Assembly: GCA_951406725.2 (NCBI GenBank)
Contig: OX597828.1
Coordinates: forward strand, 59,768,001 to 59,832,000
Direction of reading: 5' to 3'
DNA length: 64,000 nucleotides
DNA from: Octopus vulgaris
Taxonomy: Eukaryota
A program made the translations under genes and the position numbers. How positions within the stretch are numbered: the first letter of the stretch is position 1; the number at the start of each line of letters is the position of its first letter. Shown one piece after another: positions 1 through 64,000 of the stretch. The notes beneath the pieces are model-generated. The model had not been told where the DNA came from, made no database searches, and saw only the letters and a program-made list of their open reading frames with translations.

Positions 1-825
1 ATGTTAACATATTAGCAATGAGAAAGCGCTCTAATCGATGTCTACCTATATACATACATATATGCAGGGTAGCCATGTACTTTCTCTACAGCGACACACC
101 TCTGCCTGTCTCTCTATCATACTACAGGTTAGGATGAAGCCACCTCTCTCACTACTAGCAGTCCACTCATCCTTGAAATTTACTTTTTAATTTTACTAGT
201 GTCAGTGTTACCAAAACTTTTCTCAGACATAGAAACCATGTGAAAACAGACATTAGATGTACGTGTAGTAATTCATCTCAGATAGTGTGAAATAGTCCAA
301 CCCATGACATGAAAAACGAATGTTAAATGATGATGACACACATACACGTTAATTGTATTTCTTATATTAATTTCAATAATTAATTTGTTTCTATTTATAA
401 ATAAAAACAATTGATTTCGCATGAGAATGATTAGTTTGATGACTTGTGGAAGCAATGTACTGTGTAAATGTAAGGACAACTGTATTTATTAAACAAGTGT
501 ATTTCATGATTCGACACATAGATAAAACTTGACTTTCAAGTGTTGGTTGATATTTTGCTTGTTGTTTGCATATCATGCCTTGTATTATAGATCCCAAATG
601 GCCAAAGGTAAGTGGTCTTTCTTATTTTGGTGTGGGTTTGCTGTTAGGATTGGTTTTCAGAGTTTAGTCTATATTAGGGTCAGCTTGAGGATTTGTGAAG
701 GGTTTTTAGAGAGAATAGTCAAGTAAGAGATCAAAGTTTGAACTAGGGGTTGGGATTTGGGGTGATGAGGAGAGTAGAGATTGAACAGGTTTATTTATAG
801 TGTTGATGACTGTTTTATATCGGGT

Positions 826-1310
826 TTAGCATTGAAAAGCAGGGATGGGGGCTGGGTGCTTGGATAAGATGCGGATGTCAGGTTGATCCAAGTTATCTCC
901 ATGGTGGTCTTTGGCATGTTGGTAGAGTATAGAAGACTGTTTTCTGTCGTCAAGTTGTCTTAAATGTTCATTTATCCGTTCCGCAATGCTCTTAGACGTC
1001 TCCTCTATGTACATCATGTTCATGTCCTTACAAGCACCTTCTATGCATCTTATATTGTAAACTACATTTCGAGTTCTACAGTTAATACCAGGGCTAATTC
1101 TACATGCCATGCAGTTATCAATTGTGCATATGGTATTCTTAAACGGGCATGTCCTTCATAATTGTGACCTGACGGAGTTCCTTGGCTTTTCAACAATTTT
1201 AATGTTGAGTTTGGTCTCTTTCAGAGCTTTTCTAAATCTACGGGCTAGTTCTCCATGGGCTCTGGCCTCTACTAATATCACTCCTTGAATTTTTACTGGT
1301 GAGTGTGTAT
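826..1310 (-). mobile_element. Penelope-like element remnant: C-terminal linker and GIY-YIG endonuclease (decayed)
   Basis: Minus-strand translation reads KALKETKLNIKIVEKP...CPFKNTICTIDNCMACRISPGINCRTRNVVYNIRC...MYIEETSKSIAERINEH...SILYQHAKDHH. This matches the PLE Cys-rich linker and the NVVY..YIGET..RxxEH GIY-YIG pattern. It has an in-frame stop and a YIG>YIE change. Confidence 0.8.
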
Positions 1311-1577
1311 TTAATAATAAGGCACTAAAAGAGAAAGACTATCCCCAGACACAACAGAATATACACTGTTTTCGCTAATTATTCTTTCACTCACTTTTGC
1401 TACTTTCAGTTATTTGACTGCGGCCATGTTGGAGCACCGCCTTCAGTCAAACAAATAGAGCACAGGACCTATTCTCTTTTGCCGAACCGTTCAGTTACGG
1501 GTGCGTGAAGACAGCAGCATCGTTTGTCAAGCGCTGTTCGATGGATAAAGAGGCATACAAACGTATATGTATATATG

Positions 1578-1618
<41 letters not shown>

Positions 1619-1627
1619 GTATACACA

Positions 1628-1792
1628 CACGATGGGCTTCATTTAGTTTCCGTCTACGAAATCTATTCACAAGGCTTTGGTCACCCCGAGGCTATAGTTG
1701 AAGACACTTGTCCAAGGTTCCACGCAGTGGGACTGAACCCAGAACACAGTGGTTCGTAAGCAAGCTACTTATCACAAAGCTGCTCCTATGCC
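1628..1792 (-). mobile_element. tRNA-derived CORE-type SINE (Octopus OR/OK-like); representative of many copies at ~2325, 2530, 3960, 8375, 8455, 9060, 12890, 28230, 28935 and 31970
   Basis: Reverse complement reads ggcataggagcagct...gggttcagtcccactgcgtggaaccttggacaagtgtctt...aagccttgtg..., with a B-box-like motif and a CORE-like 'accttgggcaagt'. Copies are flanked by (TA)n. Confidence 0.7.
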
Positions 1793-2456
1793 TAGCAGTA
1801 TATATATATATATTTATCTATTTATAAAACTGAAATGCGAATTGTCTGGAACGGTTTAAAGACCACTACATCCCGTCGGATTGACTCCAAAATTTACGGT
1901 TCGTGATCAATCATTCTCGCAGAAATGCGTGCACAAACAGACACAGAATGTCATGGTTTAAAGGTCAACATGTTTAAAACATAAATAGCTACGAGTTTGC
2001 GTATATGCATGTATCTATGTGCCTGGGTGCGGACGTGTGTTTCCAGAATGTTTCAGTTTTAAGGTCAACATATTTAAAACATAAATAGGTACGAGATTGC
2101 GTCTTTGCATGTATCTATATTCGTGGGTGCGGACGTGTGAGTGTTTGTGCGTGTGTGAGCACAGTCCACCTATACCCAAGTTGGTTGCATCGTCTCATAA
2201 GAACCAGCTGTGAAAGTTCCGGACCACATTAATGAACTCATTTGCATACAAACAATTATTTCTCGCCTTGAACTTGTCCGGTTAACAAACAGTAGTGTCT
2301 GAATGGGAATTAGCTTGCTTACCTAACAAATGTTTTCGATTTCAGTCCCACTGGGTGGCATGTTGGGCAAATGTCTTCTACTATAGTCTCGGATCGATCA
2401 AAGCCTTGTGAGTGGATTTGGGAGACGGAAACTAAAAGAAGACTGTCGTATGTATG

Positions 2457-2524
<68 letters not shown>

Positions 2525-2700
2525 CATATATGTAGCAGTAAGAGTGGCTACGTAGCTTGCTTTCCAAACACGGTGTTTCTGGTTCTGTCCAACTCCGTGG
2601 CCCCTTGGGCAAGTGTCTTCCGATATAGCCACGGACAGACCAACGTTTCTGAGTAGATTTGGTACACCGAAACAGAAAGTAGCCCGTTGTATATAGATAG

Positions 2701-2745
<45 letters not shown>

Positions 2746-3050
2746 GAGAGAGACATAGGTATATATTGATATATTGACTGATATATGTATATACATATAG
2801 ATATTTAAACATATATGGGATGGCCATAATGGGACATCCGACTCACTAGAGAGAGCAGTTAAACTCCAAAAAATCGTAAAATCTATGTCATGTCTGAATA
2901 ATATATTGGAAAGTTACCTCCTCTTGCTCATTATAATTTATTAAAAGTAATATAATTGTATGTAAGGAAAGTAACTCTGGAAGATGTTATCTAGTTATCT
3001 CCCTTCCGAGATGTATGTGTTTGTGTATTTATATGTCCTATATAGCGACG

Positions 3051-3085
<35 letters not shown>

Positions 3086-4100
3086 ATATATACATATACA
3101 CATACAGATATACGTGAATATACCAACACACGTATCTGTAGTATCTAAAACAAAAAAGAAACTGTAAGGGATGGAATGGGAGTTCTTTCCGTTTTATTAA
3201 GAAAACTTGCATCTGTATGTGTGATAGTACGTGCGTGCGTGCATTCTCGTGTGCCCTTCAAGTGCAAACAAACATACACAGACACACACACACACACACA
3301 CACACACACATTTAAACAAGTGTACGACGAGATTCTGTCAGTTTTCTTCCACTAAATCCCATCACAAGGATTAGCTAGGCCCTGGGCTACAATTGTAGAC
3401 AATTGCAGAAGATGACAGGCAGTGGGAATGAACCCGAAACCAGTTTCCCTCTACAAACTCCACTAAGAATACATTGGTCGGCCCTAGGCTAAAGTCGAAT
3501 ACACTTGCCGAAGATGCAACGCTGTTGGTTTGAACTCAGCACATTGCGGTTCATGAGCAATCATTATCACAGAAATGTGCGCACAAACAGACACAGAATG
3601 TCACGGTTTAAAGGTCAACATGTTTAAAACATAAATAGCTACGAGTTTGCGTATATGCATGTATCTATGTGCCTGGGTGCGGACGTGTGTTTCCAGAATG
3701 TCTCAGTTTTAAGGTCAACATATTTAAAACAAATAGGTACGAGATTGCGTCTTTGCATGTATCTATATTCGTGGGTGCGGACGTGTGAGTGTTTGTGCGT
3801 GTGTGAGCACAGTCCACCTATACCCAAGCTGGTTGCATTGTCTCATAAAAACCAGCCGTGAAAGTTCCGGACCACATTAATGAACTCATTTGCATACAAA
3901 CAATTAGGTCTCGCCTTGAACTTGTCCGGTTAACAAACAGTAGTGTCTGAATGGGAATTAGCTTGCTTACCTAACAAATGTTATCGAGTTCAGTCCCACT
4001 GGGTGGCATGTTGGGCAAATGTCTTCTACTATAGTCTCGGGCCGACCAAAGCCTTGTGAGTGGATTTGGGAGACGGAAACTAAAAGAAGACTGTCGTATG

Positions 4101-4145
<45 letters not shown>

Positions 4146-4339
4146 GTAGCAGTAAGAGTGGCTACGTAGCTTGCTTTCCAAACACGGTGTTTCTGGTTCT
4201 GTCCAACTACGTGGCCCCATGGGCAAGTGTCTTCCAATATAGCCTCGGACAGACCAACGTTTCTGAGTAGATTTGGTACACGGAAACAGAAAGTAGCCCG
4301 TGGTATATAGATAGGTGTGTGTATATATATATATATATA

Positions 4340-5781
4340 CATCAGCAAAGTCATGGAACGAATAGTCCGTAAGAAACTAATCATGTTCCTTGAAGAAAAT
4401 GACTTACTGTCTGACACCCAGCATGGATTTCGACCAGGTAGAGGCTGCCTAACACAGCTCCTGCAACACTATGACTGGGTGTTGAAACAGCTACTAAATG
4501 GCTCAAATGTGGATGTAATATATCTTGACTTTGCAAAAGCCTTTGATAAAGTCGACCATGGTATGATCTGTCACAAACTGCGTGGTCTCGGCATAGGCGG
4601 GAAACTTGGAGAGTGGCTGCACAACTTCCTAAAAGACAGAAAACAGGCAGTTGTGAGCAATGGAGCCACCTCCAGGGAAACGCAAATAACAAGCGGTGTC
4701 CCACAGGGCACTGTCTTGGGGCCACTGATGTTCATAGTGGCCCTTTCAGACATGCCTTCAGTTGCTACGATGACCACCCTTGCTAGCTATGCAGATGACA
4801 CAAAAGTCTCCCACGCAATACAAAACCCTGAAAATATTGCGCATCTGCAACATGAGCTGGACACAATATACAGGTGGGCTGAGGACAACAACATGCAGTT
4901 TAATGCAGGTAAGTTCCAGGCCCTGCGCTACTGGCACACAAAGGTAAATGATGTGAAGACTGGATACACTGGCCCAGGAAGAATTGCAATCCCTGAGTCA
5001 AAATCAGTGCGTGACCTGGGCATTGACATGAGCAATGATGCATCTTTCCAAATGCATATTGCTAATCTGGTGATAAAATGCAGACGGCTAGCTGGATGGA
5101 TTCTCCGAACTTTCAGAACAAGAGAGAAGGAGACACTGATGGTCCTATGGAAAACATTTGTCCTCAGCCGCTTGGACTACTGCTCCCAACTTTGGTCACC
5201 ACACAATATAAAACAAACAGCAGAACTTGAAGCAACTCAGAGAAGCTACACAAAGAAAATCGTCTCAATGCAAAATGTCAGCTACTGGGAAAGACTGAAG
5301 GTATTAAACCTCTTCTCCCTGGAGCGGAGGCGGGAGAGATATGCAGTGATATACATCTGGAAAATCCTGGAGGGTCTTGTCCCAAACTTTGGCATTCAAA
5401 GTTACTCCAACCGCAGAACGGGGCACCGCTGCGTGGTGCCAAGGATTCCAACATCACCATCAAAATACAGGTCCAGATACTGCAACAGCTTGGGTTTCAG
5501 AGGACCACAGCTCTTTAACATCCTCCCTAAATGCCTGAGAGACTTACATGGTGTGGATGTGGGTTTCTTTAAAACTAAACTGGATCTCTTCTTGTTGGGA
5601 GTCCCAGATGAACCTACCTCACGACAGGAGACACGGATGCGGGCAGCAGCATCAAACTCCCTTGTTGATCAGGTGCCACGTATCAGAGGTGGATTCACAA
5701 ACTAGTGTAGCTCATTCAGCGGTGGTGCCCCAGCATGGCCGCGGCCTTCGGGCTAAAACATTTTTAAGGATTTAAGGATTT
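4340..5781 (+). mobile_element. 5'-truncated CR1-like non-LTR retrotransposon with uninterrupted RT ORF (to 5705), inserted in a (TA)n tract
   Basis: Contains QHGFRPGRGC, YLDFAKAFDKVDH, GVPQGTVLGP, YADDTK and SLERRR motifs, a short 3' UTR and a (TTTAAGGA)2 tail. Empty sites occur at ~2700-2750 and ~29270-29310. Confidence 0.92.
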
Positions 5782-7139
5782 ATATATATATATATATATA
5801 CATACATATATATAGAGAGAGAGACATAGGTATGTATTGACAGATATAAACATATATGGGATGGCCATAATGGGACATCCGACTCACTAGAGAGAGCAGT
5901 TAAACTCCAAAAAATCGTAAAATCTATGTCATGTCTGAATAATATATTCGAAAGTTACTTCCTCTTGCTCATTATAATTTATTAAAAGTAATATAAATAT
6001 ATGTAAGGAAAGTAACTCTGGAAGATGTTATCTAGTTATCTCTCTTCCGAGAGTTAACTTCCCTGCAATTTTTTTTATTGTTAAATTATAATATTCAAGG
6101 GAAGTAACTGTAGAAGATACTTTGTAGTTATCTCCCTTAAGTATGTAGTTATCGTAATATACGCTTTGTCGCTCTTAGACACTTTCAGGTATTTCACTGT
6201 TACCATGGTGGAGCACCGCATTTAGTGAAGGAAATCAACCCCAGGAATTATTCTTTGTATGCCTATTACTTAATGTATAGGTCTCTTTTGCAGAACCGAT
6301 AAGTTACGGGGACGTAATGTTCGATATACTGATTTAGTAGGTATTTATTTATTGTAAGAATTTCAATTATCATAAATTATGGGCTAGGAAAAATACTGAA
6401 AACTTTTTTGATAGACCTATTGGGGCTCCTTGTGTGTGTGGGACTGTTTTTATTTATGTGAGTGTGGGTATTTTCATTTCAGTGTTTGTGTGTTTGTATG
6501 AGTGTTTTTATTTCTGTGTGCACGAGTGTGTGAGCGACTGTGTGTTTCTATTTGTGTGTGTGCGACACTTACAACTACAACAAACACATTGACCATTTCT
6601 AAGATACCCACATTTGAAATCACTAACTACTAAATCAAAATAAGTTCAACTTATTCCACCTTTAGTGGCTTTAGATGTTGCTCATATTTTTCCCATGTGT
6701 CGTCAATGTATTAATTTCACAAGTGGATGATAGAAATTCTAATACTGGCGTGGAGGGAGCTGATATTCTAACTGCGAGTGCAAAGCACCCAATGCCCCTC
6801 TACATTCTGAATAAATTGAATGTTTATGCTAGTTAGGGTTTTATGTGTGAATGTGTAACTGCGTTTTCATTTCTGTGTGTGACTATTTTCATTTCTATTT
6901 GTGTGTGTGCATGTGTAGGTATGTAACTGTTTTCATTTCAGTGTTTGTGTTTGTGTGAATGTTTTTATTTCTGTGTATACGTGTGTGTGAGCGTCTGTTT
7001 GTATGCGACAATTACAGCTACAACATACACTTTAAGCATCTCTAAGATACCCACATTTGCAGATCCCTAAGTTCTAAATGAAAAGAAGTTCAATTGCACC
7101 TTTAGTGACTCTAGATTTGCGAGTGTTAAGCACCCCGTA

Positions 7140-7380
7140 TCTACATACCTGGATCGGCCATAATTAGCCTCATTCGGAGATCTCTCGGGTGTGGAATATT
7201 TATGACTATAGAAGTTAACTTGTTACAGGTTTTGTTTTTGGCTCAACTTTTGTAGATTTTGGGAAGTCCATAGATGTTACTGGCTTTGCAGTCAAATCTA
7301 ATCAAGCAATTTGTCTCCTTTTTTGTTAAACCGTGTTGGAACTGGTGGATAAGAGTAGACAGTTTGGTCATTATCTTCGA
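7140..7380 (-). pseudogene. Penelope-like RT N-terminal fragment, repeated at ~11640, 14450, 15615 (partial), 30740, 34800 and 35900
   Basis: The copy at 34800-35037 translates as MTKLSTLIHQFQQDLTEKETNCLTRFHCKASNIYELPKIYKS*AINKTC...PRDIRMRPIMANP, resembling the PLE FYGLPKIHK...LRPII motif. Confidence 0.7.
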
Positions 7381-7529
7381 TTGACTGTAGTTGATGCTTT
7401 TAACCGATGCTGGTGTGTTTTACTCCTTGTATTTTAGCGATTCGGCAAAAGAGAACAAGTTAGAATAAATACTAGGCTTACAAAGAATATGTGCTGCGGA
7501 CGATGTGCTCGATTAAAGGCGGCGCTCCA

Positions 7530-7584
<55 letters not shown>

Positions 7585-10500
7585 CAGATATACGTATATA
7601 TACCCACACACGCATATATATATAATCTAAAACAAAAAAGAAACTGGATTATGTCCGAAGAGTAGTATTAGATAACATTATTACTTTATATATTCGTGGG
7701 GTGTAGTGAAATATAAATGATCAGCTAGTCAATGTTTATTTGTTAAAGGTACCAGCAGATTACTTGGATGTGTATGTGTCTCTGTTGGTGTGCGCATGGT
7801 CGTGTCTCCTTTCGCTATTACAGAAATTACAATATGAAACGTATTATATGACGTTTAGGAGATATTTTCAGCTATCTCCCTAGTGAACAGGTTATAGACT
7901 TTGGTCGCTATTTACTCTTTTACTCTCATTTACTTGTTTCAATCATTTAACTGGCCATGCTGAAACAACTCCTTCAGTCGAGCATATCGACCCCAGGACT
8001 TATTCTTTGTAGGCCTAGTTCTTATTCTAACAGTCTCTTTCGCTGAACCTCTAAGTTATGGGGTCCTAGACATATATACACACACACACACATGTATATA
8101 AAAGTACGTAGTCGCACACACAGATATGGAAATACACACATCTAACCCTAACCCAGTTTCATCTCCCTTTGGCATTTAAACTTAAATATAAAAATGAATC
8201 TCAAACCAAGGAAAGTAACTCCCTCTACATCCCTTACTTGACAAGAGTTACATCCGTTGATTGATACTAATACAATTTAACATTAGGATACGTAAATAGT
8301 GTTTGAATAATAATAGGCTGGAATGGATTAGGGTTAGGTTTAGGTTTAGAAGACAATTGGACAAGATGCGAGGCAGTGGGAATGAAACTGAACCCATGTG
8401 GTTCGTAGGCAAGCTACTTACCACATAGCCATTCCTGCGCCGATATTCATATATACGACGGGCTTCTTTCAGTTTCCCTCTACCAACCCTACTCAGAATA
8501 CATTGGTCGGCCCGGGGGTATAGTTGAATACACTTGCCGAAGGTGCAACGCTGTTGGATTGAACCCAGCACATTGAGGTTGGTGAGCAAACACTCTCACA
8601 CACATGCGCGAGCGCAAACAGACACAGAGTTGAAAGCACACATATTGGCTAACCCAGACACTCATGAAATTTCTTCAGAGTGTCACGGTTTTAAAGTCAA
8701 CTTATTGAAAACATAAAATAGCTTTGCATGTATCTATGTGCATGAGTGCGGAAGTGTGGGTATTTGTGCGTGTGTGAGCACAGTCCACACATACCCAAGG
8801 TTGTCACATCGGCTAATGTGACCCAACCGCGAAAGTCTGTTTTACCCAGACATACACATACAGATATACGTGTATATACCCACGCACGTATATGTAGTGT
8901 CTAAAACAAAAAAGAAACTAAGGGATGGAACGGGAGTTCTTTCCGTTTTATTAAGAAAACTTGCATCTGTATGTGTGATAGTACGTGCGTGCATTCTCGT
9001 GTGCCCTTCGAGTGCGAACAAACACACACACACACACGCACACATTTAAACATATATACGATGGTATTTTTTCAGTTTCCTTCCACTAAATCCAATCACA
9101 AGGATTAGGTCGGCCTTGGGGTACAGTAGTAGACAATTGCATAAGATGACAGGCAGTATGAGTGAACAGCAAACCATGTGGTTCGCAAGCGAACTACTTT
9201 ACAACATAGCCATTGCTACGCCGATATTCATTTATACGACGGATTCTTTCAGTTTCCCTCTACACACTCCACTCAGAATACTTTGGTCGGCCCAAGGCTA
9301 TAGTTGAATACACTTGCCGAAGGTGCAACGCTGTTGGTTTGAACTCATTGCATTGCGTTTCGTGATCAATCATTCTCACAGAAATGCGCGCACAGACACA
9401 GAATATCACGGTTTAAAGGTCAACATGTTTAAAACATAAATAGCTACGAGATTGCGTCTTTGCATGTATCTATATTCGTGAGTGCGGACGTGTGGGTGTT
9501 TGTGCGTGTGTGAGCACAGTCCACCCATACCCAAATTTGTTGCATTGTCTTGTGGGACCCAGCCGCGAAAGTTCCGGACCCCATTAATGAACTCATTTGC
9601 ATACAAACAATTAGGGCTCACCTTGAACTTGTCCAGTTAACAAACAGTAGTGTCCGAATGGGAATTAGCTTGCTTACCTAACAAATGTTTTCGAGTTCTG
9701 TCCCACTGGGTGGCACGTTGGGCAAATGTCTTCTACTGGCATATAGACTCGAGGCGATAATAACTATGTCTCGAGTCTATATGATATAACTATTCCAAAT
9801 CCACCACTCTCGCGTGGTTTTCTCCGCAGTAAATATAAACTAGATAGATATTTATATATATGTTTCTGTTTCCCCAAAACCGCTTGACAACCGAAGCTGG
9901 TATTTTTTCACTCTAGTAACTTCGGGAAAAGACGACCAATAAATAAATTCTAGACTGTCATAGAGTTAGTCCTAGTGTCGATTTGCTCTAGAAAATGCTG
10001 TGCTCCAGCATGGGCACAGTGAAATGACTAAATAAGGAAAAGCGTAAAAGTGCGTGTGTCACGTCTGCATAATATATTCTAGAGCTACTTCCCTAGGAAA
10101 TTATAATTTAATAAAAGTAAAATAATTATATGTAAGGAAAGTAACTCTGGAAGATGTTATCTAGTTATCTCCCTTTCGAGAGTTAAGTTCCTTGCATTTT
10201 ATTTTATTATTGTTAAATTTTAATATTTAAGGGAAGGTAACTGTAGAAGACACTCTGTAATCTCCCTAAAGTATGTAGTTATTGTAATATAGACTTTGTC
10301 GCTCTTTGACTCTTTCAGTTATTTCACTGTGACCATGGTGGAGCACCGCCTTTAGTCAAGCAAATCAACCCCAGCAATTATTCTTTGTATGCCTATTACT
10401 TAATGTATAGGTCTCTTTTGCAGAACCGCTAAGTTACGGAGACGTAATGTTCGATGTACTGATTTAGTAGGTATTTATTTACTGTAAGAACTTCAATTAT

Positions 10501-12030
10501 CATAAATTATGGGCTAGGAAAAATACTAGAAACTTTTTTGATATATTTATTGGGGCTCCTTGTGTGTGTGGGACTGTTTTTATTTATGTGAGTGCGGGTA
10601 TTTTCATTTCAGTGTTTGTGTGTGTGTTTGTGTGTTTTTATTTCTGTGTGAGCGACTGAGTGTTTCTATTTGTTTGTGTGTGTGCGACACAAATACAACA
10701 AACACTTTGACCATTTCTAAGATACCCACATTTGAAATCACTAACTACTAAATCAAAATAAGTTCAACTTATTCCACCTTTAGTGGCTTTAGATGTTGCT
10801 CATATTTTTCCCATGTGTCGTCAATGTATTAATTTCACAAGTGGATGATAGAAATTCTAATACTGGCCTGGAGGGAGCTGATATTCTAACTGCGAGTGCA
10901 AAGCACCCAATGCCCCTCTACATTCTGAATAAATTGAATGTTTATGCTAGTTAGGGTTTTATGTGTGCATGTGTAACTGCGTTTTCATTTCTGTGTGTGA
11001 CTATTTTCATTTCTATTTGTGTGTGTGCGACACTTACAACTACAACAAACACATTGACCATTTGTAAGATACCCACATTTGAGATCACTAACTACTAAAT
11101 CAAAATAAGTTCAATTTATTGCACCTTTAGTGACTTCAGATGTTGCTCATATTTTTCCCATGTGTCGTCAATGTATTAATTTCACAAGTGGATGACAGAA
11201 ATTCTAATACTGGCGTGGAGGGAGCTGACATTCTAACTGCGAGTGCAAAGCACCTAATACCCCTCTACATTCTGAATAAATTGTATGTTTGTGCTAGTTA
11301 GGGTTTTATGTGTGAATGTGTAACTGCGTTTTCATTTCTGTGTGTGGGTGCGTATGTTTGTGTGTGACTATTTTCATTTCTATTTGTGTGTGTGCATGTG
11401 TAGGTATGTAACTGTTTTCATTTCAGTGTTTGTGTTTGTGTGAATGTTTTTATTTCTGTGTATACGTGTGTGTGAGCGTATGTTTGTATGCGACAATTAC
11501 AGCTACAACAAATACTTTAAGCATCTCTAAGATACCCACATTTGCAGATCCATAAGGTCTAAATGAAAAGAAGTTCAATTTATTGCACCTTTAGCGACTT
11601 CAGATTTGCGAGTGTTAATCACCCAATGCCTCCCGTATCTACATACCTGGATCGGCCATTATTGGCCTCATTCGGAGATCTCTCGGGTGTGGAATATTTA
11701 TGACTATAGAAGTTAACTTGTTACAGGTTTTGTTTATGGCTTAACTTTTGTAGATTTTGGGAAGTTCATAGATGTTACTGGCTTTGCAGTGAAATCTAGT
11801 CAAGCAATTTGAGTCCTTTTTTGTTAAACCGTGTTGGAACTGGTGGATAAGAGTAGACAGTTTGGTCATTATCTTCGATTGACTGTAGTTGTTGATGCTT
11901 TTAACCGATGCTGGTGTGTTTTACTCCCTATATTTTAGCGGTTCGGCAAAAGAGAACAAGTTAGAATAAATACTAGGCTTACAAAGAATATGTGCTGCGG
12001 ACGATGTGCTCGATTAAAGGCGGCGCTCCA

Positions 12031-12078
<48 letters not shown>

Positions 12079-12570
12079 ACACATACAGATATACGTATAT
12101 ATACCCACACACGCATATATATATAATCTAAAACAAAAAAGAAACTGGATTATGTCCGAAGAGTAGTACTAGATAACATTATTACTTTATATATTCGTGG
12201 GGTGTAGTGAAATATAAATGATCAGCTAGTCAATGTTTATTTGTTAAAGGTACCAGCAGATTACTTGGATGTGTATGTGTCTCTGTTGGTGTGCGCATGG
12301 TCGTGTCTCCTTTCGCTATTACAGAAATTACAATATGAAACGTATTATATGACGTTTAGGAGATATTTTCAGCTATCTCCCTAGTGAACAGGTTATAGAC
12401 TTTGGTCGCTATTTACTCTTTTACTCTCATTTACTTGTTTCAATAATTTAACTGGCCATGCTGAAACAACACCTTCAGTCGAGCATATCGACCCCAGGAC
12501 TTATTATTTGTAGGCCTAGTTCCTATTCTAACAGTCTCTTCCGCTGAACCTCTAAGTTATGGGGTCCTAG

Positions 12571-12639
<69 letters not shown>

Positions 12640-14838
12640 TATAAAAGTACGTAGTCGCACACATCTAACCCTAACCCAGTTTCATCTCCCTTTGGCATTT
12701 AAACTTAAATATAAAAATGAATCTCAAACCAAGGAAAGTAACTCCCTCTACATCTCTTACTTGACAAGAGTTACATCCGTTGATTGATACTAATATAATT
12801 TAACATTAAGATACGTAAATAGTGTTTGAATAATAATAGGCTGGAATGGATTAGGGTTAGATTTAGGTTTAGAAGACAATTGGACAAGATGCGAGGCAGT
12901 GGGAATGAAACTGAAACCATGTGGTTCGTAGGCAAACTACTTACCACATAGCCATTCCTGCGCCGATATTCATATATACGACGGGCTTCTTTCAGTTTCC
13001 CTCTACCAGCCCTACTCAGAATACGGTCGACCCGGGGGTATAGTTGAATACACTTGCCGAAGGTGCCACGCTGTTGGATTGAACCCAGCACATTGAGGTT
13101 GGTGAGCAAACACTCTCACACATGCGCGAGCGCAAACAGACACAGAGATGAAAGCACACATATTGGCTGACCCAGACACACATAAAATTTCTTCAGAGTG
13201 TCACGGTTTTAAAGTCAACTTATTGAAAACATAAAATAGCTTTGCATGTATCTATGTGCATGAGTGCGGAAGAGTGGGTATTTGTGCGTGTGTGAGCACA
13301 GTCCACACATACCCAAGGTTGTCGCATCGGCTAATGTGACCCACATGCGAAAGTCTGTTTTACCCAGACATACACATACAGATATACGTGTATATACCGA
13401 CGCACGTATATGTAGTGTCTAAAACAAAAAAACTGTAAGGGATGGAACGGGAGTTCTTTCCGTTTTATTAAGAAAACTTGCATCTGTATGTGTGATAGTA
13501 CGTGCGTGCATTCTCGTGTGCCCTTCCAGTGCGAACACACACACACACACACACACATTTAAACATATATACGATGGTATTTTTTCAGTTTCCTTCCTTT
13601 CATTTCAGTGTTTGTGTGTGTGTGTGAGAGGCTTTTTTTTCTGTGTGCGCGAGTGTGTGAGCGACTGAGTGTTTCTATTTGTTTGTGTGTGTGCGACACT
13701 TACAAATGCGAGAAGCACTTTGACCATTTGTAAGATACCCACATTTGAGATCACTAACTACTAAATCAAAATAAGTTCAATTTATTGCACCTTTAGTGAC
13801 TTGAGATGTTGCTCATATTTTTCCCATGTGTCGACAATGTATTAATTTCACAAGTGGATAAAAGAAATTCTCATACTGGCGTGGAGGGGGCTGATATTCT
13901 AACTGCGAGTTCAAAGCACCCAATGCCCCTTTACATTCTGAATAAATTGTATGTTTGTGCTAGTTAGGGTTAGGGTTTTATGTGTGAGTGTGTAACTGCG
14001 TTTTCATTTCTGTGTGTGGGTGCGTATATTTGTGTGTGTCTGTGTTTGTGCATGTGTAGGTATGTAACTGTTTTCATTTCTGTGTTTGTCCAAGAAATAG
14101 CTGTGTATTTTCATTTGTGTGTTTGTCTTTGTGCGTATGTGAGTGTTTTTGTGAGAATTTTTTTTTCAGTGTTTGTGTGCGTGGGACTTTTTATATGTGT
14201 GTGTTGGTATTTTCATTTCAGTGTTTTTGTTTGTGTGAATGTTTTTATTTTTGTGTGTACGTGTGTGTGAGCGACTGTGTTTTTATTCGTTTGTGTGTGT
14301 GCGACAATTACAGCTACAACAAACACTTTAAGCATCTCAAAGATACCCACATTTGCAGATCCCTAAGTTCTAAATGAAAAGAAGTTCAATTTATTGCACC
14401 TTTAGCGACTTCAGATTTGCGAGTGTTAAGCACCCAATGCCTCCCGTATCTACATACCTGTATTGGCCATAATTGGCCTCATTCGGATATCTCTCGGGTG
14501 TGGAATATTTATAACTATAGAAGTTAACTTGTTACAGGTTTTGTTTATGGCTTAACTTTTGTAGATTTTGGGAAGTTCATAGATGTTACTAGCTTTGTAG
14601 TGAAATCTAGTCAAGCAATTTGTCTCCTTTTTTGTTAAATCCTGTTGGAACTGGTGGATCAGAGTAGACAGTTTGGTCATTACCTTCGAACGACTGTAGC
14701 TGTTGATGTTTTTACCGATACAGGTGTGTTTTACTCCCTGTATTTTAGCGGTTCGGCAAAAGAGAACAAGTTAGAATATATACTAGGCTTACAAAGAAGT
14801 GCTGCGGACGATGTGATCGACTGAAGGCGGCGCTCCAG

Positions 14839-14875
<37 letters not shown>

Positions 14876-15860
14876 TTACAGATATACGTGTATATACCCA
14901 CATACGCATATATACTATATAAAACAAAAAAGAAACTTGATTATGTCATTATTACTTTATTACAGATATTACAACATGAAGCGTATTATATGACGTAGAT
15001 AAAAGTCCTAGTGTCGATTTGCTCAAGAAAAGGATGTGCTCCAGCATAGGCACAGTGAAATGACTAAACCAAGAAAAGAGTAAAAGTAAATGTAAGGGAA
15101 GTAACTGTGGAAGATTTTTTCGTCATCTCCCTTTCTAGAGTTACTCCCCCTGCATATTATTAGTTAGTAAATTATAATATGCGAGGTAAGTAACTCTACA
15201 AAGTAAGATAACTCCAAAATCTTCCAGAGTTACTTCCTTCACATATATTGATAATTGCTAAATATGCTAGCCAAGGGAAGTAACTCTAGAAAGGGAGATA
15301 ATTACAAAATTTCCAGAGTTACTTCCCTTACATGTATCAGTGTTTGTGTACGTGAAACTGTTTTTATTTGTGTGTGTGAGTGTCGGTAGTTTCATTTCAG
15401 TGTTTTTATTTCTGTGTGTATGTGTGTGTGAACCTATGTGCGTTTTTATTCGTTTGTGTGTGTGCGACATTTACAGCTACAACAAACACTTTAAGCATCT
15501 CCAAGATACCCACATTTGCAAATCACTAGCTGCTAAATAAAAAGACGTTCAATTTATTGCTACTTGAGGTTCACGATTGTTAAGCACCCAATGCTCCCCG
15601 TATCTACATACCTAGTACTGGCTTTGCAGTGAAATCTAGTCAACAATTTCTCTCCTTTTTTGTTAAATCGTGTTGGAACTGGTGGATAAGAGTGACAGTT
15701 TGGTCATTATCTTCGATTGACTGTAGTTGTTGATGTTTTAACCGATGTTTTACTCCCTGTATTTTAGCAGTTCGGCAAAAGAGAACAAGTTAGAATAAAT
15801 ACTAGGCTTACAACGAATAAGTGCTGCGGACGATGTGCTCGACTAAAGGCGACGCTCCAG

Positions 15861-15906
<46 letters not shown>

Positions 15907-16570
15907 ATATATATTTACATAGATATAGGTGTATATACCTACATACGCATATATACTATCTAAAACAAAAAAGAAACTTGATTATGTCATTATTACTTTA
16001 TTACATATATTACTTTCTTACAGATATTACAACATGAAACGTATTATATGACGTTAGGGAAGTAACTCAAGGAGATATTTTCTATCTCCCTAGTGAACAG
16101 GTCATAGACTTTTCTCGTTATTTACTCTTTTACTCTCATTTACTTGTTTCAGTCATTTGACTGAGGCCATGTTGCAGCACCACCTTCAGTCGAGCATATC
16201 GACCCCAGGACTTATTCCTTGTAGGCCTAGTACTTATTCTATCAGTCTCCTACGCTGAACCTCTAAGTTATGGGGACGTAAACAGACTAGCATCCGTTGT
16301 GTAGCAATGTTTGGGGACAAAGAGACACGCACACACATATAAACATATATATGACTGGAGTTTTCCAGTTTCCTTCCACCAAATCCAATCACAAGGCTTT
16401 GGTCGGCTCGGGGCTATAGTAGATTTTTCAAACGATGCTGGTGTGTTTTCCTCCCTGTATTTCAGCGGCTCGGCAGAAAAGAATAAGTTAGAATAAATAC
16501 TAGGCTTAGAAAGAATAAGTGCTGCTGACGATGTGCTCGAAGAAGATAGATTGGTATATATATATATATA

Positions 16571-17202
16571 CTAGCAGTATCGCCCGGCGTTGCTTGGGTT
16601 TGTAAGGGAAATAACTATATAAGCATTTTTAGAGAGTTATAGCCAAAAATTAGCAAAAAATGCATTAAAAATGGAAAAAATATGATGGTAAATTTTTTTA
16701 AAAATCGTTGACTCATCGTAGACATTTTTAGAGAGTTACTTCCCTTATATAATAGTGAAAAAATGCATTAAAATGGAAAAATCTATGGTAAATTTTTTTT
16801 TAAATCGTAGACTCATGTAGACGCTTTCTTAGCCATTTCTGTTTTGGTGTCTTCAAGCCATGAAGTCGTTGTTCTAAAAGAATGCTGGTCTCCTTGACAA
16901 CGCATTACGACGTTGATTTCCTTACACTCCCTTCCCCACAGGTGCAGGTGTGAGCGTGGATGCCAACTCCGCCGCCATCGACACACGAAAAATTATGCAT
17001 TAAAATGGAATAAAAAATGTTAAATTATTTTAAAAATCGTAGACTCATCGTAGACGCGCGCTAATACTCAGACGGGCTCGATATGAATCACGACTATAAG
17101 CTACCCGAATTTGGTTAAACTGCACCGCAACATGTGGGAGTAGTTAGGAATCTAAATCGAAGGGGACAGACACTCACACAACTACAGTTTTATATATATA
17201 GA
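16571..17202 (-). mobile_element. Non-autonomous Helitron (~630 bp)
   Basis: The minus strand begins TCTATATATATAAAACTG and ends in a GC-rich hairpin (cccaagcaacgccggg) followed by CTAG. It is inserted between A and T within (TA)n, and a related copy lies at 56912. Confidence 0.8.
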
Positions 17203-17289
17203 TATACATAGCGCGGTAGTGGTGAGATATGACAGCAAAGAAAAGCATACATTCACTCTCTGCATGCAATTATACTCGGAAAGTTCGTG

Positions 17290-17810
17290 AGGAACCCATT
17301 GACCCAATTTGCTGACTTTTCCGATAGCGCACAGGTCTCAATGAATGGTTGAATGACCAAATCCAAGCTTCTCTGCTAGTTCCTCAATAGTTACGATGAG
17401 ATTTTGTTCCAGGGTTTTCAGGATGTCTTGTCGAGTTCTACAGATCTTTCAGGATGAGGCTCGTCTTCTAGGCTGTAGTTTATGGCTCGGAATTTCTGGA
17501 ACCACCATTGACACTGCCTTACGCTTATTGTCCAATCCCCATATACTGCATTAATATTTCTTGTACTTTCTGTTGCGTTGTTGTCTTTATTGAACTCATA
17601 AAGCAAAATATGCCAAATATACTCCTTTGTTACTTCCAACATAGCTTTGAAAAAAATAGCTGTTAAAATCGAAATGCACTCTTCAAAACTTGCACTATGA
17701 ATAAGGGCAAGATAAAATTACTACCTGCTTTTATAGCAAGTTAATATAAGTAGTTTATCCCATTCCCCTCTGACTTTTAGTTCAAGCTGTTGAAAAAACC
17801 GCATTATTAT
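17290..17810 (-). mobile_element. Mariner transposon 5' remnant (N-terminal HTH of transposase)
   Basis: Translation MLEVTKEYIWHILLYEFNKDNNATESTRNINAVYG...SVRQCQWWFQKFR...SLEDEPH is typical of the mariner DNA-binding domain. It is frameshifted downstream. Confidence 0.85.
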
Positions 17811-18636
17811 ATATATATACATACATATATATACACACACACTCTCTCTCTCTCACACACATGCACACATTTATATTCTGTTATTCTTTTATATGTTTCA
17901 GCCTTGAGGTTGTGGCCATGCTGGATCATGTGTGTGTGTGTGTGTCTATCTGTCTGTCTGTCTGTATGTATATATGTATATGTATGTGTGTGAACAATAA
18001 TATTTTCAACAGATGTGTTGCAAATGTATCTGATTGTTCTCAAGCTTCAATACTGTGTGTGTGTGTATGTGTGTGTGTATGTATGTATGTATATGTGTGT
18101 ATGTATGTATGTGTGTATGTATGTATGTGTGTATGTATGTATGAGTGTATGTTTACTTTATTACTAACACAAGCCACTACGGTTATTTAATGTAGTCTTC
18201 CTCAAATCACTCTCTCTCGCTATTTACTCTCTTCCAAGAACATTTTCACTCTCTCTTATCTATTAGCTTCCCATACATTTTACTCATGTATCTATCAGCG
18301 TCATAGACAGAAACAAATATTACATCACCATCGTCACCTCATTCTATTGTCTACCTGTCAACACACTGAATTACTTTCACTTTATTCGTAGCACACTGTT
18401 TGTGTGCGTTTGCGTGTGCTGTAAACCAGACTAAGAAAAGCATTTGACATACACACCAGAATGTGAGTTTTCTGTAAATTTTGCTTAATTGGAGTTTAAA
18501 TTTTAAAAACTGGACCTGGCATGACCCAATGCATTCTACTCTTGAAAATGCTAGGTAAATTGTAATTGAAGAAATCCTATATTTTAGATTTCTATAAGAT
18601 ACAAAGGGAGGCAGATAAAATCTGCCTTTTATAATA

Positions 18637-18670
<34 letters not shown>

Positions 18671-18793
18671 ATATGTCAGATATATATAAACTTAGATATT
18701 TTTCGACCAAAGATTGGTCCAGACCATGTCTAACTTAATTGCACCACCTGATAGGATTATTCGACTCCTGTTTAAGTCAAGTTTTGTTTAAGT

Positions 18794-20450
18794 CTAGTTT
18801 TGTTCAAGTAGTGAGTTCTTGTTGGGTGAGTTGTATCCAATTATGGGTGGCTTATCTGGTATTCTTTGAAGGAATCTATCCAGACTCTGTTTGAAGTTGA
18901 TGGGATCCTTTTCCTCTTTGATCTCTCTCCGGACAATGTTAAATAGGGCAGGGCCTGTTGAGGAAAAGAAATTATGTTGCAGTGTACATGTATGTTGTGA
19001 TCTTGAATTGGGCAGGGGACGTATAGCCCGTGGTCCAAGTCTTGGATGAACCTTGAAGCTAATGTTTAGGTCGTTTGGGCATAGTTGGCGGTATATTTTC
19101 CACATCGTACAAATGATGTACCGCTCACGGCGACGCTGGTGGGAGTAAAGTTTCAAGGCTTTAAGGCGATCCCAATAATTGAGAGCAGCCACGCCTTCAA
19201 TTCGTTTAGTGAATGCCCTCTGGGGTGACTCAATTCTGGAAATGTTTTGTCTTTTGTGAGGAGACCACAGTGGGCAGCAGTATTCAAGGTGTGGCCGTAC
19301 AAAGGAGGAAAAAAGTGGTATGATGACACCTTTTTCTCTGGACCGGAAAGTTCTTAAGATCCAGGAACTCATCCTACGAGCTATATCGACCTTGTCGATG
19401 TGTGCACTCCAACTGAGATCGTCATCAACAATTACACCCAGGTCTCTGATATTGTTAGAGGCTGTGAGCGGTTCCCCTGAAGGAAGAGAGTATGGTTGTT
19501 TTAGTGAGGAATTTCTTCCAAAATGCATCAGCTCAAATTTTCCCCTCGTTCAGTTGCATTTTGTTTGTCTGCCCATTGACTCACATCATATAGATCAGAC
19601 TGGAGTTGAGTTCGGTCTGCTTCTTCATTGACGATTTGCTGGAGCTTGGTGTCATCAGCAAATATTTTCACTTTGCAGTAATGTACGACACTGGAAAGGT
19701 CGTTTATGTAGATTATGAAGAGTAGCGGACCCAAGACAGTCCCCTGAGGGACACCGCTGGTGACTTTTGCTTGGCTTGAGTGGACTCCATCAACTACATG
19801 TTGTGTTTTATTCGCCAGGAAATACTTGATCTAGTGTAGAACATTTCCACTGATTCCAACATTTGCCAATTTTGAGAGTAGGATATTATGGTCGACCCTG
19901 TCGAACGCTTTACTGAAGTCAAGATATATGACATCAGAGTTCGAACCTGTTCCCAAGGCTTTGAGTACATCTTCAATGTGGTGTAAGAGCTATGTTAGAC
20001 AGTCCCTGCCACAGCGAAAGCCATGCTGATTTGCATTTAGGAGTTTCTGGGTCTCCAGGAAGTCAGCCATCCTTGATCTTAACACTCTTTCAAACACTTT
20101 GATGATGTGGGAGGTGAGTGAGATTGGGTGATAGTTGAATGCGAGGGATCTGTTTCCCTGTTTGAAAACCGGGATGACTGACTGGGATAGAAACTGTTTT
20201 GGTATATACCTGCATCTAACGAATTTTTCCAGAGGTTGGTCAGAGGGACTGCAAGTTGAAATCTACATTCCTTCAGGAGACTAGCGGGAAATCTATCAGG
20301 GCCTACAGCAGAGTAATGTTTGACCTCATTTATTGCTGCTACGATGTCGGTGGCAGTGAAGGTTATGTCTGCGATTTCATGTTGGGAGTCAACTTCGTTT
20401 GCTTCTCTTACGTCAATATCAGTGGGAACACGAAAGACAGCAGTATTGTT
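18794..20450 (-). pseudogene. Decayed CR1-like LINE RT, copy 1
   Basis: Broken ORFs contain GPDRFPASLLKEC, LGPLLFIIYINDL, FADDTKL, RPHLEYCCPLWSP and QRRRERY, with several frameshifts. Confidence 0.9.
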
Positions 20451-20749
20451 TCTGTAATATATATATATAGAGAAACATGTATATACGTATAGATATTTAT
20501 ATATATGTATATGTGTGTATGTTTTGGTGTCCCCAAAACCGCTTGAAACCAATGTCGGTGTTTTTTTACACTCCATTAACTTATCCGTTCGGGAAAAGAA
20601 GACCAATAGAATTAATACTAGACTGACGTAGATAAAAGTCCTAGTGTCGATTTGCTCTAGAAAAGGCTGTGCTCAAGCATTGGCACAGTGAAATGACTAA
20701 ACAAGGAAAAGAGTAAAAGTGTATGCTTTACGTCTGAATATTATATTGT

Positions 20750-21035
20750 AGAGTTAATTAGCTTCCATAATACATTTTGATAATAGTCGTAATGTAATAA
20801 AATGTTAGGGAGGTAACTTTTGAAGATCTCCCTTTCTAGAGTTACCCCCCTTGCATATTATTAATTAAATTATAATATGCGAGGTAAGTAACTCTTCGAA
20901 GGAAGATAACTCCAAAATCTTCCAGAGTTACCTCCCTTACATCTAATTAAATTACTATTATTAAATTAGAATATTCAAGGGAAATAGGTACAAAATTTTC
21001 CAGAGTTACTTCCCTTACATGTAATTACATTACGA
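20750..21035. repeat. Block of short inverted motifs (agagttac..ccc / ggg..gtaactct) immediately before the telomeric tract; also at 39240-39530, ~15090-15330, ~35370-35600 and ~5950-6140
   Basis: AGAGTTACYTCCCTT and its reverse complement recur in alternating orientation. Confidence 0.7.
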
Positions 21036-21092
21036 TTGGGGTTGTGGTTAGGGTCGGGGTCGGGGCTAGGGTTAGGGTTTGGGTTGGGGTTA
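21036..21092 (+). repeat. Short degenerate telomeric tract (TTAGGG/TTGGGG/TCGGGG)
   Basis: Sequence ttggggttgtggttagggtcggggtcggggctagggttagggtttgggttggggtta. Confidence 0.85.
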
Positions 21093-22835
21093 GCCTCGTT
21101 CACACATCATGCGTCCATACAAACACGCCTCGTTCACACATCATGCGTCCATACAAACACGCCTCGTTCACACATCATGCGTCCATACAAACACGCCTCG
21201 TTCACACATCATTCGTCCATACAAACAAGCCTCGTTCACACATCATGCGTCCATACATACACGTCTCGTTCACACATCATGCGTCCATACAAACAAGCCT
21301 CGTTCACACATGCGTCCATTCAAACGAGCCTCGTTCACACATGCGTTTATTCAAACGAGCCTCGTTCACACATGCGTTCATTCAAACGAGCCTCGTTCAC
21401 ACATCATGCGTTCATTCAAACGAACCTCGTTCACACATCATGCGTCCATACAAACAAGCCTCGTTCATCCATCATGCGTCCATACAAACAAGCCTCGTTC
21501 ACACATGCGTCCATACATGCAAGCCTCGTTCACACATCATGCGTCCATACAAACAAGCCTCGTTCACACATCAAGCGTCCATACAAACAAGCCTCGTTCA
21601 CACATCTTGCGTCCATACAAACAAGCCTCGTTCACACATGTGTCCATACACACAAGCCTCCTTCACACATCTTGCGTCCATACAAACAAGCCTCGTTCAC
21701 ACATCAAGCGTCCATACAAACAAGCCTCGTTCACACATCATGTGTCCATACACACAAGCCTCGTTCACAAATCATGCGTCCATACAAACAAGCCTCGTTC
21801 ACCCGTCATGCGTCCATACAAACAAGCCTCGTTCACCCGTCATGTGTCCATACAAACAAGCCTCGTTCACCCGTCATGCGTCCATACAAACAAGCCTCGT
21901 TCACCCGTCATGCGTCCATACAAACAAGCCTCATTCACCCATCATGCGTCCATACAAACAAGCCTCGTTCACCCATCATGCGTCCATACAAACAAGCCTC
22001 GTTCACCCATCATGCGTCCATACATACAAGCCTCGTTCACCCATCATGCGTCCATACAAACAAGCCTGGTTCACACATCAAGCGTCCATACAAACAAGCC
22101 TCGTTCACACATCATTCGTCCATACATACAAGCCCCGTTCACACATCATGCGTCCATACCAACATGCCTCGTTAACCCATCATGCGTCCATAAAAACAAG
22201 CCTCGTTCACACATCATGCGTCCATACAAACAAGCCTCGTTCACACATCTTGCGTCCATACAAACAAGCCTCGTTCACACATCATGCGTCCATACAAACA
22301 AGTCTGGTTCACACATCAAGCGTTCATACAAACAAGCCTCGTTCACCCATCATGCGTCCATACAAACAAGCCTCGTTCACCCATCATGCGTCCATACAAA
22401 CAAGCCTCGTTCACCCATCATGCGTCCATACAAACAAGCCTCGTTCACCCATCATGCGTCCATACAAACAAGCCTCGTTCAACCATCATGCGTCCATACA
22501 AACAAGCCTCGTTCACCCATCATGCGTCCATACAAACATGCCACGTTCACACATCATGCGTCCATACGCACATGCCTCGTTCATACATCATGCTTCCAAA
22601 CAAACAAGCCTCGTTCATCCATCATGCGTCCATACGCACATGCCTCGTTCATACATCATGCGTTCATACAAAAAGCCTCGTTCACACATGCGTCCATACA
22701 AACAAGCCTCGTTCACACATGCGTCCATACAAACAAGCCTCGTTTACACATCATGCGTCCATACAAACAAGCCTCGTTCACACATCATGCGTCCATACAC
22801 ACAAGCCTCGTCTACACATCATGCGTCCATACATA
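21093..22835 (+). repeat. 34-bp tandem satellite (gcctcgttcacacatcatgcgtccatacaaacaa), ~50 units, with a 31-bp variant lacking CAT
   Basis: Unit starts at 21093 and 21127 give a period of 34. Units are head-to-tail with no spacers. Confidence 0.95.
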
Positions 22836-22846
22836 GATATTCATAC

Positions 22847-25800
22847 ATTCAGGGACATGTAATTCAGGGGCAGGTAATTCAGGGGCATGTAATTCAGGCG
22901 AAGGTAATTCAAGGCAGGTAATCCAGGGGCAGGTAATTCAGAGGAATGTAAATCAGGGGCAGGTAATCCAGGTGCATGTATTTCAGGAACATGTAACTGA
23001 GGGTCAGGTAATTCAGGGGCATGTAATTAAGGGGCAGGTAACTCGGAGGAATGTAATTCAGGGGCAGGTAATTCAGGGACACGTAATTAAGGGGCATGTT
23101 CAGGTAATTAAGGGGCATGTAATTAAGGGGCATGTAATTCAGGGGCATGTAATTCAGGGGCATGTAATTCAGGGGCATGTAATTCATGGGTGGGTAATTC
23201 AGAGGAATGTAATTCAGGGGCATGTAATTTAGGGGAAGGTAATCCAGGGGTAATTCAGGGACAGGTAATTTATAGGAATGTCATTCATGGGCAGGTAATT
23301 CAGGGGCTTGTAGTTCAGGGTTAGGTAATCCAGGGTATGTAATTCAGGGGCAATCAATTCAGATGAAAGGTAATTCAGGGGCAGGTAATCTAGGTGCAGG
23401 TAATTCAGGGACATGTCATTCACGGGCAGGTAATTTAGGGGCTGGTAATTTAGGGATAGATAATTCAGAGGCATGTCATTCAGGGGCAGGTCATTCAGGT
23501 GCATGTAATTAAGAGGCATGTAATTGAGGGCCATGTAATTCAGGTGTTTGCAATTCAGGGGCAGGTAATTCAGATGCATGTAATTTAGGGGCAGGCACTT
23601 CAGGGGTATGTAATTCAGGTGTATGTTATTGAGGGGCAGGTAATTCAGGGGCAGGTAATTCACGGGCATGTAATTCAGGTGTATGTAATTCAGGGGCATG
23701 TAATTCATGGGCAGGTAATTCAGGGGTATGTAATTCAGGGGCATGTAATTCAGGGGCATGTAATTCAGGGGCATGTCATTCAGGGAAAGTAATTCAGGGG
23801 CATGTAATTCATGGGCTTGTAATTGAGGGGAAGGTAATCCAGGTGCAGGTGATTTAGAGGAATGTCATTCATTGGCAGGTAATCCAGGGGCAGGTAATTC
23901 AGAGGAATGTAATTCAGGGGAAGGTAATTCAGGGAGAGGTAATTTATAGGAATGTCATTCATGGGCAGGTAATTCAGGGTTAGGTAATCCAGGCGCATGT
24001 AATTCAGGGGCTTGTAATTCAGAGGAAAGGTTATTCAGGGGCAGATAATCTAGGTGCAGGTAATTCAGGGGTATGTAATTTAGGGATAGATAATTCAGAG
24101 GCAGGTCATTCAGGTGCATGTAATTAAGAGGCATGTAATTGAGGGGCAGGTAATTCAGGGCCATGTAATTCAGGTGTTTGTAATTCAGGGTCAGGTTATT
24201 CAGGTGTAGGTTATTCAGGGGCAGGTAATCCAGGGTTAAGTAATTCAGGGCCATGTAATTCAGGTGTTTGTAATTCAGAGGCAGGTAATTGAGGGGTATG
24301 TAATTCAGGGGCAGGTAATTCAGGTGCAGTTATTTCAGGGGCATGTAATTGAGGTGCAGGTAATTGATGGGCATGTAATTCAGTGGTAGGTAATTCAGGG
24401 AATTCATGGGTGGGTAATTCAGAGGAATGTAATTCAGGTGCATGTAATTCAGGGGTAATTTAGAGGGTTAAGTAATTAAGGGGCAGGTAATTCAGAGGGG
24501 TAATACAGGGACAGGTAATTTAGAGGAATGTCATTCAAGGTCAGGTAATTCAGGGGCAGGTAATTCAGGGGCATGTAATTCAGGGGCTTCTAATTCAGAG
24601 AAAAGGTTATCCAGGGGCAGGTAATCAAGGTGCAGGTAATTCAGGGGCAGGTAATTCAGAGGCATGTTATTCAGGGGCAGGTCATTCAGGTGCATGTAAT
24701 TAAGAGACATGTAATTGAGGGGCAGGTAATTCAGGGCCATGTAATTCAGGTATTTGCAATTCAGGGGCAGGTAATCCAGCGGCATGTAATTAAGGGGCAG
24801 GTAGTTCAGGGGCATGTAATTCATGGGCAGGTAATTGAAGGGCATGTAATTTAGGGGCAGGTAATTCAGGGGCATGTAATTCAGGTATATGTAATTCATG
24901 GGCAGGTAATTCAGGTGCATGTTAATCAGGGACTCAGGGTCATGTAATTCAGGGGCAGGTACTTCAGGTGTATGTAATTCAGGGGCATGTAATTCAGGGG
25001 CATGTCATTCAGGGAAGGTAATTCAGGGGCATGTAATTCGGGCATGTAATTCAGGGGCGGGTAATTGAGGGGAAAGTAATCCAGGTGCAGGTGATTTAGA
25101 GTAATGTCATTCATTGGCAGGTAATTCAGGGGTAGGTATTCAGAGGAATGTAATTCGAGGGAAGGTAATTCAGGGACAGGTAATTTATAGGAATGTCATT
25201 CATGGGCAGGTAATTCAGGGGCAGGTAATTCAGGGGTATGTAATTCAGGGGCATGTAATTCAGATGAAAGGTAATTCAGGGGCATGTAATTTAGGTGCAG
25301 GTATTTCAGGGGCAGGTAATTTAGGGATAGATAATTCAGAGGCACGTCATTGAGGGGCAGGTCATTCAGGTGCATGTAATTAAGAGGCATGTAATTGAGG
25401 GGCAGGTAATTCAGGTGTTTGTAATTCACGGGCAGGCAATTCAGATGCATGTAATTTAGGGGCAGGTACTTAGGGGTGTATGTAATTCAGAGGCATGTAA
25501 TTCAGGGGCATGTAATTTAGGGGCAGGTAATTCACGGGCATGTAATTCAGGTGTAATTCATGGGCAGGTAATTGAGGGGCAGGCAATTCAGGGGCATGTA
25601 ATTTAGGGGCAGGTAATTCACGGGCAGGTAATTCAGATGCATGTAATTTAGGAGCAGGTACTTAGGGGGGTATGTAATTCAGAGGCATGTAATTCATGGG
25701 CATGTCATTCAGGGGCATGTAATTTAGGGGCAGGCAATTCAGGGGCATGTAATTTAGGGGCAGGTAATTCATGGGCAGGTAATCCAGGGGCAGGTAATTC

Positions 25801-27351
25801 AGGTTTAGGTAATCCAGCGGCATGTAATTCAGGGGCAGGTAATACAGGGGTATGTAATTCAGGGGCATGTAATTCAGATGAAAGGTAATTGAGGGGCAGG
25901 TAATCTAGATGCAGGTATTTCAGGGGCATGTCATTCACGGGCAGGTAATTTAGGGATAGATAATTCAGAGGCATGTCATTCAGGGGCAGGTCATTGAGGT
26001 GCATGTAATTAAGTGGCATGTAATTGAGTGGCAGGTAATTCGGGGCCATGTAATTCAGGTGTTTGTAATTCAGGGGCAGGTAATTCAGGGGAAGTTAATT
26101 CAGGGTCAGGTTATTCAGGGGCAGGTAATCCAGGGTTAAGTAAGGGGTATGTAATTCAGAGCATGGTAATTCAGAGGCAGGTAATTGAGGGGCATGTAAT
26201 TAAGGTGCATGTAATTCAGGTGCATGTAATTCAGGGGCTTGTAATTGAGGTGCAGGTAATTGAGGGGCATGTAATTCAGGTGTATGTAATTGAGGTGCAT
26301 GTAATTCATGGGTGGGTAATTCAGAGGAATGTAATTCAGGGGTAATTCAGGGAAGGTAATTTAGAGGATTGTCATTCAGGGTTAGGTAATCCAGTGGCAT
26401 GTAATTCATGGGCTTGTAATTCAGAGGAGAGGTTATTCAGGGGCATGTAATTCAAGGGCAGGTAATCTAGGTGCAGGTAAATCAGGGGCTGGTAATTTAG
26501 GGATAGATAATTCAGAGGCATGTCATTAAGGGGCAGGTCATTCAGGTGCATGTAATTAAGAGGCATGTAATTGAGGGGCAGGTAATTGAGGGGCATGTAA
26601 TTCAGGGGCAGGTAATTCAGGTTCAGGTAATTTAGGGGCATGTCATTCACGGGCAGGTAATTCCGGGGCAGGTAATTTAGGGATAGTTAATTGAGGGGCA
26701 TATCATTCAGGGTCAGGTCATTCATGTGCATGTAATTAAGAGGCATGTAATTGAGGAGCAGGTAATTCAGGGGCATCTAATTCAGGGGTATGTAATTCAG
26801 GGGCAGGTAATTCAGGGGCATATAATTCAGGGGCATGTAATTCAGGGGCAGGTAATTCAGGTGTATGTAATTCAGGGGCAGGTAATTTAGAGGAATGTCA
26901 TTCATTGGCAGATAATTCAGGGACATGTAATTCAGGGGAAGGTAATTGAGGGGCAGGTAATTCAGGTGCATGTAATTCAGGGACATGTAACTCAGGGGCA
27001 GGTAATTCAAGTGCAGGTAATACAGGGGCATGTAATTAAGGGGCAGGAAATTCAGGGCCATGTAATTCAGGGCCATGTAATTAAGGAGCAGGTAATTGAG
27101 GGGCAGTTAATTCAGGGGCAGGAAATTCAGGGGCATGTAATTCGGGCATGTAATTCATGGGCAAGGTAATCCAGGGGCAGGTAATGCAGCGGTTGGTAAT
27201 TTAGAGGAATGTCATTCAGGGGAAGGTAATTGAGGGGCAGGTAATTCAGGTGCATGTAATTTAGGGACATGTAACTCAGGTGCAGGTAATTCAAGGGCAG
27301 GCAATACAGGGTCATGTAATTCAGGTGCATGTAATTCAGGGCCACGTAATT
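22847..27351 (+). repeat. 15-bp tandem satellite (gtaattcaggggca[t/g]), ~300 units, with higher-order structure
   Basis: A GTAATT anchor recurs every 15 bp. The array translates as (PLNYM/L)n on the minus strand and (VIQGH/Q)n on the plus strand. Confidence 0.95.
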
Positions 27352-27977
27352 ACCTCCCTTAAGTAGTTATCTCCCTTAAGTAGTTATCTCCCTTAAGTAT
27401 GTAGTTATCGTAATATACGCTTTGTCGCTCTGATACTCTTTCTGTTATTTCACTGCGACCATGGTGGAGCACCGCCTTTAGTGAAGGAAATCAACCCCAG
27501 GAATTATTCTTTGTATGCCTATTACTTAATGCATAGGTCTCTTTTGCAGAACCGAAAAGTTACGGGGACGTAATGTTCGATATACTTATTTAGTAGGTAT
27601 TTATTTATTGTAAGAATTTCAATTATCATAAATTATGGGCTAGGAAAAATACTAGAAACTTTTTTGATATACCTATTGGGGCTCCTTGTGTGTGTGGGAC
27701 TGTTTTTATTTATGTGAGTGTGGGTATTTTCATTTCAGTGTTTGTGTGTGAGTGTTTTTATTTCTGTGTGCGCGAGTGTGTGAGCGACTGAGTGTTTCTA
27801 TTTGTTTGTGTGTGTACGTCACTTACAACTACAACGAGCACTTCGACCATTTGTAAGATACCCACATTTGTGATCACTAAATACTAAATCAAAATAAGTC
27901 AATTTATTGCACCTTTATATATACACACACACACACACATGTATGTGTTTGTGTATTTATATGTCGTATATAGCGTC

Positions 27978-28024
<47 letters not shown>

Positions 28025-28183
28025 CGAATATACGTGAATATACCAACACACGTATATGTAGTATCTAAAACAAAAAAGAAACTGTAAGGGATGGAATGGG
28101 AGTTCATTCCGTTTTATTAAGAAAACTTGCATCTGTATGTGTGATAGTACGTGCGTGCATTCTCGTGTGCCCTTCGAGTGCGA

Positions 28184-28216
<33 letters not shown>

Positions 28217-31151
28217 TTTAAACATATATACGACGAGATTCTATCAGTTTCCTTCCACTAAATCCCATCACAAGGATTAGCTAGGCCCTGGGCTACAATA
28301 GTAGACAATTGCAGAAGATGACAGGCAGTGGGAGTGAACCCGAAACCATGTGGTTCGTAAGCAAACTACTTACAACAGCCATTCCTACGTCGATATTCAT
28401 ATATACGACGGCTTCTTTCAGTTTCCCTCTACAAACTCCACTCAGAATACATTGGTCGGCCCTAGGCTATAGTCGAATACACTTGCCGAAGGTGCAACGC
28501 TGTTGGTTTGAACTTGGCACATTGCGGTTCATGAGCAATCATTCTCACAGAAATGTGCGCACAAACAGACACAGAATGTCACGGTTTAAAGGTCAACATG
28601 TTTAAAACATAAATAGCTACGAGTTTGCGTATATGCATGTATCTATGTGCCTGGGTGCGGACGTGTGTTTCCAGAATGTCTCAGTTTTAAGGTCAACATA
28701 TTTAAAACAAATAGGTACGAGATTGCGTCTTTGCATGTATCTATATTCGTGGGTGCGGACGTGTGAGTGTTTGTGCGTGTGTGAGCACAGTCCACCTATA
28801 CCCAAGCTGGTTGCATTGTCTCATAAGAACCAGCCGTGAAAGTTCCGGACCACATTAATGAACTCATTTGCATACAAACAATTAGTTCTCGCCTTGAACT
28901 TGTCCGGTTAACAAACAGTAGTGTCTGAATGGGAATTAGCTTGCTTACCTAACAAATGTTTTCGAGTTCAGTCCCACTGGGTGGCATGTTGGGCAAATGT
29001 CTTCTACTATAGTCTCGGGCCAACCAAAGCCTTGTGAGTGGATTTGGGTGGCGGAAACTAAAAGAAGACTGTCGTATGTATATATATATATATATATATA
29101 TGTAGCAGTAAGAGTGGCTACGTAGCTTGCTTTCCAAACACGGTGTTTCTGGTTCTGTCCAACTACGTGGCCCCATGGGCAAGTGTCTTCCAATATAACC
29201 TCGGACAGACCAACGTTTCTGAGTAGATTTGGTACACGGAAACAGAAAGTAGCCCGTGGTATATAGATAGGTATATATATATCTATATATATAAAGAGAG
29301 AGAGAGAGAGACATAAGTATATATTGACAGATGTATGTATATACGTATAGATATTTAAGCATATATGGGATGGCCATAATGGGACATCCGACTCACTAGA
29401 GAGAGCAGTTAAACTCCAAAAAATCGTAAAATCTATGTCATGTCTGAATAATATATTCGAAAGTTACTTCCTCTTGCTCATTATAATTTATTAAAAGTAA
29501 TATAAATATATGTAAGGAAAGTAACTCTGGAAGATGTTATCTAGTTATCTCCCTTCCGAGAGTTAATTTCCTTAAATATTTTTTATTGTTAAATTATAAT
29601 ATTCAAGGGAAGTAACTGTAGAAGATACTTTGTAGTTATGAGCCTTAAGTATGTAGTTATCGTAATATACGCTTTGTCGCTCTTAGACTCTTTCAGTTAT
29701 TTCACTGTGACCATGGTGGAGCACCGCCTTTAGTGAAGCAAATCAACCCCAGGAATTATTCTTTGTATGCCTATTACTTAATGTATAGGTCTCTTTTGCA
29801 GAACCGATAAGTTACGGGGACGTACAACCCCAGGAATTATTCTTTGTATGCCTATTACTTAATGTATAGGTCTCTTTTGCAGAACCGATAAGTTACGGGG
29901 ACGTAATGTTCGATATACTGATTTAGTAGGTATTTATTTATCGTAAGAATTTCAATTATCATAAATTATGGGCTAGGAAAAATACTAGAAACTTTTTTGA
30001 TAGACCTATTGGGGCTCCTTGTGTGTGTGGGACTGTTTTTATTTATGTGAGTGTGGGTATTTTCATTTCAGTGTTTGTGTGTGTGTGTGAGTGTTTCTGT
30101 GTGCACGAGTGTGTGAGCGACTGAGTGTTTCTATTTGTGTGTTGTGCGACACTTACAACTACAACAAACACATTGACCATTTGTAAGATACCCACATTTG
30201 AGATCACTAACTACTAAATCAAAATAAGTTCAATTTATTGCACCTTTAGTGGCTTCAGATGTTGCTCATATTTTTCCCATGTGTCGTCAATGTATTAATT
30301 TCACAAGTGGATGACAGAAATTCTAATACTGGCATGGAGGGAGCTGATATTCTAACTGCGAGTGCAAAGCACCCAATGCCCCTCTACATTTTGAATAAAT
30401 TGTATGTTTATGCTAGTTAGGGTTTTATGTGTGGATGTGTAACTGCGTTTTCATTTCTGTGTGTGGGTGCGTATGTTTGTGTGTGACTATTTTCATTTCT
30501 ATTCGTGTGTGTGCATGTGTAGGTATGTAACTGTTTTCATTTCAGTGTTTGTGTTTGTGTGAATGTTTTTATTTCTGTGTATACGTGTGTGTGAGCGTCT
30601 GTTTGTATGCGACAATTACAGCTACAACATACACTTTAAGCATCTCTAAGATACCCACATTTGCAGATCCCTAAGTTCTAAATGAAAAGAAGTTCAATTG
30701 CACCTTTGGTGACTCCAGATTTGCGAGTGTTAAGCACCCCGTATCTACATACCTGGATCGGCCATAATTGGCCTCATTCTGAGATCTCTCGGGTGTGGAA
30801 TATTTATGACTATAGAAGTTAACTTGTTACAGGTTTTGTTTTTGGCTCAACTTTTGTAGATTTTGGGAAGTCCATAGATGTTACTGGCTTTGCAGTCAAA
30901 TCTAGTCAAGCAATTTGTCTCCTTTTTTGTTAAACCGTGTTGGAACTGGTGGATAAGAGTAGACAGTTTGGTCATTATCTTCGATTGACTGTAGTTGTTG
31001 ATGCTTTTAACCGATGCTGGTGTGTTTTACTCGCTATATTTTAGCGGTTCGGCAAAAGAGAACAAGTTAGAATAAATACTAGGCTTACAAAGAATATGTG
31101 CTGCGGACGATGTGCTCGATTAAAGGCGGCGCTCCAGTATATATATATATA

Positions 31152-31192
<41 letters not shown>

Positions 31193-33809
31193 CAGATATA
31201 CGTATATATACCCACACACGCATATATATATAATCTAAAACAAAAAAGAAACTGGATTATGTCCGAAGAGTAGTACTAGATAACATTATTACTTTATATA
31301 TTCGTGGGGTGTAGTGAAATATAAATGATCAGCTAGTCAATGTTTATTTGTTAAAGGTACCAGCAGATTACTTGGATGTGTATGTGTCTCTGTTGGTGTG
31401 CGCATGGTCGTGTCTCCTTTCGCTATTACAGAAATTACAATATGAAACGTATTATATGACGTTTAGGAGATATTTTCAGCTATCTCCCTAGTGAACAGGT
31501 TAAATAATTTTGTCGCTATTTACTCTTTTACTCTCATTTACTTGTTTCAATAATTTAACTGGCCATGCTGAAACAACACCTTCAGTCGAGCATATCGACC
31601 CCAGGACTTATTCTTTGTAGGCCTAGTTCTTATTCTAACAGTCTCTTTCGCTGAACCTCTAAGTTATGGGGTCCTAGACATATATACACACACACACACA
31701 TGTATATAAAAGTACGTAGTCGCACACACAAATGGAAATACACACATCTAACCCTAACCCAGTTTTATCTCCCTTTGGCATTTAAACTTAAATATAAAAA
31801 TGAATCTCAAACCAAGGAAAGTAACTCCCTCTACATCTCTTACTTGACAAGAGTTACATCCGTTGATTGATACTAATATAATTTAACATTAAGATACGTA
31901 AATAGTGTTTGAATAATAATAGGCTGGAATGGATTAGGGTTAGATTTAGGTTTAGAAGACAATTGGACAAGATGCGAGGCAGTGGGAATGAAACTGAACC
32001 CATGTGGTTCGTAGGCAAACTACTTACCACATAGCCTTTCCTGCGCCGATATTCATATATACGACGGGATTCTTTCAGTTTCCCTCTACCAACCCTACTC
32101 AGAATACATTGGTCGGCCCGGGGGTATAGTTGAATACACTTGCCGAAGGTGCCACGCTGTTGGATTGAACCCAGCACATTGAGGTTGGTGAGCAAACACT
32201 CTCACACATGCGCGAGCGCAAACAGACACAGAGATGAAAGCACACATATTGGCTGACCCAGACACACATAAAATTTCTTCAGAGTGTCACGGTTTTAAAG
32301 TCAACTTATTGAAAACATAAAATAGCTTTGCATGTATCTATGTGCATGAGTGCGGAAGTGTGGGTATTTGTGCGTGTGTGAGCACAGTCCACACATACCC
32401 AAGGTTGTCGCATCGGCTAATGTGACCCAACCGCGAAAGTCTGTTTTACCCAGACATACACATACAGATATACGTGTATATACCCATGCACGTATTTGTA
32501 GTGTCTAAAACAAAAAGTAAACTAAGGGATGGAACGGGAGTTCTTTCCGTTTTATTAAGAAAACTTGCATCTGTATGTGTGATAGTACGTGCGTGCATTC
32601 TCGTGTGCCCTTCGAGTGCGAACAAACACACACACGCACACATTTAAACATATATACGATGGTATTTTTTCATTTTCCTTCCACTAAATCCAATCACAAG
32701 GATTAGGTCGGCCTTGGGGTACAGTAGTAGACAATTGCATAAGATGACAGGCAGTGGGAGTGAACAGCAAACCATGTGGTTCGCAAGCAAACTACTTTAC
32801 AACATAGCCATTGCTACGCCGATATTCATATATACGACGGCTTCTTTCAGTTTCCCTCTACACACTCCACTCAGAATACTTTGGTCGGCCCAAGGCTATA
32901 GTTGAATACACTTGCCGAAGGTGCAACGCTGTTGGTTTGAACTCATTGCATTGCGTTTCGTGAGCAATCATTGTCACAGAAATGCGTGCACAGACACAGA
33001 ATATCACGGTTTAAAGGTCATGTTTAAAACATAAATAGCTACGAGTTTGCATACATGCATGTCTCTATGTGCATGGTTGCGGACGTGTGTTTCCAGAATG
33101 TCGCAGTTTTAAGGTCAACTTAAGAGAGAGAGAGAGAGAGAGAGACATAAGTATCTATTGACAGATTTATGTATATACATTTAGATATTTAAACATGTAA
33201 GGGATGGCCATAATGGGACATCCGACTCACTAGAGAGATCAGTTAATCTCCAAAATAGCGTAAAAGATTGTCATGTTGAATAATATTTTCGAGAGTTATT
33301 TTCCCTGGATATTATAAGTTAAATAAAAGTAGTAAAATTATATGTAAGGAACGTAACTCTGGAAGATGTTATCTAGTTATCTCCCTTCCGAGAGTTAATT
33401 TCCTTAAATATTATTTTATTATTGTTAAATTTTAATATCTAAGGGAAGTAACTGTAGAAGATACTTCGTAGTTATTTCCCTTAAGTACGTAGTTATCGTA
33501 ATATAGACTTTTTCGCTCTTTGACTCTTTCATGGTGGAGCACCGCCTTTAGTCAAACAAATCAACCCCAGTAATTATTCTTTGTATGCCTATTACATAAC
33601 GTATAGGTCTCTTTTGCAGAACCGATAAGTTACGGGGACGTAATGTTCGATGTACTGATTTAGTAGGTATTTATTTACTGTTAGATCTTCAATTATCATA
33701 CATTATGGGCTAGGAAAATATTAGAAACTTTTTTGATATACATATTAGGGCTCCTTGTGTGTGTGGGACTGTTTTTATTTATGTGAGTGTGGGTATTTTC
33801 ATTTCAGTG

Positions 33810-33852
<43 letters not shown>

Positions 33853-34249
33853 TGAGTGCTTTTTTCTGTGTGCGCGAGTGTGTGAGCGACTGAGTGTTTC
33901 TATTTGTTTGTGTGTATGCGACACTTACAAATGCAACAAGCACTTTGACCATTTCTAAGATACCCACATTTGAGATCAATAAGTACTTATTCAAAATAAG
34001 TTCAATTTGTTGCACCTTTAGTGACTTGAGATGTTGCTCATATTTTTCCCATGTGTCGTCAATGTATTAATTTCACAAGTGGATGACAGAAATTCTAATA
34101 CTGGCGTGGAGGGGGCTGATATTCTAACTGCGAGTTCAAAGCACCCATTGCCTCTTTACTTTCTGAATAAATTGTATGTTTGTGCTAGTTACGGTTAGGG
34201 TTTTGTGTGAGTGTGTAACTGCGTTTTCATTTCTGTGTGTGGGTGCTTA

Positions 34250-34284
<35 letters not shown>

Positions 34285-35041
34285 ATGTTAGTGTGTGAGA
34301 GTTTGGATGTGTTACCGTATTTTCCATTTCTATTTGTTTGTGTCTGTGTTTGTGCATGTGTAGGTATGTAACTGATTTCATTTCTGTGTTTGTCCGCGTG
34401 TTTGAGTGTGTGAATATGTATCTGTATTTTTATTTGTGTGTTTGTCTTTGTGCGTATGTGAGTGTTTTTGTGAGAATTTTTTTTCAGTGTTTGTGTGCGT
34501 GGGACTTTTTATATGTGTGTGTGTTGCTATTTTCATTTCAGTGTCTGTGTTTGTGTGAATGTTTTTATTTTTGTGTGTACGTGTGTGTGAGCGACTGTTT
34601 TTATTCGTTTTATTTCTGTGTATACGTGTGTGTGAGCGGATGTTTGTATGCGACAATTACAGCTACAACAAACACTTTAAGCATCTCCAAGATACCCACA
34701 TTTGCAGATCCCTAAGTTCTAAATGAAAAGAAGTTCAATTTATTGCACCTTTAGCGACTTCAGATTTGCGAGTGTTAAGCATCCAATGCCTCCCGTATCT
34801 ACATACCTGGATTGGCCATAATTGGCCTCATTCGGATATCTCTCGGGTGTGGAATATTTATAACTATAGAAGTTAACTTGTTACAGGTTTTGTTTATGGC
34901 TTAACTTTTGTAGATTTTGGGAAGTTCATAGATGTTACTAGCTTTGCAGTGAAATCTAGTCAAGCAATTTGTCTCCTTTTCTGTTAAATCCTGTTGGAAC
35001 TGGTGGATCAGAGTAGACAGTTTGGTCATTACCTTCGAACA

Positions 35042-35115
<74 letters not shown>

Positions 35116-38100
35116 TGTTTATACATATAGATATTTATATATATGTACATGCGTGTATGATTCGATGTCCCCAAAACCGCTTGACAAGCGATGCCGGTGA
35201 TTTTTACACTCCATCAACTTATCCGTTCGGGAAAAGAAGACCAACAGAATAAATACTAGACTGATGTAGGATAAAATTCTTTGTGTCGATTTGCTCAAGA
35301 AAAGGATGTGCTCCAGCATGGGCACGGTGAAATGACTTAACCAGGAAATGAGTAAAAGTAAATGTAAGGGAAGGAAGATTTTTCTAGTTATCTCCCTTTC
35401 CAGAGTTACTCCCCTTTCTTTTTATTAGTAATTAAATTATAATATGCAAGGTAAGTAACTCTACAAAGGAAGATAACTCCAAAATCTTCCAGGGTTACTT
35501 CCCTCACATATACTGATAATTGTTAAATATACTAGGCAAGGGATGTAACTCTAGAAAGGGAGATAATTACAAAATCTTCCAGAGTTACTTCCCTTACATG
35601 TATCCGTCTTTGTGTACGTGAAACTGTTTTTATTTTTGTGTGTGTGAGTGTCGGTAGTTTCATTTCAGTGTTTGTGTTTGTGTGATTGTTTTTATTTCTG
35701 TGTGTATGTGTGTGTGAACCTATGTGCGTTTTTATCCGTTTGTGTCTGTGCGACATTTACAGCTACAACAAACACTTTAAGCATCTCCAAGATACCCACA
35801 TTTGCAGATCCCTAAGTTCTAAATGAAAAGAAGTTCAATTTATTACACCTTTAGCGACTTCAGATTTGTGAGTATTAAGCATCCAATGCCTCCCGTATCT
35901 ACATACCTGGATTGGCCATAATTGGCCTCATTCGGATATCTCTCGGGTGTGGAATATTTATAGCTTAACTTTTGTAGATTTTGGGAAGTTCATAGATGTT
36001 ACTGGCTTTGCAGTGAAATCTAGTCAAGCAATTTGTCTGGTTTTTTGTTTAATCGTGTTGGAACTGGTGGATAAGAGTAGACAGTTTGGTCATTACCTTC
36101 GAACGACTGTAGCTGTTTTCCTCCCTGTATTTTAGCGGTTCGGCAAAAGAGAATAAGTTAGAATAAAATACTAGGCTTACAAAGAAGTGCTGCGGACGAT
36201 GTGATCGACTAAAGGCGGCGCTCCAGTATTTATATATATATATGTATATATACTTACAGATATACGTGTATATACCCACATACGCATATATACTATATAA
36301 AACAAAAAAGAAACTTGATTATGTCATTATTACTTTATTACAGATATTACAACATGAAACGTATTATATGACGTTAGGGAAGTAACTCTAGGAGATATTT
36401 TCTGCGATCTCCCTAGTGAACAGGTCATGGACTTTTCTCGTTATTTACTCTTTTACTCTCATTTACTTGTTTCAGTCATTTGACTGTGGCCATGTTGGAG
36501 CACGACCTTTAGTCGAGCATATCGACCCCAGGACTTATTCATTGTAGGCCTAGTGCTTATTCTATCAGTCTCTTTCGCTGAACCTCTAAGTTATGGGGAC
36601 GTGAACAGACTAGCATCCGTTGTGTAGCAATGTTTGGGAACAAAGACACACACGCACACATAAACATATATATGACTGGAGTTTTCCCGTTTCCTTCCAC
36701 CAAATCCAATCACAAGACTTTGGTCGGCTCGTGGCTATAGTAGATTTTTCAAACGATGCTGGTGTGTTTTCCTCCCTGTATTTCAGCGGCTCGGCAGAAA
36801 AGAATAAGAATAAATACTAGGCTTAGAAAAAATAAGTGCTGCTGACGATGTACTCGAAGAAGATAGATTGGTATATATATATATATATATATATCTAAGT
36901 AATTAATTAATAAGGGTGAGAGAATTAGATACTAATTTAATAGTATATCTATTCTACACCAAGTGGCCTAGTGCTCCGAGAAACCTGGATTATTATAATA
37001 TTTTATAATATATTATAATATTTTTACAAAATAAATATAAGAGAGTGGTCACATAGTGACCACTCTCTTATATTTATATATCTAAGTATATATTTATAAA
37101 GATATATCAGATATATATAAACTTAGATAAACTTAGATGTGTTTCGACCAAAGATTGGTCCAGGCCATGTCTAACTTAATAGCACCACCTGATAGGATTA
37201 TTCGAATCCTGGTTAAGTCAAGTTTTGTTCAAGTAGTGAGTTCTTGTTGGGTGAGTTGTATCCAGTTTTGTTCAAGTAGTGACTTCTTGTTTGGTGCGTT
37301 GTATCCAATTATGGGTGGCTTATCTGGTATTCTTTGAAGGAATCTATCCAGACTCTGTTTAAAGTTGATGGGATCCTTTTCCTCTTTGATCTCTCTCGGG
37401 GAAAATGTTCAATAGGGCAGGGCCTGTTAAGGAAAAGAAATTATGTTGTAGTGTACATGTATGTTGTGATCTTGAATTGGGCAGGGGACGTATAGCACGT
37501 GGTCCAAGTCTTGGATGAACCTTGAAGCTAATGTTTAGGTCGTTTGGGCATAGTTGGCGGTATATTTTCCACATCGTACAAATGATGTACCGCTCACGGC
37601 GACGCTGGAGGTAGTAAAGTTTCAAGGCTTTAAGGCGATCCCAATAATTGAGAGAAGCCATGCCTTCAATTCGTTTAGTGAATGCCCTCTGGGGTGACTC
37701 AATTCTGGAGATGTTTAGTCTTGTGTGAGGAGACCACAGTGGGCAGCAGTATTCAAGTTGTGGCCGTACAAAGGAGGAAAAAAGTGGTATGATGACACCT
37801 TGTTCTCTGGACCGGAAAGTTCTTAAGATCCAGGAACTCATCCTACGAGCTATATCGACCTTCTTGTTGATGTGTGCACTCCAACTGAGATCGTCATCAA
37901 CAATTACACCCAGTTCTCTGATATTGTTAGAGGCTGTGAGCGGTTCCCCTGAAGGAAGAGAGTATGGCTGTTTTAGTGAGGAGTTTCTTCCAAAATGCAT
38001 CAGCTCAAATTTTCCCTCGTTTCGTTGCATTTTGTTTCTGTTTGCCCATTGACTCACAGCATATAGATCAGACTGGAGTTGAGGTCTGCTTCTTCATTGA

Positions 38101-39530
38101 CGATTTGCTGGAGCTTGGTGTCATCTGCAAATATTTTCACTTTGCAGTAATGTACGACACTGGAAAGGTCGTTTATGTAGATTATGAAGAGTAGCGGACC
38201 CAATAGATTATGAAGAGTAGCGGACCCAAGACAGTCCTCTGGGGGACACCGCTGGTGACTTTTGCTGGGCTTGAGTGGACTCCATCAACTACAACATGTG
38301 TTGTATTCGCCAGGAAATACTTGATCCAGTGTAGAACTTTTCCACGGATTCCAACATTTGCCAATTTTGAGAGTAGGATATTATGGTCTACCCTGTCGAA
38401 CGCTTTACTGAAGTCAAGATATATGACATCAGAGTTCGAACCTGTTCCCAAGGCTTTGAGTACATCTTCAATGTGGTGTAAGAGCTGTGTTAGACAGTCC
38501 CTGCCACAGCGAACGCCATGCTGATTGGCATATAGGAGTTTCTGGGTCTCCAGGAAGTCAGCCATCCTTGATCTTAAAACCCTTTCAAACACTTTGATGA
38601 TGTGGGAGGTGAGTGAGATTGGGCGATAGTTGAGTGCGAGGGATCTGTTTCCCTGTTTGAAAACCGGGATGACTGACTGGGATAGAAACTGTTTTGGTAT
38701 ATACCTGCATCTAACGAATTTCTCCAGAGGTTGGTCAGTGGGACTGCAAGTTGGTGTTTACATTCCTTCAGGAGACTAACGGGGATTCTATCAGGGCCTA
38801 CAGCAGAGTAGTATTTGACCTCATTTATTGCTGCTATGATGTCAGAGGGAGTGAAGGTTATGTCTGCAATTTTGTGTTGGGAGTCATCTTCGTTCGCTTC
38901 TCTTACGTCAATATCAGTGGGAGCACTAAAGACAGCAGTATTGTTTCTGCAATATATATAGAGCAACATGTATATACATATAGATATTTATATATATGTA
39001 TATATGTGTGTGTTTCGATGGCCCGAAAACCGTTTCACAAGCGATGCCGGTGATTTTTACACTCCATCAACCTATCCGTTCGGGAAAAGAAGACCAACAG
39101 AATAAATACTAGACTGACGTAGATAAAAGTACTAGTGTCGATTTGCTCTAGAAAAGGCTGTGCTCCAGCATGGGCACAGTGAAATGACTAAACAAGGAAA
39201 GGAGTAAAAGTGTATGCGTTACGTCTGAACATTATATTGTAGAGTTAATCAGCTTCCATAACATTTTGATAATAGTCGTTATTTAATGAAATGTAAGGGA
39301 GGCAACTTTTGAATTTTATTTTAGTTATCTCCCTTTCTAGAGTTACTCCCCTCGAACATTTCAATTTAATAATACATAATAGTAATTTTATTAGATGTAA
39401 GGGAGGTAACTCTGGAAGATCTTTTAGTTATCTTTCTTTCTAGAGTTACTCCCCTCGAACATTTCAATTTAATAATACATAATAGTAATTTAATTAGATG
39501 TATGGGAGGTAACTCTGGAAGATCTTTTAG
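27352..39530. repeat. Large composite repeat unit, copy 2
   Basis: Largely colinear with copy 1, but lacks the 4340-5781 LINE, the internal ~4.5-kb duplication and the 16571-18640 insertion cluster. Confidence 0.85.
37225..38950 (-). pseudogene. Decayed CR1-like LINE RT, copy 2
   Basis: Contains YLDFSKAFDRVDH, SGVPQRTVLGP and RPQLEYCCPLWSP. A 26-bp tandem duplication at ~38178-38228 breaks the frame. It is a paralog of 18794-20450. Confidence 0.9.
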
Positions 39531-39927
39531 TTAGGGTTGGGTTAGGGTTGGGGTTGGGATTGGGGTTGGGGTTGGGTTAGGGTTGGGTTAGGGTTTAGGG
39601 TTAGGGGTTAGGGTTAGGGTTTTAGGGTTAGGGTTTTAGGGTTGGGTTAGGGTTAGGGTTAGGGTTGGGGTTGGGTTGGGGTTAGGGTTGGGTTTAGGGG
39701 TTAGGGTTAGGGTTTGGGGTTAGGGTTAGGGTTAGGGGTTGGGGTTAGGGTTGGGTTGGGGTTAGGGGTTAGGGTTTGGTATATACCTGCATCTAACGAA
39801 TTTCTCCAGAGGTTGGTCAGTGGGACTGCAAGTTGGTGTTTACATTCCTTCAAGAGACTAACGGTTAGGGTTAGGGTTGGGGTTAGGGTTGGGGTTAGGG
39901 TTAGGGTTGGGGTTAGGGTTAGGGTTA
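39531..39927 (+). repeat. Interstitial telomeric tract (TTAGGG with TTGGG/TTGGGG/TTAGGGG variants) interrupted by a 90-bp LINE fragment
   Basis: Read directly from the sequence; the G-rich strand is plus throughout. Confidence 0.95.
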
Positions 39928-40737
39928 CAACATAGGTAACACTGCTAACCCGGCCACCTTAGACAGCTATTGGTTGACCTATAGCTACCTTGGCTTTTCA
40001 GCAAACTAATCAATTTAACTCTGATCACATTCTGCTAAAGTTTTCAATCAACAGTGTTTGTGTGTATCAACATTTTGTCTTTAACAAAAATTACAAAAGA
40101 ACAACAATAACATGGGCAGATGAAGGCTGGCACTCTGTTGTTTTCTTCATTCACACAACAAAGGACAGAGAATCTTTAAACAAAAACAGTTGATGTGAAA
40201 TAGAAGAATTATATAGCATAACAAGGTATTTTTTTTTCTCTTTCTTTGCGTTCGGTTTTGTAGGAGGGGTTGTGATATTTTTGTAACTGTTTCGTGTTTA
40301 CTGTAACTTTTTTTTTTTTGGCAATCATTTTATTTTATTTTATTTTATTTTATTCATTCTTTTTTTTGCTTTTTTGTTGTTTTTGTTTTTTGTATTATAA
40401 CATTTGTCAGTAGGTTGGGGGTGTTTAACAAATAAAAGTTGAGCTTCAAAATAAACCAGTAAACTTTCTTTGAACACGCAAAGCAGGCTCGGTGTAGGTT
40501 TAACAAGAGGATGGAAAAGAAAAAGAGATTAAACAAATTTTAAGAAACTGAGTCATAACAGTATGTTGAAGAAATAGTAAAGGTTTTCATAGTGTCCCTG
40601 TTAAGTGATGCCTACTATATACGGGACCCTTCCTTACACACTCCCTATTTTTCTTAAAAACTAGGCCCTTCTGTACAAAATTAAAAGTCACTCAGTTGAA
40701 AGACAACAATTTTTTTTTCAAAAAACCTATAATGATA

Positions 40738-40855
40738 TTTCCTATAAGCATGCCTATAGATTCCTTCTTCGATAAGCATGCCTAGAGATTTCTTCCTCTA
40801 TAAGCATACCTATAGATTTAGAACTCATCTATAAGTGTGCCTATAGATTTCTTGT
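40738..40855 (+). repeat. Short ~29-bp minisatellite, ~4 units (ctataagcatgcctatagatt...)
   Basis: ataagcatgccta/ataagtgtgccta recurs at ~40745, 40772, 40800 and 40831. Confidence 0.7.
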
Positions 40856-41169
40856 ATAGGGAAGGTGAAATGGTAAGTTATAAAAAAACATCCAGTCCTG
40901 AGAACTGAAAACAAATTATGGACTTGGTTTGTCAAGGAACGATCATCTGCAACAGGATGATGAGGTGGTCACTGATTTCTTCAGTACATATAACAATGAG
41001 AAATGGAGGGTTAGTGAGGTTCATGTCTTTCCCAAAGAGCATTAACAATGAAATATATGAAGCATTTCCAGCTGGGAATCAAAATCCCATCAGATTGTTG
41101 ATTTCTCAGGAACTTACCGGCTTAAACACAGAAGCCACCAATATCAATAATGGTTTCCGGTCTAGGCAC

Positions 41170-41444
41170 AAAGTCAGCAATTTTATGGGGAAAAGGGTCA
41201 GTTGATTACATCAACCCCAGCACTTAACTGGTACTTTTTTTATCAACCATGGACGGATGAAAGGCAAAGTTGACCTTGGCGGGATTAGAACTCAGAATTT
41301 AAAAAGCTGAAATAAACACACAAGGCATTTTTTCAAATTGCTCCAACAATTCTGCCATGGTGCCGCCTTAATGATAATAATAACAACAACAATTGGTACT
41401 TATTTTATTGAGCCCCGAAAGGAGGAAAGGCAAAGTTGACCCCA

Positions 41445-41486
<42 letters not shown>

Positions 41487-42080
41487 CCTTTATACTATAG
41501 GCGCAAGGCCTGAAATTTGGCAAAGGGGACAGTCAATTATATTGACCGCAGTATTTAACTGGTACTTATTTTATTGACCCCTGAAAGGAGGAAAGGCAAG
41601 TTGACCCCAAATAATAATAATAATAATAGTTTCTAACTTAAGCACAAGACAAGCAATGTAGGAGATTAGTTGATGACACTGACTCCTGTACTTAACAGGT
41701 AATTTATTTTATTGACCCAGAAAGGATGAAAGTTAAAATAAACCTTGGCAGGATTTGAACTCAGAATTTAAAGGGCCAGAAAAAATACCACAAGACCCCT
41801 TTATTTAATATTCTAACAGTTCTACCAAATCACTGCCCTACACTAATGATTGAAACTACCACTTGTTTCTATCTTAAGCACAAGGAACAAACATTTTCGG
41901 TGTAAGTGTACAGCCATCCTATTCAAACCACCCAGGATTCAACTGGTATAAACTTCATCAAACTTAGAAAGGTGAAAAGTAAAGATGATGCTTGTACTTG
42001 ACTAGTGCTTTATTTTATTGATCCCTGAATGATGAAACACAAAGATGATCTTAGTTTGGATTTGAACCTGAACTACAAAG
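41170..42080 (-). mobile_element. Cluster of degenerate tRNA-derived SINEs with (AAT)n tracts
   Basis: The motif 'actggtacttattttattgaccc..gaaaggatgaaaggcaaagttgacc' recurs; it is the reverse complement of the SINE at 45495. Confidence 0.75.
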
Positions 42081-42088
42081 AAACATGA

Positions 42089-44491
42089 CTAAATGTAAGA
42101 ATATATTGTATTTACACTGGTCCCTTGGTAACGTTTTGAAGATTTATGTCCTGAGCAGTGTTTCTTGAATGTTGATGTTGGCTGTGGGGAAAGAGCAACA
42201 ACATCTAAATTATTTAAGTAATTACTATCAGAAACAGAATCACAATGGGATGATAATTTCGATGAGGTGTGCTTACTGCGGTGATGTCGTCTGTGTTTGT
42301 GTTTTTTGTGTTTTTTATGACTTTTCCGCCGCCGTTTGCAAGCAATGATTTCTACACTTGAAGAATGCGATCGATTTTGAGAAACAACAGGGCTTGAAGG
42401 TCTGTAGCCATCTCTCTTTCTGCACGATTCATTGTTGTAATTAGTATCATAGTTGTAAATACCGCTGGAAAGGTCTGGCTGAGAAGAGCGGTGAGGATAA
42501 CCAACCCGATAGTAATTGTTGCAGGACAGTGGAAACATTATAGATTTCTGAGAAATGTGTAGCTGCAGAGATGAAGAAGAGGATGCAGTAGCTTCATCAC
42601 GTTGGTACCGACAACGAGATCGTTCTTCTCTAGAGTAACTAGAAGTCCGTTTGCTCTTGGAACGCCGAGAACGAGATCTAGATCTAGACCGTGATCTAGA
42701 AGAGTTGGATTGGCTATAGGAATAATGGCTGAGTCTGTGACTGTGGCGATGTCGTCGTTCACCACTATAAGATGAACTTGAGACATACCTGTGACGAGTT
42801 CTGCTCTGACCTCGCTCCTTACGAGAGGACTTTCTTTTTTCAGAATGGCCCTCTTTTGCATTTTCCCCACTCGTTGATGGTTGCCTTACGACAGTCAATG
42901 AATTTTTGTCTTTTGTCTCCTCAGTTTCTTCTTCAACAGAATCATCGTCTAAATCTGATATTAATATTGGCGAACGTTCAGCCCAAGGTTTTTCATAGGC
43001 AGTAATGATCACATCACTGTCGCCATCATCATTTTCCTCATCCCTGTTCAATTCAGTTCCACTGGAGTCAGAGCTGCTGTTGTCCTTCTTATCTGGCCGT
43101 TGATCAGTAGGCTCGGATTTCATGGAACTAGAGACCAGACTTGTGTCATGACTAGTTGATTCAACAGCACTAGTTGATGGTTCTGTAACTGACGTGCTGA
43201 AGATACCAGAAGGGCCTGGTTGAGGAGACTCCCAACCTGAAATTGCTGTTTGACTTGTGGTTGCCTCTCGGTCATTCTGACTCGTTTCAGCAGATGGTTC
43301 CCAAGAGGAGGAAGTCATAACTATTTGCTGTGAAGGATGACCTAGACTGATCGACAGAGATATACTGCTTTGATTGCCAGATGTAGTAGCAGTGGCAGTT
43401 GCTGTAGTTGTCTCTCGTGGTGAAAGTACAATAACATCATCATCACTGGATGAAGCTTCACTAGTATCTACCAGCTGAGTGAAGGGCATATATTGTGAAT
43501 TAGCATCATAGGAGCGCATATCATGCAATGGTGACTTTGCAAAATTCTCAAATTCATGAATGAACTGCAATGTATTTCGACCAACAAATGGAAAAATATG
43601 TTGGTAAAATTCCTCACTGCTGATTGGATAGCGCTTTACTAAATCAAGAATAAGTTCCATCACAAAGGTCACATGATTTTCTTGGTTACGTAGCAATGCA
43701 TTTAGTTCACGGTTTAACCAAGGGGCTAGTCGATGAACAGCTGTGGGGTTTTTCCTCAAGAAATCGGGTTTAATGTTACGGCAACCATGTAGATGCCTGT
43801 TTTTCACTACGCGTAAATTATTTCTGTATATATTGCGTCGGAATTCGACAGAGGCTGTCTGTGTTTGCTGTTGTTGTGACCGACGTAAAGAACGACGTAA
43901 ACCAGGTCTGGTATTGTAGTCAAGCTGCTGTGGTGCCATCAGAATCTCATCTCTCTGATGCTGGTTTTGCAGACCAAGCAATCGATCAATTGTTAAAGTT
44001 GTACGATAGCGAAACCGTTTCTCATTAGGTGGTTCATGTTTCTGAACATCGTACTGGTCATAGTCATCATAGGAACGCACATTGTGAATAATGCTCTTGA
44101 AAGGTTGCTTACAGAGTGGACATTCTGTTTTAATCTTTGACCACTCCAAAAGGCAAACGTAACAGAATGTGTGGAAACAACTGTCGGTGAAGGATTTATT
44201 CTCCAACTTAGATAGACAAATCGAACAGTTTGGCTCAGGCGACTGTCGTTGACTCCCATCACTTTCTTTATCAGCATTTTTTTCCTCTTCACCAATTTTG
44301 GGGTTACCAATATCTTTCTCATTGGCTGAGTTAGTGCCTAGACCAGTCTCATTGTTGGCCAGTTCACTGCTCTGTGACAGAGAAGTGGCACTGGCTGCAG
44401 TACTACTTGAGCCCTTGCTACCTTCCTTTTTACCTTTCCTTCTGTCCTTCTTGTCAGTATCTTTTCTCTTTTTCCTCTCCCCTTTCTCCAT
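42089..44491 (-). CDS. TOPORS: E3 ubiquitin/SUMO ligase Topors, single coding exon (~800 aa from ATG at 44491; ORF open to 44524)
   Basis: Has a C3HC4 RING (CSICL...CFHTFCYVCLLEWSKIKTECPLCKQPF), the Topors-type RFRYRTT and HRLAPWLNREL motifs, SIM-like VIVL/VIIT motifs next to acidic runs, and RS-rich and K/H-rich regions. Confidence 0.95.
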   Translation of the reverse strand: MEKGERKKRKDTDKKDRRKGKKEGSKGSSSTAASATSLSQSSELANNETGLGTNSANEKDIGNPKIGEEEKNADKESDGSQRQSPEPNCSICLSKLENKSFTDSCFHTFCYVCLLEWSKIKTECPLCKQPFKSIIHNVRSYDDYDQYDVQKHEPPNEKRFRYRTTLTIDRLLGLQNQHQRDEILMAPQQLDYNTRPGLRRSLRRSQQQQTQTASVEFRRNIYRNNLRVVKNRHLHGCRNIKPDFLRKNPTAVHRLAPWLNRELNALLRNQENHVTFVMELILDLVKRYPISSEEFYQHIFPFVGRNTLQFIHEFENFAKSPLHDMRSYDANSQYMPFTQLVDTSEASSSDDDVIVLSPRETTTATATATTSGNQSSISLSISLGHPSQQIVMTSSSWEPSAETSQNDREATTSQTAISGWESPQPGPSGIFSTSVTEPSTSAVESTSHDTSLVSSSMKSEPTDQRPDKKDNSSSDSSGTELNRDEENDDGDSDVIITAYEKPWAERSPILISDLDDDSVEEETEETKDKNSLTVVRQPSTSGENAKEGHSEKRKSSRKERGQSRTRHRYVSSSSYSGERRHRHSHRLSHYSYSQSNSSRSRSRSRSRSRRSKSKRTSSYSREERSRCRYQRDEATASSSSSLQLHISQKSIMFPLSCNNYYRVGYPHRSSQPDLSSGIYNYDTNYNNESCRKRDGYRPSSPVVSQNRSHSSSVEIIACKRRRKSHKKHKKHKHRRHHRSKHTSSKLSSHCDSVSDSNYLNNLDVVALSPQPTSTFKKHCSGHKSSKRYQGTSVNTIYSYI

Positions 44492-45437
44492 TATCACAAT
44501 TCTATCAATGTGACCACCACTCAAGATATATAGAGACTAGGTGGTAGTGGTGTTAAACCATATGGGGCACTTTGAGCAGCCCTAAATAGGGTGCCCCAAT
44601 ATTAAAAGAAAATAAGGTGGCAAGCTGGCAAAACTGTTTGCATGCCGAACAAAATGCTTTTTGCAGCATTTCTTTCAGGTTTATGTCCCAAGTTCAAATT
44701 CTGCTGAGGTCGACTTTGCTTTTCATCCTTTTGGGGTCAGTGAAATAAGTACCAGTTGAGAATTGGGGTCAACGTAATTGACTAGACCCTTCTCTTTCAA
44801 AATTTCAGGCCTTGTACTTATAGCAGAAAGAAATATTAAAAGCAAATCTTAGAAATTAGGAGGGTGTCTGTTCTGACCTGGCAGATATATTAATCAAAGA
44901 TGTTCCAGCCTTGACCATCACATTTATATCTTCTTTTTTTTTGTTTTGTCTCTATATTCACTATATTATCCAACAGTGTTCTTCCATTTTTAAAATGGTA
45001 GGAAGTCATTTGAGGAAGGCTTGGCTGTTATTTCTTGCAATTTCAATGAGTACATAGAGGATACCTTGTTTTGTTGTGTTGTGAACTATGTTCTTGTTAT
45101 TATTGTTTAACCCTGCCCACTCACCCCGGCTCGTTGGTAGACCTAAAATGTACTCCAGCCACATCATCCTGGGTTTTTTTTTTTTTTTTTTTTTTCTCTT
45201 TCTGATAAAACATTTCTACTCCTACATTATCTAATGTACCCTTCCCTTCTTTAAGACAGGGTGGGGTAATTTGGTTGCTATTTCTAACTGGCCAAATGAC
45301 CACATAAGGGCTCTGCTGTTGATTTTTGAAACTGATAATTAAATATGTCACCTCAGTCATCTTCATTTAAGGTTTGCATGGAATTAGCATTTCCTCAGTG
45401 CATCCCCCTCCCCTCTAATGACCTCAGTAAAGAGCAA

Positions 45438-45492
<55 letters not shown>

Positions 45493-45494
45493 TA

Positions 45495-46147
45495 AGGCAG
45501 CGAGCTGGCAGAAACGTTAGCACGCCGGGTGAAATGCTTAGCGGTATTTCGTCCGCCGTTACGTTGTGAGTTCAAATTCCGCCGAGGTCGACTTTGCCTT
45601 TCATCCTTTCGGGGTCGATAAATTAAGTACCAGTTACGCACTGGGGTCGATGTAATCGACTTAATACCTATGTCTGTCCTTGTTTGTCCCCTCTGTGTTC
45701 AGCCCCTTGTGGGTAGTAAAGAAATAGGTATTTCGTCTGCCACTACATTCTGGGTTCAAATTCTACCTTTCGTCCTTTCAGGGTCAATAAATTAAGTACC
45801 AGTTGTGTACTGGGGGTCGATCTAATCGATTGGCTCCCTCCCCCAAAATTTCAGACCTTGTGCCTAAAGTCGAAAGGATATTATTGTGATTATTGTGATT
45901 ATTGGGGTGGTGAGCTGACGGAGTCGTTAAAACACCGGGCAAGAGGCTAAGCAGCATTTCCCCTGCCTCTACATTCAGAGTTCAAATTCTGCCAAGGTCG
46001 ACTTTGCCTTTCATACTTTTGGGGTTAATAAAGTAGGTGCCGGCTGGGTGCTGGGGTCGAAGTAATTGACTTACTCTCACCCCCACCCCGAAATTGCTGG
46101 CCTTGTGCCAAAATTTGAAATCATCATCGTCGTCATCATTATTATTA

Positions 46148-46194
<47 letters not shown>

Positions 46195-46379
46195 AGTGGT
46201 GAGCTGGCAGAATTACTTTGTGGCAGTTTGTCCATCTTTACATTCTGTCAGGGTCCACTTTGCCTTTCATCCTTTCAGGGTTGATAAAATAAGTACCACT
46301 TGAATACAGGGGTCGATGTAATTTGACTTAATCCCTCCTTTGGATTTGCTGGTCCTGTACCAAAATTTGAAACCGTTAC

Positions 46380-46439
<60 letters not shown>

Positions 46440-46820
46440 GGCGGCAAGCTGGCGGAATCGTTGGCGTGCCGGGCAAGGTGCTTAGCGGTATTTCGTCTGC
46501 CTTCAAGTTTTGAGTTCAAATTCCACCGAGGATGACTTTGCCTTTTCTCCTTACGGAGCTGATAAGGTTAGTACCAGTTGTGTACTGGGGGGTTAGCGTA
46601 ATCAACTTAATCCCTTCCCCCCGAAATTTGAGCCTTTGTGCTTCCAGTAGCGGAGGAAGGGTGCTGGTTGATTACATTGACCCCAGTGCTCAACTGGTAC
46701 TTGTTTTGTGGACCCCTGAAAGGATGAATGCCAAAGGCAACCTCATTGAAGTGTAAAGATGGACAAAGTGTTGGTAGGCATTTTGGCTGGTATGCTAATA
46801 ATTTTGCCAGCTTGCCACCT
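45495..46820 (+). mobile_element. Tandem cluster of tRNA-derived SINEs (Meta/MESC-like core) separated by (ATT)n; further copies at 44615-44830, 47080-47275(-) and 49030-49167(-)
   Basis: ggcagcgagctggcagaaacgttagc...gagttcaaattcc (B box)...gcctttcatcctttcggggtcgataaattaagtaccag recurs about 5 times. Confidence 0.8.
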
Positions 46821-47756
46821 TAACCCTTTAGTGTTCTGATTATTCTATCAAACATAATGCTTATTGATTCACATTGATTTGAATTAATCATGCATTATTT
46901 CATATCTTCAAGATCTTGATGGTGTAATTACCTAATGTAGAATAACATTGTAGGGTAGGTGTGAGGGACCTGGATCTGGTCAGTTTGAGCATAAAATAGA
47001 TTAAATATTTTGGCCGGTTTAAATACTAAAGGGTTAATAATAATAACAATAATAATAATGATAATGGTGGTGATGTCTTCTGCTGGAAGTACAAGGCCTC
47101 GAATTTGGGGGAAGAGATTAAGTCGATTACATCGACCCCGGTGTATAACTGGTGCTGGTTTTATTGACTCCGGAAGGAAGAAAGCAAAGTCGACCTCAGC
47201 GGAATGTAGTGGTGGACGAAATGCTGCAAAGCATTTCACCCGACGTGCTAACGATTCTACCAGCTCGCCACCTTAAATAATAGTAATAATAATAATAGTA
47301 ATGATGATGATGAGGATATATTAATGATAATGATGATGATGATGATATGGTAATAATAATGATAATGTCCTATAATTTTCTGAGTTCAGTTATTGTTGGG
47401 GGTTGGCTTTTGTCCTTTTTCCTTCCAGAATTGATAATAAAAAAAAAAGGTAATAGTGGAGGAGGGTGGGGGTGGTATGGGTGTTCGACTAAATCAGCTG
47501 AACTCCTTAAAACAAATCATGTGGCCTTGTGCCTATGTCGGAAACCCTTGTTGTTATTATTATTATTATTTGCATTTGGGAACTTTTTTTTTTTTTTTTT
47601 TTTTCCTGTCTTGCCATCCATGTTCTGTCTCTTTTCAACAAAACATTATTTTAATGATCCCTGGACTTTTTTTCCCTCACCACAAGAATTTATAATGGGT
47701 TAAAAAAAAAATGTAAAAAGCACCAGGAATTGAAATTAAAGGCCCCGTAATTTTTT

Positions 47757-47807
<51 letters not shown>

Positions 47808-48539
47808 GTATATGTGTGTGTATATATATATATATTATAGCTTTCAGGTTTGCACTAAATTAAAGTGAAAAAAAAGTAAAGACCCAAATATTAAAATAAA
47901 ATAAAATAAAATAAAAACAAAAACCTCACTAAAAAGAATAAAGAAAAAGCCAAATTCCAGAACTCCCCACCCCACCATCTCCACCAAGACAGATATCCAT
48001 TCCTTTACTTTTAATATTACTGCTGCAATGACCTTTTGACCTTTTGACCCCATTAAATAGATTTGTTTCATCTTACTGACATAGAAGGGAGATTTCTGAT
48101 TATTAAGAAAAGTTTTTTTTTTTTTTCAAGTTTCTCTCTTTCTTTCTCTCTCACAGAAATTCCTTTCTTTTTGCCCTGCTGTCTTTTTTTTTTTATTTTC
48201 TTAATTTGCAATTTTAATTATCTAAAGAAATAATTATTAAAATTTATATTTTTGCTGCTGTTTTATTGAAAATGAGTGAAAAGATAAAGAAAAAAATATC
48301 TTGTAAGACTGAAATAAACTATAAAATGAACAAATACTGTTTGTCCCTTGTCCCCATCACACACTCACACACATATGCATTTATGTACATACATGCATAT
48401 ATTATGTGTGTATACACATACATACACATATACATACATATATATATAAATCATGTTGCACTTGGTCATGTGATCAACTTGGTTCTACTCTACTGCTTTT
48501 TGTCTTTGTCTTAATGTCCATACAGAGGTGATATCATTT

Positions 48540-48950
48540 ACATATGACCCTTAAGCCTTTACATATGACCCTTAAATTGTTAGATGTAACTCTTATATTG
48601 TTAAATATGACCCTTAAATCTTTACTTATGACCTTTGGAACATTAGATATAACTCCTAAATCTGACTCTTAAATTGTTAGATGTGATCCTTAAATTGTTA
48701 AATATGACCCTTAAATTTTTACATATGACCCTTAAATTGTTAGATATGACCTTTAAATCATAAGGTATGATACTTAAACCTTTAGGTATGATACTTAGAT
48801 CTTTAAACATGACCCTTAAATCTTTACATATGGCCCTTAAATTGTTAAATATAACCCTTAAATTTTTATATTAATTGTTACATATGATCATTAAATTGTT
48901 ATGTATGGCCCTTAAATTGTTAAATATGACCCTTAAATCTTTGAATATGT
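48540..48950 (+). repeat. ~21-bp minisatellite (atatgacccttaaattgttag)
   Basis: catatgaccc occurs at 48541 and 48562, followed by roughly 19 degenerate units in total. Confidence 0.85.
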
Positions 48951-49282
48951 CTCTGAAATTATTTCCTCTTGTTGCAGGTGTTGCTTTATAAACAGAGCAT
49001 CATCCCTTATTATACATCTCAGAAATCCTGGTACTTTGTTTATCGACCCCCGGGAGGATGAAAGGCAAAGTCGACCTCGGCGGAATTTGAACTCACAACG
49101 TAACGACAGACGAAATACCGCTAAGCATTTTGCCCATGCGCTAACGTTTCTGCCAGCTCACCGCCTTAGGTGTATAGATTGTCACACTGTTAGACAGAAA
49201 CTCCCCCACCCCACCAACAAGCCCTCACTTGTTGATGTCCAAACAAGTCTCAAGAACTTCAGGTTCGATGTACGATGGTATT

Positions 49283-50227
49283 TCATGTGTTGTTTTTCTG
49301 AATTTTTTTCTTCAATATTTTCGGAGGTCCAAGGAATTTGAACGTCGTTTGACAAGTGGAACAAATCGGACTGAAGGAACAGAAAATTGACAGACAAACG
49401 GAGCAGACGTAACCAATATCGATGAGGTTCCGGTGGCAAAAACAAGCAGCCCTGTAATCAACTTGAACCCTTGCTGGCAGAGACAGTTTATGTCTAACAT
49501 GAGGATCAGGAAGAAAGACGCACAGTAGATACTGTAAGATGCCGGAGACTGTGGGTAGCTTGAGGTAGGTGCCACCAGTAATATCACACGCCTGTTGTAG
49601 CAGACTGGAGTCGTCCCCCAAGATACAACTGTCAATGATGACATTCTGTTTCTGAGCAGAGAAAACAGTATTCATAAAGTTCATATATTGGGCTGGGTTA
49701 TCTTGAGATCCTTTCATTATCAGGATCCGACTGGAAAGTTTATCTCCAAGATGAAGCTCCTTCTCCATTCGGTTGATGAAGCAAAGTGCCATGCCAATGG
49801 AACCAGCAACTACACTGTCAGAATAAAGTTGGCCAACCTCTTGGTCAACCATAAGATTTTTTAACTGTTCAGTTATTTGGTCATCAACCTGGGCAAAAAG
49901 TTCATAACGGCCATCATTTAGTGGTCGAGGAGGAACATTAGCCGCTGTGGTGGTGCCGTTCTCTTCGGTTACCTCATTGGTTACCACTTTTGGTTCCTCT
50001 TCTTTGCCCTTTGGGTACAGGAAGTAGCTTTGGTTGCTGTGTGCTGCGATGATGGCCAATTTGTTTGCTGGTTTCATCATGAGATGGGAGTTGGCAAAAA
50101 CCAACATGCTGTCTAAATACCGGAATATATTAAACTGTGAGTTTTCTTCAAGAAAACACTGACCCCACCATACTGGGTCAGTATCAATAATGACAACCAA
50201 CAAACTGCATTCAATTTCGCTGGGCAT
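49283..50227 (-). CDS. GTF2H3: TFIIH subunit p34/Tfb4, intronless CDS (314 aa from ATG at 50227)
   Basis: Has a vWA-like N-terminus (SLLVVIIDTDPVWWG, FANSHLMM), QYMNFMNTVFSAQKQNVIIDSC, LLQQACDITGGTY, and a C-terminal zinc finger VDYRAACFCHRNLIDIGYVCSVCLSIFC. Confidence 0.96.
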   Translation of the reverse strand: MPSEIECSLLVVIIDTDPVWWGQCFLEENSQFNIFRYLDSMLVFANSHLMMKPANKLAIIAAHSNQSYFLYPKGKEEEPKVVTNEVTEENGTTTAANVPPRPLNDGRYELFAQVDDQITEQLKNLMVDQEVGQLYSDSVVAGSIGMALCFINRMEKELHLGDKLSSRILIMKGSQDNPAQYMNFMNTVFSAQKQNVIIDSCILGDDSSLLQQACDITGGTYLKLPTVSGILQYLLCVFLPDPHVRHKLSLPARVQVDYRAACFCHRNLIDIGYVCSVCLSIFCSFSPICSTCQTTFKFLGPPKILKKKIQKNNT

Positions 50228-50959
50228 TTTCGCGGAAAATCCTTCCGGACTTTCTGGAGACGACTTCACAAGCGAAATGTACACAAAAAGCCATTGTATG
50301 TGTGTATTGGTGCCTTGTTGTCTTAACATTGTATAATAGCTGTAAATGAATGTCACTGTCATACAAGCAGTGTCTCTTGTTTCCACTCCTCTGTGAAAAT
50401 ATGTCCAATTATGGGGGGAGTGTCACCTAGACTGAGGAAATAGGTGTGAGATGGGGGACAGAAAGGGCATCCAGCCATTGAAAATCTACCAGAAGAATTT
50501 TTCAATCTATCCCCTTCCTGGTTTTGGAATATTTAACTCTGTCCTCATAACAATATTCCAGATTATTTTGAACTTGGCTGCTCATTTCCTCTTGTATCGA
50601 ACCAGCTGATGAAATGTGCAAGGCTTCAAAATGGTCTCTCAACATGCTTGAAATTAAAGCCAAGTTTCTGAAAAATAACTTTTTCCAAAATTTCTCATTG
50701 CTCCCCTGGCCTTTGCACATCCCACAAAAATATGGAATCTGTCTGCATAGTTGTTTCCCAGATCACCAACCTACACTGAAGTAGATTTTTACCCCTTCCC
50801 CACTAATTAACAAGAAGCTGAAATCAAGCTTCTGTCCATAGAATTCCTTATTGGAAGAGTTTTAAAAGTTCCAAATTGTCTTTAAAAACTAACACAAAAA
50901 CGCTGTTTAAGTTAAACCTTCCTCCCCAAGCACTAATTTTATGTGCGGCCCAATATTTG

Positions 50960-51235
50960 AAGATCATGCTTCACCACATGATCCCATGTCTTCATGTGTC
51001 TACCCCTTTACATGTTCCCTCTACAGTTAGAGATTGGCACTACTTTACCCAGCTGTCCACATCCATATGCATCATATAACCATACCAGCTCAGTCGTCTC
51101 ACTTGCACACCACATCTGATGCCTCTTATGCCCAACTTTTCTTTCAGGATGCTTACACTCATTCATGCATGCACACTGACATTGCACATCCAGTGAAGCA
51201 TTCTAGCTTCAGTTCTTTCAAGCCTTGAAAATGTT
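50960..51235 (-). mobile_element. RTE-clade LINE 3' remnant
   Basis: Minus-strand translation VQVRRLSWYGYMMHMDVDSWVK*CQSLTVEGTC resembles the RTE RRLRWYGHVMRM C-terminus. Confidence 0.7.
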
Positions 51236-52492
51236 TTTCACTCTATAGTTTAAACATCTTGAGGATTCAGTATTTTCATTCTTAGTATTTTTTGAGTTTT
51301 GTTTCAGTGGCAATTATTTTACAGCTGTAAAAAGAGTGGACACTAGTATGAAAGATCTCCATGGTACATGAGACTGGAAGTCACTAGAACAGCAGAAAAT
51401 TTCATTGATAGCTTAATCCTGACTACATATTATTAGCTGTATGTGTGTATCTAGGACTACATTAAATAAACGTAAATTACTTATTTAAGATGGTAGGGTG
51501 TGATTTGAGGTTGAGTTGGCTGCTATTACTTGCACACCAAGCAACATTTAGTTCAACATTGGCCAACTGTTTTATCCTTAGAATACATTACATGTCTCAT
51601 GGAAAACCTTACACAGCAATTATTCTATTTCTTTTTTAATCTTTTCATTTACCTTTCATAAGAGCTTAAATCTTAAAACATTCTTTGAAAGGTTTGTCAG
51701 TGTTAACTTCATCAGACATCACAAAGAAGGTTTTAAAATTTTATCTTTTTTACTAAGACCCTGTTTTCAACTGTATATCCCTACAATTCTCTATGAAGCC
51801 ATTTTTATGTAAAGTCTCTTTACTACCTACTGTTACCAGCATTTTTCTACTAAATATGTCACATATCATCATCATCATTTAATGTCCATCTTTCATGTTG
51901 GCATAAGTTCAACAGTTTAAGAGGATCCACCAAGTCTGTTCCAATATCTGATTTGGATGGTTTCTACAACTGGATGCCCTTCATAACACTGACCACTTTA
52001 CAGAGTAACTGTGTGCTCTTTTCCATGGCATCAACCCTAGTGAGGTCACCATGTCACTGAAGACTGAAGAACCCCTCAACTGGGTGGGAATAAAATAGAG
52101 GGAAACAGCTTTATGTTGAGAAATAAAGGGTTAAAATTTGAAAGTATATACAGTTAATTACAAACATATAATTAAATACAAAACTATATTTGTATAGAAT
52201 TAGTGTATTTCTCATTATTTCTTGCTAAATGCCTAGTGACCTGTGTGGGACCTAGCAACCTACTGCAAAAGTGTCACAAAACCCTTAGCAAACTCTTGTA
52301 GAGCTCCTTATGGGATCCTTTATAATTTCCTGTAGAATTACTAGCAATCTTCCATGGAAAATCTAATGAGCCCTTGCAGAACTACTAGTGACCTCTCACA
52401 GAACTACCAGGAATCTGTTGTGGAACCCCTAGCAACATATCATGAAACTTTGGTGGTAGACTTTGACCCCTTTTTTTTATGATTCTTTGTAG

Positions 52493-52767
52493 TTTCCCTG
52501 GGTCCTCGACATGGAGCCTTATACAGCTGAAGGGATGGCAAGGCGAGAGAGTGAAATCCTTCACAACTATTCTGATGAGGAGACTAGTGAGAAATCAACG
52601 TTGGGGTTGTCATGTCAGGAAGACTCGGCAGATGGTCAGTATGTTGATCCCGTCACCTCAACAAACCAAGTCATACCAAACCGAATACATTATGAACTTG
52701 TTGGCATTGTCGTCCATAGTGGTCAAGCTAATGCTGGCCACTACTACTCCTTTATTAAAGACCGCAG
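52493..52767 (+). CDS. USP24: Ubiquitin-specific protease 24, internal exon (His box)
   Basis: AG|FPWVLDMEPYTAEGMAR...YELVGIVVHSGQANAGHYYSFIKDRR|GTGAG. Confidence 0.92.
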
Positions 52768-53607
52768 GTGAGTTGCAGTGTTTCCAAGGATGACCACCAC
52801 TACTGCTGCTGCTACTGTCATTCCTTATTTCTCTTTTTCTTTTTACCTCTTCACTTAGGGAGGGAAAAGCAGCTCCCTTGACCCCTTTTATTTTCAGAGT
52901 CCACTGAAACTGGGGGGTGGGGAGGAAGTAAGGTGTGATCCTCAAACCAGAGACTTGGTCTCAAAGCTTCTAACAAGGTAATTCCCCCCTCCACACTGAA
53001 GTGACCCCCAGGACAAGTTGAGGGATCAAGTTTACTACAAAGCAAATCAGAACACAAAGGGAGGAAACAGACAATACAAGTTATCTGTATCAATTCCAGT
53101 GGTTAATTAGTAGTCATTAGTGCAGACCACTAAGTACCTTGTGGTATTTGTTCTGGATCTTCTAACTCTTGAGTTCAAATCCCACCTAGATCAATTAACT
53201 TTTCATCAATCAAATTCATCAATTCCCTGGTCAAGGAGTTGTTAGAACATTGTTAGAAACACCTTGTGGTATTTGATCCCTCACTTTGTGTTCTGAGTTG
53301 TTGTGTAGTAGATGTAACTCCTCACTTAATCCTGGGGTCATTACAGCCAAGTCTTTGATTTGAGGACTACTTCCTCCATCATTCCTAAGTGCTAACAAAA
53401 AAATTCTTACTTATTTACCAATATATATCTGTCTGTGTCTGCCAAACCATTTCCCTGTATGTTGAGTTTACTTCTCACTTTTATAATCCACCTCTCTCAG
53501 CACAGCCACTATCCTGCACAACAAAGAATTGACACATGACTTAGTGTTTTATACACATGCACATTCTCCTATTGATCTGATGAACCTTTTTTTTGTGTGA
53601 GTTGCAG

Positions 53608-53747
53608 AGGGACAGTCTCAACAAATCCTAAGAAGGGCTGCTGGTTCAAATTCAACGACATCACAGTAGAAGAGTTTCACATGACAGATGCCAACCTTGA
53701 AGCTGAATGCTTTGGTGGATTTTACAAAGCAAAAGTTTATGAGCAAA
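53608..53747 (+). CDS. USP24: USP24 exon (WFKFND Asp box)
   Basis: GTVSTNPKKGCWFKFNDITVEEF...ECFGGFYKAKVYEQ, with canonical splice sites and phase consistent with its neighbours. Confidence 0.92.
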
Positions 53748-54604
53748 GTAAGCATTGCCATATGTCTCTGACCAAATTATTATCAGATGTCTAGGAGCAA
53801 AAATATATGTGTGTGTGTCTATATAAATAGATGTACATATCTATCTAATATATATGTGTGTGTGTGTATATATATATGTCTATATAAATATATGTACATA
53901 TCTATCTATCTATCTATCTATCTATCTGATGTGTGTGTGTGTAGATATATGTACATATGGCTAAAACTTGCCCTGTTTATAATTGTACCACGTTACATAT
54001 TTATTATATCATACCTTGATACTGTGTGGACTAAGATCCCCGTCGACAGGCCACTGCTATTTATAGTATTAAATACTTTTGGTATGCAAATTAGGGACTC
54101 CTTCATAGAGTAACTGCTGCATTTGTTGAGTATATAAACAGTTTGGCTGTTTGTTTCTCTGGTGATTGTCAAAATGATGTGGCCACCTCTGATGAGAACC
54201 TAATAAGGGTTGAAAATCAATTAAACTTGTTCATTTTTTTCAGTCTGTGGAGAAATGGCTAAAATTTGCCCTGTTAATAGTTATACCATAAGTTACATAT
54301 CTATCTATCTATCTAGCTATATATATATTGTCAATAAAACATATATCAGAAAAGAAGCATACTCTAAAGAATAGAGCAGTAATTATTACAAAAATATAAA
54401 ATTTTGGACATAGAGTTGCCAAAGCCTTGGCACAAAAATAGAATGTAGAAGAGAGATGTAGTCCTCCACCCCCATCTAGGAGGAGCAGTAACTGGCAGAC
54501 TCGAGTGCAGCACAGAGGCAGCTGACATGAAAGGATGCGGGGGATTGGCTGAAATTTAATTCAATTGTAAAATATAAGACATCTGTCACTTCTGCTGCTT
54601 CCAG

Positions 54605-54743
54605 ACATGACCTACCCTGAAGATCGGATCCGTTATTGGAATGGTTATATGTTGTTCTATGAACGAATGGACGAACCGAAGACACCTGTTTCTGCAAAGA
54701 AATCCAAAGTTTCTCTGTCTAAATGTTCTCATTTTGAACCAAG
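54605..54743 (+). CDS. USP24: USP24 exon (end of catalytic domain; not in the ORF track)
   Basis: CAG|..MTYPEDRIRYWNGYMLFYERMDEPKTP...|GTAAG; phase 1 in and phase 2 out both match. Confidence 0.9.
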
Positions 54744-56879
54744 GTAAGTGTTTGTCTTTTCATTCTGGTTTCAATTAATACAAACTTTAATAACTGGAAA
54801 CCTTGTGTGTGTGTGGAGGGCAGCGTGCATAACATCTACAAAATAGCTTATCTGTAGGAAAGACGTGTTAGAAGGATGACAGGGCAGACTTTGTGTCGAT
54901 GGAGAGGTGTAGGAATGACAACCTTCCAAAATGTTTGTTGCTATGGAAACCTCAACAGTAAGCAAAACAAACCTGCTTGTCTTGAGCAGGAAATGCTCCT
55001 CCCTGCTCTCAAGACATGATATCCTGGAGTAGAAGCTCTTCTAGGTGGGCATTGATGTCTTAGGAGCTCAGAATATCTTGTTTAAGATGTTGCACAGAGG
55101 ACAGTTTATCTCCTGGTAACCAGCTGCAGGACTGAGAATCATCTCAGTTGTTTTGGCCATTTTGATTATTGTGAATTTTATTATTTATTCAATGCACACA
55201 TCGTGATCATTGGGCAGATACTGTAAGCACTCTGCTAACTCACTACCTTAAGGAAAAGAAAGGGATGATGAAAGCGAAGTGATGGTCAAGGCTGGAATGC
55301 CTTTGATCATAAGTTTGTTCAATATCCATGCGCCTTGGGTTAAATAACAGCTACAAATATCTTTGTGTGCTGTCAGTCTGACGATTATCTGTTCTGTAGC
55401 GAAATGATTGAATGAGCAACATGAAAGATCTCCAGTGGAGCCGTAAAGTATTTCTGATTATTCTGACAAATGTAAGGCTTAAGTATTCACACCTTTTTGA
55501 ATTAATCTTACATCATCATTATCATCATCATCATTGTTTAACATCCGCTTTCCATGCTAGCTTCGGTTAGCATCATTTCATAGCTTTGAGATTTCAATGA
55601 TGTGACATAATTATTTTTAAAATGACACTAAAGCAATTATGAAAGACCATATCTGATCAGTTTGAAAAGGAAACAGAATATTTTGGCTGGATATGGCTAG
55701 TTTAAACACTGAAGGGTTAAACAGATACACTCGCACAGACATTGCCTCAGTTCACTAAACGTCAGTAAACATTTCTGACCTACAATAAATGTGTTTGTGA
55801 AATGGAACACGTGTCTTTCATCCTCTGACAATAGCAGACATTGAGAGATGAAAGTGGAGGAGGTGAATTATTAATTGTTGTTGTATGGATGGATACACCC
55901 AGTATCAAACATCAGTTGAAATGTACATGTGTGAGTGAGTGAAGGGGTGTGCTGTCATGTATATGTACATGCATGAATAAATAGGCGTACATCTTTGTGT
56001 GTGTGATAGGTAGAGTGCCATTTAGACATTCTTCCTCTCTCTCACAAACACACACACACACACACACAGAAAAAGATGTTTACATATGTATTTATGTGTG
56101 TACGTATACATGACAACACACCCCTTCAAACAGACACACACGTACATACAGAAACACGTGGGTGTGTGTGTGACTGACTACAAATAGATACCAGATGTGT
56201 ACACGGCATGCAGAAAGGAAATAAACTGAAAAGCATTATGGAAATGAAACCTGGAGAGAGAGAGCATTGCAAACAATGAATGAGATAAACATGGAATGAA
56301 AAAAATCATACAAATAAAAGCAAGTTAAAAAAAGTCTCTAGTTTCAAATTTTTAAATTTGTGAACTCCATAAATGTTTCTTTCAGTAATTTGTTTTAGTT
56401 GTTTACAAATAGCGAACATTAAAATGGAGACTGAGTGACTTTGCCGTTTTTACGTCAATACTGGAAGTTGTCTTTGAGAAACCTTTTTAAAAAAGTAAAT
56501 CATTAATATAAAGCAATATTTGATATTTTTAATTTTAAAAAATCAAATGAAGATCCTATTATGTGTCCGAGGTCAAATAATTCATGCATCACAGGTATGG
56601 AAGTAATTGGTGAAGACGTTTTCACGTGAAAAGCGAATACACACACATCTCTATTTTATAAAAAAAAAAAACTTTCAGGGACAAACGTGGTTTATTGAGA
56701 CGGCAGGTTTTGGATATTTTTGTGTGAGTGTTTCATAATGAGTAGGTGACCAGAGTTGCCAGGTGTGTGAATAAGAATTCCAGGGCTGCATATATTTCAT
56801 AGGTTTTACTCACTATGAAACATATGTAGTCCAGACCTTATCTACTCTATTCCATAACTCTTGTATGTATGTATATATA

Positions 56880-56911
<32 letters not shown>

Positions 56912-57203
56912 CTAGCAGTATCGTCGGCGTTGCTCGGGTTTGTAAGGGAAATAACTATATAAGCATTTTTAGAGAGTTACTTCCCTTATATAAAACCGAG
57001 CGAAAAATGGATTAAAAATGGGGAAAAGTGATGGTAATTTTTTTTAAATCGTAGACGCACACTAATACTCAGAAGGGCTCGATATGAATCACGACTATAA
57101 GATACCCACTTTTGGTTAAACTGCACCGCAAAATATGGGAGTAGTTAGGAATCTAAATCTGAGTAGACAGACACACACACAACTACAGTTTTATATATAA
57201 AGA
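56912..57203 (-). mobile_element. Internally deleted copy of the non-autonomous Helitron
   Basis: Same ends as 16571-17202 (ctagcagtatcg..cggcgttgctcggg and cacaactacagttttatatata..ga), inserted in (TA)n. Confidence 0.8.
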
Positions 57204-58523
57204 TATATATATGTATGTATATATGTTTTAGTTAAAATTAAAGCTTAGGTAGGGAACTTTAAGGTGTAGTATGTGAACCTTGTTATGGGAATGTCCATTG
57301 TATTGTGCCTGTATAGCACATTCACTACTTGTGACTACCAGGCATCATCCGGGGTAGTAGTCTTTCATTGCTGGATGTACGTAGGGAATTTGTCAGTACA
57401 TGTTGAGTGTACAGAAGACAGAGCATACTGGAAGCGTTATGTAAGACAACGACAGTTTTGGCTTAATTCTACACTGCTCCTTAGTGAATGGGGATCGATG
57501 TAATGGAAACCTCTTCAGGCAACATAACTGCATGCATGGAAAACAGTTGTTAAACGATGATGATAATTATATATGTATATATATTTATTTTTATCACTAA
57601 AGTCATCTAGCAACATAGCAGCTAATTGCAAACTGAGGTGTTGTTTTAATTTCGCTTGGTGGGTCACATTTTGTGGCTGCCAGCAAAGACTGTATTGATG
57701 GAAAACATCAGAAAAGGAAAAATGGTCATCCTAAGAAACTTGCTGCCAGACATCCTGGGTAGACCTCATATGTTCATAGATCAGTTAAACAGAAATAACA
57801 ATTTCCTCTGATTAGCCATGCTGTTTGAGGAAACTGTTTTATGTGTCCCCTAAAGTGGGAAGAGCCAAGTGTTAAACCTGTATAATCCCATACGTTAAAT
57901 ATAATATGTGAACAGATTTCCTCATTGACTGGTCAGTCAGTTGTATGTCCTTGTTGCTTAAGGCCCTAGGTGATAATAAGCCTACTAATTTAGTCAGTCC
58001 AAAAATGTTGCTTTGGTGTTGTGACCTTCAGTGTTGTATGATTTATTATATATATCACCATCATTTAGTATCTTTGTTCCATGCCAGCATAGGTTGGAGT
58101 TTTTGATCATAATCTGATGTGTCCAAGGACTGCATTTAGCTCCAATGTCTGCTTTGTCATGGTTTTTATGGTTGGATGTCCTTTCTAACATCAACCAATA
58201 TTCTAATCCCACAGGCAGTCTCACTCCTTCCTCATCTTCTTTGTTTTAGAGGCATGGAATCCTACTCTTTCAGTAATGTGTGGACAGAGATCCTCGTTGA
58301 CACAGCATTCGTTTGTCATTGTAATCATCTTCTTAATGTCCTTGCATGCCTAGTTTGTTAAGATTTTCTGCAGCCAGATGTCTTCCCTGTCACCAACCTG
58401 TATTCGGTTCTAACCTGAGGCTGACCAAAGCCTTGTGTTTGGTCAACTGTAAGAAGCCTGTTCACACACACACACTTATATCTCTCTAATAATCCCATTG
58501 TCATCTCATCTTCTCCACCATAG

Positions 58524-58722
58524 ACGCAGTTTGAACTCTGACAGCCTGGTCGAGTTAACAGAGTTGGTCCACAAAGGGGAAAAACGTGGTATTTTCACAG
58601 AGAAGATGCCAGCAAGCATTGAGAAGGTGATTGGCACCGAGAACATAATCTTTGTCAAGAACAGAGACATTTACAACAATGAGTATTTCCGTTTCATCAA
58701 GAACCTGGCCGCAGTTAATGCA
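58524..58722 (+). CDS. USP24: USP24 exon
   Basis: RSLNSDSLVELTELVHKGEKRGIFTEKMPA...KNRDIYNNEYF resembles vertebrate USP24 (KGEKKGLFVEKMPA, from memory); AG/GT sites present. Confidence 0.9.
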
Positions 58723-58727
58723 GTAAG

Positions 58728-58760
<33 letters not shown>

Positions 58761-59058
58761 GTACTGCTGTTGTTGTTGTGATGACATCAAACCTGTCCCT
58801 CTTTGAGGACTTCAATGGGACCTTCACAAAGTGGCAGGAGCACTGCAACAGATGCATTGAAGTGAGAGGATCCTACTTTGAAGGAGGTCAGAGTTTTGGA
58901 CCAATTTGAAATTAATAAAGGTCTCTCCTGAAAGAGTTTGAAAAACTTATGGAATGCCACTTGTAAATTATGACCAGATATCGAGAATCGTGGTGTCTTG
59001 TGGTGTATCATGAATGTGGGTGTAATGTACACTCATAAATTAAGTCATGCTGTGTTAT

Positions 59059-59097
<39 letters not shown>

Positions 59098-59776
59098 AGG
59101 AAAAGGGAGGAGGAGAATTTTGATTATTCTCATGTGGTAAGTTGTAATGCAAAATAGATATATATATAAAATAAAAGAAAAACATGCACACAGTTTACAT
59201 AGTTTTAATATATTAAAGGCTGCTGTCAAATCACTGAAACAAGTAAAAGAATAAAAGAATATTTATAAGTGTTTGTCAGACAAACACAATACTCTTTCAC
59301 TTATAAACTATATTAAAACTATGTAAACTGTAAGCATTTTCCTTCTTTTATTTTATATATATTTTTGCATTATATATGTATGTATGTGTGTATGTATGTA
59401 GATAAAGATTTCTGTGTGGCACAATGGTCATTCATCCTTTCTTGTCGTTGGTCAGCAGCAACGGTTTGACACTCCTCTCTCTTCAAATTCAATTTCTGAA
59501 GGGTTCCACAGGTGTAATTCAAAGAGTGGGGATTTTTTCCCATTGTTTGGCACCACTTTTGACCAGGCGGTCCCACAATCCTCTCCTTGTCTTGCAAAGA
59601 ATCTCCCCACACACACACACCTCCACCTCTTTCAGTCCTCATACAATTTTGTTGATTACTTTTGTTGTTTTTGTTGTAACAGATCTATTTTTTACATTGA
59701 CTATATTGTTAGTCTTGTAGTCATTTTCCCCACCCTCCAGGGCTTTGCCATTTGTCTTCAACCCGTTCACCTAAAT

Positions 59777-60420
59777 ACAAAGCTGGGTTAAAATTTTCAT
59801 AGGCTGATTATGAAGGAGTGATGCTAGGGCTGTGAAAGCTTGCATGCATCAATTTAAACTCTTCATTAATAACTGCATTGTTTCTTTCCGGGTAAACTGA
59901 CATCTGACTGTTCAAAGAAGACATCAGATGTAACTAGTAGTAACTTCTCTTGAAAATGAACTAAATTTGGCATTTTGGTCTTATCAAGTACCAGCAGAAA
60001 AAGGGTTTAGACCCCCAAAGACGTTCATACTAACATGGTTGCTACATTAGGTGATGGACACTCAAACTTTATCAACAGTGCAAAAGGGGACAGCTGAATT
60101 TAGGAGAGAAAAGGAGAGTCTTGAATATGACCCAATGTCAGGACATCCTGAAATGGCCACCACCAAGGTAAACATTGATCATGTTCACCACATAGTGATG
60201 GATGACAAGCGATTGATTATAACTCAAATAGCCAATGCTGTTAGCCATATCCTGTGAGGGAGTAGAGAATATTCTGCACAATGAACTTGGCATGAAGGTT
60301 TCTGCTTGGTGGGTGCCACATCTTCTGACATCTGACCAAAAGTGCACCAGGCCAATCACATCATGGGAAAATTTGACAGGGAACATCCAGCTGGTTTTCT
60401 TGAATGTTTCGAATTCCTTG
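59777..60420 (+). mobile_element. Mariner transposase remnant in a USP24 intron
   Basis: AEFRREKESLEYDPMSGHP...ILHNELGMKVSAWWVPHLLTSDQK contains the mariner WVPHxL linker; it is frameshifted. Confidence 0.85.
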
Positions 60421-60695
60421 AGAATATCTTGGTCATCCTATGAACTTTTCCAACCAAAGATTTGGCTCTCAGGTTCCCTGAGGCGTGACAGGACACGATT
60501 TATGCAACAGAAGAGAGGCTGAGTGTGTTGTATAGTGTGTTGGTAGTTATTAAACCCTGGGCTGAGAGATTAATGTTGACTTCAATTGGAACTGAACACT
60601 GAATGCTGGTGTTTGGAACTAAATACTTCTTCCTCTCCCTCTGTAACCATGTACTGTCCCCTTTTGACTAAACCACTCCATTCATCTCTCCACAG

Positions 60696-60799
60696 GCTCA
60701 TGAAACTGACCCCAACTACAGTAAGTTATGTGTACAGTCGCTCCAGCTGGCCATGAAATTCCTCATCAATACGTACTTCAGAGCAAAACTGAAGACAAA
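60696..60799 (+). CDS. USP24: USP24 exon
   Basis: CAG|AHETDPNYSKLCVQSLQLAMKFLINTYFRAKLKT|GTAAG; phase consistent. Confidence 0.85.
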
Positions 60800-61118
60800 G
60801 TAAGAAAGTCTAATTTTTATTTTCTGATTCACTGAAAACATCTAGCAGCCAGGATGTCTGTCCTGACTCTGTTTGATAACATTGATAAAGAAGGGACAGA
60901 GCCCAGTAATTTATTTATATCCAATGTACCAGTAATTAACTAATCTCTAGTGTACCAGTAATTATTTCTGTCCATGAATTTTAAATTATTGACAGCCTGT
61001 ACAATTTATCAAGTTTTATATCCACTCTCCTCCCATAGAAAGACATAAAATTGCTAAATTTTCACATAAATGACAGACATAACTTTGGTTTAATGTTGTT
61101 GTTGTTGTCGTTGTTCAG

Positions 61119-61232
61119 GGCTGAGTTAGATGACTGGGTCACTGTGATTGAGATGTTGGTCACTCGCTGCAAAGAAGCCTGCATGTGCCTGGTCGACATG
61201 ATTGGAGAAGACGATGGTTACACCTACATCAA
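61119..61232 (+). CDS. USP24: USP24 exon
   Basis: AELDDWVTVIEMLVTRCKEACMCLV...YI|GTAAG; phase consistent. Confidence 0.85.
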
Positions 61233-62521
61233 GTAAGTACCTCTCTCAGTTTATTACCTTTCACTATTCCTCCTACTCCTGCAACCAGCTTCGACCCCTA
61301 TACCCTTGCTCACCTCACTATGAAGCTTACAACTGTCCCTGCCTCCTTACAAGCCATAGCTTTACTACTCCCTCCCCACTCTTACCAATCACAAACACTG
61401 CTCTCACTTCTTCCCTGGCTTTACAACCATTGCTCCCATCATCAGCAGCCTTATGAGACTCATAAGACAAGGGCTTCTGTTGTGGGATTCGAGGGTAATT
61501 TGATTAAAAATGTAGTTGAAAATTCCTGGGATTGCATTCCATTTTCTCAAAATTTCCACGCATATCATTCAAAAACTAATTCTAGATTACAAAACCACCT
61601 TAAAGACTTTTTCTAAGAAATTATAAGAATTGGTCAGCCAAAATCATCAGCTTCTGGAGAAACAGAATGAAATTGTAGAAGAAATAAAGTGAAAGGAGTT
61701 GCTCTTGATGGAATTTTCATGAAGAGATTAGATAAAAAAATGGTTTTTGTTTCTCATTTTAGACAAGGAATTTCAATGTTGATGGAATTAGAGAAAAATT
61801 TGGGATTAACAGAAGAATTAAAAAAGAAATAAGAACTTTGAAAAATTCAATATTTCTTTAGAGTGATATACATGTTGAAGTAAGCAGAGATACATCAATG
61901 TAAATGGACACCAATTTGGTAAAGCCCGGAATTTCAATGGGATCCAAATTTATGGAAGTTTATGTGCTGAAAAATCATTATTGAACTTTGAGAAACTTTC
62001 TGACTTCAGCTTTGGCTTGGCAACAAATCTTGTTTCAGTGGTAAATGATAGAACAAGTGCCAGCGTTCATTTTGGTAACACTGTTAATTGTGAGCATTAA
62101 TTGTGTTACATCAATTTCATTTGGCTGTGATGGTCTTTACAGGAAAACTGAATCTAATTGTGATGAAGCAAATTTCACTAACGACCTTTCTTAAAAGAGC
62201 AAGTTTGAAAATATATTCAATGATCTGAATTAAAAGTATGGTTAATAATTATGTTTGTGGACACATATGCTGCATTTGTTACAATTTATAGACTATCTAC
62301 CAATGACACACATGTGGCATTGGGTAGAGTCTGTAGACTAGATTCAGCAATCTCCTGCCCAATCAAGTACTTCACCCAGACTATCACAGATTTCTTTATT
62401 ACTTCAAACAAACCCTCAACTGACTCCCTATTTTGCTCTTCATCAACCCTCATCACTGTCCACAGATTACACTTTGTTAAACCTTTACTGTAAGGTCTAT
62501 GTCTCTCTCTCTCTTTTGTAG

Positions 62522-62621
62522 GTCCTTTCTGCTGGAATGTCCAAACAAAGATGTTCGGCTTACCCTGGCCAAAATCCTCCAACGTATGATGAATAGCTTC
62601 TTTCAACATGGTGCCGTAGCT
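62522..62621 (+). CDS. USP24: USP24 exon
   Basis: SFLLECPNKDVRLTLAKILQR...|GTGAGT; the FLLEC..VR motif is typical of the USP9/24 family. Confidence 0.87.
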
Positions 62622-63545
62622 GTGAGTCTTGTATTCTTGATGTGATCATTGCTTGATATTGAGGGGCTGGACATAACCAGGGTCACACATGGGAGGAGAG
62701 CTATGGGCATAGGGCTAATGATTGACTGGATATGGAGGGAAAAATTTACTCACATAAATATGACCCCTTCAGTCACATATATGATGATAGGTTAGTTGGA
62801 TATAGGGTTACATCAGGACAAAATATGAGGTAGACAAAGGGTTACATTGAGAGCTGTCAAAGTAAGCAGTGAATATGTGTTTATGTAACAATGGTAAGTT
62901 AATATAAAACAAAATAAATGAATTTGAGGGTAAAAGAGCAGTTTTTAGTGGTGAACAGTGAAACAGAGGTAAGGTTTATGGGGGTAATATGTGAAAGGAA
63001 GGGCATGAAGTTATAGGGACATATTTATAGATGCAATATTTGTTATAACTTGATAGCTGGCTCTTGATATTAAATAGGTTTGTGAGTTAATATCCCCATG
63101 GATATGACATCTGTCCAGATGGGGTAACTCAGTCCAGTGAACTGACACAATAGACATGAACAAGTACATAATCCTGGGGTCATTTGTCGTGAGTGACTCC
63201 TTGTTTAAATTGCAGTGAAATCTTCCTTAAATCACACATTAATGACTTTTACAAAGAAAAGGCACATTAGTTAATGGAGTCCTAGCTATACTGTGTCTGA
63301 ATAAAGATGAAATGTTCATAGATGATCCATCTTTGATCATAGATCTTTTGGATCTGGACTGAACTGAGGCTAAGCAACAACAAATTAGATAATGTAGTTC
63401 TATATACACATTGTCTTAATAAAAAGTTGGTGTGGGCATGGCTGAAACATCCTTGATCTTAGGTGTGTCCGTTGGATGGGATTGACAGCAGTAAGTATTT
63501 CCATAAGAAATTGTGTTTTAATTGTTTTTTTCCCCTATTTTTCAG

Positions 63546-63665
63546 ACATACAAATCATTTGACCAGTTGGTGGGTCATCTGCTCCACATGCTAAACAAAG
63601 ATCTTCCTGACAACATCAAAAACTCCACTCAATATTTCCTCGTTCTCAAAAGTTACGTCCAGATG
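63546..63665 (+). CDS. USP24: USP24 exon
   Basis: TYKSFDQLVGHLLHMLNKDLPDNIKNSTQYFLVLKSYVQM|GTAAG; 120 nt, phase 0. Confidence 0.85.
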
Positions 63666-63966
63666 GTAAGAATTATTGCAATGGTCTCTGCATCATTTTG
63701 AAACTACTTCACCCGAATTGAGTATCAAGGTTGGCTTGTTAAAATACCAGTCATGTACTGGGGCTAGGTGTTATCAATTGACACACCCACCAAACCTGAA
63801 AATTGCTGGCTGGCTGCTCAAATTACAAACGATTCTTATTCTTCCTCCTCCTCCTCTTCTGAGCTGGAAGAATCCTTACAGAACCAGATTAAATATCTTG
63901 TTGTATTCTCTTTCCTCTTCCTTTATATTCTCAATTGAAATCCTTTTCCCCTTCATATTTTGTCAG

Positions 63967-64000
63967 GGTACCAAGGCCTGCAGCCACATGTTCCATCGGA
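63967..64000 (+). CDS. USP24: USP24 exon, truncated by the window edge
   Basis: A polypyrimidine tract and CAG precede GTKACSHMFHR. Confidence 0.7.

What the first reader, a model, noticed from the sequence alone, without database searches (positions are those of the whole stretch)
3020..39927. Tandem 12-18 kb composite units, each ending in the same IR block plus a TTAGGG tract (Y'-like subtelomeric array)
Seen: two colinear units run SINE/PLE mosaic, then a dead CR1 LINE, then the inverted-motif block, then a degenerate TTAGGG tract (21036 and 39531), all in the same polarity. Known: yeast Y' elements and fly telomeric retroelement arrays are tandem subtelomeric units, and Y' copies are separated by short telomere tracts and spread by recombination. 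Inference: this is a non-coding telomere-associated unit copied onto chromosome ends, with the internal tract marking a former end. I know of no description of such a unit in cephalopods.
Basis: partly seen in the sequence, partly recalled or inferred. Interest (0 to 1): 0.8.

Follow-up and report, generated by a model that had tools for sequence, protein, structure and literature searches.

The report
Octopus chromosome end rebuilt in steps
Two related blocks of broken transposon DNA, each followed by telomere-type repeats, likely form the last 40 kb of an octopus chromosome arm that was extended and re-healed in steps and that the assembly likely glued to the middle of an unrelated gene: a known kind of chromosome-end patchwork, not a new mobile element.

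Summary
Partly confirmed. Two colinear blocks exist (3011-21038 and 27939-39530; 87-99.5% identical by 400-bp window), each ending in LINE fragment, hairpin block and G-rich telomere-type tract. They are not one discrete Y'-like unit. They lie 6.3 kb of satellite apart, are built of smaller repeated modules, carry no helicase, and meet their tracts at different points. Only 2 of 8 hairpin blocks have a tract.

New here: (1) a 90-bp copy (89/90) of LINE DNA from 1.08 kb upstream sits inside the distal tract, and that tract starts on a 4-nt GTTA match; both fit telomere healing. (2) The DNA right of 39927 is the inside of a USP9/24-like gene whose first ~1,800 codons are missing from the window. 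(3) In 4 of 4 public runs, single-copy contigs continue 183-356 letters left of 39933, further than the window's structure allows (110).

So the distal tract is probably a real telomere base mis-joined in assembly, and the proximal tract a relic end. Closest known: human subtelomeric duplicons with internal (TTAGGG)n islands, and BIR-extended ends in C. elegans. Spread to other ends could not be tested. Interest 0.33.

The parts
1629..3010 (+).
   Evidence: matches 28230-29561 at 84-89%
3011..21038 (+). Proximal block (unit 1): mosaic of repeated modules of transposon debris
4341..5780 (+). 5'-truncated LINE with a 454-codon open RT frame, inserted in a (TA)n run, present in unit 1 only and opposite in orientation to the shared LINE
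   Evidence: RVT_1 E=7e-25; empty site in unit 2
7144..7371 (-). One of six RT fragments of Penelope-like look (others end at 11869, 14680, 30975, 35029, 36093); PLE label recalled from motifs
   Evidence: 72% identical to Octopus sinensis LOC118762276, an RVT_1 protein
11010..13597 (+). Internal duplication in unit 1 (copy of 6545-9084)
   Evidence: 94% identity
16570..18638 (.). Unit-1-only segment: dispersed element of Helitron-like look (16570-17210; label recalled; sibling at 56896-57211) that carries the same inverted motif pair, and a mariner transposase fragment (17421-17717, -)
   Evidence: HTH_48 E=2e-19
18690..20455 (-). Broken, 5'-truncated LINE RT fragment, copy 1 (CR1-group label recalled, not tested)
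   Evidence: frame change against the intact + copy; RVT_1
20750..21023 (.). Hairpin (inverted-motif) block with its normal end
   Evidence: 6 motif copies; DNA fold z = -7.5; 78-86% like the internal block 35360-35602
21039..21093 (+). Tract 1: short degenerate telomere-type tract (TTAGGG, TTGGGG, TCGGGG, CTAGGG), likely relic of a former end
21092..22833 (+). 34-bp satellite, 52 copies, joined directly to tract 1
22847..27351 (+). 15-bp satellite, ~300 copies, G-rich on the same strand as the tracts, TTCAGGG core
   Evidence: 1477 G vs 529 C; TTCAGGG 98 times
27346..27917 (+). Start of the distal block: 17-bp triple repeat taken from a hairpin-block end, then a copy of 6124-6664
27939..39530 (+). 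Distal block (unit 2)
37131..38949 (-). Broken LINE RT fragment, copy 2; holds the donor (38693-38782) of the tract insert
39272..39533 (.). Rearranged hairpin block: inverted tail, 103-bp duplication, cut short where the tract begins on GTTA
39531..39774 (+). Tract 2a: degenerate telomere repeats (24 TTAGGG, also TTGGG, TTGGGG)
39775..39864 (+). 90-bp copy of LINE DNA from 1.08 kb upstream (89/90 to unit 2, 82/90 to unit 1), 2-5 nt match at the left junction, GG at the right
39865..39927 (+). Tract 2b: regular TTAGGG/TTGGGG hexamers; its end is the likely assembly join
39928..64000 (+). Interior of a USP9/24-like gene: exons from 52493 on, none upstream; the intron hosts intronless RING (42089-44536, -) and Tfb4 (49283-50422, -) genes

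Best explanation
Bases 1-39927 hold two related mosaic blocks of transposon debris, two satellites and two telomere-type tracts, and are likely the tip of an octopus chromosome arm that grew by steps, with the second tract likely the base of the real telomere and the genes to its right likely joined on by the assembly. Steps, all inferred from junction sequence: (1) unit 1 once ended the chromosome and tract 1 is what remains of that telomere; (2) the 34-bp and 15-bp satellites were added beyond it; (3) break-induced replication or ectopic exchange copied a sibling subtelomeric block (unit 2) onto the end, entering at a hairpin-block motif; (4) that end broke inside its hairpin block, folded back, and telomerase primed on GTTA; (5) the new 3' end briefly switched template to the LINE 1.08 kb upstream, copied 90 nt, and telomerase resumed on GG. 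The blocks would be passive cargo that supplies homology, not an element with machinery of its own.
For: Shown: colinear blocks with kb-scale private insertions; same-strand tracts above chance; junction microhomologies and the 89/90 insert; hairpin folding z = -7.5 and -3.6; cumulative GC skew climbs to 4.1 by 40 kb and is flat after. Join: 6 of 6 full-length USP9/24 homologs first hit the window at residue 1735-1862, with nothing upstream at E<=1, although the upstream part is conserved (52% over 700 aa). In 4 of 4 runs single-copy-depth contigs run 348, 183, 356 and 352 letters left of 39933, whereas the duplicated 31-mers at 39775-39822 should break such contigs within 110 letters. Known: TTAGGG is the reported octopod telomere motif (PMC13218726, PMC6160780, passages); internal variant tracts at duplicon boundaries pointing to the end are the human pattern (PMC2323237, passages).
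Against: No genome or spanning read was available, so the terminal position and the adjacency of the two blocks are unproven. The letters by which the contigs run on were not shown; the argument rests on contig lengths and on k=31 assembly, recalled for Logan. The 90-bp insert is about one short read long and sits at the suspected join, so gap filling or a chimeric read could have made it. Six of 8 hairpin blocks show no tract, so hairpin fragility is not shown. Variable G and T run lengths in tract 2a may be partly long-read error.
Confidence: 0.6

Rival explanations
1. The join at 39927/8 is real in this animal or lineage: an eroded telomere was repaired by a short templated patch and then by break-induced copying of (or fusion to) an internal gene-bearing segment starting inside the USP9/24 intron, which makes a new subtelomere as on C. 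elegans CB4856 chromosome VR.
For: The order short tract, templated piece flanked by telomere repeats, copied internal segment is the one described for CB4856 VR (PMC6581047, passages); remaining tracts of 352-1363 bp before such insertions are reported in humans (PMC11707537, passages). The window has no N gap at the join.
Against: 4 of 4 other samples from 4 studies show unbranched single-copy contigs across this point, so it would have to be private or rare. Depth to the right is not consistently raised. Without a second intact copy the gene would be cut.
Confidence: 0.17
2. One reading: a discrete Y'-like non-coding unit that is copied onto many chromosome ends and stacked with telomere tracts between copies.
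For: Two colinear copies in one polarity, each followed by a tract. Several unit-2 windows have no partner above 95% in the window, which may point to further siblings elsewhere.
Against: No shared ends; 41% of unit 1 lies outside the shared chain; different tract junctions; 6.3 kb of satellite between copies; no helicase or intact mobility gene in 91 frames; 87-99.5% patchy identity.
Confidence: 0.12
3. The tandem arrangement itself is an assembly product: two different chromosome ends (or very divergent alleles) were stitched together through the 4.5-kb 15-bp satellite.
For: Long satellites are typical mis-join points (general knowledge), and this window probably holds one false join already.
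Against: Ordinary alleles are unlikely: only 2 of 31 windows reach 99% against 99-100% for unique DNA among samples. Tract 1 is short, degenerate and joined to a satellite, so it is internal whatever lies beyond the satellites.
Confidence: 0.11

Closest known systems
Human subtelomeric duplicons with internal (TTAGGG)n-like islands (PMC2323237, passages read)
   Same: Duplicated blocks >1 kb at about 90-98% identity in one orientation; short degenerate internal tract with TTGGGG-type variants at a block boundary, pointing to the end; higher divergence next to the tract.
   Different: Here the blocks are almost pure transposon debris with internal module repeats; copies on other chromosomes not tested; animal is a cephalopod.
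New subtelomere formation by BIR and TALT in C. elegans (PMC6581047, PMC8034613, passages read); human BIR insertions behind a short telomere remnant (PMC11707537, passages read)
   Same: A short remnant tract is followed by added duplicated DNA; a non-telomeric piece is flanked by telomere repeats on both sides, in the direction of the end.
   Different: The 90-bp donor is not flanked by telomere repeats (only 2-5 nt match), occurs once in the tract, and is not shown to be amplified or to protect ends.
Yeast Y' elements (PMC13177704, Significance and Introduction read)
   Same: Tandem same-polarity subtelomeric copies with an internal telomere-type tract; likely spread by recombination.
   Different: No helicase frame, no fixed length class or ends, satellites between copies, patchy identity.
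Telomeric retroelement arrays (Drosophila HeT-A/TART, EN-minus Penelope-like elements; PMC5537684 and PMC8557442 seen as search listings only, details recalled)
   Same: The shared LINE and the six Penelope-like fragments lie with their 5' side toward the inferred end.
   Different: All are short broken fragments multiplied by DNA duplication; no tract abuts their 5' ends (about 580 bp intervene for the LINE); the only long open RT frame is in the opposite orientation.

Membership tests
Y' element | Helicase-encoding ORF | tested here: not met
   91 stop-to-stop frames of 70 aa or more in 1-40000 (satellite frames left out): only RVT_1 and a mariner HTH pass Pfam cut-offs
Y' element | Discrete element of fixed length class with shared ends | tested here: not met
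   18.0 vs 11.6 kb, different left flanks and tract junctions
Y' element | [quoted passage not shown] | tested here: inconclusive
   a 55-bp tract is present but is followed by 6.3 kb of satellites
Y' element | Present at many chromosome ends; carries an ARS; amplified in telomerase-null survivors | not testable with these tools
   no genome held
Subtelomeric duplicon patchwork (human type) | Duplicated blocks >1 kb and >90% identical, same orientation | tested here: met
Subtelomeric duplicon patchwork (human type) | Internal degenerate (TTAGGG)n-like island at a duplicon boundary, G-strand toward the end | tested here: met
   tract 1 ends unit 1 and has the same strand as tract 2
Subtelomeric duplicon patchwork (human type) | Located next to a terminal telomere | tested here: inconclusive
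   indirect support; no spanning read
Subtelomeric duplicon patchwork (human type) | Copies shared among non-homologous ends | not testable with these tools
   no genome held
TALT (template for ALT) | Non-telomeric piece flanked by telomere repeats on both sides at an end | tested here: met
   39775-39864 between tracts 2a and 2b
TALT (template for ALT) | Internal donor itself flanked by telomeric repeats | tested here: not met
   donor 38693-38782 lies inside LINE sequence
TALT (template for ALT) | Tandem amplification at several ends | tested here: inconclusive
   one copy in the tract in this window; rest of genome not held
Telomeric retrotransposon array (HeT-A/TART, EN-minus PLE) | Intact RT elements head-to-tail with 5' end distal (recalled) | tested here: not met
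   minus-strand copies are broken fragments; the only long open RT frame is on the + strand
Telomeric retrotransposon array (HeT-A/TART, EN-minus PLE) | 5'-truncated ends capped directly by telomere repeats (recalled) | tested here: not met
   about 580 bp of SINE-like and hairpin DNA lie between LINE and tract in both units
CR1 LINE / Penelope-like / Helitron / SINE labels of the debris | Placement by family-specific profile or tree | not tested
   only RVT_1 matches were obtained; the finer labels are recalled from motifs

The most novel reading that the evidence does not exclude
The window records, base by base, telomere crisis and repair in a wild octopus germ line: a Helitron-derived hairpin block acts as a recurring break-and-heal site, a shared debris block is passed among chromosome ends, a TALT-like 90-bp patch was copied into the telomere within roughly the last million years, and the eroded end then captured a gene-bearing internal segment by break-induced replication to form a new subtelomere.
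Probability: 0.15. Interest if true: 0.68.

Novelty: new member of a known kind. Interest (0 to 1): 0.33.

Why it matters
Cephalopod chromosome ends are barely described: five literature searches gave no account of octopus subtelomere structure, and a 2026 O. vulgaris repeat annotation does not use the word telomere in its main text. The window gives a candidate real end, probes for finding the others, and junctions that fit telomerase healing and template switching. It also flags a probable mis-join through a USP9/24-like gene. If the join were real, it would be a natural BIR-made subtelomere outside worms and humans.

Tried and rejected
Whole-genome search: no genome held. Rfam at E<=1 over 1-42000: 84 matches, none at gathering score, mostly microsatellite or hairpin hits to miRNA models; no ribozyme. 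Earlier findings: 3 of 4 look-ups empty, one unrelated phage hit sharing 3 of 106 words. Metagenome scans for the hairpin end and the 34-bp satellite: 0 matches each. The frame at 829-1155, GIY-YIG-like by recall, found no Pfam family or homolog, so that label is unconfirmed. P0001 has no solved relative. A tree of five Penelope-like fragments (one short copy dropped, a second short hit at 15616 excluded) pairs 7134 with 30738 (98.7%) and gives 14440/34789 97.8%, in line with block duplication, but deeper nodes are weak. Rejected: alleles of one locus; retroelement-built telomere; head-to-head fusion (no CCCTAA array; best minus-strand score 13). Loose-end letters at the join were not shown. 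No supplements were read; assembly papers in subscription journals are outside the library.
Full report
SETTING. No genome is held for this window, so the work rests on the window, protein searches, four public runs and papers. The animal is likely an octopus: a repeated RT fragment is 72% identical to an Octopus sinensis protein, and exons on the right are 65-100% identical to an Argonauta hians USP protein. TTAGGG is the one telomere motif reported for cephalopods (PMC13218726 and PMC6160780, passages).

OBSERVATION. Self-alignment shows two colinear blocks, 3011-21038 and 27939-39530. A hand-picked chain of nine alignments covers 10,622 of 11,592 bp of the distal block and 10,553 of 18,028 bp of the proximal one. 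Best-match identity, substitutions only, over 31 windows of 400 bp runs from 87 to 99.5%; 2 of 31 reach 99%. Unit 1 alone has a 1.4-kb plus-strand LINE in a (TA)n run, an internal duplication (6545-9084 vs 11010-13597, 94%), and a 2-kb segment with a dispersed element and a mariner fragment. Both blocks are stacks of smaller modules: six RT fragments of Penelope-like look and eight hairpin blocks with 3 or more copies of a 15-bp inverted motif. The motif pair also occurs in a dispersed element at 16570 and 56896, of Helitron-like look by recall. Between the blocks lie a 34-bp and a 15-bp satellite, 6.3 kb in all. Both tracts beat chance (scores 28 and 56 against at most 12 in 30 shuffles), but tract 1 is 55 bp with 2 perfect hexamers and tract 2 about 400 bp with 31.

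THE ENDS DIFFER. Homology stops at 20874/39374. Unit 1 keeps the normal end of the hairpin block, as in the internal copy at 35360-35602, before tract 1. Unit 2 has an inverted tail and a 103-bp duplication, and is cut where the tract begins. The earlier 103-bp copy shows that GTTA belongs to the flank and is followed by TCT there, but by GGG at the tract. A 4-nt match to the telomere register is what telomerase priming at a break would leave (established knowledge, recalled; the step is inferred). So the two tracts were not copied together with one junction. Only 2 of 8 hairpin blocks carry a tract, which limits the idea that the hairpin (fold z = -7.5 and -3.6) seeds telomeres.

AN INSERT IN THE TRACT. 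Bases 39775-39864 match 38693-38782 at 89 of 90 and the unit-1 LINE at 82 of 90, with a 2-5 nt match on the left and GG before TTAGGG on the right. I infer a brief template switch of a free telomeric 3' end, followed by telomerase. It resembles C. elegans TALT in being flanked by telomere repeats (PMC8034613, passages), but its donor is not so flanked and it occurs once. It is about one short read long and next to the suspected join, so an artefact is not excluded; I put it near 55% real.

THE POLARITY PUZZLE. Both tracts point right, toward genes. These are intronless RING and Tfb4 genes on the minus strand and a USP9/24-like gene on the plus strand. With ten partial homologs, up to nine successive exons are found from 52493 to 63999, and no upstream exon (one weak hit in a satellite, E=0.07). 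Six full-length homologs first match at residue 1735-1862, with nothing earlier at E<=1, though that part is conserved (52% over 700 aa between two homologs). So 39928-52492 is intron, and the repeat block stands where the gene's 5' part should follow. Four runs from four studies, laid on 39775-43000, cover the unique DNA at 0-1% difference. Laid pieces begin at 39933 because the tool lays nothing on the repeat beside it, but the single-copy-depth contigs there run on leftwards by 348, 183, 356 and 352 letters (length minus last aligned position; orientation checked on record 17). In the window, 48 31-mers starting at 39775-39822 also occur at the donor, which should break a k=31 contig (k recalled) within 110 letters. 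The run-on letters were not shown, so this is inference: these four samples carry other DNA there. Cumulative GC skew also rises to 4.1 by 40 kb and then flattens. The simplest reading is a contig that ends at a real telomere base, joined without a gap to an unrelated contig.

MECHANISM (confidence 0.6). Unit 1 with tract 1 was an earlier end. Satellites were added, then a sibling block was copied on by BIR or ectopic exchange, entering at a 17-bp repeat from a hairpin-block end (27346). The new end broke in its hairpin block, was healed by telomerase, and took up the 90-bp patch. The sequence facts are shown; every event is inferred. Using the scale in PMC13282606 (passage: JC 0.09 = 25 My), 2-8% pairwise divergence is roughly 3-11 My. 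Rivals: a real private BIR or fusion event at 39927/8, as on CB4856 VR (PMC6581047, passages; 0.17); a discrete Y'-like unit (0.12); two ends stitched through the satellite (0.11).

COMPARISON. It works like human subtelomeric duplicons, where internal degenerate tracts sit at duplicon boundaries and point to the end (PMC2323237, passages), and like BIR additions behind short telomere remnants (PMC11707537, passages). It fails Y' membership on helicase and discrete ends (PMC13177704, Significance and Introduction). It fails as a retroelement-built telomere (features recalled; PMC5537684 and PMC8557442 seen only as listings).

VERDICT. A real repeat patchwork, likely a chromosome tip, of a known kind. 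Searches found no description for cephalopods, but the library lacks most subscription journals and no supplements were read. Interest 0.33; the boldest reading (p 0.15) would merit 0.68.

Noticed in passing
window 39928-64000: Two intronless minus-strand genes (RING protein of Topors-like look, 815-codon frame; Tfb4/GTF2H3, 379-codon frame) appear nested in one intron (>12.5 kb) of a plus-strand USP9/24-like gene.
   Followed up: partly
window 22847-27351: The 15-bp satellite is G-rich on the telomere strand, has a TTCAGGG core (98 times), and by eye resembles the 15-bp inverted motif of the hairpin block; it may derive from a telomere variant or from that motif.
   Followed up: partly
window 8130-8350, 12658-12873, 31736-31956: A small palindromic module with CCCTAA-type repeats on the left and TTAGGG-type repeats on the right around a shortened inverted-motif pair; three copies at about 98%.
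   Followed up: no
window 6833, 10951, 11298, 13964, 30417, 34195: One or two TTAGGG at the same place in each copy of a repeated module; may be an older telomere-addition scar multiplied with the module.
   Followed up: no
window 4341-5780: Young-looking LINE with an open 454-codon RT frame inserted into a (TA)n run after the two blocks diverged.
   Followed up: partly
window 829-1155 (-): Frame of GIY-YIG-like look (recalled), possibly the 3' part of a Penelope-like element left of the array; no Pfam or homolog hit.
   Followed up: partly
window 48537-48960: 21-bp minisatellite, about 20 copies, between the RING and Tfb4 genes.
   Followed up: no
window 29744-29905 and 38178-38229: Perfect (100%) tandem duplications of 81 bp and 26 bp in unit 2 only: recent slippage or assembly error.
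   Followed up: no

Follow-up and report, generated by a model that had tools for sequence, protein, structure and literature searches.

The window, by which we mean the whole stretch of 64,000 nucleotides analysed here, holds an internal run of telomere-like repeats at 39530-39927. The approximately 39 kb to the left consists of segmental duplications, decayed LINEs, a repeat that we presume to be SINE-like, satellites and inverted-repeat (IR) blocks, and gene-bearing DNA lies to the right, with single-copy genes from 2.2 kb on. The features are as follows.

20781-21035, plus strand: IR block of the first copy of a duplicated block (copy 1), with 41-base arms that close at 21035, where its tract starts; folding z -8.81
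21036-21093, plus strand: telomere-like tract of copy 1, short and more decayed (58 bases, two exact hexamers, three C); 34-bp and 15-bp satellites come after it
37070-39374: second copy of the duplicated block (copy 2; partner at 18639-20874), made of a decayed LINE, the presumed SINE-like repeat and the start of an IR block
38182-38987, minus strand: broken LINE reverse-transcriptase region (RVT_1, E 1.4e-18 on 38182-38757; open reading frames broken)
38693-38782, plus strand: likely donor of the 90-base insert, 89/90 identical to 39775-39864
39272-39533, plus strand: IR block with a 103-bp tandem unit in 2.4 copies, from repeat detection and folding
39530-39533, plus strand: GTTA overlap, common to the repeat unit and the telomere repeat, read directly from the letters (chance 0.016-0.04)
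39530-39779, plus strand (G-rich): telomere-like tract 1, 41 units, no C in 250 bases
39775-39864, plus strand: insert of 90 bases within the tract, a direct copy of 38693-38782 whose overlaps with the repeats are 5 bases (left) and 2 bases (right)
39863-39927, plus strand: telomere-like tract 2, 10 units, seven TTAGGG and three TTGGGG
39928-42088: non-telomeric DNA after the tract, downstream of the RING-finger gene, which makes the tract internal
42089-44536, minus strand: 815-codon open frame with a C3HC4 RING finger (open-frame and domain search)
49283-50224, minus strand: Tfb4/GTF2H3 gene (Pfam Tfb4, E 1.4e-98)

On the gene side, we take the RING-finger frame to be TOPORS-like. The Tfb4 frame was 100% identical over 313 amino acids to an Octopus vulgaris protein (next match, 79%), which identifies the host as an octopus, and its coding region is a single intronless open frame. 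The DNA directly after the tract (39928-40400) had no other match in the window except a TTTTA run.

The IR block at 39272-39533 ends inside one of its own units. The preliminary description of this DNA had reported a 103-bp unit that is repeated and then cut where its own bases fit the register of the telomere repeat, and both statements held, coordinates and letters included. TRF gave a period of 103 and 2.4 copies at 39281-39533, and the two full units differed at 4 of 103 bases. In the first pass (39418-39433) AGTTA is followed by TCT; 103 bases later AGTTA, the GTTA of which is 39530-39533, is followed by GGG. We compared this point among 11 plus-strand modules, hand-picked for containing it: in all ten siblings of the junction module the next base was T (TCT in eight), and GGG followed in 0/10. 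These results indicate that the unit is truly truncated mid-module at 39530-39533. Under a model in which a random break in the 103-bp unit is joined to (TTAGGG)n in random phase, the chance of an overlap of at least 4 bases was 0.04, that of exactly GTTA 0.016, and that of the set GT, GTT or GTTA 0.026; 4-base seeds were available at 5 of the 103 positions. The overlap is mildly unusual and, as a single junction selected after the fact, modest evidence. The predicted fold of the block scored better than 200 of 200 shuffles (z -3.76), with arms that are short and imperfect (18 bases at 83%). An Rfam scan of 36800-42100 returned six weak microRNA-type hairpin matches, all far under the gathering score, and no structured RNA. 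The left edge of copy 2 of the duplicated block bears a perfect hairpin (37031-37077; arms of 22 bases, loop of 3).

All telomere-like units of the run are G-rich on the plus strand, and exact and variant units are mixed over about 400 bases, the 90-base insert included. In tract 1, exact TTAGGG makes up 17 of the 41 units, the A is missing in 17/41, and the first unit past the GTTA seed is already a variant. Changes in the two tracts are confined to run length and loss of A, and the absence of any C in 315 bases rules out ageing as the source of the variants. Since the changes are confined in this way and the insert has diverged at only 1 of 90 bases, it is likely that the tract was variable at birth, or else it was miscalled. 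Faithful telomerase would not yield such variants; they would be expected from capture of proximal variant repeats, from an error-prone enzyme or from errors in base calling. The unit order of tract 2 differs from that of tract 1 in an order comparison, which rules out that tract 2 is a direct copy of tract 1. As assembled, the run is not terminal: it ends at 39927, with gene-bearing DNA beyond. Its G strand points away from the repeat-rich left side and is in the wrong orientation to cap the gene side. No C-strand patch matching at least 17/24 bases was found anywhere in the 64-kb window, and fusion of telomeres head-to-head was ruled out, as no C-strand tract faces the G-strand tract. Just past tract 2, 39934-39950 holds a 10/11 match to the IR motif (39934-39944) and one C-strand unit, which may be chance.

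The 90-base insert was absent from the preliminary description, as were the internal position and the variant content of the tract. The insert is the most informative part of the run. Its likely donor stands 1,082 bases upstream, in LINE DNA, and is nearly identical to it, whereas the window paralog of the donor (20198-20283) is only 91.9% identical to the insert. At six of the six listed sites where public contigs differ, the insert keeps the donor letter, the other letter being the majority at five of them. These comparisons suggest that the insert was likely copied from its own locus or a very close duplicate. It is present as one copy in the window, with no amplified tandem array. A copy of nearby DNA bounded by overlaps of 1-6 bases is the mark of an insertion templated during microhomology-primed repair, and the insert, with overlaps of 5 and 2 bases, is such a copy. 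It is likely that a template-switching polymerase was at work inside the tract; the 4-base overlap seen at the left junction is what this process would leave there too.

The two copies of the 2.3-kb duplicated block matched at 90.7% by BLAST, with 121 mismatches in 2,223 aligned bases (5.4% diverged). The IR block of copy 1 is predicted to form a long hairpin, and its layout differs from that of copy 2 past the first module. The older copy 1 tract also contains TTGGGG-type units, and its junction, measured against the mirrored arm, has no in-register seed. The preliminary description had placed the copy 1 junction at 21036, a point other than that used in copy 2, and had read this as suggesting independent healing events. 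The letters bear out the difference in position, but because both tracts end one duplicated block the events need not be independent, and one origin explains them equally well: one ancestral tract, a later rearrangement and a microhomology deletion from GTTA to GTTA could account for both junctions as well as two healings.

We searched public data for the junction. Part of 37000-39533 was present in 20 of the 24 listed runs, the best of which held a share of 0.52 of the left-flank words. Four runs were compared over 38500-39570 with 39525-39570 left out, so that zero depth in 39544-39570 does not mean absence. From the two contig sets came 3,166 and 2,142 records, for the most part paralogs with 90-95% identity, and the two raw runs yielded one and seven reads from approximately 3% of each run. 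Among the 13 listed of 165 loose ends, none was telomeric. In one contig set, joints at high depth reached back approximately 104 bases, which indicates that the 103-bp unit is tandem in other copies too. Reads within 38500-39570 neither back nor contradict the assembly at the junction.

Telomere-like patches of the window tend to lie near the IR motif. Of the exact patches of at least 11 bases, 7/8 stood no more than 100 bases from the motif, the coverage of which is 11% in the whole window and 17% in the left part; the eight patches represent three to four independent loci, one of them a plain slippage duplication, and the cut-offs were chosen after looking. At 8142-8348, a 205-base piece (paralogs from 12665 and 31748) replaces part of the presumed SINE-like repeat and has the IR motif inside. 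Its left end carries two C-strand units and its right end three to four G-strand units, facing outward, and the two ends form an imperfect 20-base terminal inverted repeat, seen there only. No target-site duplication was identified for this piece or for the IR family. Its likeness to the IR blocks is at the motif level only, as 1 to 62 of 200 shuffles reach its score. Six other IR blocks (5950, 10077, 15087, 29465, 33297, 35359) end without telomere-like repeats. A mini-tract of two TTAGGG units at 13964-13975 (also at about 34190) was rejected as a telomere addition: it is a 6-base slippage duplication, found in two of six paralogs, one of them mismatched. A scan with a 20-base motif returned three metagenome and seven viral loci, none matching the window over more than approximately 60 bases at 75% and none with TTAGGG, and these were put down to chance. 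The association of the IR motif with telomere repeats is a lead rather than a result. For the IR block only, a partial likeness is to the mollusc element DTC84, of MITE or, as we assume, Helentron-like type. Both are dispersed and non-coding, with palindromic tandem internal units that vary between copies; the comparison is by description, and the paper on DTC84 makes no mention of telomeres (PMC3879986).

Among classes of telomeric sequence, the locus appears to fit the subtelomeric-type interstitial telomeric sequence (ITS) on features readable within the window, chromosomal place not being among them. Like those described in the available parts of PMC6410037 and PMC2246262, it is internal, has one orientation, mixes exact and variant units, and adjoins duplications, satellites and mobile elements; unlike them, its variants look born-in rather than aged, and it holds a local templated insert. 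Tracts mixing exact and degenerate units are set aside in PMC2246262 as probable recombination products. The short ITSs inserted at breaks in mammals, whose strongly enriched in-register overlaps are there credited to telomerase, share with the octopus tract an overlap 5' of the G strand, an internal position and an apparently deleted flank, whereas the octopus tract, whose insertion at a break is putative, is longer (approximately 400 bases when the insert is counted) and has a far higher share of variant units (PMC2246262). At a neotelomere, two to four in-register bases (GT, GTT or GTTA) are expected at the break, and here they are GTTA followed by GGG, as the telomerase seeding model predicts (PMC11293586). 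The tract lacks two defining features of this class, terminal position and canonical repeats, the latter on the premise that octopus telomerase is as faithful as the human enzyme. Human neotelomeres share the GTTA-GGG register, and the short two-sided octopus tract resembles telomere-spanning arm fusions; human neotelomeres are, however, long, terminal and mostly canonical, whereas the octopus tract is short, bounded and variant (10.1101/2022.10.31.514589; PMC11293586). Only approximately 10% of new telomeres in cancer obey the telomerase seed rule, and capture is the explanation to which the authors incline (PMC11293586). For one further octopod, a second-hand citation in PMC13218726 reports TTAGGG as the repeat of the telomeres.

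Systems in nematodes and yeast offer further parallels. At short worm telomeres, synthesis is described as starting at overlaps down to 4 nt, with polymerase theta-dependent template shifts within the subtelomere (10.1101/2022.09.04.506531), and TALT units consist of unique pieces between same-direction repeats (PMC8034613). The octopus run is like these in having a non-telomeric piece between same-direction repeats, with short overlaps; it differs in that the piece is single rather than an amplified terminal unit, the donor has no flanking repeats, and the source is a wild animal. In yeast, inverted repeats break and can gain telomeres, and divergence of the repeats cuts this sharply, according to the available text of PMC10164571.

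Our leading reading, held tentatively and with slightly less than even confidence, is that the internal tract is the scar left when a break in a hairpin-prone repeat was mended by microhomology-primed, template-switching repair. From left to right, the locus shows a unit truncated at GTTA, repeats rich in variants (250 bases), the copy of 90 bases, a further 65 bases of repeats and gene-bearing DNA, and the overlaps at the first three junctions are 4, 5 and 2 bases. The structure and the overlaps were observed; from them we infer the order of events and the enzymes. The IR block would have been broken or resected, with hairpins helping, and its 3' end, annealing by its GTTA, would have copied variant-rich telomeric DNA that was already present; alternatively, an older adjacent tract may have been drawn in by a deletion between two GTTA sites. 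The new end, terminating in TTTGG, would then have annealed 1.1 kb upstream and copied approximately 85 bases, after which repeats would have resumed from GG, through a switch back or by telomerase; last of all, this end would have been connected with the gene-bearing DNA. The agent would likely be polymerase theta or break-induced replication. We prefer this reading because a single process covers all three overlaps, and because the insert is local, the tract was probably variable when made and its first unit is a variant. Nothing points to a function for the scar.

Several observations count against the repair scar. The register at its left junction is precisely the one that telomerase is predicted to leave, and the mammalian short interstitial tracts attributed to that enzyme show a strong enrichment of in-register overlaps (PMC2246262). 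No source tract for the copying was found within the window, where tract 2 lacks the unit order of tract 1, and in the comparison of 38500-39570 without 39525-39570 none of the junctions was spanned by a read or contig. The IR arms are short and imperfect, and divergence sharply lowers inverted-repeat instability in yeast (PMC10164571). The main rival, which we rate as somewhat unlikely, is that telomerase added repeats at GTTA and that the short telomere later copied 90 subtelomeric bases, was re-extended and was joined to gene DNA. The seeding model has GTTA with GGG after it as its 4-base case (PMC11293586), the chance of the exact register being 0.016 and that of the GT/GTT/GTTA set 0.026; the direction of the G strand, away from the repeat-rich side, is the one that a telomere of that side would have; and human telomerase can add repeats at breaks, where uncapped products are expected to become internal (10.1101/2022.10.31.514589). 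Against this stand the variant first unit and the missing A in 17/41 units with no sign of age, the copy 1 junction without a seed (against the mirrored arm), and the dependence on one junction chosen post hoc; it would also require a hypothetical error-prone octopus enzyme or hypothetical later slippage. The preliminary description had proposed de novo telomere addition at this point. The GTTA-GGG register and its low chance (0.016-0.04) agree with that proposal, but the tract is non-terminal and variant-rich, and a 4-base overlap is equally a mark of microhomology; next to inner junctions with overlaps of 5 and 2 bases, it does not show a telomerase origin.

An assembly artefact seems rather improbable to us; in this reading, telomere-like repeats or a chimeric read would have linked the end of a repeat-rich contig to a gene-rich one, base-calling errors would have produced the variants, or both. 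The variation in run length and A loss would resemble typical long-read errors, the character of the DNA switches abruptly at the tract, with segmental duplications before it and genes after it, and no run shows the junction, the best reaching the 0.52 share of left-flank words. An artefact would nevertheless have to place an insert matching its donor at 89/90 between two tracts, of which tract 2 is free of length errors, and TTGGGG-type units occur in the older copy 1 tract too; moreover, the window has no N, and the zero depth at the junction corresponds to the left-out stretch 39525-39570 rather than to absence. It is also improbable that the telomere-like repeats are the built-in end of a non-autonomous mobile element, expanded here or moved by recombination between copies. 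The 8142-8348 piece, with its two paralogs, has the inverted motif and telomere-like units at both ends, 7/8 telomere patches lie near the motif against a coverage of 11-17%, and an 11-base motif-like match follows tract 2 (39934-39944). However, the junction cuts the module mid-way, unlike 10/10 siblings, and the six other IR blocks close without such repeats. The resemblance of the 8142 piece to IR blocks stays at the motif level (1 to 62 of 200 shuffles), the eight patches reduce to three to four loci under post hoc cut-offs, and the element would lack an identified target-site duplication.

A single junction carries little weight, as seeded addition, interstitial tracts and templated inserts are known from mammals, worms and yeast. 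What the repair-scar reading would offer is a natural record of several repair steps within 400 bases, in a group whose telomere structure has barely been studied. Full-text searches, with results judged by title and the start of the abstract and a coverage mostly outside subscription journals, returned no paper that deals with this repeat or with interstitial telomere tracts of octopuses. The locus would matter if the link between the IR family and telomeres held genome-wide, or if octopus telomeres were a mixed repeat. A broader conjecture, to which we assign a quite small probability, is that the abundant octopus IR family is a recurrent site of telomere gain, either a hairpin-fragile healing hotspot or an element with telomere-like ends, and that octopus telomerase writes mixed TTAGGG/TTGGGG. 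It draws on the adjacency of both long tracts and of the 8142-8348 piece to the motif, and on variants that are not decay; if true, the family would seed new ends and internal tracts throughout a genome in which chromosome reshuffling is known. The locus at 39530-39927 also flags an assembly spot worth checking.

Several minor observations concern other elements of the window. A 464-codon open frame at 4311-5705 carries a reverse-transcriptase domain (RVT_1, E 7.4e-25) and belongs to a partial LINE. A short minus-strand frame at 826-1155 had no Pfam match and presumably is the GIY-YIG endonuclease remnant of a Penelope-like element, as which it reads. A dispersed element with the same inverted motif lies on both sides of the tract (16574-17210 and 56913-57211), inserted in TA runs; we take its ends to be like those of Helentron-type non-autonomous elements. 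Between the copy 1 tract and a triplicated 17-base IR end, 21092-27399 is occupied by the 34-bp satellite (52 copies) and the 15-bp satellite (302 copies). Some units of the 15-bp satellite are 4-5 mismatches from the 18-base IR motif, and this satellite may derive from it.

Follow-up and report, generated by a model that had tools for sequence, protein, structure and literature searches.

A candidate templated insertion of a LINE segment within an interstitial telomeric tract of Octopus vulgaris

The window, i.e., the whole stretch of 64,000 nucleotides of Octopus vulgaris DNA that was analysed, contains a telomeric tract (39530-39927) which is interrupted by a 90-bp segment of a LINE that matches a sequence shortly upstream at all positions except one. 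The tract is interstitial, as 24 kb of non-telomeric, gene-bearing DNA lie beyond it, a position that is missing from the initial annotation of this DNA. We give an even chance to the reading that a chromosome end, once healed, took its own subtelomere or that of its sister as a new template, resumed telomeric repeats and afterwards was joined to an arm that had been broken. The structure is likely a scar of a known kind of repair, and we propose no function for the insert beyond that of a repair record.

The 90-bp insert and its donor

The following features concern the insert and the sequences related to it.

39775..39864, + strand: 90-bp insert, an internal LINE segment copied so that it lies antisense to the LINE on the + strand; 89 of 90 positions identical to 38693-38782
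38693..38782, + strand: closest donor, 1,082 bp upstream of the insert on the same strand; carries a 1-bp frameshift
37359..38987, - strand: broken LINE (non-LTR retrotransposon) remnant that holds the donor, with ORF pieces; RVT_1 match (E 1.4e-18) on 38185-38757
20198..20287, + strand: paralogous segment within the unit 18639-20874, identical to the insert at 82 of 90 positions; has the 1-bp deletion, too

At the level of the assembly sequence, the alignment agrees with the initial annotation, which had reported a same-strand match with one mismatch. This sole mismatch is one G>A (G38771 in the donor, A39853 in the insert), the exact match stops sharply at both ends, and the BLAST E value within the window is 1e-41. 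The several differences from the paralog near 20200-20290, which had been claimed as well, were recovered when the three segments were aligned. The unit that contains the paralog is 90.7% identical to 37070-39374. A window-wide scan for copies of 40-400 bp with at least 96% identity and at most 5 kb apart, in which queries in the satellite block 21000-27400 were left out, gave two matches, namely the insert/donor pair and a tandem duplication of 81 bp. Another, older LINE at 4311-5705 (+), which belongs to a different LINE family and has an open RT ORF of 464 codons (RVT_1, E 7e-25), was rejected as donor, since its matches are confined to short segments with 66-81% identity.

The sequence TATATACC is common to insert, donor and paralog, with a shift of the reading frame at this place. 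Contigs of the LINE family have one extra A before 39785, which is absent from insert and donor, and loose contig ends at 39785 with this extra A are present in at least 15 contigs of the contig set X16 and at least two of X1, as well as in an entry for X2. Among the X16 contigs listed, at least one aligns as far as 39775 and continues in donor-type flank. The family is very abundant, with a summed X16 contig depth of ~5 x 10^5 on the insert versus 83-85 on the flank, values that do not give a copy number. Since the frameshift is common to insert and donor, and absent from most family contigs, the local dead copy or a close sister of it can be assumed to be the donor, rather than a freshly retrotransposing element, and the insert appears to derive from the dead-copy LINE lineage that includes the local donor. 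X16 record 9 crosses the frameshift site gap-free, with four other differences; the deletion is thus not unique to the local copy, and a more distant donor is possible. Moreover, the insert is internal LINE coding sequence upstream of the RVT_1 match and contains neither a LINE 3′ end nor poly(A), and therefore classical retrotransposition by target-primed reverse transcription fails as an explanation. Ordinary retrotransposition, which the initial annotation had named as the alternative to local copying, is not supported by this internal fragment with its shared frameshift; a target-site duplication cannot be defined inside telomeric repeats.

The telomeric tracts and their flanks

The tracts, the repeats at their left side and the genes beyond them are as follows.

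21035..21093, + strand: short degenerate telomere-like tract that ends a paralogous unit and is followed by 34-bp and 15-bp satellites
39281..39533, + strand: tandem repeat with a unit of 103 bp (2.4 copies), whose third copy breaks off at TTTTAGTTA and gives way to telomeric repeats
39530..39774, + strand: left telomeric tract of 40 irregular units (17 TTAGGG, 8 TTGGG, 6 TTGGGG, 9 others)
39865..39927, + strand: right telomeric tract of 10 regular hexamers (7 TTAGGG, 3 TTGGGG) plus TTA
39928..41150, no strand assigned: unique DNA after the join, with single-copy depth in X16; in both X16 and X2 it runs on into other sequence
42089..44536, - strand: ORF of a TOPORS-like RING E3 ligase, open over 815 codons
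49283..50422, - strand: ORF of GTF2H3/Tfb4, open over 379 codons (Tfb4 E 1.4e-98, profile positions 2-273 of 273)
52475..63999, + strand: USP24-like 3′ exons, from the His-box exon onward

The tract starts within the third copy of the 103-bp repeat with a telomere seed of 4 nt, GTTA, at TTTTAGTTA. Seeds of at least 4 nt are offered by 45 of 2,525 upstream positions, and the GTTA site is likely the healing site, which fits healing by telomerase. At the left junction of the insert the microhomology ranges from TT to TTTGG (2-5 nt), with only TT in the canonical repeat register, and at the right junction it is GG (2 nt); a seed of at least 2 nt is offered by 964 of the 2,525 positions in 37000-39525. 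These microhomologies appear no better than chance. The joins through tttgg and gg, described in the initial annotation as telomere-compatible, have the letters given there, but are weak evidence. The right junction (39857-39868) also forms a short palindrome, CTAAC-G-GTTAG, out of the insert end and the first repeat; fold-back priming via this palindrome is improbable, as the 1-nt loop would be too tight.

As had been noted before, TTAGGG repeats follow the insert, with ten hexamers at 39865-39927, after which the tract ends. Since a broken gene region is joined on after these 63 bp, the insert belongs to a junction that arose by fusion or repair, or else to a join made in the assembly. The two tracts differ in length (245 bp left, 63 bp right) and in texture, with non-hexamer units making up 17 of 40 on the left and none of 10 on the right (Fisher p ~0.01, in a count that took one 2-letter fragment as a unit). 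The right tract is no exact copy of the left one, and copying from there was rejected, with a longest shared run of 23 nt (5 of 10 units by pattern). In both tracts the A is missing from about a third of the units (TTGGGG or TTGGG), and such mixed repeats may be typical of telomeres in the group to which O. vulgaris belongs. The ten units of the right tract contain three A-to-G variants at one repeat position and the insert differs at 1 of 90 positions (95% interval 0.03-6%), which makes simple decay of fresh TTAGGG unlikely. Either the right tract was copied from a variant-rich telomere, or telomerase makes mixed repeats; with TTGGGG in three of ten, the resumed repeats need not be a fresh telomerase product.

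The left block (1-39530) is a mosaic of duplicated units with 85-96% identity and of satellites, and the only recognisable ORFs in it are LINE pieces, a composition that appears subtelomere-like. The degenerate tract at 21035-21093 has the same orientation as the tract 39530-39927. It passes directly into 52 copies of a 34-bp satellite, which are followed by 302 copies of a G-skewed satellite with a 15-bp unit, and the whole stretch 21035-27399 is possibly an older end that was extended by satellites. Two perfect tandem duplications of 26 bp (38178-38229) and 81 bp (29744-29905) are either recent slippage or consensus artefacts. Furthermore, a perfect 22-bp inverted repeat with a 3-nt loop (37031-37077) marks the left border of the LINE unit that is duplicated, and a duplicated unit at 8143-8342, 12666-12859 and 31749-31942 has two short, opposed telomere-like motifs ~180 bp apart in each copy.

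On the other side, the right tract is joined in the assembly to unique DNA at 39928. Several small contig sets hold this flank at high depth and look like transcriptomes, and therefore 39928-41150 is probably part of the TOPORS 3′ UTR; these sets are annotated as "DNA?" or "?", and none as RNA. The join probably clips a transcript ~165 nt before the end of an X2 contig. A metagenome scan for the flank start gave 0 matches. The ORFs neighbouring the join are free of frameshifts, which speaks in favour of our preferred reading. The TOPORS-like and GTF2H3 ORFs are antisense to and upstream of the first USP24 exon found, and are probably nested in a long USP24 intron. With eight homologues as queries, no USP24 exons upstream of the His-box exon (Cys box etc.) were found within the window, and in all four USP24 queries checked the Cys box is located ~270-300 residues ahead of the His-box motif. 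As these 5′ exons are absent from the window, either the left block lies in its entirety in an intron of >52 kb, or the join cuts the gene. The best-matching named USP24 homologue, a partial model of Argonauta hians (P0073; 65-100% identity per exon), begins in the same exon, which hints that the long intron is ancestral. It is possible that the join at 39928 is a mis-join or a structural variant. Unless a long intron had taken up the block, USP24 would be severed by the join, and this counts against our preferred reading.

Support in sequencing runs and competing explanations

A search with 42 sampled words from 39755-40150 listed 20 sequencing runs, and all 42 words were present in none of the 17 runs that hold part of this region. 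The share of words found was 0.79 for X1, 0.71 for X16, 0.67 for X2 and X20, 0.52-0.57 for nine small contig sets, and 0.21, 0.12, and 0.12 for X8-X10, respectively. According to position, ~22 of the 42 words are expected to fall on the flank, 5.5 on sequence shared with the donor, 4.0 on pure telomere, and 10.3 to be specific for the insert or the join. Flank, donor and pure telomere words alone amount to 31.6 of 42, about the best share of X1. Therefore, only the flank is represented in the runs with 0.52-0.57, and not even the share of X1 requires a specific word; this share was rejected as proof of the join, since the three words by which X1 exceeds X16 might all come from pure telomere. 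Four of the 20 runs were aligned to 39755-41150, with the letters at 39854-39932 and 40320-40398 masked. In the raw-read run X17 no reads aligned with ~3% of the run read. No read or contig that spans either insert junction was found in the aligned runs, in which 39854-39932 is masked, and the diagnostic A at 39853 is reached by none of the contig pieces listed.

Among the competing explanations, an assembly or consensus artefact survives best, in which a chimeric read, or merged haplotypes or paralogous ends, put a 90-bp overlap plus telomere beside unrelated DNA. We consider it unlikely. Besides the incomplete word sets, it is favoured by the geometry of two contigs: X16 record 15 (depth 82.6) extends 348 letters and X2 record 23 (organism B) 170 letters to the left of 39933, and for neither is a piece listed on the 79 unmasked insert bases, with the longest pieces kept. 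From this geometry, i.e., from piece lengths with the letters masked, we infer that an unbroken allele that crosses 39928 and is free of the insert exists in the X16 and X2 organisms; such an allele is likewise expected at the breakpoint of a telomere-spanning arm fusion. An artefact would also fit with the parting of USP24 from its 5′ exons, with the homopolymer-length variants of the left tract, which resemble errors of noisy reads (the non-hexamer units described above), and with the presence of the 26-bp and 81-bp perfect tandem duplications in the same left block. Contigs, however, show presence and not absence, and assembly-graph cleaning readily removes short paths between very deep repeats. 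Moreover, the start of X1 record 7 (depth 4.6) agrees with that expected from a real join. It lies 34 letters left of 39933, equivalent to 39899, one base off the start at 39898 that is predicted for a 31-mer contig entering telomere repeats; the chance of an end so close is 0.01-0.06 under rough assumptions that were chosen after the data had been seen. This supports the join, not the insert, and as X1 is possibly the source sample, its evidence is not independent. The single base that distinguishes the insert from its donor fits better with a real copy than with a consensus duplicate. Finally, at 40970 and 41118 the window has the letters of organism B, differing from X16, which suggests that the window is a real second haplotype. 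The other flank contig of X1 has X16-type letters at 40710-40720, where these differ from the window. In X1 record 8 (depth 2.3), position 40637 is joined to 21 letters with C-strand telomere-like repeats for which the window has no match; this contig may be a library chimera.

A single template switch has a lower probability and is rather improbable in our opinion. Here, the end would have invaded an allelic or paralogous end that had already been broken and healed at ...CTAACGG, and would have copied its last 90 bases together with the telomere. In this way the G>A and the variant-rich right tract would be accounted for without new mutation, and the block is indeed segmentally duplicated, with other deletion-bearing copies in existence (X16 record 9). 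On the other hand, a healed end in this very LINE copy would have to exist unseen, the contigs listed do not reach the A at 39853 that it should share, and a local donor is enough.

Still less probable is that the sequence was never a working telomere, but was formed in one double-strand-break repair that joined two internal ends, in which repeats added by telomerase and an insert templated via polymerase theta served as filler, as in interstitial telomeric sequences. Telomeric-repeat insertion at repaired breaks (PMC2246262, PMC7215372) and germline cases with small local duplications (10.1101/2023.11.30.569101) are documented, and the shortness of both tracts would be in line with such an event. 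Against it, the two tracts appear to be of different ages, given the degenerate left tract with a texture unlike that of the right; the left block resembles a subtelomere, and the two flanks are not both sides of one locus within the window. Least of all do we expect the 90 nt to be RNA-templated, by a telomeric 3′ end that primed endonuclease-independent reverse transcription within a transcript of the abundant LINE family, stopped after 90 nt and was healed, because the insert matches the frameshifted local copy instead of the family majority and has no poly(A) or 3′ end, and because its cDNA-like orientation (antisense to the LINE on the G-rich strand, with the LINE on - and the G-rich tract on +) arises one time in two by chance, even though L1 insertion at uncapped telomeres (PMC4700185) and endonuclease-independent insertion (PMC1920257) are described.

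A possible course of events and likeness to known systems

According to the preferred reading, a healed end that switched template in cis, a break in the 103-bp repeat would have been healed with telomeric repeats at 39530, probably by telomerase starting from the GTTA seed; cut and seed can be read directly from the assembly. The shortened 3′ end may then have primed on its own or the sister duplex at 38693 via the 2-5 nt of microhomology and copied 90 nt, with break-induced replication through microhomology (MMBIR) in cis or polymerase-theta templated insertion as putative routes to the copy seen in the assembly. Released at ...AACGG, the end would have gained ~10 hexamers, either by telomerase or by a second switch onto a variant-rich telomere. 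Last, the short telomere might have been joined at 39928 to a broken arm, or the whole block been inserted there; the join itself is present in the assembly, the other allele is suggested by the contig geometry, and fusion or large insertion would be the event behind it. The order of these steps is likewise what we infer. The initial annotation had let the telomeric 3′ end invade its own subtelomere, and a local, DNA-templated copy in the same orientation remains the best reading. Strict t-loop invasion did not stand, since the donor is located ~750-840 bp inside non-telomeric DNA, and the junction seeds lend it little weight.

There is a small chance that the structure is a heritable variant that segregates in a wild octopod lineage, in which a short, repaired telomere with at least 39 kb of subtelomere is fused to or inserted in the long USP24 intron and the TOPORS 3′ end. 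If this were true, it would keep a dated record of three steps, namely healing, template switch in cis and fusion, by which crises at telomeres remodel the chromosomes of cephalopods, and mixed TTAGGG/TTGGGG repeats would have to be synthesised or copied in this group. A real and inherited structure would document at base level, in a normal animal, a telomere crisis, a local template switch and the joining of an end to an arm, processes for which most descriptions come from cancer cells, mutants of telomerase, and fungi; as a candidate structural polymorphism it would also involve USP24 and TOPORS. An artefact, in turn, would point to a mis-join in the assembly by which USP24 is split. As a single locus, it adds an example and not a mechanism.

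Close precedents for the preferred reading come from yeast, Magnaporthe, Caenorhabditis elegans and human cells. A literature search over titles and abstract beginnings, in which few subscription papers were covered, found no such structure described in a cephalopod, whereas interstitial telomeric sequences as such are the subject of several reports (PMC2246262, PMC7215372, PMC8537989). In yeast, SUL1 and Y′ amplicons are described as products of MMBIR in cis at telomeres (PMC13081905). As proposed for the octopus, the telomeric 3′ end, being short, invades its own chromosome further upstream via few bases and appends a same-orientation copy, and in the octopus this copy does come from the same chromosome end, with sister and homolog being indistinguishable. 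The yeast end, however, invades an internal telomere sequence of ~7 bp and copies through to the chromosome end, giving rise to kb-scale tandem arrays (PMC13081905), whereas the octopus insert is a single 90-bp copy with no internal telomere seed longer than 2-5 nt, and its synthesis would have stopped early. Since there are neither run-through copying nor arrays, we do not class it as MMBIR in cis.

In Magnaporthe, internal sequence is also duplicated at a de-capped end by D-loop/BIR repair, and ends are later internalised by end-joining, but the process is driven by the MoTeR retrotransposon in a fungus, and the one donor mapped is located ~157 kb from its telomere (PMC7367193). The TALT (template for ALT) elements of C. 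elegans resemble the octopus structure in that unique DNA is located between telomeric repeats, and TALT2 has a similar size (135 bp). Unlike the octopus donor, which is flanked by LINE sequence and of which one copy was found within the window, TALT donors were already flanked by telomere-like repeats and were amplified to many ends (PMC8034613).

Templated inserts and local duplications are also known at telomere fusions in human cells (PMC4864465) and in C. elegans ALT survivors (PMC8034613), where they are short, copied from nearby DNA and are attributed to polymerase theta or related synthesis. The octopus insert likewise is a copy from near the junction (89/90, 1,082 bp upstream). The published inserts originate from crisis cells or telomerase mutants, and those scored in PMC4864465 are <50 bp, whereas the octopus insert comprises 90 bp, has repeats on both sides and is found in an animal genome assembly. 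A further parallel is the telomere-spanning arm fusion, or neotelomere formation followed by fusion, in which (TTAGGG)n is located left of the breakpoint ("inverted orientation") and a broken arm, in many cases within a gene, has received a short telomere (10.1101/2023.11.30.569101). Those fusions are known from cancer genomes with proof by long reads and karyotypes, and the octopus case is an assembly sequence in which an insert interrupts the tract; its TTAGGG repeats at 39865-39927 run in one orientation to the left of a breakpoint in non-telomeric DNA, as in the arm fusions.
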